Assembly: GCA_036396815.1 (NCBI GenBank) | Contig: DASWKD010000232.1 | Coordinates: forward strand, 1-30,227 | Direction: 5' to 3' | Length of the DNA: 30,227 nt | Source of the DNA: Actinomycetota bacterium | GTDB taxonomy: Bacteria; Actinomycetota; UBA4738; CALAEC01 | Part shown: one piece after another, positions 1 to 30,227 of the stretch | How positions within the stretch are numbered: position 1 is the stretch's first letter | Layout of the letters: the number at the start of each line of letters is the position of its first letter | The notes under the pieces: model-generated | Told to the model about the DNA's origin: nothing | The model's database searches: none | The model's input: only the letters and a program-made list of their open reading frames with translations | Made by a program: the position numbers and the translations under genes

Positions 1-2
1 CT

Positions 3-30
3 GAAGGGCCGGCCTCCGGGCCGGCCCTTC
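3..30. terminator. GC-rich hairpin, probable intrinsic/bidirectional terminator
   Basis: Perfect 12-bp inverted repeat GAAGGGCCGGCC-TCCG-GGCCGGCCCTTC, 2 nt beyond the stop of the minus-strand gene ending at 33. No U-tract. Confidence 0.7.
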
Positions 31-32
31 AT

Positions 33-185
33 CTATCCCTGCTTCGGGCGCTTCAGGTAGGCCACGATCCCCTGCGGGCCCTGGAGCACCGAGACGAGCT
101 CCCAGCCGTCCTCGCCCCACTGGTTGAGGATCTCCTGCGTGGCGTGCTCGATCAGGGGCACGGTGGCGTATTCCCACTGCGGCAT
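33..185 (-). CDS. DUF4177-family small protein
   Basis: MPQWEYATVPL...ILNQWGEDGWELVSV matches the WEY...LN.LG.EGWELV pattern. Start trimmed to ATG 185 (GGGAGG 9 nt upstream). ATG 194 is an alternative (ATGA overlap with the upstream stop). Confidence 0.8.
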   Translation of the reverse strand: MPQWEYATVPLIEHATQEILNQWGEDGWELVSVLQGPQGIVAYLKRPKQG

Positions 186-190
186 CGGAC

Positions 191-595
191 TCATCCTCCC
201 TCGGTCGACCGGTGCACCGTCCTGATGCACTGATCCTCCACGTAGCCCAGTCCGGCCTCCCGGGCGATGGTCCCGGATTCCTCGCTCCGGATCCCCAGCT
301 GGAGCCACAGGGCCTTGGCGCCGACGGCCACGGCCTCCCGGGCGATGGGCGGGGTGTGCTCGGCGCGGCGGAACACGTCCACGATGTCGACGGACTCAGG
401 GATGTCCGAGAGCGAGGCGTAGCACCGCTCACCCAGGATCTCCTCCTCCTTCGGGTTGACCGGGATCACCCGGTACCCCGCGCCCTGGAGGTAGCGGGCC
501 ACGCTGTTCGAGTCGCGTTCGGGCTTCGGCGACAGGCCGACCACGGCGATGGTCCGGGCCTCGCGGAGCAGCCTCCCGACGTCGGTCACGCCCAT
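191..595 (-). CDS. CoA-binding protein (YccU-like)
   Basis: TIAVVGLSPKPERDSNSVARYLQGAGYRVIPVNP...VDIVDVFR...KALWLQLG. Start ATG 595 or GTG 589 (GTGA overlap with the NUDIX stop). Confidence 0.9.
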   Translation of the reverse strand: MGVTDVGRLLREARTIAVVGLSPKPERDSNSVARYLQGAGYRVIPVNPKEEEILGERCYASLSDIPESVDIVDVFRRAEHTPPIAREAVAVGAKALWLQLGIRSEESGTIAREAGLGYVEDQCIRTVHRSTEGG

Positions 596-1149
596 CCTCC
601 CTTGTCCAGGATCTCCAGGAAGCTGTGCAGGATCCGCCCGGTGGCCCCCCACACGAGGCTGCCGTCCACCTCGTAGGAATACATGGTGGGGTGGAGGCCG
701 CCGGGGGCCGGGACCTCCCGCTCCACGTGGCGCAGGGTTCGGATCGGGAGATCGAGGACCTCGGCGATCTCCTCCTCGCTGGGCCGGAGAGCCGGCGGGG
801 CAGCCAGCAGGCCAACGAAGGGAGCGATCACGAATCCGCTGACGATGGTGGGGGTGGGGGGGAGCCCTCCCACGACGTCAAACGCCCCGGCCCGGATGCC
901 CAGCTCCTCCTCGGTCTCCCGGAGGGCCGTGGCCAGCAGGTCATGGTCCTCGGCGTGCCGGGCCCCGCCCGGGAACGAGATCTCCCCCTTGTGGTCCCGG
1001 ACCAGGTCGGTCCGCCTGGTGAACATGATCGAGGGCTCCTCCAGGTCCAGGACGGGCACCATCACTGCGGCCGGCGTACCGGGTCCCAGGGACGGGTCGG
1101 GTCGCGGGTCGGAGAGGAAGCCGTGGAGCGCGGAGCGCAGGTCGGTCAT
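586..1149 (-). CDS. NUDIX hydrolase, CoA pyrophosphatase subfamily
   Basis: FTRR...HKGEISFPGG motif followed by the Nudix box GGARHAEDHDLLATALRETEEELGI, and VWGATGRIL. It is the 3' part of ORF 586..1737; start set at ATG 1149. Confidence 0.9.
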   Translation of the reverse strand: MTDLRSALHGFLSDPRPDPSLGPGTPAAVMVPVLDLEEPSIMFTRRTDLVRDHKGEISFPGGARHAEDHDLLATALRETEEELGIRAGAFDVVGGLPPTPTIVSGFVIAPFVGLLAAPPALRPSEEEIAEVLDLPIRTLRHVEREVPAPGGLHPTMYSYEVDGSLVWGATGRILHSFLEILDKGGWA

Positions 1150-1156
1150 CGGGCCC

Positions 1157-1162
1157 ATCGTA
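1157..1162 (-). promoter_or_regulatory. -10 box TACGAT, probable leaderless promoter of NUDIX operon
   Basis: TACGAT 7 nt upstream of ATG 1149, no Shine-Dalgarno between. Confidence 0.55.
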
Positions 1163-1169
1163 CCCGTGG

Positions 1170-3110
1170 TCAGGACAGGCGCTTGACCCGGAGCTTGTAC
1201 CGGCCCTTCTCGAACAGGAAGGCCGTGACGTGGATGTAGTGGAGCCCCCGGACCCGGATCCGGAGACTGCGGAACTTCTCGTTCCCGCTGTCGGAGGTCC
1301 GCTGCTTGAGGAGCTTGCAGGAGCCGCGGCGCACGAAGCACGACTCCTCGAACTGCCAGATCTCGGTGGTGCCCGGCTTCCAGATGTAGAGGTCGAAGTC
1401 GTTGTCCGCTCCACCGCGGAGGGCGATGCGGTACCTGCCTCGCTTGAGCCGCTTCTTGTACACGTCGTTGACGTCGTTCGGCCAGGCCACGCGGCCCTCC
1501 ACCTTGCGCTTGATCTTCTTGGCTCCGGAGATCGTCCCATCGTGGCCCCCCGGGCCATCGCTGGGATCCCCGGCCAGAGCCTTGGCCGCGTCGATCCGGC
1601 CATCGCTGGTCTGCGTGAACTTGCCCGTCCGCACACGGCCCTCGAAGGGCAGATCGTCGAGGTTGGGCGGATGCTCGGCCCCGTTCATCACCGCGTTCTT
1701 GACCTCCAGCGCGGAGTACTCGGTGTGCTCCGACCACACCAGCCCGGCCACGCCCGCCGCGAAGGGGGCCGCCATCGAGGTCCCGTTCCAGGCCTCGTAG
1801 CCGCTCCCGGGCAGCGTGCTGACGATGTCTACCCCCGGCGCCGCCAGGTCCACGGACCGCCTCCCCCAGCTCGTGAACAGGCAGGCCGAGCGGGACTGCC
1901 CCAGGCCGTCCACGCTATCGTTGCACCCGGTCCCGTACCCATACTGGTCCTTGTGGTTGCTGGCCGCCACGGACAGGATGTTGGGCAGGTCGAAGCTGGC
2001 CGGGAAGCTCGGCGAGAAGCCGCTGAAACCGGCCAGGGCCATGTCGTTGTCCAGGGCGGCGTTCCCGGCGGCGGCGACGAACAGGATGTCATCATCGCCC
2101 AGGAGCTCGATGGCCCGGCGCTCCATCCCCAGCCAGATGTCACCCCCGAAGCTGGCGTTGACGATGAACCTCGTCCCCGGCAGGTCCGCCTTCATCTGGC
2201 GCACGTAGGCCAGGGCCTCGATCTCGGCATCGAGGGGGAAGTTGCCCCCGGGACCGGTGATCTTCAGGACCATGATGCTGCACTGAGGGCAGGCGCCGGC
2301 CACACCCATGGAGTTCCCGGATCGCGCTGCGGCGATGCCGGCCACGTGGGTGCCGTGGCTCCGCGAGTCATTGGCCGGTGCATCCATCAGGACCTGGCAG
2401 TTGTCGTCGGTGAAGTCGCATCCATTGACGTCATCGATGTAGCCGTTGTCGTCATCGTCAACGCCGTTCGCGATCTCTCCCGGATTGACCCACAGGTTGG
2501 GCGAAAGATCCGCATGAGTCACGTCCACGCCGGTATCCAGGACGGCGATCACCGTGGAGGTGTCCCCCGTCTGCTCGTCCCAGGCGAGATCCGAGTCCGC
2601 GTCGGCCAGAGCGGTCCCCGCGCGCTCGAAGGCCCCGTCGCCGATCGGATGGAGCTGGCCGTCGTTGTCGTGACCCCACTGGTCCTCGAACAGGAGATCG
2701 TTCGGGACACCGAACGGCCTCCGGATGAGGTTCGGCGAGACCTCCGCCACACGGGGGTCCGCCTCGTACGCGGCCACCGCCTCGGGGACCGAGACGTCCG
2801 GGGGAAGGTCGACCACCTCGATGTCGAAGGGCTTGATCCGGTCCTCCACCTCGGCGCCCAGGGCCCGGTGGACCTCCTTGGCCTGGGCCCGCCGGACATC
2901 TTCCTTGAACCGGACCAGGACCTGCCCCTCGACCCATCGGGGACGCTCCTCGCTCAGGTCGCGCTTGCGAACGCCCTGCTGGGGAGCGACACCGGCGGGG
3001 GGAGGATCGGCCTCGGCCACCAGCGGGGCAAGCAGGGACAGGACGGCAACGAGCGTGGTGAGCGATCGGGTGAGCAATGGGCTTCTGCTTTCTGGGGACG
3101 CCGGACGCAC
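1170..3110 (-). CDS. Secreted subtilisin-like S8 serine peptidase with N-terminal prodomain and C-terminal beta-sandwich (PPC-like) domain
   Basis: Signal peptide (..AVLSLLAPLVAEA). Catalytic motifs VIAVLDTGVD (Asp), SHGTHVAGIAA (His), AAGN (oxyanion Asn), WNGTSMAAP (Ser). Acidic DDDDNGYIDD insert. Start codon uncertain (GTG 3110). Confidence 0.92.
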   Translation of the reverse strand: MRPASPESRSPLLTRSLTTLVAVLSLLAPLVAEADPPPAGVAPQQGVRKRDLSEERPRWVEGQVLVRFKEDVRRAQAKEVHRALGAEVEDRIKPFDIEVVDLPPDVSVPEAVAAYEADPRVAEVSPNLIRRPFGVPNDLLFEDQWGHDNDGQLHPIGDGAFERAGTALADADSDLAWDEQTGDTSTVIAVLDTGVDVTHADLSPNLWVNPGEIANGVDDDDNGYIDDVNGCDFTDDNCQVLMDAPANDSRSHGTHVAGIAAARSGNSMGVAGACPQCSIMVLKITGPGGNFPLDAEIEALAYVRQMKADLPGTRFIVNASFGGDIWLGMERRAIELLGDDDILFVAAAGNAALDNDMALAGFSGFSPSFPASFDLPNILSVAASNHKDQYGYGTGCNDSVDGLGQSRSACLFTSWGRRSVDLAAPGVDIVSTLPGSGYEAWNGTSMAAPFAAGVAGLVWSEHTEYSALEVKNAVMNGAEHPPNLDDLPFEGRVRTGKFTQTSDGRIDAAKALAGDPSDGPGGHDGTISGAKKIKRKVEGRVAWPNDVNDVYKKRLKRGRYRIALRGGADNDFDLYIWKPGTTEIWQFEESCFVRRGSCKLLKQRTSDSGNEKFRSLRIRVRGLHYIHVTAFLFEKGRYKLRVKRLS

Positions 3111-3158
3111 CTCGCACGATACCGGAAGGGAGGCGTTCCGTCACGGGTCTCCCGCGAG

Positions 3159-3944
3159 CTACAGCGTTCCCCGGATCAGACCGCCGTCCACTTGGTAGGC
3201 CGCCCCGGTGATGTAGGACGCTCGCTCAGAGGACAGGAAGGCGACCAGGTCGGCCAGCTCGCGGGGGTCTCCGAACCGACCGGCCGGGATGGTGGCAGCC
3301 TCCTCGCGCTCCACCTCCTCCACCGGGCGGCCCGAACGCCCGGCCCGGTCGGCCATCAGTTCGGACACGCGGTCGGTGCGGAACCGGCCCGGGAGGACCA
3401 GGTTCACGGTGATGCCCTCGGGAGCCAGCTCCGTGCTCAGGGTCTTGGCCCACCCCGCCACCCCGGACCGGGCGGCACTGGACAGGATCAGGTTGGCGAT
3501 GGGCTGCTTGATGGAGCTGGAGCCGATCACCACCACCCGGCCGTAGCCGGCCCGGCGCATCAGGGGCAGGGCCGCCCGGGTCATCCGCACCGTGGAGAAG
3601 AAGCTCAGCTCGAAGGCCTCCCGGAAGTCCTGGTCGGTCAGCTCCTCGAACCGGCCGAGCCTGGGCCCGCCGGCGTTGGCCACCAGGACCTGGCACCCAC
3701 CCACCGCCTGGGAGCCCTCGGCCACGAACCGCTCGGGCTCGGCGGCCACGTCCACGGCGAGGGCGGCCACCTCCGCGCCGGTGGCCGAGGCGATCTCCTC
3801 ACGGGCCGCCTGGACGGCGTCCGCGCTCCGGGCGGCGATGGCCACCTTCGCGCCCTCCCGGGCCAAGGCCAGCGCGCAGGCCTTGCCCAGGCCCCGGCTG
3901 GCCCCGGCCACCAGCGCCGGTCGCCCCTCCAGCCCCAGTTCCAC
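3159..3944 (-). CDS. SDR family oxidoreductase (FabG-like)
   Basis: ALVAGASRGLG nucleotide-binding motif, LVANAGGP, ITVNLVLPG, GRFGDPRELA...YITG...VDGG. Confidence 0.9.
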   Translation of the reverse strand: MELGLEGRPALVAGASRGLGKACALALAREGAKVAIAARSADAVQAAREEIASATGAEVAALAVDVAAEPERFVAEGSQAVGGCQVLVANAGGPRLGRFEELTDQDFREAFELSFFSTVRMTRAALPLMRRAGYGRVVVIGSSSIKQPIANLILSSAARSGVAGWAKTLSTELAPEGITVNLVLPGRFRTDRVSELMADRAGRSGRPVEEVEREEAATIPAGRFGDPRELADLVAFLSSERASYITGAAYQVDGGLIRGTL

Positions 3945-3955
3945 GCTGGCCCTTG

Positions 3956-3961
3956 TATCAT
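3956..3961 (+). promoter_or_regulatory. -10 box TATCAT for the Fe-S carrier gene
   Basis: TATCAT 9 nt upstream of ATG 3971, in a 26-bp divergent intergenic gap. Confidence 0.45.
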
Positions 3962-3970
3962 CGAAGGGTC

Positions 3971-4312
3971 ATGGACACCACAACCCGGGTCATGTCGGTC
4001 ACCCCCCAGGCGGCGGCCAAGGCCCTCCAGCTGGCCTCGGGCGAGGGACGGCAGGAGGCGAACCTCCGGGTCCGCGTGCTGGCCGGGGGCTGCTCGGGGT
4101 TCTCCTACCACCTGTCCTTCGAGGACGCCCCGGCGCCGGAGGACCACGTGATCGAGGAGGGCGGCATGCGCCTGCTGGTGGATCCGGCCAGCGCACCCAT
4201 CGTCCGGGGGTCGTCGCTGGAGTTCCACGACGCCATGCTGGGGGGCGGCCTCAAGGTGGTCAACCCGAACGCCGTGCACGAGTGCGCGTGCGGCGAGTCC
4301 TTCTCGGTCTAA
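3971..4312 (+). CDS. A-type Fe-S cluster carrier (HesB/IscA/ErpA family)
   Basis: LRVRVLAGGCSGFSY and C-terminal CACGESF give the three conserved Cys. Start set at ATG 3971. Confidence 0.92.
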   Translation: MDTTTRVMSVTPQAAAKALQLASGEGRQEANLRVRVLAGGCSGFSYHLSFEDAPAPEDHVIEEGGMRLLVDPASAPIVRGSSLEFHDAMLGGGLKVVNPNAVHECACGESFSV

Positions 4313-4743
4313 CCGTACGGGTCGAACCCGCTTCCAGTGTCGTCCGCCGCCGGGCTGGGGTCGGCCGCTCCCCCCGCCACCGTCAGCTGGCCCGTCATGC
4401 CGCCGGCCTGGTGGAACCGGCACACGAACGGCGCAGCCTGGGCCCCGAACGTCACCTCGGCCTCGGCCGACCCCCCGGGCTCCACCTCCACGTCCACCCC
4501 CTGGGACTCCACGGTGAAGGTGTGGGCCACGTCGTCCTCGTTGTGGATGGCCACGGTGACGGTCTGACCCTCCTCACCCTCAAGGACGGCGGGCTGGAAC
4601 GCGAAGTCCTTCATGTCGAGGGTGATGGTCTCCCCGGCCGGGGCCTGACCACCCGGCTCTCCGCCGGCGTCGTCCTCCTGGGCGCAGGCCGCTCCGACCA
4701 GGGCCAGGGAGAGGACGGCGACGCTCAACCTGCTCTGCTTCAT
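4309..4743 (-). CDS. Cupredoxin-domain lipoprotein
   Basis: C-terminal 144 aa of ORF 4309..6993. Signal peptide with lipobox-like LVGAAC. Type-1 copper ligands AHTF...CRFHQAGGM (H, C, H, M). GGAGG upstream of ATG 4743. Confidence 0.85.
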
Positions 4744-4809
4744 GCCAGATCCACCTCCATCGGGTGATCCGTCACCGGGGCCCGCGCGGTTCGGTCCCCG
4801 GCGCCCACC

Positions 4810-4815
4810 TATACT
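4810..4815 (+). promoter_or_regulatory. -10 box TATACT, probable leaderless promoter
   Basis: TATACT 7 nt upstream of the in-frame GTG 4823. Confidence 0.6.
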
Positions 4816-4822
4816 CGCACCT

Positions 4823-5956
4823 GTGGCGGACGAACCGGTCAAGACCCAGTGGAAGGACCTGTACCACGAGGTCGTGGACGCGGGGACGTGCACCGGATGC
4901 TCGGCGTGCGTGGTGGTGTGCCCGCCCAAGGTACTGGGATACGAGGACAACCTCCCCGTCCACTTGGAGGACAACGGTCCCGACGTGTGCACCCACGGCG
5001 ACCGGGGCTGCGACATCTGCACTCGGGCCTGCCCCCGGTTCCGCGATTGGGAGCCGGTCATCGAGACCACGATGTTCGGACGGGCCCGCCTGGCCGACGA
5101 GGCCATCGGCGTCCACAAGGAGGTGGTCCTGGCCCGGGCCACCGACCCCCACAGCCTGGCCCAGGGCCAGGACGGCGGCGTGGTCTCGGCCCTCCTTATC
5201 TGGGGACTGGCCAGCGGCGAGATCGACGGCGCCCTGACGTCCAAGCTCTCCGACGAGCGGCCGTGGGACGCCGAGCCCACCGTGGTCACCACCGCCGAGG
5301 AGGTCCTGGCCACCGCGGGATCCCGGTACACGTACTCGGCCAACCCCCTGGCCCTGACCATGGCCATGAAGATGGGCCTCACCCAGGTCGCCCTGGTGGG
5401 GATGTCCTGCCAGGCCAGCGTCCCGGGGAAGCTCGAGGCCATGCGCCTGAACAAGTACCGGCGGCGGATCGCCTGGAACTTCGGGCTCCTGTGCTCCAAG
5501 ACGTTCACGTACCAGGGCCTCAACGAGGAGATCATCCCCAACCGCATGGGCCTGAAGCTCGAAGACGTGGTCCGAGTGAACATCAAGGGGAAGCTCCTCG
5601 TGTACACGAAGGACGGTGAGGAGCACACGTATCCGCTGAAGGAGGCCCAGGCGTTCACCCGCCCCGGCTGCCTCAAGTGCCCGGACTTCTCGGCCGAGCA
5701 CGGCGACATCTCGTTCGGTGGCCTGGGCCAGAGCGACGGATGGACGCTCACCGTGATCCGTTCCGACCTGGGCCGGGACGTGTGGGACCGGGCGGTGGCC
5801 GAGGGCGTGGTCGAGCAGCGCCCTGCCTCCGAGGACCCCAAGGCCGTGGCCCTCATGGAGAAGCTGGCCGTGAAGCAGCGCCAGCGGTGGCCCGCCGGCG
5901 ACGGCCCCCCCGCGTGGGGCGCGCCCGGAGCGCTCCCCGCCAACGGGCAAGCCTGA
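4823..5956 (+). CDS. Coenzyme F420 hydrogenase/dehydrogenase beta-subunit (FrhB/FdhB) family protein with N-terminal 4Fe-4S ferredoxin domain
   Basis: [12 protein letters not shown] and CDICTRACP ferredoxin motifs. [50 protein letters not shown] are typical of the FrhB N/C domains. Confidence 0.88.
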
Positions 5957-6996
5957 TGGAGCGGCGGATCCTGGGTCGGACCGGCGTCCACGTCAGCGCG
6001 TACTGCCTGGGCACGATGATGCTGGGCCCGTGGGGCAACACCGACCAGGACGAGTGCATCCGCATGATCCACCGCGCCCTGGACGCCGGCATCAACGTCG
6101 TCGACACCGCCGACGTGTACGGCGAGGGCGCCACGGAGGAGATCGTGGGCCGGGCCCTCCGCGGCCGGCGGGACGACGCCATCCTGGCCACCAAGGTGTT
6201 CGGTCAGATGGGGCCGGACCCGAACCACCACGGCCTGTCCCGGCGGTGGATCATGCGCGCGGTCGAGGACTCGCTCCGCCGCCTGGGCACCGACCACATC
6301 GACCTGTACCAGGTCCACCGCCCCGATCCCGACACAGCGATCGAGGAGACGCTCGGTGCGCTGACCGACCTCATCCGGCAGGGGAAGATCCGCTACGCGG
6401 GCTCTTCGACGTTCCCGGGCTGGCTGCTCGCCGAGGCACATCATGAGGCGGAGCGCCACGGTCTGGCCCGGTTCGCCACGGAGCAACCCCCCTACTCGAT
6501 CTTCGTCCGCCATCCCGAGCTGGACGTGTTCCCATCGGCCCAGGCGCACGGCATGGGCATCCTGGTGTGGAGCCCCCTGGCCGGCGGGTGGCTGACCGGC
6601 AAGTACCGGCGCGGCGCGGAGGAGCCCCAAGGCTCCCGCGCGGTCTGGGCCCGGAAGCGGGGCGGGCGGGTGGGCCTCCGGTTCGACCTCTCCAGGTCCG
6701 GGGCCCAGCGCAAGCTCGATCTGGTGGAGGACGTGGCCGCCGTGGCCGACAAGGCGGGGCTGTCCCCCGCCCACCTGGCCGTGGCCTTCACCCTGGCCCA
6801 TCCCGCGGTGACCTCGACGATCATCGGCCCCAAGACGCCGGAGCAGCTCGAGGACCTCTTGGCCGGGGCCGGGACCCGCCTGGACCAGGACACCCTGGAC
6901 GCCCTGGACGAGCTGGTCCCGCCCGGCGCCACTCTGGACGACGCCGACCGGGGCTGGGACCCTCCCTGGATGCGGCCCGAGGCCCGCAGGCACTGA
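5956..6996 (+). CDS. Aldo/keto reductase
   Basis: Starts [10 protein letters not shown] at ATG 5956 (TGATG overlap with the FrhB-like stop). Catalytic tetrad motifs DTADVYG, LATK, DLYQVHRPD; WSPLAGG. Confidence 0.92.
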   Translation: MERRILGRTGVHVSAYCLGTMMLGPWGNTDQDECIRMIHRALDAGINVVDTADVYGEGATEEIVGRALRGRRDDAILATKVFGQMGPDPNHHGLSRRWIMRAVEDSLRRLGTDHIDLYQVHRPDPDTAIEETLGALTDLIRQGKIRYAGSSTFPGWLLAEAHHEAERHGLARFATEQPPYSIFVRHPELDVFPSAQAHGMGILVWSPLAGGWLTGKYRRGAEEPQGSRAVWARKRGGRVGLRFDLSRSGAQRKLDLVEDVAAVADKAGLSPAHLAVAFTLAHPAVTSTIIGPKTPEQLEDLLAGAGTRLDQDTLDALDELVPPGATLDDADRGWDPPWMRPEARRH

Positions 6997-7006
6997 TCAC
7001 TCACAA

Positions 7007-7028
7007 GTTCTGTGCAGTTGCACAAAGG
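7007..7028. promoter_or_regulatory. Palindromic operator-like site, copy 1 (GTTCTGTGCA-GT-TGCACAAAGG)
   Basis: Imperfect copy of the 22-bp palindrome also at 21512 and 23670. Intergenic, 60 nt upstream of a secreted-protein gene. An extra TCACAA lies at 7001-7006. Confidence 0.7.
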
Positions 7029-7088
7029 ATGTGGCCTGGGGGTCGTCGAAGTGGCCAGTGACAGCAGCCGACCCAAGGAGGATGGCCC

Positions 7089-8036
7089 ATGCACAGGAAA
7101 GCACTGCTGGCCACCCTGTTGGCCCTGGCATCGGTGGGCCTGCTTGCTCAGCCCGCCGCCGCCAACAGCGTGTCCTTCACGGACGTAACCCTGTCCGGCA
7201 ACACGGCCACGGTGGAGGGCGCCTACGCCTTCCCCGCGATCGCAACAGCCCAGGACGTGGGTGGCCTCAACACCAACTTCGCCGTCCACGACGTGGCCGT
7301 GGCCGCGGGCGTCGACCTGACCGCCGGCAAGATCATCCCCATCAACGGTGGTCTCCGGTTCGTATGGGAGATCAGCAACATGCCAGCAGAAGTCCCGCCC
7401 GAGGGCGTCCGCTATACCTGGGCCCTCAAGATCGGGAACACGCAGTACCAGCTCCAGGCCAAGCGTACGAACCTTGCGTCCACCACCACGACGGAGGACC
7501 CGGTGGGCCACGTGCAGCAGCTGGCCGCGCAGAAGAACTTCTTCCAGCTCCGCGGAGCGTGCCAGACCAGCTACCAGGGGACCCCTGCTGCCGGCTGCTA
7601 CCACCTGGCCTGGCTGAACGGCTCGTTCGACATCGCCGGGAAGAAGGTGTCGATGGACTGGCCCTACAACACCAAGGACCAGATCGGCAGGCTGGTGGCC
7701 CCGGACTTCGTTCCCGGGGTGGTCCTGGAGGAGGTCCTGGTGGCCAGCAGCTCGATCACCAGTAACTTCCAGGTGGTGGTCAGCAACACCACGACCAGCG
7801 ACTACATCAACGGCTGGGAGCCCTACTTCGCGGGCGGGCGGGTCCAGTTGGGGATCGGCAACCACACGTCCGGCCCCGAGGGCATCAGCTACGGCGCCCC
7901 GGTCACGCTGAACGCCGACGGCACGTTCGACGCCACGCTGAGCGGTCTGTCGGGATCCGCGAACACGATATTCGCGCGGGCCTGCAACGGCACCACGGCG
8001 ACCTGCGCGTACACCTCGCAGCGGGTCATCATCTAG
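7089..8036 (+). CDS. Secreted hypothetical protein (all-beta, unnamed module)
   Basis: SD AAGGAGG, Sec signal peptide MHRKALLATLLALASVGLLAQPAAA, strong GC3 codon bias. By-eye similarity to the C-terminal third of the protein at 21575-23614. Confidence 0.85.
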   Translation: MHRKALLATLLALASVGLLAQPAAANSVSFTDVTLSGNTATVEGAYAFPAIATAQDVGGLNTNFAVHDVAVAAGVDLTAGKIIPINGGLRFVWEISNMPAEVPPEGVRYTWALKIGNTQYQLQAKRTNLASTTTTEDPVGHVQQLAAQKNFFQLRGACQTSYQGTPAAGCYHLAWLNGSFDIAGKKVSMDWPYNTKDQIGRLVAPDFVPGVVLEEVLVASSSITSNFQVVVSNTTTSDYINGWEPYFAGGRVQLGIGNHTSGPEGISYGAPVTLNADGTFDATLSGLSGSANTIFARACNGTTATCAYTSQRVII

Positions 8037-8050
8037 CGACCCGTGACGCT

Positions 8051-8083
8051 GGAAGGGCGGCTCCTCCGGGGGGCCGCCCTTCC
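8051..8083. terminator. GC-rich hairpin between convergent genes
   Basis: 11-bp stem GGAAGGGCGGC / GCCGCCCTTCC enclosing TCCTCCGGGGG. Lies between stops at 8036 (+) and 8085 (-). Confidence 0.65.
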
Positions 8084-8084
8084 C

Positions 8085-8318
8085 TTATCCGCCCTCGCCG
8101 GTCTCCACGTCCGCGCGGTCGTCGGGCTGAGCCTGCTCGGCCCGCTCGGCGTCCACCAGCTGCCACAGCCATTGCCCCCAGGCCCGGATGTCAGGCCACG
8201 CTCGCCAGAAGTCCTCCACCGTGCTCTCCCCCAGGCTCCGCCACGCGTTCGGGGCCTTCTCCTCCTGGGCCATCTGCTCCAGGACCAAGATCGCGTCGTG
8301 GAACCGCTGCTCGTCCAT
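8085..8318 (-). CDS. Small Trp-rich hypothetical protein (77 aa)
   Basis: C-terminal end of ORF 8085..10283. GGAGGTG directly upstream of ATG 8318. Fills the otherwise empty gap and reads like a helical protein (MDEQRFHDAILVLEQMAQEE...). Confidence 0.7.
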   Translation of the reverse strand: MDEQRFHDAILVLEQMAQEEKAPNAWRSLGESTVEDFWRAWPDIRAWGQWLWQLVDAERAEQAQPDDRADVETGEGG

Positions 8319-8378
8319 CGCACCTCCAGGGTCGGTGGCCACAGTGTGCGCGAGGGGAGCGGATCCCCGCAACACGGG

Positions 8379-8384
8379 TAGCAT
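8379..8384 (+). promoter_or_regulatory. -10 box TAGCAT, probable leaderless promoter
   Basis: TAGCAT 6 nt upstream of GTG 8391. Confidence 0.6.
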
Positions 8385-8390
8385 GACCGG

Positions 8391-10418
8391 GTGACCAACC
8401 GTCTGGCCGCGGCGACCAGCCCGTACCTCCTCCCGCACGCGGGCAACCCCGTGGACTGGTACGAGTGGGGCTCCGAGGCCCTGGACCGGGCCACGGCCGA
8501 GGACCGGCCCATCCTGCTCTCGGTGGGGTACGCGGCCTGCCACTGGTGCCACGTGATGGAGCGCGAGTCGTTCGAGGACGAAGCGGTTGCCCGGCTGATG
8601 AACGAGGGCTTCGTGTGCATCAAGGTAGACCGGGAGGAGCGGCCGGACGTGGACGCCATCTACATGGACGCCGTCCAGGCCATGACCGGCCACGGCGGGT
8701 GGCCCATGACCGTGTTCCTGACCCCCGACCTCCAGCCGTTCTACGCGGGCACGTACTTCCCTCCCGAGGACCGCCACGGGATGCCGGGGTTCCCCAAGGT
8801 CCTGGAAGCCGTGACCAACGCGTGGGCCAACGAGCGCCACAAGATCCACGAGCAGGGCCGCCGGGTGACCGAGACCATCTCCCGCCGCCTGGCGCCATCG
8901 CCGGAGCCGCTGTCGGAGCGCCTGATCGAGGAGGCCCTGCGGGGCCTCCTGGGCGCCTACGACCGCGCGTGGGGCGGGTTCGGAGGAGCGCCCAAGTTCC
9001 CCCAGGCCATGACGCTGGACTTCCTGCTCCGGGCCCACCTCCGGGGGGAGGACCACGCCCTCCAGATGGCCACCACCACGCTGGCCCGCATGGCCGGGGG
9101 AGGGATCTTCGACCAGGTGGGCGGGGGCTTCCACCGGTACGCCACGGACGAGCGATGGCTGGTCCCCCACTTCGAGAAGATGCTGAACGACAACGCCCTG
9201 CTGGCCCGGACGTACCTCCACGCCTTCCAGGTGACCGGGCGCCGGGAGCTCCGGACGGTGTGCCGAGCCACCCTCGACTACCTCCTGCGGGACCTCCGGC
9301 ACCCCGACGGCGCCTTCTTCTCCGCCGAGGACGCGGACTCCGAGGGCCAGGAGGGCCGCTTCTACGTGTGGTCGTGGGACGACCTGGTGGCCGTGGCCGG
9401 CGAAGAGGCCGCCCGGTGGTTCGGGGCCTCGCCCGAGGGGAACTGGGAGGGCGCGAACATCCTGTGGACGGACGGCGAGCTCCGCGCCGTTCCACGGGAC
9501 GTCGAGGAAGCCCGGGGCACGCTCCTCGAGGCCCGGTCCGGCCGGGTCCGCCCGGCCACCGACGACAAGGTCCTGGCCGCGTGGAACGGCCTGGCCATCC
9601 GAGCCCTGGCCGAGGCCGGCCGGGTCCTGGGGGAGGCCCGGTACGTGGAGGCCGCCGAGCGGGCCGCGTCCTTCGTCCTGGCGGAGCTCCGGGGGCCGGG
9701 CGGCCGCCTCCTCCGGGCCTGGCGCGACGGCCGGACCAGCGGCCCCGGCTACGCCGACGACCACGCGTGCATGGCCGCGGCCTGCCTGACGCTGTACGAG
9801 ACCACCTTCGACCTGCGCTGGTTCCGGGAGGCCCGAGCCCTGGCCGACGACCTGATCCGCCTGTTCGAGGACCCCGAGGACGGGGGGTTCTACCAGACCG
9901 GCTCCGATGCCGAGGCGCTCCTGACCCGGCCCAAGGAGCTGTTCGACAACGCGGTGCCCTCCGGCAATTCGGTGGCCGCCGAGACGCTCCTCCGCTTGGC
10001 CCTGCTGACCGGCGACCCCACCTACGAGCGGAGCGCCGCCGGCGCCCTGCGCGCGGTGGGTGGGGTGCTCCCCCGGGCCCCGACGATGCTGGGGGAGGCG
10101 CTGGGAGCACTCGACCTGTACGTCGGGCCGTCGCGGGAGGTGGCGGTGATCGGCGACCCGAAGGCCGCAGCCCCCCTGGTGGAGCGGGTGTGGGAGGGGT
10201 TCCGACCCAACCTGGTCCTGGCCGCCGCCGCACCGGACGACCGCGGTGCCGCGGAGACCGTGGCCCTCCTGGCCGGCCGGCACGAGGTGGACGGGAAGCC
10301 GGCCGCCTACGTGTGCAGGCGGTTCGCGTGCGAAGCTCCGGTCACCGACCCCGATGCGCTATCGGCCCTCCTCGGCAGGTCCGCCGGCTCGTCGGATCAT
10401 AAACTCGACGGCCGGTGA
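8391..10418 (+). CDS. Thioredoxin domain-containing protein (DUF255/YyaL/SSP411 family)
   Basis: [81 protein letters not shown]. Confidence 0.93.
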
Positions 10419-11378
10419 CATGTTCGCCGGGATGAGCCGCGTCCCCGGGTGACGGGACGCCCACACCCGGAAGAGCTCATCGGCGAAGCCCTGGCCGACC
10501 TCCTCGACGCCCGCGAAGTCGATCTCCACCTCCTCGAATCCCTCGAGGTCCGCACCGATCCGTCTGGCCTCCGATCGGGAGACGAACCGGTCCCCGGTCC
10601 GGAACAGGCGGACGGCCACCCTCGACCGGGAGAACTCGTAGGAGTCCCGGGTGGTATAGCGCTCGAAGACATCCCGAAGGACGCGGGTGGTCGAGGGATC
10701 GAGGGCGCATCGGACCCGTGTCCCCTTGGAGCGGATGCTCTCGGTCACTGCTTCGTCGGCGCGGACGTTGTCCACGATCCATCGCAACCCGTTGGCGTCC
10801 AGCTCGAAGATGTCGACGGCCTTGGAAGTGAAGAAGATCCCCTCTCCCGTGTGCTGTTCCGGAGCCGTGGTCCGCTTCCCTTTGGTCAGCTCGAGCAGCG
10901 CCGTACGCTCGTCACCGAGACCGAGCCGCTGGCGGAGGTGCCTGTAGACGCCGACGCCGTCGTCCACGATCTCGAAAGCTGCCCGGGGTTCGCCGAGCCA
11001 CAGCAGGACTTCCGCCGATGATCCCCCGGAGTGCTCGATCGCGTTGTTCAGCATCTCCGTGAAGGCGTACCCGAGTATCGAGCGGGCGTTTGCCGTGATC
11101 CGTGACGGGAGGCGATCGTGGATCTCGCCCCACACCTCGTCTTCCTCCAGCCCGACCAGGGAGTACCGACGGGCGACATCGACCATGCGCGTATAGCGAG
11201 CGCCTCGTCCCCTGCCGGTGAGCGCCACCTCGCCCGCCGTGGCCAGCTTCCGGAGGTGGTAGTGAGCTGCCTGGCGGGTCACCCCGGCCGCCCGGGCCAC
11301 CTGGCCGCTGGTCACGCTCCCGTGCTGGGTCAGGAGGCGCCGGATCACGTCCCGGACGTCGGCCTTATCGCTACCCAC
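10359..11378 (-). CDS. wHTH - histidine-kinase-like ATPase - STAS-like (DUF4325) protein
   Basis: N-terminal HTH ([24 protein letters not shown]). HATPase boxes [30 protein letters not shown]-terminal FVSRSEARR...[20 protein letters not shown]. The 3' end overlaps the convergent gene by 60 nt. Confidence 0.85.
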
Positions 11379-11384
11379 GAAGCC

Positions 11385-11440
11385 ATTTTACCTTTTTACC
11401 TTCCAAGAGGGGGCTCTCTCGGGAAGCGTAAGAAGGTAAA
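11385..11440. promoter_or_regulatory. AT-rich promoter/operator with repeated AGGTAAA boxes
   Basis: Minus-strand TAAAAT (11385-11390) 6 nt before GTG 11378. Tandem TTTTACCT x2 (11386-11393, 11394-11401). Inverted copy GAAGGTAAA at 11432-11440. Confidence 0.6.
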
Positions 11441-11451
11441 GGACCTTTGGC

Positions 11452-11772
11452 TCAGGCCACGGTGCCTGTGAACGGCAGGCCCCGGCCCAGCCAGCGCTCC
11501 AGACCGCCCTCCAGGTTGTAGGCCTCGAAGCCCCGGGCCTTGAGGAGGTGCCGGGCCACCTCGCTGCGCTGGCCCACCGTGCAGTAGGCCACCACGGGCT
11601 TGGTGGGGTCGAGGTCCCCGGCCCCGGCCAGCAGGGCGTTCAGGGGGACGTGGATGGCGCCCTCGATCCGGCCGGCCTCCCACTCATAGGGCTCGCGGAC
11701 GTCCACGAACTGGACATCGTCGCGCCGCTGGTGGGCGGCCTGTGGATCGCTGAGGTCCGGCGTATCGGTCAT
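11452..11772 (-). CDS. Rhodanese-like domain protein
   Basis: VQFVDVREPYEWEAGRIEGAIHVPL, active-site loop YCTVGQRS, NLEGGLERW. Confidence 0.92.
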   Translation of the reverse strand: MTDTPDLSDPQAAHQRRDDVQFVDVREPYEWEAGRIEGAIHVPLNALLAGAGDLDPTKPVVAYCTVGQRSEVARHLLKARGFEAYNLEGGLERWLGRGLPFTGTVA

Positions 11773-11777
11773 CGAGG

Positions 11778-12416
11778 TCAGTGTAGCGCCAGGCCCAGCG
11801 AACGGGAGAGGTCGGACACGGAGCGCTTCGGGTCCTCGTGGACGTATCCCCGCATGCCCAGGGCCTGGGCCGCCTCCACGTTGGGTGGGAAGTCGTCCAC
11901 GAACAGGCAGGCCTCCGGGGGCAGGCTCAGGCGATCCGCGGCCAGCCGGTAGATGTCGGCCAGCGGCTTCCGCAGGCCGACTTGGCCCGAGATGACAACG
12001 GTGTCGAACAGCTCCTCCAGCAGCGATGTGGGGTAGTAGTGCAGGCCCCAGGAGTTCGAGACCAGGGCCGTGCGGACGCCCGCCGCCCGGGCCCGCCGGA
12101 CCAGGTCCACCATCCCTTCCTCGATCCCGATGCCGGCCACCATGCGATCCACCAGCCCCTCATGGGCCACGGGCCGGTCCAGGCCCTCGGACAGGACCTC
12201 GGCCAGACGGCGCTCGAACTCCTCGACCTCCATGCGTCCGGTCTCCACCAGCGACACGAAGTGCTCGGGATCCTGGTCGTGGTACGCGGACTTCAACGCC
12301 TCGCGGAGGCCCGAGGGGTCCACGCCTTCCTCGGCGCAGAAGCGCTCGAAGGCCTCCCCCAGGGGGCCGGTCAGGACGCCGCCGAAGTCGATCAGGAGGC
12401 CCCGGATGTCACCCAC
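11778..12416 (-). CDS. HAD-family hydrolase/phosphatase (ACAD10/epoxide-hydrolase N-terminal-like)
   Basis: Motif I LLIDFGGVL, motif II LVSNSW, motif III LRKP, motif IV FVDDFPPNVEAA. Confidence 0.9.
   Translation of the reverse strand: MGDIRGLLIDFGGVLTGPLGEAFERFCAEEGVDPSGLREALKSAYHDQDPEHFVSLVETGRMEVEEFERRLAEVLSEGLDRPVAHEGLVDRMVAGIGIEEGMVDLVRRARAAGVRTALVSNSWGLHYYPTSLLEELFDTVVISGQVGLRKPLADIYRLAADRLSLPPEACLFVDDFPPNVEAAQALGMRGYVHEDPKRSVSDLSRSLGLALH
11780..11785 (-). promoter_or_regulatory. -10 box TACACT, probable leaderless promoter
   Basis: TACACT 7 nt upstream of ATG 11772, embedded in the end of the upstream HAD gene. Confidence 0.5.
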
Positions 12417-13431
12417 CGCCGGCCACCGCCACGGCCCGGGCGGCCAGGGCGGGCACCGCGGTCTCCATCCGGGCGAAGAAGGGATCGTCGGTGTGACCGG
12501 CCAGGTGCCGGGCGTAGGAGCCCTCCAGGAGGATGGCCAGCTTCCACATGGCCAGCACCCGGAACGGGGTCAGGTCTTGCGCGGCGCGGCCCGTGCGCTC
12601 GCGGTAGCGGTCCAGGAGCTCGGCGCGGGTGGCGAACCCCGGACCGGCGGTGGGCCCGGCCAGACCCAGCTCGTCGTCCGGCTCCCCGGGCTGGTGCCAG
12701 AACGAGAGCATCCACCCGAGGTCGGCCATCGGGTCGCCGACCGTGGACATCTCCCAGTCCAGGATGCCCGCCACCCGGGTGGGATCGGGCGCCAGCATCA
12801 CGTTGTCCAGCTTGTAGTCGCCGTGCACGATGGTAGCCGGGCCCGAGGCCTCGGGCAGGTGCTCGCGGAGCCAGTCGGCGGCGGCCAGGAGGTCGGGCAG
12901 GGGCCTGGTCATGGGGACGGTCAGCTCCAGCTGGCCCCGCCACCGGCGGACCTGCCGGTGGAGGTAGCCGTCGGGCCTGCCCCAGGCCTCCAGGCCGGCC
13001 GCCCACGGGTCCACGGCGTGGAGATCGGCCAGGGCGTCCACCAGCGCCGGCCCGATCGCTGCCGGGTCGAGGCCCGCGGTAACCTCGTCGCGGAGCACGT
13101 GGCCCTCGATCATCTCCATCAGGTGGAACGGCGTGCCGATCACGTCCCGGTCCTGACAGGAGAGCACGGGCCTCGGCGTCGGAACGGGCGTGTCCTTCAG
13201 GGCGTCGAGGACCCGGTGTTCCCGCAGTACGTCGTGGGCCGTCGGGAGGAACGCGCCGGCCGGCGGGCGGCGCAGGACCCACGCATGGCCGGAGCGGCGG
13301 ACGAAGAACGTCTCGTTCGAATGCCCGGCGCGATGCCGCTCCACCTCGAAGGAGCCAGTGCCGGGCAGCCGGTCGTCGAGGTACCGGCCCAGGGCCTCCG
13401 GGTCGAGCAGCCGGGGGGCCGTCTCCGGCAT
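12409..13431 (-). CDS. APH-family phosphotransferase (LvaA / ACAD10-11 kinase-like)
   Basis: 3' part of ORF 12409..13872, start ATG 13431 (TGATG overlap). AGHSNETF, WVLRRPP, AHDVLREHRVL, IVHGDYKLDNVML, ILDWEMSTVGDPMADLGW. Confidence 0.92.
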   Translation of the reverse strand: MPETAPRLLDPEALGRYLDDRLPGTGSFEVERHRAGHSNETFFVRRSGHAWVLRRPPAGAFLPTAHDVLREHRVLDALKDTPVPTPRPVLSCQDRDVIGTPFHLMEMIEGHVLRDEVTAGLDPAAIGPALVDALADLHAVDPWAAGLEAWGRPDGYLHRQVRRWRGQLELTVPMTRPLPDLLAAADWLREHLPEASGPATIVHGDYKLDNVMLAPDPTRVAGILDWEMSTVGDPMADLGWMLSFWHQPGEPDDELGLAGPTAGPGFATRAELLDRYRERTGRAAQDLTPFRVLAMWKLAILLEGSYARHLAGHTDDPFFARMETAVPALAARAVAVAGGG

Positions 13432-14639
13432 CACTCGACGGACCCCGTGGCGGCGCGCGTGCTCCCGTCGCGCTCCGATGCCTTCACCAGAGCCCGGGCG
13501 ATGGCCATGCGGTGGACCTCGGACGGGCCGTCGTAGATCCGGGCTGCGCGCGCGTCGCGGTACGCGGCCTCCAGCGGCGTGTCCGCCGAGTACCCCAGCG
13601 CCCCGTGGACCTGGAGCGCCCGGTCCACGATGTCGCCGAGGGCCTCGGCCACGAACACCTTGACCATGGCCACCTCCTGCCGGTGCTCCAGGCCTCGCTC
13701 CAGCTTCCACGCCGCGTGCAGGACCATGAGCCGGGCCGCGTGCAGCTGGATGGCCGAATCGGCCAGCCCGAAGGCCACGCCCTGGTGCCCGGCCAGCGCG
13801 CGGCCGAACGCCTCCCGGTCCCTGGCCCGGGCCGTGGCCAGGTCCAGAGCCCGCTGGGCCAGCCCGATCCACCGCATGGCGTGTCCCAGCCGGCCGTGGC
13901 CCAGGCGGCCCTGGGCGATGGCGAAGCCGTCACCCGCCGCGCCGACCAGCGCGTCGGCCGGGACCCGGCACCCCTCCAGCCGGATCTCGCAGTGGCCACC
14001 GGGGAGGTGCGTGCCCATGGTGGGAATGTCGCGGATCACCGTCCAGCCAGGCGTGTCCGTGGGGACCAGGAACAGCGAGGCCCGCCGGTGGGGCTCGGCA
14101 CCGGGGTCCGTGACCGTCATGACCAGCGCGAACGCCGCGCCGTCCGCGCCGCTGATGAACCACTTCTCGCCGTCCAGGACCCACCCGTCGCCGTCCCGGC
14201 GGGCCATGGCCCGCAGGAGGGTGGGGTCGGAGCCGGACACCTCCTTCTCGGTCATGGCGAAGCAGGACCGGATGGCGCCGTCGGCCAGCGGCCGGAGGTA
14301 CCGCTCCCGCTGTTCGTCGGTGCCGTGGTCGAGGAGGACGTGCATCGTGCCCTCGTCGGGGGCCATGCAGTTCAGGGCCAGCGAAGCCAGGGCCGAGACG
14401 CCACACGCCTCCTGGACCAGGGCCACACCGGTGGGCTCCAGACCCAGGCCTCCGTATGCCGCGGGGAGGTGCGGGTTCCACAGGCCGGCGGCCCGGGCCA
14501 CCTCGCGCAGGGGGACCAGGTCCCGGTCGGTGACCGGATCACCGATCCCGGGCTCGGCGGGAAGGACGTGGTCCCGGACGAACGCGCGGACGCGGTCGCG
14601 GATCTCTCGGAGGGCGGCGGGGATCGTGAAGTCGATCAT
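13431..14639 (-). CDS. Acyl-CoA dehydrogenase (LvaC / ACAD10-11-like subfamily)
   Basis: LNCMAPDEGTMHVL, IRSCFAMTE..SGSDP, GEKWFISGA, QGRLGHGRLGHAMRWIG, RIYDGPSEVH. GGAGG 8 nt upstream. Confidence 0.93.
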   Translation of the reverse strand: MIDFTIPAALREIRDRVRAFVRDHVLPAEPGIGDPVTDRDLVPLREVARAAGLWNPHLPAAYGGLGLEPTGVALVQEACGVSALASLALNCMAPDEGTMHVLLDHGTDEQRERYLRPLADGAIRSCFAMTEKEVSGSDPTLLRAMARRDGDGWVLDGEKWFISGADGAAFALVMTVTDPGAEPHRRASLFLVPTDTPGWTVIRDIPTMGTHLPGGHCEIRLEGCRVPADALVGAAGDGFAIAQGRLGHGRLGHAMRWIGLAQRALDLATARARDREAFGRALAGHQGVAFGLADSAIQLHAARLMVLHAAWKLERGLEHRQEVAMVKVFVAEALGDIVDRALQVHGALGYSADTPLEAAYRDARAARIYDGPSEVHRMAIARALVKASERDGSTRAATGSVE

Positions 14640-14661
14640 CGACCCATCCTCCCACCCGGGC

Positions 14662-15531
14662 TCACGCCCGGGCCACCACCACCCGGGTCACGTCTGGCCA
14701 GCCGCGCGTACTGCGGACTTCGCGGTACCCGTGGCGCTGGAGCACGCCCTTGACCGGCCGGGCACGATCGGGGCTGACCTCGATCAGGATCCACCCCCCC
14801 GGGCGGAGCCAGTCCCAGCCCTCCTCGACGGTCCGCTCCACCAGGTCCAGGCCGTGCTCGGAGTGGTCGGTCAGGACCTCGACGGGCTCGAACCCCCGGA
14901 TCTCCAGCGGGAGGTCCTCGATCTCGCCCTTGGGCACGTACGGCGGGTGGATGGCGACCACGTCCACGCGCCCCTTCAGCCGGCCGGGGAGCGGGCCGTA
15001 CAGGTCGCCCCGGTAGAAGCGCGCGTTGCGGAGGCCGAGCGCGCGGGCGTTCTCGCGGGCGTGGCGCAGGCCCACGTCCAGGAGGTCGGTGCCGTGCACG
15101 TCCGCGCGAGGGACCTCGTGGGCCACGGCCAGAGCGACGGGCCCGGCGCCGGTGGCCAGGTCCACCAGGACCGGTTTCGCCCGGCGGCGGAGACGGCGAA
15201 CGGCCTGCTCCGCCAGGAACTCGCTGGACTGCCGGGGGACGAACGCCCCGGGTCGCACGATCAGCTCCAGGTCGCGGAAGCGCGCGTAGCCCAGGATGTG
15301 GGCCATCGGCTCGCCCCCGGCCCTCCGGCGGACCAGGGCCCGGAACCGGGCCGCCCGCCGGGCATCCACGCTCTCGTCCGGATCCAGGTCGTCGGGGTCG
15401 TCCAGGCCCAGGACGTGGGCCAGCAGGGCCTCGGCCTCGATCGTCCCGCGATCGGCCGGCCACTGGTCGATGGCCGGGGAGCGCGACAGCCGCCGGGCGC
15501 CTTCCTCCACGAGCGTCGATGCTTCGGTCAC
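14662..15531 (-). CDS. PrmC/HemK-like SAM-dependent methyltransferase (divergent, HPPY motif)
   Basis: EAEALLAHVLG, RRAGGEPMAHILGYARFRDL, FVPRQSSE, VDLATGAGPVA, GDLYGPL, AIHPPYVP (canonical NPPY). No prfA neighbour. Confidence 0.85.
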   Translation of the reverse strand: MTEASTLVEEGARRLSRSPAIDQWPADRGTIEAEALLAHVLGLDDPDDLDPDESVDARRAARFRALVRRRAGGEPMAHILGYARFRDLELIVRPGAFVPRQSSEFLAEQAVRRLRRRAKPVLVDLATGAGPVALAVAHEVPRADVHGTDLLDVGLRHARENARALGLRNARFYRGDLYGPLPGRLKGRVDVVAIHPPYVPKGEIEDLPLEIRGFEPVEVLTDHSEHGLDLVERTVEEGWDWLRPGGWILIEVSPDRARPVKGVLQRHGYREVRSTRGWPDVTRVVVARA

Positions 15532-15578
15532 GAGGTCGTATCCTTCTACACGTCATGCCATCCAGGCGAATCCGACCC

Positions 15579-15914
15579 GTGCCCGCGCAGGAGGCCGAAG
15601 CCCTCAAGGCCGTCCGGATGATGACCGACCGCGTCCTGGTCAAGCGGCCCGAGGAGGACGCCGAGCGGAAGTCGAAGGGCGGCCTGCTGATCCCGGCCAC
15701 GGCCAGCAGCGTCGACCGCCGGGGGATGTGGGCCCGGGTGGCCGCCGTGGGGCCCAGCGTGCGCCAGGTGCACGAGGGCGACGAGGTCCTCCTCCTGCCC
15801 GACTCCGGGATCGAGGTCGACATCCGCGGCGAGGAGTTCCTCCTGGTCCGCGAGCGCGAGATCCACGCCGTGGCCTCTGAGCACGAGGACCCCGGCTCCG
15901 GGATCTACCTGTAG
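15579..15914 (+). CDS. groES: GroES/Cpn10-family co-chaperonin (orphan, actinobacterial type)
   Basis: RMMTDRVLVKR..ERKSKGGLLIPATA...VAAVGP...GDEVLL...EVDIRGEEFLLVREREIHAV. Start uncertain (GTG 15579 or ATG 15618/15621). No groEL adjacent. Confidence 0.85.
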   Translation: MPAQEAEALKAVRMMTDRVLVKRPEEDAERKSKGGLLIPATASSVDRRGMWARVAAVGPSVRQVHEGDEVLLLPDSGIEVDIRGEEFLLVREREIHAVASEHEDPGSGIYL

Positions 15915-16708
15915 CCGTCCAGGAACGCGGCCATCCGCTGGACCACGCCGGGGATGTCGCGGAGCAGGGCGTTGGGATCGTCGAACAGGACGAGCTCAGC
16001 GGCCGGGAGCGCCGCGGCCAGCTCCTCGGCCACGCCGGCCGCGTGCACCGGGTCCCCCCGCTGGCCGATCACCAGGCAGGGAGCGCGCACGCCGGCCACC
16101 GCCGATGCGTCGTCCCGCAAGGGCGGGTCGTCCAGCAGCTCCCGGATCGCGTGGGGCATGGCCTCGCGGTTCATGCGGAGGATGACCTCGCGGCGGAGCT
16201 CGCGGGCCGCCGGGAACTCCTCGAACGGTCCCGCGGCCTCCTCCTCGGCCAGCAGGATGTCGGCCACCTCCTCGACCGGGTACCGCTCCAGGAGGTCGGC
16301 CAGATGGAGCAGCTGGGTGTGGGCGGTCATGGACCGTTCCAGGCGGGCGGGCAGGAGGAACACGAGACGCTCGAACCGGTCGGGGACCCGGGTCAGCAGG
16401 CGAAGCGCGGCCCCGCCCCCCAGGGAGATCCCGGCCAGCCCCGTGGCCCCGAAGGCCTCGGCCACCGCGTCCACGTCGGCGGCGAAGTCGTCCATCGAGT
16501 AGTGGCCGGGACCGGGGCGCTCGCTGTCGCCGTGGCCGCGGAAGTCGAACAGGACCTTGGTCCCGGGGAGGAACGGGGCGAAGATGGCCAGGTCGGTCCG
16601 GCTGCCGGTCAGGCCGTGGGCCAGGACCGTGACCGCGGATCCCTCCCCGATCACCTCGGCGGCCAGCTTCACGCCTCGAGACTCCACCCAGGTCTGCACG
16701 GTCGCCAT
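15905..16708 (-). CDS. Alpha/beta-fold hydrolase
   Basis: 3' part of ORF 15905..17185, start ATG 16708. LAHGLTGS, FDFRGHGDS, nucleophile elbow GISLGG. Confidence 0.88.
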   Translation of the reverse strand: MATVQTWVESRGVKLAAEVIGEGSAVTVLAHGLTGSRTDLAIFAPFLPGTKVLFDFRGHGDSERPGPGHYSMDDFAADVDAVAEAFGATGLAGISLGGGAALRLLTRVPDRFERLVFLLPARLERSMTAHTQLLHLADLLERYPVEEVADILLAEEEAAGPFEEFPAARELRREVILRMNREAMPHAIRELLDDPPLRDDASAVAGVRAPCLVIGQRGDPVHAAGVAEELAAALPAAELVLFDDPNALLRDIPGVVQRMAAFLDGYR

Positions 16709-16716
16709 TGGGTGGG

Positions 16717-16722
16717 AGGCTA
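16717..16722 (-). promoter_or_regulatory. -10 box TAGCCT
   Basis: TAGCCT 8 nt upstream of ATG 16708, no SD. Confidence 0.45.
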
Positions 16723-16731
16723 TCCGACCGG

Positions 16732-19575
16732 CTACTCCAGGCGCAGGTTCCCGGACGAGAGGGTCACGTCGCCGGAGCCGTAGAGCATCGTCCCCATCGG
16801 GTCCCGGAGGGTGGCGGTGAAGGCATCGGCTCCGACGCCCGGCGCTCCCCCGTCGGCCACCGTGTACCGGAGCGTGCCGGGGAAGGCCCCGTTGACCATC
16901 CCCCGGACCTGGACCAGTGCCCGGTCCCCAGCCACGACCACCCAGTCGTACGCGTCGCCCTCGAACCGTCCGAAGGAGCCGTCCAGGCGGGTCGGGTTCT
17001 TCCACGCCGTGCCGTCGTGCTGGACGCCACCCAGGGTCAGTCGGGTCCGCATCGAGGCTGTGTCCGGTCCCATCCCGGCCCCGGCCAGGCTGCGCTCTCC
17101 GTCCATGACGGCCAGCTCGATGGTTCCGACGGCCCCGCCGGTCCAGTACAGGTTCGTCCCGGGGACCGTGACCTCCACACCCCACAGGTCGATGGGCAAG
17201 CCGGGCGCCACGGTGATGGCATCTCCCGAGGCGTCGACACCGGCCGTGAACGAGAGGGGCATCGAGGTCAGGGTGGGCGTCAGGTCGAAGCGGGCCTCGG
17301 CCAGCGACAGGTCCCCCGGCGAGCCGTCGGCGTCCTGGGTGGCGTGCGCCGCCAGCACGGGAGCGGCCGGGGCGACCACCGCGCCATCGCCCGTGTACGC
17401 GAAGGACAGCGTCTCCTTCCGGACCTGGTAGGCCACGGTGACCTCGGTGGGCAGGTACGTGGGGTCTCCATCGAACGAAGCCGTGGCCGGCACCAGGTCG
17501 GCGGGCTGGTCCAGGACGATCTGAGCGCTCCCCTGGCCGTCCGGCCCGGTCGTGGCCGAGGCTCCCTGCGGGCCCATCGCCAGGCCGATGGTCCGGCCGG
17601 GCAGCGGTGCGCCGTTGATGGCGTCGGTCAGGATGGCCGAGGCAGTCGTCGGATCGGAGTACTGGCCAACCGTGTCGCCGGCCCAGGCCAGAGCGGAGGG
17701 CCGCCGCTCCACCATGTAGGGGACGGTCACGGAGGCGGGAGCGTGCTTGCCGAACCGATCCATGGACACCGTGAGCTCATACGCGCCGGGGGGAACCGAC
17801 AGCGATGGGTCCGCCGAGGCCACGCCGTCCGCACCCGACACCCCCGATGCGGAGAGCGAGCCGCCCGGTCCGTCGAGCTCGAACATCACGGTGGCCCCCT
17901 CGACCGGTGGCGTGCCCGCGTCGTCAGGGTTCGTGACCTGCGCGGTGAACCCCGCTCCCTCTCCGGTCGGCGCGGAGGGCTGGCCCGTGTACGTCAGGTC
18001 GGTCTCGTCCAGGACCACGTTGACCTCGAACGGGCCGTTGGAGGCGATCGTCGGGTCCGAGAAGTCCCGCCCGACCACCCCGATGGTCTGGACGCCCGTG
18101 GGAGCATCGGCCGCGGGACGAAGAGGGATGAACGCCGTGGCCGGCTCGTGCTCTTCCAGCGTCTTGTGGTCGAACCCCGGGGTCCATCCGGCCGGCAGGT
18201 CGAAGAGCTCGAACCGGAACGTGTCGGTCTCCTCGCCGGTGTTCATCACCGGGATGCGCAGGATGTTGGTCTCCTCGGGCGTCACGTCGATCCGCATGGG
18301 ATGTCCGGTCTCGTCCATGGGATCGACCAGGATGCCCGGCCCCCGGACGTCGAAGAACACCCGCATCGAGCCGGAGGCCGCAGGGATGGCCCGCACGGCC
18401 ACCCGGGGGCCGGTGGTGGGGGCGAAGGCCCGCTGGGGCGTGTCGTCGTCGGACGGGTCCCAGGCGTCGATCCCGCTCCCTCCGTAGCAGCCGCCGTTGC
18501 ACCCGCCGGGGATGGTGCCGTCGGGCCGCTTGATCTCGATCGGTCGCACGGCGTTGGTGTCGCTGGTGTACAGGTCGTCATTGATCTCCCAGATCACCAG
18601 CCCGGAGTCGCTGGCGCTGTCGTCGTACGTCCCGTCCTCGCGGATACGGTTCTCCACGATGTAGTACCGATCGGTGCCCTCATCGGGGTCGTACAGGATG
18701 AAGTGCTCGCCGGCCAGGTTCAGGCCGTTGACGTCCCCGTAGGCATCCCGGGTGGGGATGTAGGGGTTCGCCCAGCCGAGGTGCAGGAGGTGCCAAGCCG
18801 TGGTGCGCCGGAGGCTGAGGGGGGCGTTGTTGCAGGTCGGCCCCATGATGTCGAATCGTCCGACCCCCGCCCGGTACCGGTCGATGGTGTCCAGAGCCAC
18901 GTGGGTGGTCTCGTGGATGATCGTGGCCAGGTTGGTGTCCGTGCCGTCGTTCGTGGTCTCGATCTCCATGTCCACGCCGTCGAGGGTCACCGGGTCCACA
19001 CCGCGCGTCGTCCCGCATCCCCCGACCAGGTCGGGATCGGCGTCGAAACGATGGACCACCAGCTCCAGGTTCGTGATCCGGCCGTCGCCGTTCCTGTCGA
19101 AGTCCGAGAAGTCGACGAAGGGATCGGCCTCTTCGAGCAGGAACTTCGCTTCGGCGGAACGCCCCATCTGGAGGAAGTCACCCTTGTCTTGGTCCACGGA
19201 TATCGAGACGATCCCGTCGTTCACCGCACCCCCGTTCGAGGCGTCGGTCTCCAAGGCCCGGGAGAACACCAGGTCCCCGTGGGAGTTCTCGATGAAGTAG
19301 TCGCGGACGCTGGGGAACGGCCCGAAGAACCGCTCCTCCCAGAACGCGGCGTCCTGCCCCGCCGGGTACGGGACGTCGTTGAACTCCGCGTACAGGACGA
19401 GCATCGGCCGGTCGGTGCTGCCACCCGTGAACGAGTACCGCTCGCTGTGCGGATCGTCGCGGTGCGCGAAGTCCGGAAGGTCGTCCGGATAGGGCGGAGC
19501 GGCCGCGGCGGACCCTCCGGAGATAAGGACGGACACGATCACGGCGGTCGTGAGGGCCTTGGGCGTGGACAGCAT
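16732..19575 (-). CDS. Secreted M6-like (immune inhibitor A-type) zinc metallopeptidase with C-terminal Ig-like domains
   Basis: Signal peptide. MLVLYAEFND and SVRDYFIENSHG (M6 N-terminus). Zinc motif IIHETTHVALDTIDRY, Met-turn FDIMG, HLGW, YYIVENR. Followed by several Thr/Pro/Gly-rich beta-sandwich repeats. SD GGAGGGAG. Confidence 0.8.
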   Translation of the reverse strand: MLSTPKALTTAVIVSVLISGGSAAAAPPYPDDLPDFAHRDDPHSERYSFTGGSTDRPMLVLYAEFNDVPYPAGQDAAFWEERFFGPFPSVRDYFIENSHGDLVFSRALETDASNGGAVNDGIVSISVDQDKGDFLQMGRSAEAKFLLEEADPFVDFSDFDRNGDGRITNLELVVHRFDADPDLVGGCGTTRGVDPVTLDGVDMEIETTNDGTDTNLATIIHETTHVALDTIDRYRAGVGRFDIMGPTCNNAPLSLRRTTAWHLLHLGWANPYIPTRDAYGDVNGLNLAGEHFILYDPDEGTDRYYIVENRIREDGTYDDSASDSGLVIWEINDDLYTSDTNAVRPIEIKRPDGTIPGGCNGGCYGGSGIDAWDPSDDDTPQRAFAPTTGPRVAVRAIPAASGSMRVFFDVRGPGILVDPMDETGHPMRIDVTPEETNILRIPVMNTGEETDTFRFELFDLPAGWTPGFDHKTLEEHEPATAFIPLRPAADAPTGVQTIGVVGRDFSDPTIASNGPFEVNVVLDETDLTYTGQPSAPTGEGAGFTAQVTNPDDAGTPPVEGATVMFELDGPGGSLSASGVSGADGVASADPSLSVPPGAYELTVSMDRFGKHAPASVTVPYMVERRPSALAWAGDTVGQYSDPTTASAILTDAINGAPLPGRTIGLAMGPQGASATTGPDGQGSAQIVLDQPADLVPATASFDGDPTYLPTEVTVAYQVRKETLSFAYTGDGAVVAPAAPVLAAHATQDADGSPGDLSLAEARFDLTPTLTSMPLSFTAGVDASGDAITVAPGLPIDLWGVEVTVPGTNLYWTGGAVGTIELAVMDGERSLAGAGMGPDTASMRTRLTLGGVQHDGTAWKNPTRLDGSFGRFEGDAYDWVVVAGDRALVQVRGMVNGAFPGTLRYTVADGGAPGVGADAFTATLRDPMGTMLYGSGDVTLSSGNLRLE

Positions 19576-19639
19576 CTCGGGCTCCCTCCCCCAGGGGATC
19601 CGAACGGGCGGATCCCCCTCAGATGTGGCGAACCCCTCG

Positions 19640-19668
19640 ATTCAATCCCCGGACCATGAGCCTGTCAA
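19640..19668 (-). promoter_or_regulatory. Sigma70-type promoter TTGACA-N17-TTGAAT for the M6-like gene
   Basis: Minus strand: TTGACA (19668-19663), 17 nt, TTGAAT (19645-19640), about 65 nt upstream of ATG 19575. Confidence 0.65.
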
Positions 19669-19680
19669 GACCGCCACATG

Positions 19681-19712
19681 GGAGGGAGCCCCCGTGACCG
19701 GGGGCTCCCTCC
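19681..19712 (-). terminator. 14-bp perfect hairpin, probable terminator of the M28 gene
   Basis: GGAGGGAGCCCCCG-TGAC-CGGGGGCTCCCTCC, 22 nt after the stop at 19735 and just upstream of the next promoter. Confidence 0.75.
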
Positions 19713-19734
19713 TCCGTTCGGGCGCTCGGACGTG

Positions 19735-21453
19735 CTAGACGGCCGCGGTTCCGATCTTGAGCTGCATGGTGTCCGACTGCTCGGTGTCCGGGTCGGTCAC
19801 CGTCAGGGTCACGATGTGGCCCTTGGCCGCGCCGAACATGTGAGTGACCACCTTGCCTGTCGCCGTGACCCCGTCGCCGAAGTCCCATGCGTACTCGAGC
19901 GAGTCATCCATCTCCAGGGTCCCGGCGTCCTCGTACCGGTAGGAGCCCGAGGCGTCGAAGGTGTGGGTCCCGCCGTTCATGTTGGGGCTGGGGGTCTCGA
20001 AGAAGGCCACCGGCTCCTCGTTCACGGTCTGCGAACCGCCCTGGGTGGGCTGGAGCATGGTCGCCGCAGACAGGATCGAGCACAGCTCGAACGACATGGA
20101 CAGGCCCTTCGAGAAGGTCGTCCCCGTCTGGTCGGCGTGGGTCTGGGCCACCAGCTGCTCCCAGTTGTCGTGCGGCGAGTGGTACACCCACAGCCCGTCG
20201 GGGCCGTAGCCCAGGTCGTTCGGGTTGGTCGAGACCGCGTGCGGGCCCACCAGGTCCGGGTACGGGTTCAGGGTGGGGACCCAGTTGTGGAAGTCCTCGG
20301 CATCGGTGGTGAATAGGAGGAGGCCCTTCTCGGTGACCTTGAGCACACTCTCCTGCTCCAGGGCCGCCGCCCCAAGCTCCGTGGCCTCCTCGTTGGACAG
20401 GAACACCGGGACCACGCCGGGCTCCTGGCTCTGGCCCGTGTACGACAGGGTGTCGTCGATGTTGTTGAAGATGGCGTTGATGAGCGGCCGCATGCTGGCG
20501 TTGAAGGCCGTCATCCGGGCCCGCTCCTCGGTGGTGCCGGCCGGGGCGTGCAGGGCGATGTTCATGGGGATGAACGGGCTCTTCTCCACGGCCGGGTTCC
20601 GCGACACGGGAGACCCGCGGTAGAAGGCGGGGTAGTGGCCGCCGCACGGGTCGTGGTTGATGTACGAGGTCAGGGTGACGTTGGGATCCTTGGGCAGGCT
20701 CCCGTTCTGGGAGGTCCGGCTGTTCTCGGTTCCGACGTACAGCTTGGAGCCCTGCCCGCCGGCCTCCTCCGCGTCCCACGCGGCGAAGATCACGGTCTTC
20801 GACGGGCGCGTCCCGGTGGCCTTCCAGTAGTCGGCGAGGAGCTTCGCGGTGCGCAGCATGGTGCCTGAGCCGGCCGTCGAGTCCCACGCGGCGTACGGAG
20901 AGCCGTCCACACCGTCGTAGTGGCTGCCGATCAGCACGAAGTCCTCGGGGTTGTCGGCGCCGGGCACGATGGCGAACTTGTTGAAGGCCCGTCCGGCGTT
21001 GGTATCGAAGTTGTCGCCCAGCCCGGTAAGGCCCCCTCCCCCACCGGTGGAGGTGAACTCCTGGGTCCGGAAGCTCACCCCGACGTCCTTGAGGACGTCG
21101 GTGTAGGCGGTCTCGAACCAGGCCAGGTACTCCAGCTGGTGGTTGTACGTGCACCCGATGTCCCGGACGTCACCGATGACCTTGCACTGGGGCTGGTCAC
21201 CGGAGGGGTCGTTCGTGGTGGTATCGCCCGGCTGGCGGTTGGTCAGGTTGTTCGCCACGAAGTTCACCACGTTGTACGAGTTATACGTCCGCCAGTTGTC
21301 CAGGTCCGCCAGGTCGGGGATGGGCTGGTACAGGTCGGTCAGCTTCTTCAGGTCCAAGGGCAGGGAGCTTTCCTCGGCCTGGCTCTGGGGCATCCCGGTG
21401 AGGAGCATGGCCAGCGAGGCCACCAGAGCAACCGCAAGGCGCAGCTTGGTCAT
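19735..21453 (-). CDS. Secreted M28-family metallopeptidase with C-terminal PKD domain
   Basis: Start ATG 21453 (SD AGAAAGGA), signal peptide. Metal-ligand motifs IGSHYDG, AWDSTAGSG, AWDAEEAG, INHD, YHSPHDNW. PKD: FDASGS...YAWDFGDG...HMF...VTLTVTD. Confidence 0.88.
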   Translation of the reverse strand: MTKLRLAVALVASLAMLLTGMPQSQAEESSLPLDLKKLTDLYQPIPDLADLDNWRTYNSYNVVNFVANNLTNRQPGDTTTNDPSGDQPQCKVIGDVRDIGCTYNHQLEYLAWFETAYTDVLKDVGVSFRTQEFTSTGGGGGLTGLGDNFDTNAGRAFNKFAIVPGADNPEDFVLIGSHYDGVDGSPYAAWDSTAGSGTMLRTAKLLADYWKATGTRPSKTVIFAAWDAEEAGGQGSKLYVGTENSRTSQNGSLPKDPNVTLTSYINHDPCGGHYPAFYRGSPVSRNPAVEKSPFIPMNIALHAPAGTTEERARMTAFNASMRPLINAIFNNIDDTLSYTGQSQEPGVVPVFLSNEEATELGAAALEQESVLKVTEKGLLLFTTDAEDFHNWVPTLNPYPDLVGPHAVSTNPNDLGYGPDGLWVYHSPHDNWEQLVAQTHADQTGTTFSKGLSMSFELCSILSAATMLQPTQGGSQTVNEEPVAFFETPSPNMNGGTHTFDASGSYRYEDAGTLEMDDSLEYAWDFGDGVTATGKVVTHMFGAAKGHIVTLTVTDPDTEQSDTMQLKIGTAAV

Positions 21454-21511
21454 GTCCGTGATCCTTTCTCGAAGGTCCTGCCCCGGTTGTTCACCGGACC
21501 CCCTCGGAAAC

Positions 21512-21533
21512 CCTTTGTGCACATGCACAAAGG
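21512..21533. promoter_or_regulatory. Palindromic operator-like site, copy 2 (CCTTTGTGCA-CA-TGCACAAAGG)
   Basis: Perfect 10-bp arms. Intergenic, 58 nt upstream of the M28 start. Confidence 0.8.
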
Positions 21534-21574
21534 CCAGAGGGGGATCCCTCCCCCGGTGTCCGTTCCGTCCCGGT

Positions 21575-23614
21575 TCAGCCGACCGTGACCGCCTCCGACC
21601 GCTCGTGGCAGGCGTCCGCGAAGCAGGCCCGGACCACCGCGGTGTAGTCGCCGGGGGCCAGCCCCTCCACCGCCGCCTGGAACGAGGACAGGTCACCCGA
21701 CAGGCCGGCCGGGGTCGAGGCCACCTCGGTCCCGGAGCCATCGAGGACCGAGATCTGGACCGTGGCCTCGGGCACGGTGAACGTCCCCGAGCCCGTCCCG
21801 GTGTCGGGGCCCACGAACACGGTCCCGGCGGCCGTTCCCGTTTCCACCGCCACCCGCACGTCGACGGCGGTGGGCCGGACGGTACCTCCCGGGGCCAGGC
21901 CCAGCGCGGCCAGGGGCACCCGGGCCACCGCCCGATCCCCTCCCAGGTCGAAGTCCCCGCGGACCCGCTGGCAGGGGGCCCCGGTCCGGCACACCTCGAA
22001 GCGCCTGGGCGTGCCTCGCATGCGCAGGGAGTAGGTGGCCCCTCCCACGTCCAGGGTCCACTCGGCCTCGGCGGGGGACTGCACGGCCTCGAGCATGCCC
22101 TCGATCCCGAGGACGAACACCAGGTCGTCGGAGCGGGCCGTGGTCCGGGCGATGGTGCCCGCACGGATGTCGTAGGACGACGTCCCGTCCTCGTCGTTCA
22201 CCACGGTGACGGGGGCAGCCCGGCCGAAGGTGGCCGCGCCCGACACGTCCACCGAACCGATGCCTCCGGCGACCGTCAGATCGTCGATCGAGGTCTGGTC
22301 CGTGGCGTGGGTGATGATCCGAGGCCCGCCCGCCTGGACCACCCAGTCGGTGCACATGTTCTTGTACGCTGCGGCCCCTCCGTGCGCGCTCAGGTTGCCA
22401 TTGCACCCGGGCAGATGGTCCTCCACGAACGAGATGTGGAACCGGCCATCCGGGCCCACCGCGATCTGCTGGTAGTCCCACAGCGTCCGGCCCAAGGATC
22501 CACGGTGGATCACCCGGTCCAGCGTCCCGTGGGTGATCACCGGCGCGTCCGAAGCCGCCCCGGTGATGACCGCGGCCTTGACCCTCCACTCGGACGTGGC
22601 AGGCACCGAGTTCTGATGGGCCTTCGAGGGGTTGTGGTACCAGGTCAGAGCCACCCGCCCGTCGTCTCCGGCGGCCACCCAGGGGAACGTGGAGCACCCC
22701 TCGTCCTGATTCACCCGGTACTGCTGCCATGTGGCGCCCTTGTCGGAGGAGACCGTCAGGTACACGTCGCACCCGCTGCCGTTGATGTCGGCCCACGTGC
22801 CGTACACGTTCCCGGCCCGGTCCACGTCCACGCTGACCATGAACGGGGCGATCCCGTTGCGAGGGGACGTCGCCGCGGGGGCCTCGGACCACGTCTCCCC
22901 CGCGTCGTGCGAGGACACCGTGCACAGCGAGCTGGACCCGGGGGCGCACCGGCCGAAGAAGTACACGTCGTCGGTCCGGCGGTCGGCGGCCACGTTGCCC
23001 GGGAAGAACCGCTGGCCGGCGCCGATCGTGTTGTAGGCGTCCATCCAGGTGTGGCCGCCGTCGGTGGACTTCCAGATCTGGGTGTGGGTCACGTGGTTGA
23101 CGTACAGGTAGATGGCCCCGTTCGAGTACGAGAGCCAGGGCCGGTCGTCGACACCCGGGAGCACCGTCACCGTCTCATCGGTGTACTCCCACACGTCGCC
23201 GCGTCCGCTCCACTTGGTCAGGAAGATGCTGGGCACCCAGGTGTCGGAGAAGTACACGGAGCCGGCGTCGTCGATCACGAAGTCGCCCTCGGCCCCGAAG
23301 CCCCACTCGCGGGCCTTGCCCGGCGAGGGGAGGTCGGTCCACGTGGCGCCATCGTCCTTGGAGTACCAGGCGGGGGCGGCCCGGGCCACGCAGCACACCC
23401 CGGCCACGTAGATCGTCCCGGCCTCGTCCACCTTGATGCTGGGCTCCCCCGGCCCGCCCACCTGGGCCGGGTCGGTGAACGGCATCCGGACCGGGGCCCC
23501 GAAGGAGATCCCCTCCTCGTGCACGGGCTCGGGGGCCCCAGCCCCCTGGGAGGGCCCGGGGACCACGATCCCCGCAGCCACGACCGCCGTCACCAGCACC
23601 AGCTTCGCTCTCAT
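21575..23614 (-). CDS. Secreted Asp-box (BNR)/sialidase-like beta-propeller protein with unnamed C-terminal module
   Basis: Start ATG 23614 (SD AAGGAG), signal peptide. Four Asp-boxes: YSKDDGATW, KSTDGGHTW, SSHDAGETW, SSDKGATW. GEPSIKVD and DRPWL are typical of this propeller family. Confidence 0.85.
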   Translation of the reverse strand: MRAKLVLVTAVVAAGIVVPGPSQGAGAPEPVHEEGISFGAPVRMPFTDPAQVGGPGEPSIKVDEAGTIYVAGVCCVARAAPAWYSKDDGATWTDLPSPGKAREWGFGAEGDFVIDDAGSVYFSDTWVPSIFLTKWSGRGDVWEYTDETVTVLPGVDDRPWLSYSNGAIYLYVNHVTHTQIWKSTDGGHTWMDAYNTIGAGQRFFPGNVAADRRTDDVYFFGRCAPGSSSLCTVSSHDAGETWSEAPAATSPRNGIAPFMVSVDVDRAGNVYGTWADINGSGCDVYLTVSSDKGATWQQYRVNQDEGCSTFPWVAAGDDGRVALTWYHNPSKAHQNSVPATSEWRVKAAVITGAASDAPVITHGTLDRVIHRGSLGRTLWDYQQIAVGPDGRFHISFVEDHLPGCNGNLSAHGGAAAYKNMCTDWVVQAGGPRIITHATDQTSIDDLTVAGGIGSVDVSGAATFGRAAPVTVVNDEDGTSSYDIRAGTIARTTARSDDLVFVLGIEGMLEAVQSPAEAEWTLDVGGATYSLRMRGTPRRFEVCRTGAPCQRVRGDFDLGGDRAVARVPLAALGLAPGGTVRPTAVDVRVAVETGTAAGTVFVGPDTGTGSGTFTVPEATVQISVLDGSGTEVASTPAGLSGDLSSFQAAVEGLAPGDYTAVVRACFADACHERSEAVTVG

Positions 23615-23669
23615 CGCTTGGGCTCCTTCCCTTCGCTGGGTGAAGTGTTCGCCCCAGGGGGCCCCGGTC

Positions 23670-23691
23670 CCTTTGGGCATCTGCACAAAGG
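23670..23691. promoter_or_regulatory. Palindromic operator-like site, copy 3 (CCTTTGGGCA-TC-TGCACAAAGG)
   Basis: One mismatch from perfect. Sits between the divergent Asp-box (55 nt away) and LVIVD (74 nt away) genes. Confidence 0.78.
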
Positions 23692-23765
23692 GTTCCGGAG
23701 CCCTCACGGTGAAGAAACCGTGAAGGGGCGGGCCCGCACGCCCGGACCCCGATCGAGGAGGAACG

Positions 23766-25073
23766 ATGAAGCTGAGGATGCGTCTCGTGGCCCTGGCGGC
23801 CCTGCTCACCACCGTGCTGGCCACCGGAGGGTTCAGCCCCGCCCGGAACCTGGCCCCGGGCGACCCGTCCATGCTGAACCTGGCCCACGTCTACACCTTC
23901 GACACGGGAGGCGGGCCGACGGATCCCACGGGCAAGGGGACCGACGTCGAGTTCTACACGTCGACGGTGCCCCTGCGCGACTACACGACCGGCGAGCTGA
24001 TCCTCGACGAGGAGGGCAACCAGATCCTGGTCGACAAGGACTTCGCCATCATGGGCTCCTACGGCGGCGGCGGCTGGGTGTTCGACATCACCGACCCGGA
24101 GAACGTGCAGTTCGTGCGGAACATCCCCTGCAACCAGACCCAGAACGACGTCCAGCTCAAGAAGTTCGAGGAGCGGTGGATCCTGGCCCTTGCCCGTGAC
24201 GGAGGCAGCAACCCGTGCAACACCGGGGTGCCCAACAAGGGGAGCGGCGGAGCGGGCATCGCCGTGTTCGACGTAACGGACCCCTACGCGTTCACGCGGA
24301 TATACAACTTCCGGAACACGGGGGGCGCTCACAACTTCACGTTCCACCCGACCAAGCCGTACGGCTGGGTGTCCACCGGGGACCTTCCGGGAGCGCTGAA
24401 CCACATCCCGATCATCAACTTCACGGACGTGGACAACCCCACCCTGGCCGCGGACATCCAGGTCGAGGGGGGTCCTCACGACATCTCGTTCAGCGCAGAC
24501 GGGCTCCGGGCCTACGTGGCCTCGGAGAACAACGCGAGGATCTACGACGTGTCGAACCCGGCTGCTCCCGTCCTGATCTCGCGGACCCCCAACGCGGGCA
24601 CGTACTCGCACGGGTTCGATCCCACGCCCGACCGGTCCATGGCCGTGGTGACCAACGAGAGCCTGGCCCTGGGCGGGTTCTTCGCCGGCGGATCAACCGT
24701 CTGTCCGGGCGAGGGCCTGACCTTCTTCGACATCGAGGGCTCGAACGAGGCCACACCCATCCCCGTGGGCGAGTACCTGCCCACCGGCTTCGCCGGGCGG
24801 GCACCCGACAACAGGGCCTGCACGGGGCACGTGGGGCGCATCGCGCCCAACAGCCACGTGCTCTCCACGGGCTGGTACATCGGCGGCGTGCGGGTCGTGG
24901 ACTTCGCCAACCCGAGTCTCCCCACGGAGGTCGCGCACGCTGTCATGCCCGGGACCGAGGTGTGGGCGGCCAAGATGTACAAGGGCCCCTACATCTACTC
25001 GGCCGACATGCGGCGTGGATTCGACGTCTACAAGTGGAGCGGGACCGGCACCGCCCCCTGGGTGGCGCCGTAA
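23766..25073 (+). CDS. Secreted LVIVD-repeat beta-propeller protein
   Basis: SD GAGGAGG, signal peptide. Repeated blades GWVFDITDPEN, IAVFDVTDP, IINFTDVDNP, RIYDVSNPAAP, FFDIEG, VRVVDFANPSLP. Recurring His (HNFT, HDIS, YSHG, TGHV). Confidence 0.87.
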   Translation: MKLRMRLVALAALLTTVLATGGFSPARNLAPGDPSMLNLAHVYTFDTGGGPTDPTGKGTDVEFYTSTVPLRDYTTGELILDEEGNQILVDKDFAIMGSYGGGGWVFDITDPENVQFVRNIPCNQTQNDVQLKKFEERWILALARDGGSNPCNTGVPNKGSGGAGIAVFDVTDPYAFTRIYNFRNTGGAHNFTFHPTKPYGWVSTGDLPGALNHIPIINFTDVDNPTLAADIQVEGGPHDISFSADGLRAYVASENNARIYDVSNPAAPVLISRTPNAGTYSHGFDPTPDRSMAVVTNESLALGGFFAGGSTVCPGEGLTFFDIEGSNEATPIPVGEYLPTGFAGRAPDNRACTGHVGRIAPNSHVLSTGWYIGGVRVVDFANPSLPTEVAHAVMPGTEVWAAKMYKGPYIYSADMRRGFDVYKWSGTGTAPWVAP

Positions 25074-25093
25074 CGCCCGATCACCACGGGCAG

Positions 25094-25121
25094 CGAGGGC
25101 CGGCCTCCGGGCCGGCCCTCG
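25094..25121. terminator. GC-rich hairpin between convergent genes
   Basis: CGAGGGCCGGCC-TCCG-GGCCGGCCCTCG. The central 24 nt are identical to positions 5-28. Confidence 0.72.
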
Positions 25122-25127
25122 TTCCGT

Positions 25128-26039
25128 TCAGGGCCCCAGGGGCTCCGTCTCCTCCACGGTCTTCGACCGGGCCAGCGTGGCCGCCACGGCCCCGGCCAGG
25201 ATCAGCACGCCCCCAGCCACCGTTGCGGCCCGCACGGCCTCGCCCAGGAACAGGGCGGCCATCACCGAGGCGGCCACCGGCTCCATGGCCGCGATCACCG
25301 AGGTCCGCACGGCCCCCAGCCTCCGGAGGCCCACGAACAGGCTGGTGAACGCCCCCGCGGTGAACGCGCCCATCCCCAGGACCGAGCCCCACTCCGGGAG
25401 ATCCGCCGGGAGGCGCCCGCCCCCGGACGCCACGGCCAGCACCGCCAGCATCAGCGACGCGGAGCCGCTGACCCACATGGCCGACACCAGGGGCGACGTC
25501 CGCCTCAGGAACCGATCCGCTCCGATCATGTACAGCGAGAACGTGAGCGCCGAGGACAGCGCGAAGGCCACCCCCGCGGCCGACGCGGACACGCCGCCCG
25601 ACCCCCCGACCACCAGCCCGGCCCCAGCCACCGCGGCCACCAGCGAGCCGGACAGCAGCAGCCCCGGCACACCCATCCCCAGCGCCGCCGACAGCACCGC
25701 CACCCACACCGGGTACGTGAAGAACAGCAGGGTGATGCCGGCCACCGTCCCGTTCTTCAGGCCCAGGAAGAACAGCGAGGACTCGGCCGCGTAGCCCACG
25801 GCCCCCAGGACCGCCAGGGGGACGGCCTCGCCCCCCGCGGGGCGGATGCTCCGCCGCAGGACGCCCAGCGTCCCGGCCAGCAGCAGCGCGGCCGTCCCGA
25901 ACCGGATGGCCAGCATGGATGTCACCGGGAAGTCCCGGTCGGCCAGGAGCTTGCCGAAGATCACCGTGCCACCGAACAGCAGCGCGGCCAGGGCCACGAA
26001 CAGGGCCCCCACGGTCTCCGCTCCCGGGCTCCGGCGCAT
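25128..26039 (-). CDS. DMT/EamA family transporter
   Basis: About 10 hydrophobic segments in two EamA repeats. AIRFGTAA, LLFFTYPVWVAVLS, VIAAMEPVAASVMA. Confidence 0.9.
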   Translation of the reverse strand: MRRSPGAETVGALFVALAALLFGGTVIFGKLLADRDFPVTSMLAIRFGTAALLLAGTLGVLRRSIRPAGGEAVPLAVLGAVGYAAESSLFFLGLKNGTVAGITLLFFTYPVWVAVLSAALGMGVPGLLLSGSLVAAVAGAGLVVGGSGGVSASAAGVAFALSSALTFSLYMIGADRFLRRTSPLVSAMWVSGSASLMLAVLAVASGGGRLPADLPEWGSVLGMGAFTAGAFTSLFVGLRRLGAVRTSVIAAMEPVAASVMAALFLGEAVRAATVAGGVLILAGAVAATLARSKTVEETEPLGP

Positions 26040-26047
26040 GACCGCCG

Positions 26048-26053
26048 ATGGTA
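26048..26053 (-). promoter_or_regulatory. -10 box TACCAT
   Basis: TACCAT 8 nt upstream of ATG 26039. Confidence 0.45.
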
Positions 26054-26111
26054 CCGCGCGGTCGCTCCGGGCCCCTCCCTGCTACCCTGAGCGGCCGAGG
26101 AGGGAACGACC

Positions 26112-26561
26112 ATGGCAGGCAAAGAGATCCTCTACGAGACGTTCATGACCAAGGCCCCCGGCCAGGAGAAGCTCCGGAAGACGGCCCAGGCCCGGCACCG
26201 GTACCTGATCCGCGAGGGCTGGCACGAGATGGAGCGACAGCAGGCCGGCCCCGACGCGTTCAAGATCCGGTTCGAGCGCGAGGGCGCCGCCCGCAAGCTA
26301 GAACCCCTGCGCAAGAACGTGGAGCCGCCGCCCAAGCGCGAGGGCCGGGGCGACCGCAGGGGTGGGCCCGGTGGCGGCCGGGGCGGGTTCGGCGGCGGGC
26401 CCGGCGGCCGGGGCGGCTTCGGCGGCGGCCGGGGTGGACCCGGCGGCGGGCGGGGCGGGCCCGGTGGTCCTCCCGGTGGCCGGGGCGCTCCCGGCGGCGG
26501 GCGGGGCGGGCCCGGCGGTCAGCCGCAGGGCGGGCCTCCTCCGGCGACCCCGAACCCCTAG
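26112..26561 (+). CDS. Hypothetical protein with C-terminal RGG/Gly-rich low-complexity tail
   Basis: SD GAGGAGGG, TACCCT -10 at 26083-26088, strong GC3 bias. About 75-aa basic N-domain followed by six RGG triplets. Confidence 0.85.
   Translation: MAGKEILYETFMTKAPGQEKLRKTAQARHRYLIREGWHEMERQQAGPDAFKIRFEREGAARKLEPLRKNVEPPPKREGRGDRRGGPGGGRGGFGGGPGGRGGFGGGRGGPGGGRGGPGGPPGGRGAPGGGRGGPGGQPQGGPPPATPNP
26358..26519 (+). repeat. In-frame low-complexity tandem repeats encoding (G/P)GGRGG(F/P)
   Basis: Near-identical units such as CCCGGCGGCGGGCGGGGCGGGCCCGG at about 26439 and about 26490. Confidence 0.8.
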
Positions 26562-27925
26562 CCCGTCCGGGCGGCGCGAGGCGCCGGCTCGCGCAGGTGG
26601 TGCTCGGTCCTGGCCTGGTATGCCATGCCCACCGTGAGGAGCACCGCTTCCTCGCGATCCCGGGCCACCACCTGAGCTCCCAGGGGCAGGCCCTCGGGTG
26701 AGAACCCCACCGGGAGGGACAGCGCGGGGAGCCCGCTCAGGCTCGCCGGGCGGGTCAGCCATCCGGCGGCCCCGCTGTGCACGCCCATCCGCTCACCGGC
26801 CAGCTCGACCTCCTCCACGCCCAGCGGGGGGGCCACCAGCATCGTGGCCGGGGCCAGGATCACGTCCACATCGACGAGGACATCCAGGAAGCGATGGCGG
26901 ACCTCCGCGGCCTTCTCCCGGGCGTGCAGGTACTCCACCGCGGTGCGGGACGCCCCCCACGACATGGACGTCCGGGTCAGCGGGTACAGCGTCTCGGGAC
27001 GGCGGAGGAGGCGCCCGTACTCGGCGGCGAACTCGGACATGGCCAGCACGCTCCACGCCTCGGGCGCGTCGTCCAGTCCGGGGACGTCCACCGGCATCAC
27101 CTCGGCGCCGGCCTCGGCCAGGACCCGCCCAGCGTGCTCCACCGCGGACAGGACCTCCGGCCGGGTCCGGCGGGCGAAGAATCCCCCGGCCACACCGATG
27201 CGCAGCCCGGCCACGTCCGCGGCGGGCATGACATCCGTGCCCGCCAGCGCCGACAGGCTGAGGGCCAGGTCCTCCACCGACACGGCGATGGGCCCCGCCG
27301 TGTCCAGGGAGGGAGCCAGCGGCATCATGCCCGTGGAAGGGAGGAGTCCGTAGGAAGGCTTCAGCCCGGCCACGCCGCAGAACGAGGCGGGGATCCGGAT
27401 CGATCCTCCCGTGTCGGTCCCCAGGGCCATGGGGACCACCCGGGCGGCAACAACCGCCGCCGAGCCTCCGCTGGAGCCTCCGGTGATCCGCGTATGGTCC
27501 CACGGGTTGCGGGTGGGCCCGTGCATCGACACGGCGTTCGTCCCCCCCGCGGCCAGCTCGTGCTGGTTCGTCTTCCCGATGATCACCGCGCCGGCGCCGC
27601 GAAGGCGAGTCACCAGCTCGGCGTCGGCCCGGGCGATCTGCCCCCGGTGGGACAGGCTGGACCCCGACGTCTCCCACCCGGCCACGTCGAACAGGTCCTT
27701 GACCGCCACCGGGACGCCGTGCAGGGGCCCCAGCGGCTTGCCCCCCTCGACGTCCGCGGTCCGGGCCCGGGCCTCCTGGAGGGCGTCCTCCGATCGGATC
27801 TGGGTGAACGCGTTGGTCGAAGCCTGCCACCGATCGGCCCGCTCCAGGGCGGCCTCGACCAGCTGGGAGGGTGTGACCTCCCGGTCGCGGACCGCCCGGG
27901 CGCTCTCGGTCAGGGTGCGCGCCAC
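26558..27925 (-). CDS. Amidase-signature family amidase
   Basis: GPLHGVPVAVKD (Lys), GKTNQHE, TRNPWD, GGSSGGS (cis-Ser), LGTDTGGSIRIPASFCG (Ser). Confidence 0.92.
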   Translation of the reverse strand: MARTLTESARAVRDREVTPSQLVEAALERADRWQASTNAFTQIRSEDALQEARARTADVEGGKPLGPLHGVPVAVKDLFDVAGWETSGSSLSHRGQIARADAELVTRLRGAGAVIIGKTNQHELAAGGTNAVSMHGPTRNPWDHTRITGGSSGGSAAVVAARVVPMALGTDTGGSIRIPASFCGVAGLKPSYGLLPSTGMMPLAPSLDTAGPIAVSVEDLALSLSALAGTDVMPAADVAGLRIGVAGGFFARRTRPEVLSAVEHAGRVLAEAGAEVMPVDVPGLDDAPEAWSVLAMSEFAAEYGRLLRRPETLYPLTRTSMSWGASRTAVEYLHAREKAAEVRHRFLDVLVDVDVILAPATMLVAPPLGVEEVELAGERMGVHSGAAGWLTRPASLSGLPALSLPVGFSPEGLPLGAQVVARDREEAVLLTVGMAYQARTEHHLREPAPRAARTG

Positions 27926-27931
27926 GGCGTC

Positions 27932-27937
27932 AGGCTA
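27932..27937 (-). promoter_or_regulatory. -10 box TAGCCT, probable leaderless promoter
   Basis: TAGCCT 6 nt upstream of GTG 27925. Confidence 0.55.
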
Positions 27938-27963
27938 CCCGAAGCGGAGCGAGGACCGGAAGC

Positions 27964-28998
27964 CTACCGGCCGGCCGGCACCCTCTGGAGTCGGCGGACC
28001 AGGCCCAGGGCCCGGCGGAGGCGGCGCCGGGGCACCGGCGGCTCCCCGGCTCCGGGGTCCCCGGCCAGCGGGCGGGGCTCCCGGGCCCCCACGATCAGGG
28101 CCACCCCGACCACGATGACCAGCCCGGCCAGCAGGGTCCGGGAGGTCACGGCTTCGTTCAGGACGGCCCAGCCCAGGAGGACGGCCACCACCGGGTTCAC
28201 GTACGCGTAGGTCCCCACCAGCGCGGTGGACGTCTTGGACAGCAGCCAGATGTAGGCCACGAAGCCCACCCAGGACCCGAACACCACCAGGTACCCCAGG
28301 CCCAGGAGCGACTCCAGGGAGATCCCGGCCAGGTCCAGCTTGCCGAACTCCCCGGTCACCGAGGCGGCCACCAGGAGCACCACGCCGCCCGCCACCATCT
28401 CCATGGCCGCGGCCAGCATCGGGTTGCGGGGGAGGGGCGCGGCCCGGGCGTACAGCGACCCCGACGCCCACGACAGCGAGGCCAGCACCAGCAGGCCGGT
28501 GCCGAACAGGTCCAGCCGCCCGGCCAGGGACTGCCCCACCAGGAGCGCCACCCCGGCGAAGCCCACCAGGAGCCCCAGGACGGCCACCCAGGACAGGCGC
28601 TTGCGGAACGCCACCCGGTCCCCCACGGCCAGGAACAGCGGGACCGAGGCGATGATCAGCGCGGCGATCCCCGACGGCACGGACTGCTCCGCGATCGAGA
28701 CCAGCCCGTTGCCGCCGAGGAGGAGCGCGCCGCCGATGATCGCTGCCGAGCGCCAATGGACGGGGGTCGGGCGCTCGGAGGAGGGGTCGCGGCGGCGCGG
28801 TCTGGCGATGAGGTACAGGATCGACCCGGCCACCAGGAACCGGGCCGAGGCCATCAGGAGGGGCGGGATGGTCTCCACGCCCACCCGGATGGCCAGGTAG
28901 GTGGAGCCCCACACGATCCACACCGAGACCAGCGCGGTCCAGATCATGGCCATGCTCGGCCTCCGCTCCTCCGGGTGGGTGGCGTCGAAGACCTGCAT
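27964..28998 (-). CDS. EamA family transporter (YedA-like)
   Basis: WIVWGSTYLAIRVGVETIPPLLMASARF, VPSGIAALIIA, FGSWVGFVAYIWLL, YAYVNPVVAVLLG. Start ATG 28998 is supported by TATCAT 6 nt upstream; ATG 28953 is an alternative. Confidence 0.92.
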   Translation of the reverse strand: MQVFDATHPEERRPSMAMIWTALVSVWIVWGSTYLAIRVGVETIPPLLMASARFLVAGSILYLIARPRRRDPSSERPTPVHWRSAAIIGGALLLGGNGLVSIAEQSVPSGIAALIIASVPLFLAVGDRVAFRKRLSWVAVLGLLVGFAGVALLVGQSLAGRLDLFGTGLLVLASLSWASGSLYARAAPLPRNPMLAAAMEMVAGGVVLLVAASVTGEFGKLDLAGISLESLLGLGYLVVFGSWVGFVAYIWLLSKTSTALVGTYAYVNPVVAVLLGWAVLNEAVTSRTLLAGLVIVVGVALIVGAREPRPLAGDPGAGEPPVPRRRLRRALGLVRRLQRVPAGR

Positions 28999-29004
28999 GG
29001 GCTT

Positions 29005-29010
29005 ATGATA
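29005..29010 (-). promoter_or_regulatory. -10 box TATCAT, probable leaderless promoter
   Basis: TATCAT 6 nt upstream of ATG 28998; TTCTCA 17 nt further upstream. Confidence 0.6.
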
Positions 29011-29041
29011 CGAAAGGCATCTACCTCTGAGAAGGGCAAGT

Positions 29042-29063
29042 CGAAGTGATGTTGGTCACTTCG
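29042..29063. promoter_or_regulatory. Palindrome CGAAGTGA-N6-TCACTTCG
   Basis: Perfect 8-bp arms with a 6-nt spacer in the divergent EamA/Lrp intergenic region. Confidence 0.6.
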
Positions 29064-29096
29064 GCTTCGAACAGAAGACAGAAGGGGGCGGCGACC

Positions 29097-29609
29097 TTGG
29101 AAACTGAGAGGCTCCTCGACGAAACGGGCTGGAAGATCCTGACCGAGCTCCAGGACAACGCCAGGATCTCGTTCAGCGAGCTGGGGCGCCGGGTGGCCCT
29201 GACCCCACCGGCGGTGGCCGACCGGGTCCGGCGGATGGAGGAGGCCGGGCTGATCGGCGGGTACCGGGCCCACCCGGACCTGGGGAAGGTCGGCCTGCCG
29301 ATCACCGTGTTCATCCGGTGGACGGCCATCGGCAACGACTGCGCCCACCTGGGCGAGGTGGCCAAGGACATCCCCGAGATCATCGAGTGCCACCGGGTGA
29401 CCGGGGAGGCCTCGTACGTGGTCAAGGCCGCGGTGCGCACGGTGGAGCACCTCCAGGACCTGATCGACCGGCTGATGCCCTACGGGGAGACCAAGACGTC
29501 CGTGGTCCTATCGTCCCCCGTGATGCACCGCGCGGTGGGACCGGAGCACGTCCGCGAGGCGGAGCCGGTCAAGCCCACCCCGATCCGGCGGCGGACCAGA
29601 ACAGCCTGA
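29097..29609 (+). CDS. Lrp/AsnC family transcriptional regulator
   Basis: LDETGWKILTELQDNARISFSELGRRVALTPPAVADRVRRMEEAGLIGGY (HTH) and IIECHRVTGEASYVVK (RAM domain). Start set at TTG 29097 (GAAGGGGG upstream); the ORF track start is 29046. Confidence 0.92.
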   Translation: METERLLDETGWKILTELQDNARISFSELGRRVALTPPAVADRVRRMEEAGLIGGYRAHPDLGKVGLPITVFIRWTAIGNDCAHLGEVAKDIPEIIECHRVTGEASYVVKAAVRTVEHLQDLIDRLMPYGETKTSVVLSSPVMHRAVGPEHVREAEPVKPTPIRRRTRTA

Positions 29610-30226
29610 TGGCGGTCCGCGTCGGACTGGGACTGTTCACCGGCCAGATCCCGCCGGGCTCCGACCGGACCTTCGCCCAGGAGTACCACGATGTCATCGA
29701 GCTATCCCGGCTCGCAGAAGCCTTGGGCTTCGACTCCGTGTGGGTCAGCGAGCACCACGGGGCCGGCGACGGCTACCTGCCCTCGCTCCTTCCCCTGCTG
29801 GGCGCCCTGGCCGCAGCCACGGACGAGGTCACCCTGGGGACCGGCGTGCTGCTCACGCCGTTCCACCATCCTCTGCGGCTGGCCGAGGACGCCGCGGTGG
29901 TCGACCAGCTGTCGGGCGGGCGCCTCCTGCTGGGCCTGGGCCTCGGGTGGCGCGAGGAGGAGTTCCGGATGTTCGACGTCCCCATCGCCGAGCGGGTCCG
30001 CCGAACCACGGAGACCGTGGACATCCTCCGCGCGGCGTGGACCGGCGGGCGGTTCACCCATCGCGGGAAGATCTTCGACCTGGAGGACGTGCGGGTCACG
30101 CCCCCGCCGGCCCGCGACGGCGGCCCGCCGATCTACCTGGGCGGCCACGTGGAGGCGGCCTGCCGCCGGGCCGGAGCCATCGGCGACGGCTACATCCGGA
30201 GCCGCGCGGGCCTCGAGGAGGCCAAG
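29609..30226 (+). CDS. LLM-class flavin-dependent oxidoreductase (luciferase-like), 3'-truncated by window edge
   Basis: Not in the ORF track (no stop). Manual translation from ATG 29609 (TGATG overlap): MAVRVGLGLF...LAEALGFDSVWVSEHH...LGTGVLLTPFHHPLRLAEDAAVVDQLSGGRLLLGLGLGWREEEF. Confidence 0.92.
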   Translation, partial: MAVRVGLGLFTGQIPPGSDRTFAQEYHDVIELSRLAEALGFDSVWVSEHHGAGDGYLPSLLPLLGALAAATDEVTLGTGVLLTPFHHPLRLAEDAAVVDQLSGGRLLLGLGLGWREEEFRMFDVPIAERVRRTTETVDILRAAWTGGRFTHRGKIFDLEDVRVTPPPARDGGPPIYLGGHVEAACRRAGAIGDGYIRSRAGLEEAK

Positions 30227-30227
30227 G

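Follow-up and report, generated by a model that had tools for sequence, protein, structure and literature searches.

B. subtilis sigma-H (Spo0H) belongs to a sigma family described as a Firmicutes family (PMC3364868), and its promoters follow the consensus RNAGGAWWW at -35 and RNNGAATWW at -10 (PMC8510167). PucR-family regulators occur mostly in Actinobacteria and Firmicutes, are mostly activators and bind inverted repeats of 17-24 bp, the GabR site being immediately upstream of the -35 element; B. subtilis PucR both activates and represses (PMC7652997). With class II CRP/FNR-type sites (a 22-bp dyad at -41.5) and with lambda cI at PRM, the locus studied here shares a dyad of about 20 bp that overlaps the -35 element and is centred some 42 bp before the predicted start; here as there, a second position class is found further upstream and one site can serve divergent promoters.

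Here, we report a recurrent promoter whose core has the -35 element, the -10 element and the 12-nt spacer of B. subtilis sigma-H promoters and which is joined by a palindromic dyad. In both systems a large alternative-sigma regulon feeds further sigma genes, and a subset of promoters has a second DNA-binding protein at or next to the -35 element (predicted here; in B. subtilis, Spo0A co-activates some of them). The differences from B. subtilis are a host among the uncultured high-GC Actinomycetota, a last -10 base that is equally often C or T, target genes that mostly encode exported proteins rather than sporulation or competence functions, and, as co-regulator site, a perfect dyad instead of Spo0A 0A boxes. 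A sigma-H-type core combined with a dyad that acts as an activator operator is, on balance, a probable explanation of the whole; composite promoters of this kind would drive about 60 genes, mostly for secreted proteins, in uncultured soil/sediment Actinomycetota of one small clade.

Sites in the window and across the genome

The window, i.e., the whole stretch of 30,227 nucleotides that was analysed, comes from one contig of a 73%-complete, 1.65 Mb Actinomycetota MAG (G000). Its features are as follows:

7007..7028, no strand: dyad copy 1, GTTCTGTGCAGTTGCACAAAGG; three mismatches, all in the gene-distal half, core TGTGCA-GT-TGCACA intact
7024..7032, + strand: sigma-H-type -35 of copy 1, AAAGGATGT against RNAGGAWWW; overlaps the last 5 nt of the 22-mer dyad copy
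7045..7051, + strand: sigma-H-type -10 of copy 1, GTCGAAG against RNNGAAT, 12 nt past the -35; 8-nt box CGTCGAAG at 7044-7051
7089..8036, + strand: target gene, 315-aa signal-peptide protein without a Pfam family
21512..21533, no strand: dyad copy 2, CCTTTGTGCACATGCACAAAGG; perfect; serves the minus-strand M28 gene
21508..21516, - strand: sigma-H-type -35 of the M28 promoter, AAAGGGTTT
21489..21495, - strand: sigma-H-type -10 of the M28 promoter, GGTGAAC; box CGGTGAAC is the complement of 21489-21496
19735..21453, - strand: target gene, secreted M28 peptidase with a PKD domain
23670..23691, no strand: dyad copy 3, CCTTTGGGCATCTGCACAAAGG; one mismatch; in a divergent intergenic region, serves both flanking genes
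23687..23695, + strand: rightward sigma-H-type -35 of copy 3, AAAGGGTTC
23708..23714, + strand: rightward sigma-H-type -10 of copy 3, GGTGAAG; box CGGTGAAG at 23707-23714
23766..25073, + strand: target gene, secreted LVIVD-repeat protein
23666..23674, - strand: leftward sigma-H-type -35 of copy 3, AAAGGGACC
23647..23653, - strand: leftward sigma-H-type -10 of copy 3, GGCGAAC; box GGGCGAAC is the complement of 23647-23654
21575..23614, - strand: target gene, secreted BNR/Asp-box (Sortilin-like) protein

The original prediction, made from this DNA alone, had named the three copies at these coordinates, the boxes that span positions 16-23 past the palindrome and a palindrome-to-start-codon distance of 55-74 nt, all of which we found again (distances 60, 58, 55 and 74 nt), together with its four gene identities (no Pfam match, M28 with PKD, BNR/Sortilin and LVIVD). 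A position-weight scan of the window returned exactly these four promoters and none besides, and none of 100 dinucleotide-preserving shuffles yielded a palindrome match. The start site of the 7089 gene is predicted near 7059-7061. A TAnnnT box is absent from all four leaders, as read from the sequence; the tRNA genes of the same genome carry TAGAAT, TACAAT or TATACT boxes, so the dyad promoters appear not to be of the housekeeping type.

A genome-wide pattern search found 57 palindrome copies at ≤4 mismatches in the 1.65 Mb, against a chance expectation that we estimate at <0.2; the reversed pattern matched nowhere in the 21 genomes searched. The regulon of four genes first proposed was thus too small, with about 60 promoters in this incomplete genome. 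Of these copies, 56/57 are intergenic although intergenic DNA makes up only 6.7% of the genome. A cGnCGAAy box faces the gene on at least one side of 56 of the 57, oriented toward the start of the flanking gene, and among 76 site-gene pairs the palindrome-to-box distance is 15 nt in 41, 14 nt in two and 25 nt in five. Using home-made heuristics for both gene calls and signal peptides, we predicted signal peptides in 41 of the 57 genes served (72%) and in 109 of 757 other operon-leading genes (14%; p = 3e-20). The secreted-protein bias that the original prediction suggested therefore appears to hold: the suite includes M28, S8, M14 and S1 peptidases, BNR and LVIVD proteins and many unknowns, and would be co-ordinated jointly by the sigma-H-type promoters and the dyad regulator.

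The dyad is known from only seven species-level MAGs and is kept at orthologous promoters. M28 orthologues were found only in dyad-bearing genomes, each with the dyad, 15 nt and the box, and five such promoters keep exactly 15 nt of otherwise unrelated sequence between the two. A short perfect inverted repeat in many copies could also be a non-regulatory element, REP/MITE-like or a terminator hairpin, and copy 2 does lie 41 nt past the stop codon of the upstream BNR gene. We regard this as very improbable: no repeats flank the copies, which are not extended, the box always points toward a gene start, copies stand in divergent regions where no gene ends upstream, a T-run is absent and a loop of 2 nt would be too short for a hairpin to close, and orthologous promoters of five genera conserve the motif although their flanks have diverged. 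An Rfam search gave no match.

The core promoter and its probable sigma factor

In the logo, AGG stands on the box side in 41/41 and the distal CC in just 18-31/41. Within the 22-bp palindrome first described, each position of the symmetric core is kept in 34-41 of 41, whereas the outermost CC/GG is part of the -35 element and not of the symmetric operator. The proximal AAAGG, taken with G-N-N-GAA, agrees with the consensus of B. subtilis sigma-H promoters (RNAGGAWWW/RNNGAAT); in the regulon originally called undescribed, the -10/-35 portion is thus of a described type. As we read it, the -35 element would be RNAGG(r)(w)(w)(y), its first five bases being the proximal AAAGG of the 22-mer, followed by a 12-nt spacer and a -10 element G-n-c-GAA-y, and it would be read by RNA polymerase with one of the Bacillus-SigH-like sigmas that the genome encodes. 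Three of its sigma genes exceed the NCBIfam SigH equivalog cut-off (305, 262 and 227 bits); the core copy adjoins an rlmB/yacO-like gene, as in the B. subtilis gene order, and has no visible promoter of this type.

A dyad-less ("plain") version, AGGAATCC-N10-CGnCGAAy, stands in G000 upstream of other secreted-protein genes, of one sigH-like gene and of four ECF sigma genes (C109, C276, C113 and C307), three of these with very short leaders. It is also present in relatives that have the sigma without the palindrome, for example upstream of signal-peptide genes in the dyad-negative G012. Seven apparently leaderless genes have their ATG 8-12 nt past GAA, from which we infer that transcription starts at about this distance from GAA.

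Sigma-H resembles ECF sigmas in its two-domain build, ECF sigmas are typically autoregulated, and GGAAT...CG-type motifs resemble ECF promoters; with the plain promoter at four ECF genes, one may ask whether ECF sigmas, rather than the SigH-like sigma, read the GAA box with an AGGAAT -35 and autoregulate those genes. This seems improbable to us, considering the position-by-position agreement of motif and 12-nt spacing with the sigma-H consensus, and the strict plain pattern, which follows the SigH-like gene through the 21 genomes (25 matches in the 12 sigma-bearing genomes, one in the nine sigma-less genomes, none in the reversed control). One sigH-like paralogue itself carries the promoter, and one promoter type common to four different ECF paralogues fits a cascade below a single sigma better. 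The original prediction had offered a dimeric activator, possibly PucR/CdaR-like, or an alternative/ECF sigma with an xxGAA -10; the evidence supports both at once, the GAA box and AAAGG fitting the sigma-H -10 and -35 and the symmetric core a dimer operator, of which we infer the binder and the sign of action.

The dyad and its candidate binder

The 18-bp dyad, TTTGTGCA-NN-TGCACAAA, abuts the -35 element with an overlap of 3 bp; we read it as an operator added to the core promoter and separate from it, which a dimeric helix-turn-helix regulator would bind. No regulator gene lies in the window, as had been noted, and the leading candidate, a tentative choice with slightly less than an even chance, is a clade-specific PucR-family protein with HTH_30 and GGDEF_2 domains encoded on another contig (G000:C203:1921-3096). 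Among the flanking genes tested in G000, its gene is the only DNA-binding regulator gene adjoining palindrome copies; it stands first in a cluster of three targets of the dyad, and its own promoter is of the plain sigma-H type, two degenerate dyads following just past the predicted start. In G005 and G025 the operon promoter of the PucR-like gene carries a dyad, which ties the gene to dyads in three genera. Full-length orthologues are encoded in four of the seven dyad-positive genomes and in none of 21 dyad-negative family genomes, a distribution that may mean no more than an island specific to the clade, as for the M28 gene.

The candidate shares HTH_30 and GGDEF-like domains with PucR-family activators, and the inverted repeat abutting -35 (18-22 bp here) compares with 17 bp for PutR, 24 bp for AdeR and 21 bp, just upstream of -35, for C. 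glutamicum GabR. The B. subtilis PutR site, also cited in the original prediction, is TTGTGG-N5-CCACAA; the half-site here likewise starts TTGTG but the spacing is TTGTGC-N4-GCACAA. Known family members are local, serving one catabolic operon, whereas the candidate would have about 20-60 sites per genome and would work with an alternative sigma. The PucR-like gene adjoins a repeat-rich gene where contigs break.

The same architecture may instead be bound by another protein, NarL/GerE-type or some other HTH dimer that was not assembled or recognised, with the PucR-like gene a co-regulated passenger in a secretome island, and we take this minority reading seriously. The PucR-like protein was not found in three of the seven motif-bearing assemblies, i.e., G011 (87% complete, many dyads), G002 (68%) and G035 (JBHELK01), and G011 and G035 have no HTH_30 match above cut-off. 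The half-site geometry, 6-2-6/7-2-7, is that of DosR and NarL sites (7-2-7 in NarL), GerE/NarL-type dyads share the position near -42 predicted here, and G000 encodes 17 GerE-domain matches, several of them small stand-alone proteins. The TraR tra box, ATGTGCAGATCTGCACAT, has the same TGTGCA half-site, although its centre is 4 bp and that of the dyad 2 bp. CRP/GlxR and Rex sites differ in spacing (TGTG-N8-CACA against TGTG-N6-CACA here); one CRP-family gene was found in G000. Against another binder, none of the GerE-type candidates tested had the right distribution, lacking orthologues in the remaining dyad genomes, the PucR-like gene is the sole regulator gene beside dyads among the flanking genes tested in G000, and PucR-family proteins bind inverted repeats of such size at such a position (PMC7652997).

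Position and sign of action

The dyad is centred about 41.5-43.5 bp before the predicted start, and its best reading is a class-II-type activator site: the bound dimer would most likely activate by contacting sigma region 4, as in class II activation or by lambda cI at PRM, and at divergent sites a single dyad would serve two mirror-image promoters. A repressor operator within the same composite promoter, where a dimer on the upstream edge of the -35 element silences the secretome until a signal arrives, is unlikely in our judgment. The 3-bp overlap with -35 is a classical repressor position too, the dyads at the PucR-like gene of G000 lie downstream of its predicted start, where they would repress, and B. 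subtilis PucR has both activities. Yet operators of repressors need no fixed spacing, whereas 41/76 pairs here have a spacing of exactly 15 nt and a minor class is shifted outward by 10 bp; this rigidity, together with the second class at one helical turn's distance, favors an activator. So does the 3' part of the -35 element outside the dyad, which is weaker at dyad promoters than at dyad-less ones (score -0.7 versus +3.5; random -6.8), as expected of activator-dependent rather than derepressible promoters. The mostly activating habit of the PucR family, with the GabR site next to -35, points the same way, and the dyad of the PucR-like operon in G005 and G025 is about 19 bp further upstream, clear of -35.

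Palindrome copies and their composite architecture

The window holds three copies of the 22-bp palindrome, at the coordinates of the original prediction:

7007-7028, copy with three mismatches, all in the gene-distal half
21512-21533, perfect copy
23670-23691, copy with one mismatch

Shuffled window sequences gave 0 palindrome matches. The boxes at 16-23 nt past the palindrome read CGTCGAAG, CGGTGAAC, CGGTGAAG, and GGGCGAAC, as had been reported, and the four downstream genes are indeed an unknown protein, M28+PKD, BNR/Sortilin-like, and LVIVD; a heuristic finds signal-peptide-like N-termini in all four, in agreement with the claim that they are secreted. The TAnnnT box said to be missing is absent from 4/4 leaders, while tRNA genes of the same genome carry TAGAAT, TACAAT, or TATACT. 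The Rfam scan of the window returned 0 families, and neither the RGG-box protein gene (26112-26561) nor the wHTH-HATPase-STAS protein gene (10359-11378) has a dyad or a sigma-H-type promoter in our scan.

The window is a complete contig (C232) of a fragmented genome (G000; 1.65 Mb in 332 contigs, 71.6% GC, 73% complete) whose nearest named relatives are 'Actinomycetota bacterium' MAGs. The locus was found in soil and sediment metagenomes and, among sequencing runs, only in soil and sediment DNA runs, two of which (X1 and X2) contain 86% and 77% of the locus words; the runs listed included none of RNA. The original prediction spoke of a four-gene regulon; the genome instead contains 57 palindrome copies at ≤4 mismatches. 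By our own gene calls, made with a codon-usage model trained on long ORFs of this genome, 56/57 are intergenic, in a genome where intergenic DNA is just 110 kb of 1.65 Mb, and a start codon lies 45-85 nt downstream of most, so that a four-gene regulon is too small a description.

When all copies were aligned toward the genes, a cGnCGAAy box was present on at least one side in 56/57, and divergent sites have mirror-image boxes. The gap from the 22-mer to the box, counted over 76 site-gene pairs, is 15 nt in 41, 14 nt in two, and 25 nt in five. The box-bearing side invariably ends in AAAGG (AGG in 41/41), the far end is degenerate where no gene lies there (C in 18/41 and 31/41), and the inner TTTGTGCA-NN-TGCACAAA is kept on both sides. 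Because the inner part is symmetric and the box-side AGG is not, the '22-bp palindrome' is better described as an 18-bp symmetric core, i.e., the dyad, plus an AGG which belongs with the box. The half-sites are TGTG-N6-CACA in 57/57 copies; this rejects a CRP/FNR or Rex site, since CRP/GlxR (TGTGA-N6-TCACA) and Rex (TTGTGAA-N4-TTCACAA) both amount to TGTG-N8-CACA.

A sigma-H-type core promoter and SigH-like sigma factors

The sigma-H consensus has a -35 of RNAGGAWWW and a -10 of RNNGAATWW (PMC8510167). In our logo of 41 aligned promoters, positions 18-22 are A-A-A-G-G followed by G/A, T/G, T/A, and C/T, in accord with RNAGGAWWW; the -10 is G (37/41), n, C (33/41), G (41/41), A (38/41), A (41/41), then C (17) or T (14), in accord with RNNGAAT, although T is the last base in just about one promoter of three and a WW tail is not seen. 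The spacer is 12 nt in 41/76 site-gene pairs and 11 nt in two, and sigma-H promoters of B. subtilis have spacers of 11-12 nt. The logo (A-A-A-G-G-r-w-w-y / 12 nt / G-n-c-G-A-A-y) thus matches the consensus element by element, and the spacer fits too. The G17 and GAA at positions 20-22 noticed previously hold as a pattern, not as a novel element: they are the RNNGAA of a sigma-H-type -10.

The same core occurs in intergenic DNA without the dyad. In this form gcAGGAATCC precedes the box, AGG is again 15 nt before the box, and the spacer is again 12 nt. There are about 22-25 dyad-less promoters in the source genome; they precede genes for signal-peptide proteins, the sigma gene on C273, and four ECF sigma genes (on contigs C109, C276, C113, and C307). 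The asymmetric part (AGG plus box) is therefore a promoter class of its own. Its presence at four ECF sigma genes suggests a sigma cascade under sigma-H. These genes are C109:878-1420, C276:3-764, C307:4588-5604, and C113:1631-2659; in three of them the ATG lies 8-12 nt after the -10, and these three are probably leaderless.

At a sigma-H promoter, transcription would begin about 7-10 nt past the -10, in dependence on that sigma. Seven genes with a sigma-H-type promoter have their ATG 8-12 nt after GAA, and their transcripts are apparently leaderless, judging from this spacing; the logo also has an A-rich column 11 nt after GAA. Both features place the dyad centre about 41.5-43.5 bp upstream of the predicted start.

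We also considered other sigma factors. Sigma-28/WhiG (TAAA-N15-GCCGATAA) was rejected, as the spacing exceeds its own by 3 nt and TAAA is lacking from the dyad-less promoters; sigma-54 was rejected on the GG/GC spacing; the mycobacterial SigK/ECF19 lead, which came from a CCGAAT-type -10, was dropped as the paper on it gave no motif. In ECF sigma promoters, a -35 that has an AAC core and a CGT-type -10 are separated by about 16-17 nt, and the sigma gene is often autoregulated. GGAAT...CGnCGAA could be read as ECF-type, and four ECF genes carry it; the sigma-H fit is better than the ECF fit, and the motif tracks the SigH-like gene.

Three genes of the source genome exceed the cut-off of NCBIfam NF006148 (Bacillus SigH/Spo0H equivalog):

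C76:11270-11926, 305 bits
C273:5858-6526, 262 bits
C76:593-1249, 227 bits

That is three Bacillus-type sigma-H paralogues in one small actinobacterial genome (loci L098 and L089). A single high-scoring SigH-like copy was found in 10/12 of the other family genomes and in 1/8 genomes from the other seven families of the order. There is one core sigH copy per family genome; extra copies are scattered among genomes, and their distribution does not track the dyad. An rlmB/yacO-like methylase gene adjoins the core sigma gene, which is the B. subtilis gene order. The sigma-H family is treated as a Firmicutes family (PMC3364868). In public annotation the proteins go by 'sporulation sigma factor SigH [Actinomycetota bacterium]'.

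At ≤1 mismatch, a strict pattern for the dyad-less promoter (CAGGAWTCC-N10-CGNCGAAY) gave 25 matches in 12 sigma-positive genomes, 1 in nine sigma-negative genomes, and 0 for the reversed control; it was used instead of a looser one (AGGAWTCC-N10-CGNCGAAY, 2 mismatches), which matched in all genomes and was uninformative. The dyad-negative relative G012 has dyad-less promoters upstream of signal-peptide genes, one apparently leaderless. Such a -35/-10 is of a known kind, and we found no earlier working-out of it in Actinomycetota in the literature, as far as our search reached; searching by motif letters returned primers and unrelated matches only, and searching for the PutR site sequence nothing usable.

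The dyad, its distribution, and a candidate regulator

The dyad is present in 6/27 family genomes (five genera; 15-67 matches each at ≤1 mismatch), with 0 in the other 21. Across 185,579 species genomes, an exact-match scan found a multi-copy dyad with the promoter architecture only in these MAGs and in JBHELK01, another MAG from Actinomycetota. The other genomes have single chance matches, apart from SKJD01 (Candidatus Hydrogenedentota label; L121, L175), which has two perfect 22-bp palindromes. With 59% GC and no box, SKJD01 was left out of the clade count; its copies may be chance or an unrelated element.

The M28 target gene occurs only in dyad-bearing genomes. In its five orthologous promoters, dyad and box are both conserved at a distance of exactly 15 nt, with unrelated sequence between them, while the rest has diverged, which argues for selection on a protein-binding site and not for a mobile repeat. 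A REP or MITE-like repeat, expected to share a longer unit, to stand in no set relation to gene starts, and to occur between convergent genes, was rejected also because only the 22-mer and box are common to the copies, 56/57 of which have the box oriented toward a gene start. On contig C129, two identical dyad copies (1694 and 2488; L103) flank one small secreted-protein gene, with the start of a transposase-like helix-turn-helix ORF 127 nt away from the second, where the contig ends.

What does the dyad do to the promoter? The core ends 2 bp inside the -35, and in the 25-nt class, where it sits 10 bp further upstream, the promoter has its own full AGGAGT-type -35. The six bases after AGG, which are outside the dyad, score -0.7 on average in dyad promoters versus +3.5 in dyad-less ones (random, -6.8). 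This weaker -35 part suggests that a helper compensates. We favor activation, given the rigid spacing, these weaker bases, and a candidate regulator from an activator family; that the dyad is instead a repressor operator we consider unlikely.

The candidate, C203:1921-3096, belongs to the PucR family and carries an HTH_30 domain (55 bits) and GGDEF_2. The suggestion that a copy might lie near a transcription-factor gene is borne out here, and this is the only DNA-binding regulator among the scanned dyad-adjacent genes of the source genome. Upstream of it is a plain sigma-H-type promoter (AGGAATCC...CGCCGAAT), then two overlapping degenerate dyads just past the predicted start, in what reads as a self-repression layout. 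The gene heads a cluster of three dyad targets. In the relatives G005 and G025, the regulator is the last gene of an operon, after a secreted protein and an RTX-like repeat protein, behind a sigma-H-type promoter whose dyad is shifted upstream by about 19 bp from its usual place. This three-gene operon is conserved (G005:C159:1293-9103, L210; G025:C65, L220); the secreted protein is large, the repeat protein has GGxGxD repeats, and the gene of the latter overlaps or adjoins that of the regulator.

Full-length orthologues (657-733 bits) are present in G000, G003, G005, and G025 and in 0/21 dyad-negative family genomes, and a signature-peptide scan of all species genomes hit dyad-bearing MAGs only. 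The regulator was not found in every dyad genome: it is missing from G011 (87% complete), G002 (68%), and G035, the JBHELK01 genome. No HTH_30 match above the cut-off was seen in dyad-rich G011 or G035, and G002 has only a distant paralogue. Contigs tend to break off at the repeat-rich gene next to the regulator gene, and this may account for some of the losses; the gene upstream is too divergent to place contig breaks in these three genomes.

PucR-family proteins, most of them activators, recognize inverted repeats of 17-24 bp, and GabR has its site directly upstream of the -35 (PMC7652997). Our 18-bp symmetric core beside the -35 falls within the family's range of about 17-24 bp. The PutR half-site, TTGTGG, resembles the dyad's TTGTGC. 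The C203 protein may bind the dyad, a proposal to which we give slightly under an even chance.

Other candidates were rejected. A GerE-family survey across the relatives gave no discrimination; for the small stand-alone GerE protein C39:1818-2024, the other dyad genomes gave no orthologue with more than 65% identity, and the apparent GerE plus sigH-like operon on C267 was found in G000 only. In the latter (C267:2408-3249; L182), a GerE-type helix-turn-helix gene of 79 aa is followed after 5 nt by a divergent sigH-like sigma gene whose product has 198 aa and scores 144 bits. The CRP-family protein on C100, the product of just one gene, would call for a different half-site spacing.

Regulon content and implications

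The predicted enrichment at signal-peptide genes is strong: 41/57 dyad-promoter genes versus 109/757 other operon-leading genes (odds ratio 15, p = 3e-20), with signal-peptide status assigned by our own heuristic. Of the 16 genes that fail the heuristic, about half plainly encode proteins with a Tat or Sec signal or have a mis-called start. A sample of the regulon searched against Pfam contains M28, S8, and M14 peptidases as well as BNR, LVIVD, and PNGase-like domains, alongside many proteins without a family.

Altogether, a sigma-H-type promoter and an undescribed, putative operator mark out a secretome regulon, with about 60 promoters, that is confined to a narrow clade. In our model, RNA polymerase with a SigH-like sigma would read the -35/-10 while a dimeric regulator would bind the 18-bp dyad. 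The original prediction was largely right; the -35/-10 part is not new, being of the known sigma-H type. More tentatively, and with the balance somewhat against it, a Firmicutes-type sigma-H may have been kept by a family of uncultured Actinomycetota as the master sigma over both its exported proteins and an ECF sigma cascade, with a PucR-family protein serving in one subclade as a global class-II-type activator of this holoenzyme at 20-60 identical operators per 2-3-Mb genome. To our knowledge, PucR-family proteins have been known until now only as local catabolic regulators; if the candidate is true, the family would gain its first global regulon, and here would be a case of an activator partnered with an alternative sigma.

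Two short motifs predict membership of a secretome programme in an uncultured lineage, covering about 5% of genes, many of them without known function, and could help with the annotation of exported hydrolases in MAGs from soil and sediment. The promoter grammar of Bacillus sigma-H appears to operate far outside Firmicutes, with a different physiological output, and promoter, sigma, and regulator make up a compact expression module.

Some neighboring secreted genes are outside the regulon, as seen from the Big_1 / CarboxypepD_reg-like gene at 16732-19575 (minus strand), the fourth large secreted protein of the window's block, which has no sigma-H-type promoter; what its upstream region (19576-19734) contains is a TTGACA-like hexamer. 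Among the dyad-controlled secreted proteins that lack a Pfam match are the following:

window 7089-8036
G000:C294:6436-7335
G000:C307:3654-4544
G000:C44:2901-3794
G000:C325:12346-13911

These share a similar N-terminal stretch past the signal peptide (…VS/TVT…G(D/N)…V.G…) and may form an unnamed family.

Follow-up and report, generated by a model that had tools for sequence, protein, structure and literature searches.

The question raised by this locus is whether a small secreted protein and the tail of a longer one are copies of the same module and, if so, what that module does. Both are encoded in the window, by which we mean the whole stretch of DNA analysed (30,227 nucleotides, G+C ~70%). 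The stand-alone protein, P0001 (7089–8036, plus strand, stop codon included; 315 aa), opens with a Sec signal peptide (7089–7163, residues 1–25) that ends in an alanine run just ahead of NSVSF, and GGAGG can be read in the sequence 7 nt 5' of its ATG. The longer protein, P0122 (21575–23614, minus strand, stop codon included; 679 aa), is a secreted Asp-box protein of the BNR/sortilin-like kind. Its start was placed at 23614, where the start codon lies behind a ribosome-binding site; a longer reading from 23872 was rejected, as it would translate the promoter region. The N-terminal ~430 aa of P0122 give weak BNR and Sortilin-Vps10 matches in Pfam, and no Pfam family matches either its last ~250 residues or the whole 315-residue P0001.

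By BLASTP, residues 24–127 of P0001 align marginally (E 0.042) with residues 523–621 of the longer Asp-box reading, and a second piece, collinear with the first, scores E 0.2. A profile built from 73 aligned P0001 relatives (alignment A1) finds the Asp-box protein with an E value of 2.2e-6 and its 78%-identical relative with 4.6e-9 (hmmsearch), the matching pieces again being collinear (profile positions 22–126 and 271–308). When A1 was compared with an alignment of the tail only (A2), hhalign returned a significant profile–profile match, with a probability of 98.3% and E 2e-14 over 224 columns (29–321 versus 8–237). Each part also scores on its own: 95.1% and 3e-8 for the central insert described below, 90.9% and 1e-6 for the N-terminal hairpin, and 95.4% and 2e-8 for the C-terminal part. 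With the tail alignment reversed as a control, the score falls to 2.6%. An exhaustive phmmer search of 1.8 billion representatives with the tail gave 17 matches, among them four full-length Asp-box homologues, several free proteins of 278–323 residues in which nearly the whole tail is covered, and proteins carrying the signature motifs of the P0001 family. Word-indexed searching with the tail recovered itself and one 78% relative only. When longer, fused members of the P0001 family were sought by the same method, none came up, which is weak evidence as long proteins crowd out relatives there; the fused forms described below came from searching genomes.

These data establish homology between P0001 and the C-terminal ~245 residues of the Asp-box protein: the two are copies of a single extracellular module that lacks annotation. 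The first-pass annotation had proposed this resemblance from six blocks aligned by hand, all of which reappear in the hhalign alignment, and had put the tail at about 21575–22300, in agreement with the module as mapped here (21578–22309, minus strand, residues ~436–679). A broader profile, A3 (24 sequences), matches the same tail at 21581–22309 of contig C232 in a search of the genome from which the window comes.

The earlier statement that no named domain could be recognized is confirmed by Pfam, NCBIfam and PDB sequence searches. In a Pfam scan of P0001 and P0122 at E 1, the module attracts chance-level Ig matches only (Gmad2, E 0.079), and a scan of 24 module sequences at E 5 yields nothing beyond weak Ig-type rows (again best to Gmad2, E 0.013). 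NCBIfam/TIGRFAM models, those for sorting domains included, match none of five module proteins at E 0.1, and a profile search of PDB sequences gives chance rows only. The Pfam model for Glucodextran_C matches neither P0001 and P0122 at E 1 nor any of the 24 members at E 5, and PF09985, the same family, has 0 matches at E 0.1 over 31 genomes with more than 100 module copies. Pfam scans of module proteins likewise contain no match to CBM9_1, to the EB_dh or DOMON models, or to SLH or other named wall-binding repeats.

What sequence families miss, structural models make visible. AlphaFold2 gave models with pLDDT of 90.6 for P0001 (with A1) and 90.7 for the tail (with A3), and pTM of 0.86 for each. 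As modelled, the module is an Fn3/Ig-like sandwich split by a nested sandwich of the DOMON/CBM9/Glucodextran_C-like type: the first two strands come first in the sequence, then the insert, then the last four or five strands. The outer sandwich has the seven-stranded Greek-key form of Fn3/Ig-like E-set domains, and the insert has a DOMON/CBM9-type β-sandwich fold. In P0001, the N-terminal β-hairpin (7164–7229, residues ~26–47; strands 27–36 and 39–47 in the model) provides the first two Fn3/Ig-like strands, the inserted sandwich follows (7236–7823, residues ~50–245), and the remaining Fn3/Ig-like strands close the protein (7824–8033, residues ~246–315), all on the plus strand. The signal peptide is helical and of low pLDDT. 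The corresponding elements of P0122, on the minus strand, are the hairpin at 22229–22291 (residues ~442–462), the insert at 21773–22219 (residues ~466–614), which is a shorter version of that in P0001, and the C-terminal strands at 21578–21772 (residues ~615–679).

To compare the models with known structures, we aligned them exhaustively to PDB representatives; likeness between the two was judged by their common top matches. For both parts of the module, the PDB matches are the same set for the P0001 and tail models. Fn3 matches to P0001 span residues 24 to 315 with ~85 residues aligned. The two best AlphaFold DB clusters, uncharacterised proteins of ~300 residues, are also common to both models. 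Protein-atlas clusters carrying PF09985 match the insert, and a feature search of the protein atlas returned one unnamed cluster (score 0.76). Foldseek against the PDB gave generic two-Ig matches only (antibody fragments, E above 0.001). The models and PDB matches bear out the split Ig-like sandwich with an inserted DOMON/CBM9-like domain that had been proposed from the letters, and in homology and nested architecture, taken by themselves, our confidence is very high.

Two pairs of cysteines are invariant in P0001, Cys158 and Cys170 in the insert and Cys299 and Cys306 in the C-terminal strands; the two terminal cysteines are invariant in both the P0001-family and the Asp-box-tail alignments. 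Judged from this conservation, the pairs probably form one disulfide per domain. The terminal disulfide suggested by the first-pass annotation is supported to the extent that both of its cysteines never vary.

Several known systems resemble parts of this arrangement. The insert has a fold like that of domain C of Arthrobacter glucodextranase (PDB 1ULV, ~773–1019), a Glucodextran_C/CBM9/DOMON-like domain. Its family, a CBM9-like member of the DOMON-like superfamily, has been linked to the recognition of glucans (PMC10074034). Unlike Glucodextran_C, the domain considered here is nested inside an Ig-like sandwich, has its own cysteine pair, lacks a sequence-level match to that family, and occurs in 4–28 copies per genome on non-glycosidase partners. 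A DOMON-like fold is also seen in the haem-b subunits of molybdoenzymes, namely ethylbenzene dehydrogenase gamma (2IVF chain C) and NxrC (7B04 chain C); identity to these is 6–11%, however, and the module is a secreted accessory with no family-wide pair of haem ligands. Like Fn3, PKD and pre-peptidase C-terminal (PPC) domains, the module places an Ig-like (E-set) fold at the ends of secreted bacterial enzymes, but its sandwich is interrupted after the second strand by a domain of 150–200 residues, it has a conserved C-x4-6-C pair at the very end, and no Fn3, PKD or PPC model matches it. SLH, CWB2, LysM, GW and type IX C-terminal domains (CTDs) serve as a working analogy only: there too, one module type is found on many unrelated exported proteins, in many copies per genome and with a lineage-restricted, all-or-many spread, yet there is no sequence or specific fold relation and the modules studied here are acidic, not basic.

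If the module is a portable unit, its partners and copy number should be informative. In the source genome (1.65 Mb, 73% complete), a six-frame search with the P0001 profile detects 14 ORFs below E 1e-6, and the broader A3 profile gives 16 module matches. About one-third of the modules in this genome are free copies; the rest of the picture is one of fusion to BNR, cupredoxin, LVIVD-like, DUF2891 and PA proteins. Modules with a P0001-like, full insert are represented by the free P0001 and by C-terminal fusions to BNR propellers, to a cupredoxin and to an LVIVD-like propeller, and those with a short insert, as in the Asp-box tail, include four free proteins of ~300 residues and a DUF2891 fusion. 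In the A3 alignment the two types form a continuum. Relatives add Kelch+PKD proteins, PD40 propellers, a second cupredoxin and several unknown domains to the partners, so that the module is used both free and fused, as first claimed, in the source genome and beyond it. Cupredoxin–module fusions are found in two genomes, and in nearly all fused forms the module sits at the extreme C-terminus.

The distribution is patchy. Among 31 related genomes, six contain 4, 8, 12, 16, 24 and 28 module matches, three more contain 1–2, and 21 contain none, several of the latter being over 92% complete. In a class-wide sample, 8 of the 201 genomes carry the module. At least 161 relatives of P0001, all hypothetical proteins of ~300–330 residues from Actinomycetota MAGs, are present in metagenomes, and more distant free-form homologues come from MAGs labelled Euzebya, Egibacteraceae and Nitriliruptoria. 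The module is an unannotated family assembled from two known folds, one nested in the other, and is expanded in a few uncultured actinobacterial genera. Two local clusters were seen along the way. On contig C119 of G030, a genome from a different family, the stretch 54000–72000 contains four module-bearing genes within ~14 kb, one of them a cupredoxin fusion and another with a near-N-terminal module followed by ~450 more residues. On contig C162 of the source genome (2998–4817), two adjacent module genes, a cupredoxin–module fusion and a gene cut by the contig end, each stand behind their own copy of the palindrome described next.

The first-pass annotation had drawn attention to a palindrome common to the two genes of the window. 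Copies are present at both: one, read directly, at 7007–7028 upstream of the P0001 gene, with a TCGAA box (7046–7050, plus strand) 36 nt from the start of the palindrome core as a putative –10-like element, and another at 23670–23691 with a GCGAA box at the fixed offset toward the Asp-box gene. A third (21512–21533) lies between the Asp-box stop codon and the gene for an M28/PKD peptidase (start 21453, minus strand); no strand is assigned to any of the three palindromes. The specific link between the two genes did not survive, since the motif is genome-wide (~57–62 sites): with up to 2 mismatches to the 16-nt core, we counted 62 sites in the source genome versus 4 in a reversed-sequence control. 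Being common to ~60 other sites, the palindrome does not tie the P0001 and Asp-box genes to one another. It precedes at least 8 module genes and also many genes that lack the module.

A (G/T)CGAA-type box accompanies 36 of the 62 sites, always at the same distance and on just one side. The palindrome and the start codon are ~70–80 nt apart, and ~33 of the 44 downstream ORFs have, by eye, a signal-peptide-like start. The palindrome is centred near –41 relative to the box, a geometry from which we infer a resemblance to activator-dependent promoters. Across the 31 relatives, exactly seven genomes, the module-expanded ones, have 24–57 palindrome sites and the other 24 have 0–1; these seven are kin, and hence their co-distribution is not an independent statistical test. 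One palindrome-driven gene of the source genome (contig C294, ~3570–3670) begins with a signal of the twin-arginine (Tat) type, RRDLIRR, in place of a Sec signal.

Downstream of P0001, a GC-rich hairpin with an 11-bp stem (8051–8083, plus strand, read by eye) follows the stop codon and is a probable terminator, which would make the P0001 gene monocistronic. A scan for consensus promoters and terminators around the gene, which requires a T-run, found nothing, this hairpin included. Between the hairpin and a DUF255 gene, a small ORF of ~77 codons can be discerned by eye on the minus strand (8088–8320). When a conserved neighbourhood of the P0001 gene was sought, the downstream DUF255 gene proved to be kept in the closest relative only; in L018, a DUF255/thioredoxin-like gene follows with 73% identity to that at 8391–10418 of the window.

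What does the module do? Any function assigned here is proposed from fold analogy and architecture. By that analogy, the module probably binds a sugar polymer or holds proteins at the cell surface. An accessory role is indicated by the mutually unrelated nature of its partners (BNR, cupredoxin, LVIVD-like, DUF2891, PA, Kelch+PKD and PD40), by its terminal position in nearly all fused forms, and by its being optional on LVIVD-like propellers. The last point can be seen in the window itself, where an LVIVD propeller without the module (23766–25073, plus strand) adjoins the Asp-box gene; in module-bearing homologues of this propeller (P0136; contig C237), the module begins where the window's protein stops. 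Thus the module is an optional appendage. A generic rather than substrate-specific role is suggested by its presence on a copper electron carrier, which has no polysaccharide substrate, and by the all-or-many counts (16 in the source genome, 4–28 in six relatives, none in 21 of 31). Such a genome pattern is typical of anchoring or sorting tags.

The reading we favour, tentatively and with a probability that falls somewhat short of even, is that the nested module is a non-catalytic accessory that functions in surface retention. Sec would export it, either as a protein in its own right or as the final domain of many unrelated secreted proteins; the inserted sandwich would bind a glycan, most likely an envelope polymer of the cell itself; the bound module would keep attached enzymes and redox proteins at the cell surface; and the Ig-like part would serve as a rigid stalk and connector. 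Glycan binding is suggested by the likeness of the insert to Glucodextran_C, given the role proposed for that family. With a pI of ~4–5 (the proteome median is roughly ~5.8), the modules are acidic, whereas many wall-binding modules are basic; this counts against a simple electrostatic attraction to anionic polymers of the wall. Covalent anchoring is not replaced by the module, since sortase is encoded in 29 of the 31 genomes, carriers and non-carriers alike, and no complementary distribution of module and sortase that would favour anchoring was found among them. One point against anchoring is the existence of free copies, which have no cargo.

In a bolder version, which we regard as doubtful, the module and the palindromic promoter belong together as the two components of a surface-display system peculiar to the lineage. 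One regulator would turn on most of the secretome, much of which the module would dock onto an envelope polymer or protein layer that is likewise lineage-specific. Such non-covalent addressing in actinobacteria would work in the manner of SLH or type IX CTDs, but by means of a nested Ig/DOMON-like pair.

Of the other explanations, ranked by likelihood, the foremost is that the module is a substrate-targeting carbohydrate-binding module (CBM), although we consider this unlikely. The insert, like CBM9, would bind a polysaccharide or glycoprotein from the environment and bring hydrolases to insoluble substrates, with free copies acting as binders or sensors. The resemblance of the insert to the CBM9-like Glucodextran_C fold, implicated in glucan recognition (PMC10074034), is as expected on this account, as are the many partners that are propellers of glycosidase- or sialidase-like families and the nearby genes of the window for secreted peptidases and propellers. 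Cupredoxin, PD40 and Kelch partners, however, are not obvious polysaccharide enzymes, no CBM family model matches, and the occurrence of one module type on many unrelated proteins with all-or-many counts is better explained by a generic address.

Surface retention also has to be weighed against a structural role, in which a lattice or scaffold on the cell would be built from free copies and joined by fused copies through module–module contacts. Ig-like and Glucodextran-type domains do occur in S-layer proteins. About a third of the copies in the source genome are free, and free P0001-type genes are tandemly duplicated in two related MAGs (L018, 5–1900; L020, 2113–3942). The free copies are diverse paralogues, however, and not one dominant, highly conserved lattice protein. 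We consider a surface-layer element improbable.

Still less probable is an aid to export, folding or stability that is removed after secretion, as with pre-peptidase C-terminal domains or the C-terminal sorting domains of other phyla. This possibility would account for the extreme C-terminal position, the Ig-like fold, the many copies per genome and the patchy distribution, and the AlphaFold DB search contains weak structural rows to type IX sorting domains (ranks 17–18). But free copies, which bear a signal peptide themselves, would have no cargo to escort; a Sec or Tat signal is already found on every copy; at ~250 residues and with a ligand-type domain nested in it, the module is large for a signal; and no NCBIfam sorting-domain model matches. 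Least probable of all is a haem-b-binding, DOMON-type cytochrome domain for extracellular electron transfer, in the manner of ethylbenzene dehydrogenase gamma and NxrC, which gains from the presence of 2ivf_C and 7b04_C among the top structural matches, from the cupredoxin fusions, and from the invariant Lys125 and near-invariant His141 and His172 of the P0001 subfamily. Against it stand the lack of conservation of these three residues in the Asp-box-tail subfamily, partners that are mostly not redox proteins, and the absence of any EB_dh or DOMON model match.

Irrespective of function, a domain family named in no database, with a clear nested architecture, is now defined, and it accounts for the C-terminal 'unknown' regions of dozens of secreted proteins from several uncultured actinobacterial genera of soil and saline settings. 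Should it prove to be a surface address, the module would represent a new Gram-positive means of keeping enzymes on the cell and a possible display tag. The strict co-distribution with a secretome-wide palindromic promoter offers a compact, testable picture of how extracellular proteins are organized. The gain is a well-supported new domain family together with a surface-addressing hypothesis that can be tested, rather than the demonstration of a new mechanism.

Further evidence for the fold comes from an unsplit counterpart of the Ig-like domain in the source genome (contig C325, ~12340–12670), which has no insert: its hairpin leads straight into the C-terminal strands and the cysteine pair. 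It lies at the start of a secreted protein of ~520 residues that contains a subtilase-like GTSxAxP motif.

Follow-up and report, generated by a model that had tools for sequence, protein, structure and literature searches.

An acyl-CoA dehydrogenase-fold enzyme, a kinase, and a predicted HAD phosphatase of ACAD10 type encoded by overlapping genes of an uncultured actinobacterium

On a contig of an uncultured actinobacterium (the window, i.e., the whole stretch of 30,227 nt analyzed here), an acyl-CoA dehydrogenase (ACAD)-fold enzyme, an APH-fold kinase, and a HAD-superfamily protein are encoded by three translationally coupled minus-strand genes (Table 1). We consider it slightly more probable than an even chance that they are the bacterial, split equivalent of ACAD10 with its three enzymatic parts. 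The three modules are common to the locus and ACAD10, yet they are fused in the order HAD-kinase-ACAD in ACAD10 and as kinase-ACAD in ACAD11, whereas the window carries separate, overlapping genes in the order ACAD-kinase-HAD. A split ACAD and kinase module is already known; the new part is the conserved HAD partner.

Table 1. Features of the three-gene locus and its immediate flanks, in window coordinates.
Feature	Coordinates	Strand	Remarks
ACAD10/11-type ACAD-fold enzyme, 402 aa	13431..14639	-	diverged 'HAMR/DGPSEVH' subclade; Pfam ACAD N, M, C domains
ACAD10/11-type APH-fold small-molecule kinase, 340 aa	12409..13431	-	Pfam APH, E 5e-51
HAD-superfamily phosphatase (predicted), epoxide-hydrolase-N-terminal type, 212 aa	11778..12416	-	Pfam HAD families, E 7e-14
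Shine-Dalgarno-like GGGAGGA	14647..14653	-	7 nt 5' of ACAD ATG; read from sequence
Single-domain rhodanese, 106 aa	11452..11772	-	Pfam Rhodanese, E 9e-20; 5-nt gap downstream of HAD
PrmC-like N5-glutamine methyltransferase, 289 aa	14662..15531	-	22-nt gap, upstream of ACAD

The coupling proposed in a first-pass annotation of this DNA, with overlaps of 1 and 8 nt, was borne out by the translations and the junction DNA. The ACAD stop codon (TGA, 13433-13431) and the kinase start codon (ATG, 13431-13429) have 1 nt in common (TGATG), and the kinase TGA (12411-12409) and the HAD GTG (12416-12414) are interleaved in GTGGGTGA with 8 nt in common. This GTG is the sole in-frame start from the upstream stop to the catalytic Asp10 of the HAD. 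Third-position GC amounts to 0.89–0.97 and changes frame precisely at the two junctions, so that long alternative ORFs are spurious; judged by codon-position GC, neither an extended reading frame of the kinase (12409-13872) nor a competing ORF further upstream (14636-15823) is tenable. The operon probably extends to the PrmC-like methyltransferase on its 5'-side (NCBIfam TIGR03534, 189.6 bits at a cut-off of 199.1) and to the rhodanese on its 3'-side, the latter probably being co-transcribed with the HAD. A scan for sigma-70 promoters found none, and terminator predictions did not exceed chance, the one weak site being located 3' of the rhodanese. Genes for an acyl-CoA ligase, an SDR, or a small LvaB-like protein do not flank the operon, in agreement with the original statement that equivalents of lvaB, lvaD, and lvaE are not its neighbors; the nearest SDR gene is located at 3159-3944, and enoyl-CoA hydratases and acyl-CoA ligases are encoded elsewhere in the window's genome.

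Among solved structures, the ACAD was matched best by 4hr3 and mouse/human ACAD11 (261–280 bits), with ordinary ACADs scoring at most 215 bits. Its residues R245, R250, H253, M255, R256, D370, and H216 align with R626, R631, H634, M636, R637, D753, and H597 of ACAD11, whose roles have been described (PMC12440821). The phosphate cradle known from ACAD10/11, for which R626 and the HCMR motif (H634 and R637) share one helix in ACAD11, is retained (R245, H253, and R256), R250 matches the general R631, and the catalytic Asp that takes the place of the usual Glu is present as well, D370 in YDGPSEVH aligning with the Asp of ACAD11 LADGPDEVH. Thus, R245, R250, H253-A-M-R256, and D370, the residues that separate ACAD10/11/LvaC from ordinary ACADs, are all kept, and the protein is predicted to be an FAD-dependent 4-phosphoacyl-CoA phosphate-eliminating enzyme. 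At the same time, Cys635 of ACAD11 is replaced with Ala, converting HCMR to HAMR, and DGPDEVH of ACAD10/11 reads DGPSEVH. In a tree rooted on a single outgroup, the window ACAD clusters apart, together with ACADs of other ACAD-kinase-HAD operons, and the HAMR/DGPSEVH clade is confined to such operons. By sequence, it is a diverged subclade, distinct from the canonical ACAD11-like type; its similarity to ACAD11 is moderate (270 bits compared with 446 bits for the canonical actinobacterial type), and its substrate may therefore differ. The canonical FadE2-type ACAD and APH kinase pairs of actinobacteria (4hr3, 3dxp, and 9o56) comprise members of the same two protein families, often encoded side by side, but they mostly lack an HAD, and their ACAD displays the ACAD11-identical RLGPGRIHHCMR/DGPDEVH.

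The kinase gave its best matches with 9o56 (223 bits), 3dxp (200 bits), and the kinase domain of ACAD11 (188 bits), followed by an unrelated APH at 48 bits. Residues R54, E71, D205, K207, N210, D225, and E227 align with R61, E78, D214, K216, N219, D234, and E236 of 9o56 from C. thermarum, all seven being essential in this bacterial "ACAD10 kinase" (bioRxiv 10.1101/2025.09.10.675409). The catalytic loop HxDxKxxN (HGDxKxxN, as in ACAD10/11), the DWE metal motif, and the pair of beta3 Arg and alphaC Glu are in place, and R159 aligns with R176 of ACAD11, which contacts CoA there along with R86 as the second contact (PMC12440821). The motifs from which the first-pass annotation had started (NCMAPDEGTM, QGRLGHGR, DGPSEVH, HGDYKLDN, and LDWEMSTVGDP) are all present in the translations, and its assignment of both proteins to the ACAD10/11 type is borne out by the closest matches of known structure and by all hallmark residues that can be aligned; ranked against PDB chains, neither the ACAD nor the kinase fell outside that type.

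The HAD contains D10-F-G-G-V as motif I, in which the Asp at position +2 is replaced with Gly; the pattern D-x-G-G-V is invariant, and the family can be written as D-[FYW]-G-G-V. Across 12 orthologues, D10, G12, S120/N121, K150, and D174-D175 do not vary, and none of the 123 nearest scorable cluster representatives has an Asp at +2. TIGR02247 was by far the best NCBIfam model, though its 102.6 bits fall below the curated cut-off of 125.4. In the AF2 model (pLDDT 91), five cap helices are formed by residues 19–30, 34–46, 53–58, 64–76, and 88–92, and the top 20 PDB fold matches were all the human sEH phosphatase domain (TM 0.80–0.85). The N-terminal lipid phosphatase of sEH (EPHX2) is thus the best match by structure and by family model, and motifs II–IV (S120/N121, K150, and D174-D175) align with it; however, sEH has the full DxD, while the window HAD family has Gly at Asp+2 throughout. 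The HAD domain of ACAD10 likewise keeps only the first Asp of DxD (PMC11342911), and, going by its published descriptions (PMC11342911; bioRxiv 10.1101/2025.09.10.675409), it resembles the window HAD in its sEH-like fold, five-helix cap, and size as well as in lacking the second Asp, from which we infer orthology. Word-based searches among longer proteins with the HAD and with the kinase retrieved only bacterial proteins and no ACAD10, the best 150 matches of an exhaustive HMMER search with the HAD were all stand-alone HADs, the HAD clusters of the protein atlas were bacterial only, and the natural bacterial ACAD-kinase fusion P0018, used as a query, brought up mainly 431-aa actinobacterial ACADs and again no ACAD10. 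P0006, at first sight an HAD-kinase fusion, has the appearance of a frameshifted gene call.

The neighborhood survey that had been suggested for co-occurrence of the HAD demonstrated that it is conserved beside the kinase in many other genomes. The two genes adjoin each other directly in 13 of 40 relatives (eight of them published genomes) and, in a sample of 400 Actinomycetota, in at least 40 of the 76 genomes bearing the HAD, 31 of these at least 40 being published and stemming from 10 families; in the same sample, among the 28 closest kinase orthologues, 27 adjoin the HAD. In a species-level scan, the kinase was the neighbor of the HAD at 63 of the best 80 HAD loci and absent from 17, and an ACAD was present within 6 kb at only 19. 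A single clade (74 rows, SH-aLRT 94) takes in the HAD-linked kinases, apart from a few others that fall outside. At the majority of 60 loci, stop and start codons overlap by 4–14 nt, and the gene orders include ACAD-kinase-HAD, kinase-HAD alone, ACAD divergent from kinase-HAD, and HAD-kinase-ACAD, the last being colinear with ACAD10. It is thus the kinase, and not the ACAD, with which the HAD is conserved as a partner, and this limits the reading originally put forward.

PrmC and the rhodanese, in turn, are lineage-specific neighbors outside the conserved core. PrmC-HAD synteny is kept in relatives with or without ACAD and kinase, and the rhodanese follows the HAD in relatives of the same taxonomic order, including those devoid of ACAD and kinase; at the 78 loci (L044-L121) from organisms more distant than these close relatives, it never does so. 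Both genes are absent from the flanks of HAD loci outside the window's own taxonomic order.

We propose that the three proteins work in consecutive steps, with translational coupling providing them in fixed proportion. At the expense of ATP, the kinase would phosphorylate the hydroxyl group of a lipid, most likely that at C4 of a 4-hydroxyacyl-CoA, as suggested by its conserved catalytic and CoA-contacting residues. The ACAD-fold flavoenzyme, with its Arg/His/Arg cradle and catalytic Asp, would then eliminate the phosphate, along the lines of the published phospho-elimination mechanism (PMC12440821), to yield a 2-enoyl-CoA that could enter beta-oxidation via the cell's enoyl-CoA hydratases. 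The HAD, judged by its fold, its invariant Asp/Lys/Asp-Asp, and its linkage, may act as an Mg-dependent phosphatase paired with the kinase that dephosphorylates the phospho-lipid, most likely trimming excess or off-pathway kinase product and thereby preventing build-up of the phosphorylated intermediate; its target could equally be a lysophosphatidate-like lipid phosphate. Gene structure, residue conservation, fold, and comparative linkage are the basis on which we predict these activities. The proposal is in line with reports that bacterial kinase and ACAD orthologues can replace the corresponding ACAD10 domains and that mutation of the first Asp of the ACAD10 HAD raises 4-phosphoacyl-CoA (PMC11342911). 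Separate kinase and ACAD-fold genes, with predicted phosphorylation of 4-hydroxyacyl-CoA followed by phosphate elimination, are also features of lvaABCDE of P. putida, where they are represented by LvaA and LvaC (Rand et al. 2017, as summarized in PMC11342911 and PMC12440821). Unlike that operon, the window locus has no adjacent genes for LvaB, LvaD (SDR), or LvaE (ligase), and it includes an HAD, which the lva operon lacks (PMC12440821).

Several observations weaken the three-step reading. As detailed above, the HAD tracks the kinase rather than the ACAD, and the window ACAD scores only moderately against ACAD11. Three relatives (G002, G015, and G024) have a PrmC-HAD-rhodanese order with intact HAD motifs but no ACAD, and the kinase, sought genome-wide in these 68–87% complete assemblies, was not found. 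An HAD-WS/DGAT-patatin arrangement, in which the HAD precedes the other two genes, occurs at 15 loci of Mycobacteriales/Frankiales type, 10 of which lack the kinase. With 4-phosphohexanoyl-CoA, the activity of the recombinant ACAD10 HAD was negligible (PMC11342911), alkylglycerol is accepted as a phosphorylation substrate in vitro by bacterial homologues of the kinase (bioRxiv 10.1101/2025.09.10.675409), and a kinase and a phosphatase acting on one hydroxyl would constitute a futile cycle unless regulated. As the HAD follows the kinase, outlives ACAD and kinase, and adjoins WS/DGAT and patatin, two candidate substrates have to be considered, 4-hydroxyacyl-CoA or a glycerolipid. The levulinate-type unit of the first-pass annotation loses ground here, since the HAD's place beside WS/DGAT and patatin elsewhere favors a lipid-phosphate substrate.

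Kinase and HAD might accordingly be paired as lipid kinase and lipid phosphatase, with (alkyl/acyl)glycerols and lysophosphatidate-like lipid phosphates as their substrates and a separate or secondary function of the ACAD; we regard this as somewhat unlikely. The same functions have been reported for the kinase and HAD domains of ACAD10; prokaryotic homologues of the kinase transfer phosphate to chimyl alcohol, and phosphate removal from 1-alkyl/acyl-2-acetyl-glycerol-3-phosphate has been described for the C. elegans HAD (bioRxiv 10.1101/2025.09.10.675409). The closest fold of the HAD is a lipid-phosphatase domain, and 46 of the 47 Solirubrobacterales-clade rows have kinase-HAD with no ACAD next to it. 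The 15 WS/DGAT-patatin clusters also contain DUF6912, two gene calls run the HAD into WS/DGAT, and WS/DGAT additionally adjoins the canonical ACAD in three genomes. In the window, on the other hand, the kinase is coupled to an ACAD with the whole phosphate-binding cradle and keeps the Arg that contacts CoA in ACAD11, and a single operon both phosphorylating and dephosphorylating related lipids calls for an extra explanation. A protein search for WS/DGAT in the window's 73%-complete genome gave no match; a Pfam search there was uninformative, its controls being silent as well.

A non-working HAD that binds the kinase and restrains it as a ligand-sensing brake, as proposed for the ACAD10 HAD, has a small probability in our view. 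The family-wide loss of the general acid/base Asp+2 would fit such a role, translational coupling would favor complex formation, and the D48A mutation of ACAD10 raises kinase output despite negligible phosphatase activity of the domain (PMC11342911). Yet the invariance of the Asp10 nucleophile, the motif II Ser/Asn, Lys150, and Asp174-Asp175 points to catalysis, the HAD persists with intact catalytic residues in genomes devoid of the kinase, and the ACAD10 HAD of C. elegans has Mg-dependent phosphatase activity (bioRxiv 10.1101/2025.09.10.675409). Even smaller is the chance that the HAD is an unrelated housekeeping phosphatase, with the ACAD-kinase pair inserted between PrmC and HAD. The three relatives with PrmC-HAD-rhodanese would be explained in this way, as would the 17 kinase-less HAD loci; kinase-HAD adjacency in at least 10 families, with varied gene orders and flanks and overlapping stop and start codons, argues against it, as do the absence of PrmC and rhodanese from the flanks beyond the window's taxonomic order and the fusion of the same three modules in eukaryotic ACAD10.

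These considerations bear on a current disagreement, and the ACAD10 HAD can no longer be called simply poorly understood, as it was at the outset, because two conflicting functions have now been published. ACAD10 has been described as a 4-hydroxyacyl-CoA kinase and phosphate eliminase, with its HAD domain left unstudied; in another report, the HAD is almost without phosphatase activity but restrains the kinase (PMC11342911); and in a third account, ACAD10 is an alkylglycerol kinase and lipid-phosphate phosphatase (bioRxiv 10.1101/2025.09.10.675409). With the three parts available as separate small bacterial proteins, also from cultivable carriers such as Allokutzneria sp. NRRL B-24872 and Longimycelium tulufanense (loci L060 and L120), the disputed role of the HAD becomes testable. 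In hundreds of species, the HAD accompanies the kinase whether or not an ACAD is present, and it is sometimes found beside neutral-lipid genes. Tentatively, and with less confidence than in the three-step reading, we envisage kinase-HAD as an old, self-standing two-enzyme unit through which Actinomycetota control the phosphorylation of a lipid hydroxyl and which was joined, depending on the lineage, by an ACAD10/11-type ACAD or by WS/DGAT and patatin. The bacterial system would then suggest a source of the three-domain architecture of ACAD10, possibly an HAD-kinase-ACAD operon, as found in Allokutzneria and Longimycelium, whose genes became fused. The HAMR-type ACAD, flagged here as a diverged subclade found only in these operons, might in the same tentative scheme constitute a phosphate-eliminating subfamily not described before, acting on its own particular substrate.

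Codon-position G+C was used to pick the true reading frames around the three genes (ACAD, kinase and HAD), and both their coupling and all motifs quoted in the first-pass annotation proved correct at the level of gene calls and junction DNA. The ACAD, preceded by the Shine-Dalgarno sequence GGGAGGA, shares one base of its stop codon with the kinase start (TGATG), and the HAD begins with GTG, its sole possible in-frame start, which brings about an 8-nt overlap with the kinase stop. The three-gene unit has no adjoining gene for an acyl-CoA ligase, an SDR, a hydratase or a small LvaB-like protein. The source genome, of which the window is contig C232, is a metagenome-assembled genome of an actinomycetotal bacterium (1.65 Mb, 73% complete, ~71% G+C); as assembled, it carries four enoyl-CoA hydratase genes and three genes for AMP-binding enzymes elsewhere, and only two ACAD genes at E<=1e-40, one of them the ACAD10/11-type gene of this operon.

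Features of the window around the ACAD-kinase-HAD unit
Feature	Coordinates	Strand	Remark
Large proteins, probably secreted	16732-25073		series: Big_1/CarboxypepD_reg, M28 peptidase with PKD, sortilin/Asp-box-like, LVIVD
Cpn10/GroES-like	15519-15914	plus	131 aa, ~30-residue N-terminal extension; divergent from PrmC-like gene
PrmC-like methyltransferase	14662-15531	minus	first in gene order
ACAD	13431-14639	minus	second
APH-fold kinase	12409-13431	minus	third
HAD hydrolase	11778-12416	minus	fourth
Rhodanese	11452-11772	minus	fifth
HTH/histidine-kinase-like ATPase/STAS-like DUF4325, one gene	10359-11378	minus	beyond rhodanese, across AT-richer spacer of ~70 nt; no NCBIfam model match

Ranked against all PDB chains, the ACAD matched best the mycobacterial FadE2-type 4hr3 and mouse/human ACAD11 (261-280 bits; ordinary ACADs <=215), and its residues R245, R250, H253, M255, R256 and D370 align with ACAD11 R626, R631, H634, M636, R637 and D753, the position of ACAD11 Cys635 being occupied by Ala. 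The ACAD11 residues make up the phosphate-stabilizing cradle and the catalytic Asp, which were shown to be essential and specific to ACAD10, ACAD11 and LvaC (PMC12440821). For the kinase, the top matches were 9o56 (223 bits), 3dxp (200) and the ACAD11 kinase domain (188), followed by the next APH protein at 48 bits. Judging by its numbering, which agrees with the residues given in bioRxiv 10.1101/2025.09.10.675409, 9o56 is apparently the Caldalkalibacillus 'ACAD10 kinase' described in that preprint. All seven residues whose equivalents, when mutated, abolished or markedly reduced activity of the bacterial 'ACAD10 kinase' (same preprint) are kept in the window's kinase (R54, E71, D205, K207, N210, D225, E227), as is the Arg matching the CoA-contacting R176 of ACAD11. 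With these rankings and aligned hallmark residues, both proteins passed all sequence tests run for the ACAD10/11 type proposed at first pass, an assignment that we consider highly probable.

In a tree of 48 collected actinobacterial ACADs, rooted with a single distant outgroup, two clades were seen. The canonical clade carries RLGPGRIHHCMR...DGPDEVH, the same as mouse ACAD11, and scores ~446 bits to ACAD11; the second (12 rows) has R-x4-R-x2-HAMR in 11 members and HCMR in one, with the C-terminal motif DGPSE[VI]H wherever readable, and was encountered among the 48 only at ACAD-kinase-HAD loci. Its placement in this HAMR clade marks the window's ACAD, as judged from sequence, as a diverged relative of the canonical type whose substrate may differ. 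At locus L148 (G185:C163:13727-14965), the ACAD upstream of the kinase-HAD pair contains one in-frame TGA, which could mean that the gene is a pseudogene, that sequencing introduced an error or that the codon is recoded. A natural bacterial ACAD-kinase fusion is also on record (P0018, 743 aa, JGI metagenome), in an order opposite to the kinase-ACAD arrangement of ACAD11.

The best family model for the HAD is TIGR02247, 'epoxide hydrolase N-terminal domain-like phosphatase' (102.6 bits, under the 125.4 cut-off), and, among solved structures, it is nearest in sequence to 2pr7 and to the soluble epoxide hydrolase (sEH, EPHX2) phosphatase domain. The AlphaFold2 model (pLDDT 91) features a Rossmann-like core with a five-helix cap, and all of its 20 best PDB fold matches are the human sEH phosphatase domain (TM 0.80-0.85). 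Invariant in 12 orthologues are the nucleophile Asp10, motif II Ser120/Asn121, Lys150 and Asp174-Asp175; the general acid/base Asp+2 is Gly in all 12 (D-[FYW]-G-G-V), and an exhaustive search gave Asp at +2 in none of the 123 scorable sequences of the 149 nearest 50%-identity cluster representatives. The ACAD10 HAD domain likewise retains only the first Asp of DxD (PMC11342911), and it is predicted to resemble the EPHX2 lipid phosphatase most closely in fold and to bear a five-helix cap (bioRxiv 10.1101/2025.09.10.675409); residues 1-212 constitute the active domain in C. elegans (same preprint). From these shared traits and from gene linkage, we infer that the two are probably orthologous. 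The earlier notion of a split counterpart of the ACAD10 HAD is in part supported by motif, fold and conserved kinase linkage, but the ACAD is not its constant partner.

Adjacency of HAD and kinase recurs well beyond the window. The kinase lies immediately upstream of the HAD in 13 of 40 relatives from the window's order (five of the 13 unpublished: G008, G012, G014, G016, G030), in most cases with an ACAD upstream of the kinase. Among 400 evenly drawn Actinomycetota genomes, the HAD is present in 76 and the kinase in 180, side by side in at least 40; nine of these 40 are unpublished (G014, G030, G041, G057, G085, G206, G258, G270, G299) and the 31 published ones span 10 families. In the same sample, linkage to the HAD holds for 27 of the 28 closest orthologues of the kinase. 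A species-level scan with the HAD motifs returned at least 592 loci, and in 63 of the best 80 the kinase is directly upstream; for 60 loci, the overlap between the kinase stop and the HAD start, taken as the sole or the closest one, amounted in most cases to 4, 8, 11 or 14 nt. In a kinase tree whose sampling was biased, the HAD-linked rows being drawn from a HAD search, 70 of these 74 rows fall into one clade (SH-aLRT 94) together with four unlinked rows, the remaining four lying outside. The PrmC and rhodanese flanks of the HAD are confined to the window's order and thus represent local synteny; the HAD-kinase linkage is far above chance and more than inherited gene order.

Treating ACAD, kinase and HAD as one unit, as done at first pass, meets with complications: the HAD tracks the kinase, not the ACAD, which is found within 6 kb of the HAD at only 19 of the best 80 loci. 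Among these 80, the order ACAD-kinase-HAD typifies the window's clade, the kinase-HAD pair stands alone in Solirubrobacterales, and the ACAD is divergent from the pair in Frankiales/Mycobacteriales-type MAGs. HAD-kinase-ACAD, colinear with ACAD10, occurs in the cultured Allokutzneria sp. NRRL B-24872 (L060:6001-8879), where a divergent TetR gene lies upstream, and in Longimycelium tulufanense (L120:6001-8845), whose ACAD reaches 446 bits against mouse ACAD11. Genomes with the pair alone carry a canonical ACAD elsewhere. In three relatives (G002, G015, G024; 68-87% complete), the HAD sits between PrmC and rhodanese genes with no ACAD between them, and no kinase was found genome-wide in these assemblies; the aligned HADs of G002 and G024 have all catalytic residues intact, so that the HAD has some use of its own.

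Split kinase and ACAD modules of this type have precedents in Lva of P. putida and in the orthologues from B. pseudomallei that were employed in PMC11342911. The lva operon lacks a counterpart of the ACAD10 HAD domain (PMC12440821), and no description of a bacterial HAD partner was found in the literature surveyed. Novelty seems to lie in three testable points: in Actinomycetota, kinase and HAD form a conserved pair coupled in translation; this pair occurs in three-gene forms, one of them colinear with ACAD10; and the ACADs include a HAMR-type subclade.

At 15 Mycobacteriales/Frankiales/Nanopelagicales-type loci, 10 of them without the kinase, a wax-ester synthase/DGAT (WS/DGAT) gene follows 3' of the HAD (among them L050:5968-9539, L046, L049, L051, L057, L062, L066, L101, L109, L114, L117), succeeded by a patatin-like lipase in most and often by DUF6912; in two database gene calls, the HAD runs into WS/DGAT. 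These genes may together make up a neutral-lipid cluster with the HAD as lipid-phosphate phosphatase. At ~35 Solirubrobacterales loci, an aldehyde dehydrogenase gene (63-89% identical among loci) lies at most a few kb 3' of the kinase-HAD pair and on the other strand, with no ACAD within 6 kb (e.g., L099:4593-8183). WS/DGAT was not found in the window's own, incompletely assembled genome. Taken together, the WS/DGAT, patatin and aldehyde dehydrogenase contexts favor a lipid-phosphate substrate, which agrees with reports that the ACAD10 HAD domain acts as a lipid phosphatase and that bacterial kinase homologues have alkylglycerol kinase activity (bioRxiv 10.1101/2025.09.10.675409).

In the mechanism that we propose, the kinase would phosphorylate a hydroxylated lipid, most likely a 4-hydroxyacyl-CoA, because an ACAD with a complete phosphate cradle is translationally coupled to it and the CoA-contacting Arg is conserved; the ACAD would then eliminate phosphate to yield a 2-enoyl-CoA. 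A glycerolipid kinase/phosphatase pair formed by kinase and HAD would compete with this scheme, and here the lipid-gene neighborhoods and the alkylglycerol kinase activity have to be weighed against the coupled ACAD. The HAD itself might be a non-catalytic brake, for which one would point to the Gly at +2, or a bystander, for which one would point to its presence in relatives without the kinase; on the other side stand its otherwise invariant catalytic residues and the recurrent linkage, and we regard it as quite likely that the HAD is a functional partner of the kinase. As an active phosphatase, the HAD would probably provide a safety valve on the phosphorylated product or act on a lysophosphatidate-like lipid, the naming of any specific substrate being tentative at best. 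At three loci (L143-L145) in genomes whose kinase-HAD pair is solitary (G306, G177, G082), a canonical ACAD11-like ACAD adjoins a WS/DGAT gene, and a second, more distant HAD paralogue is located 5-6 kb away.
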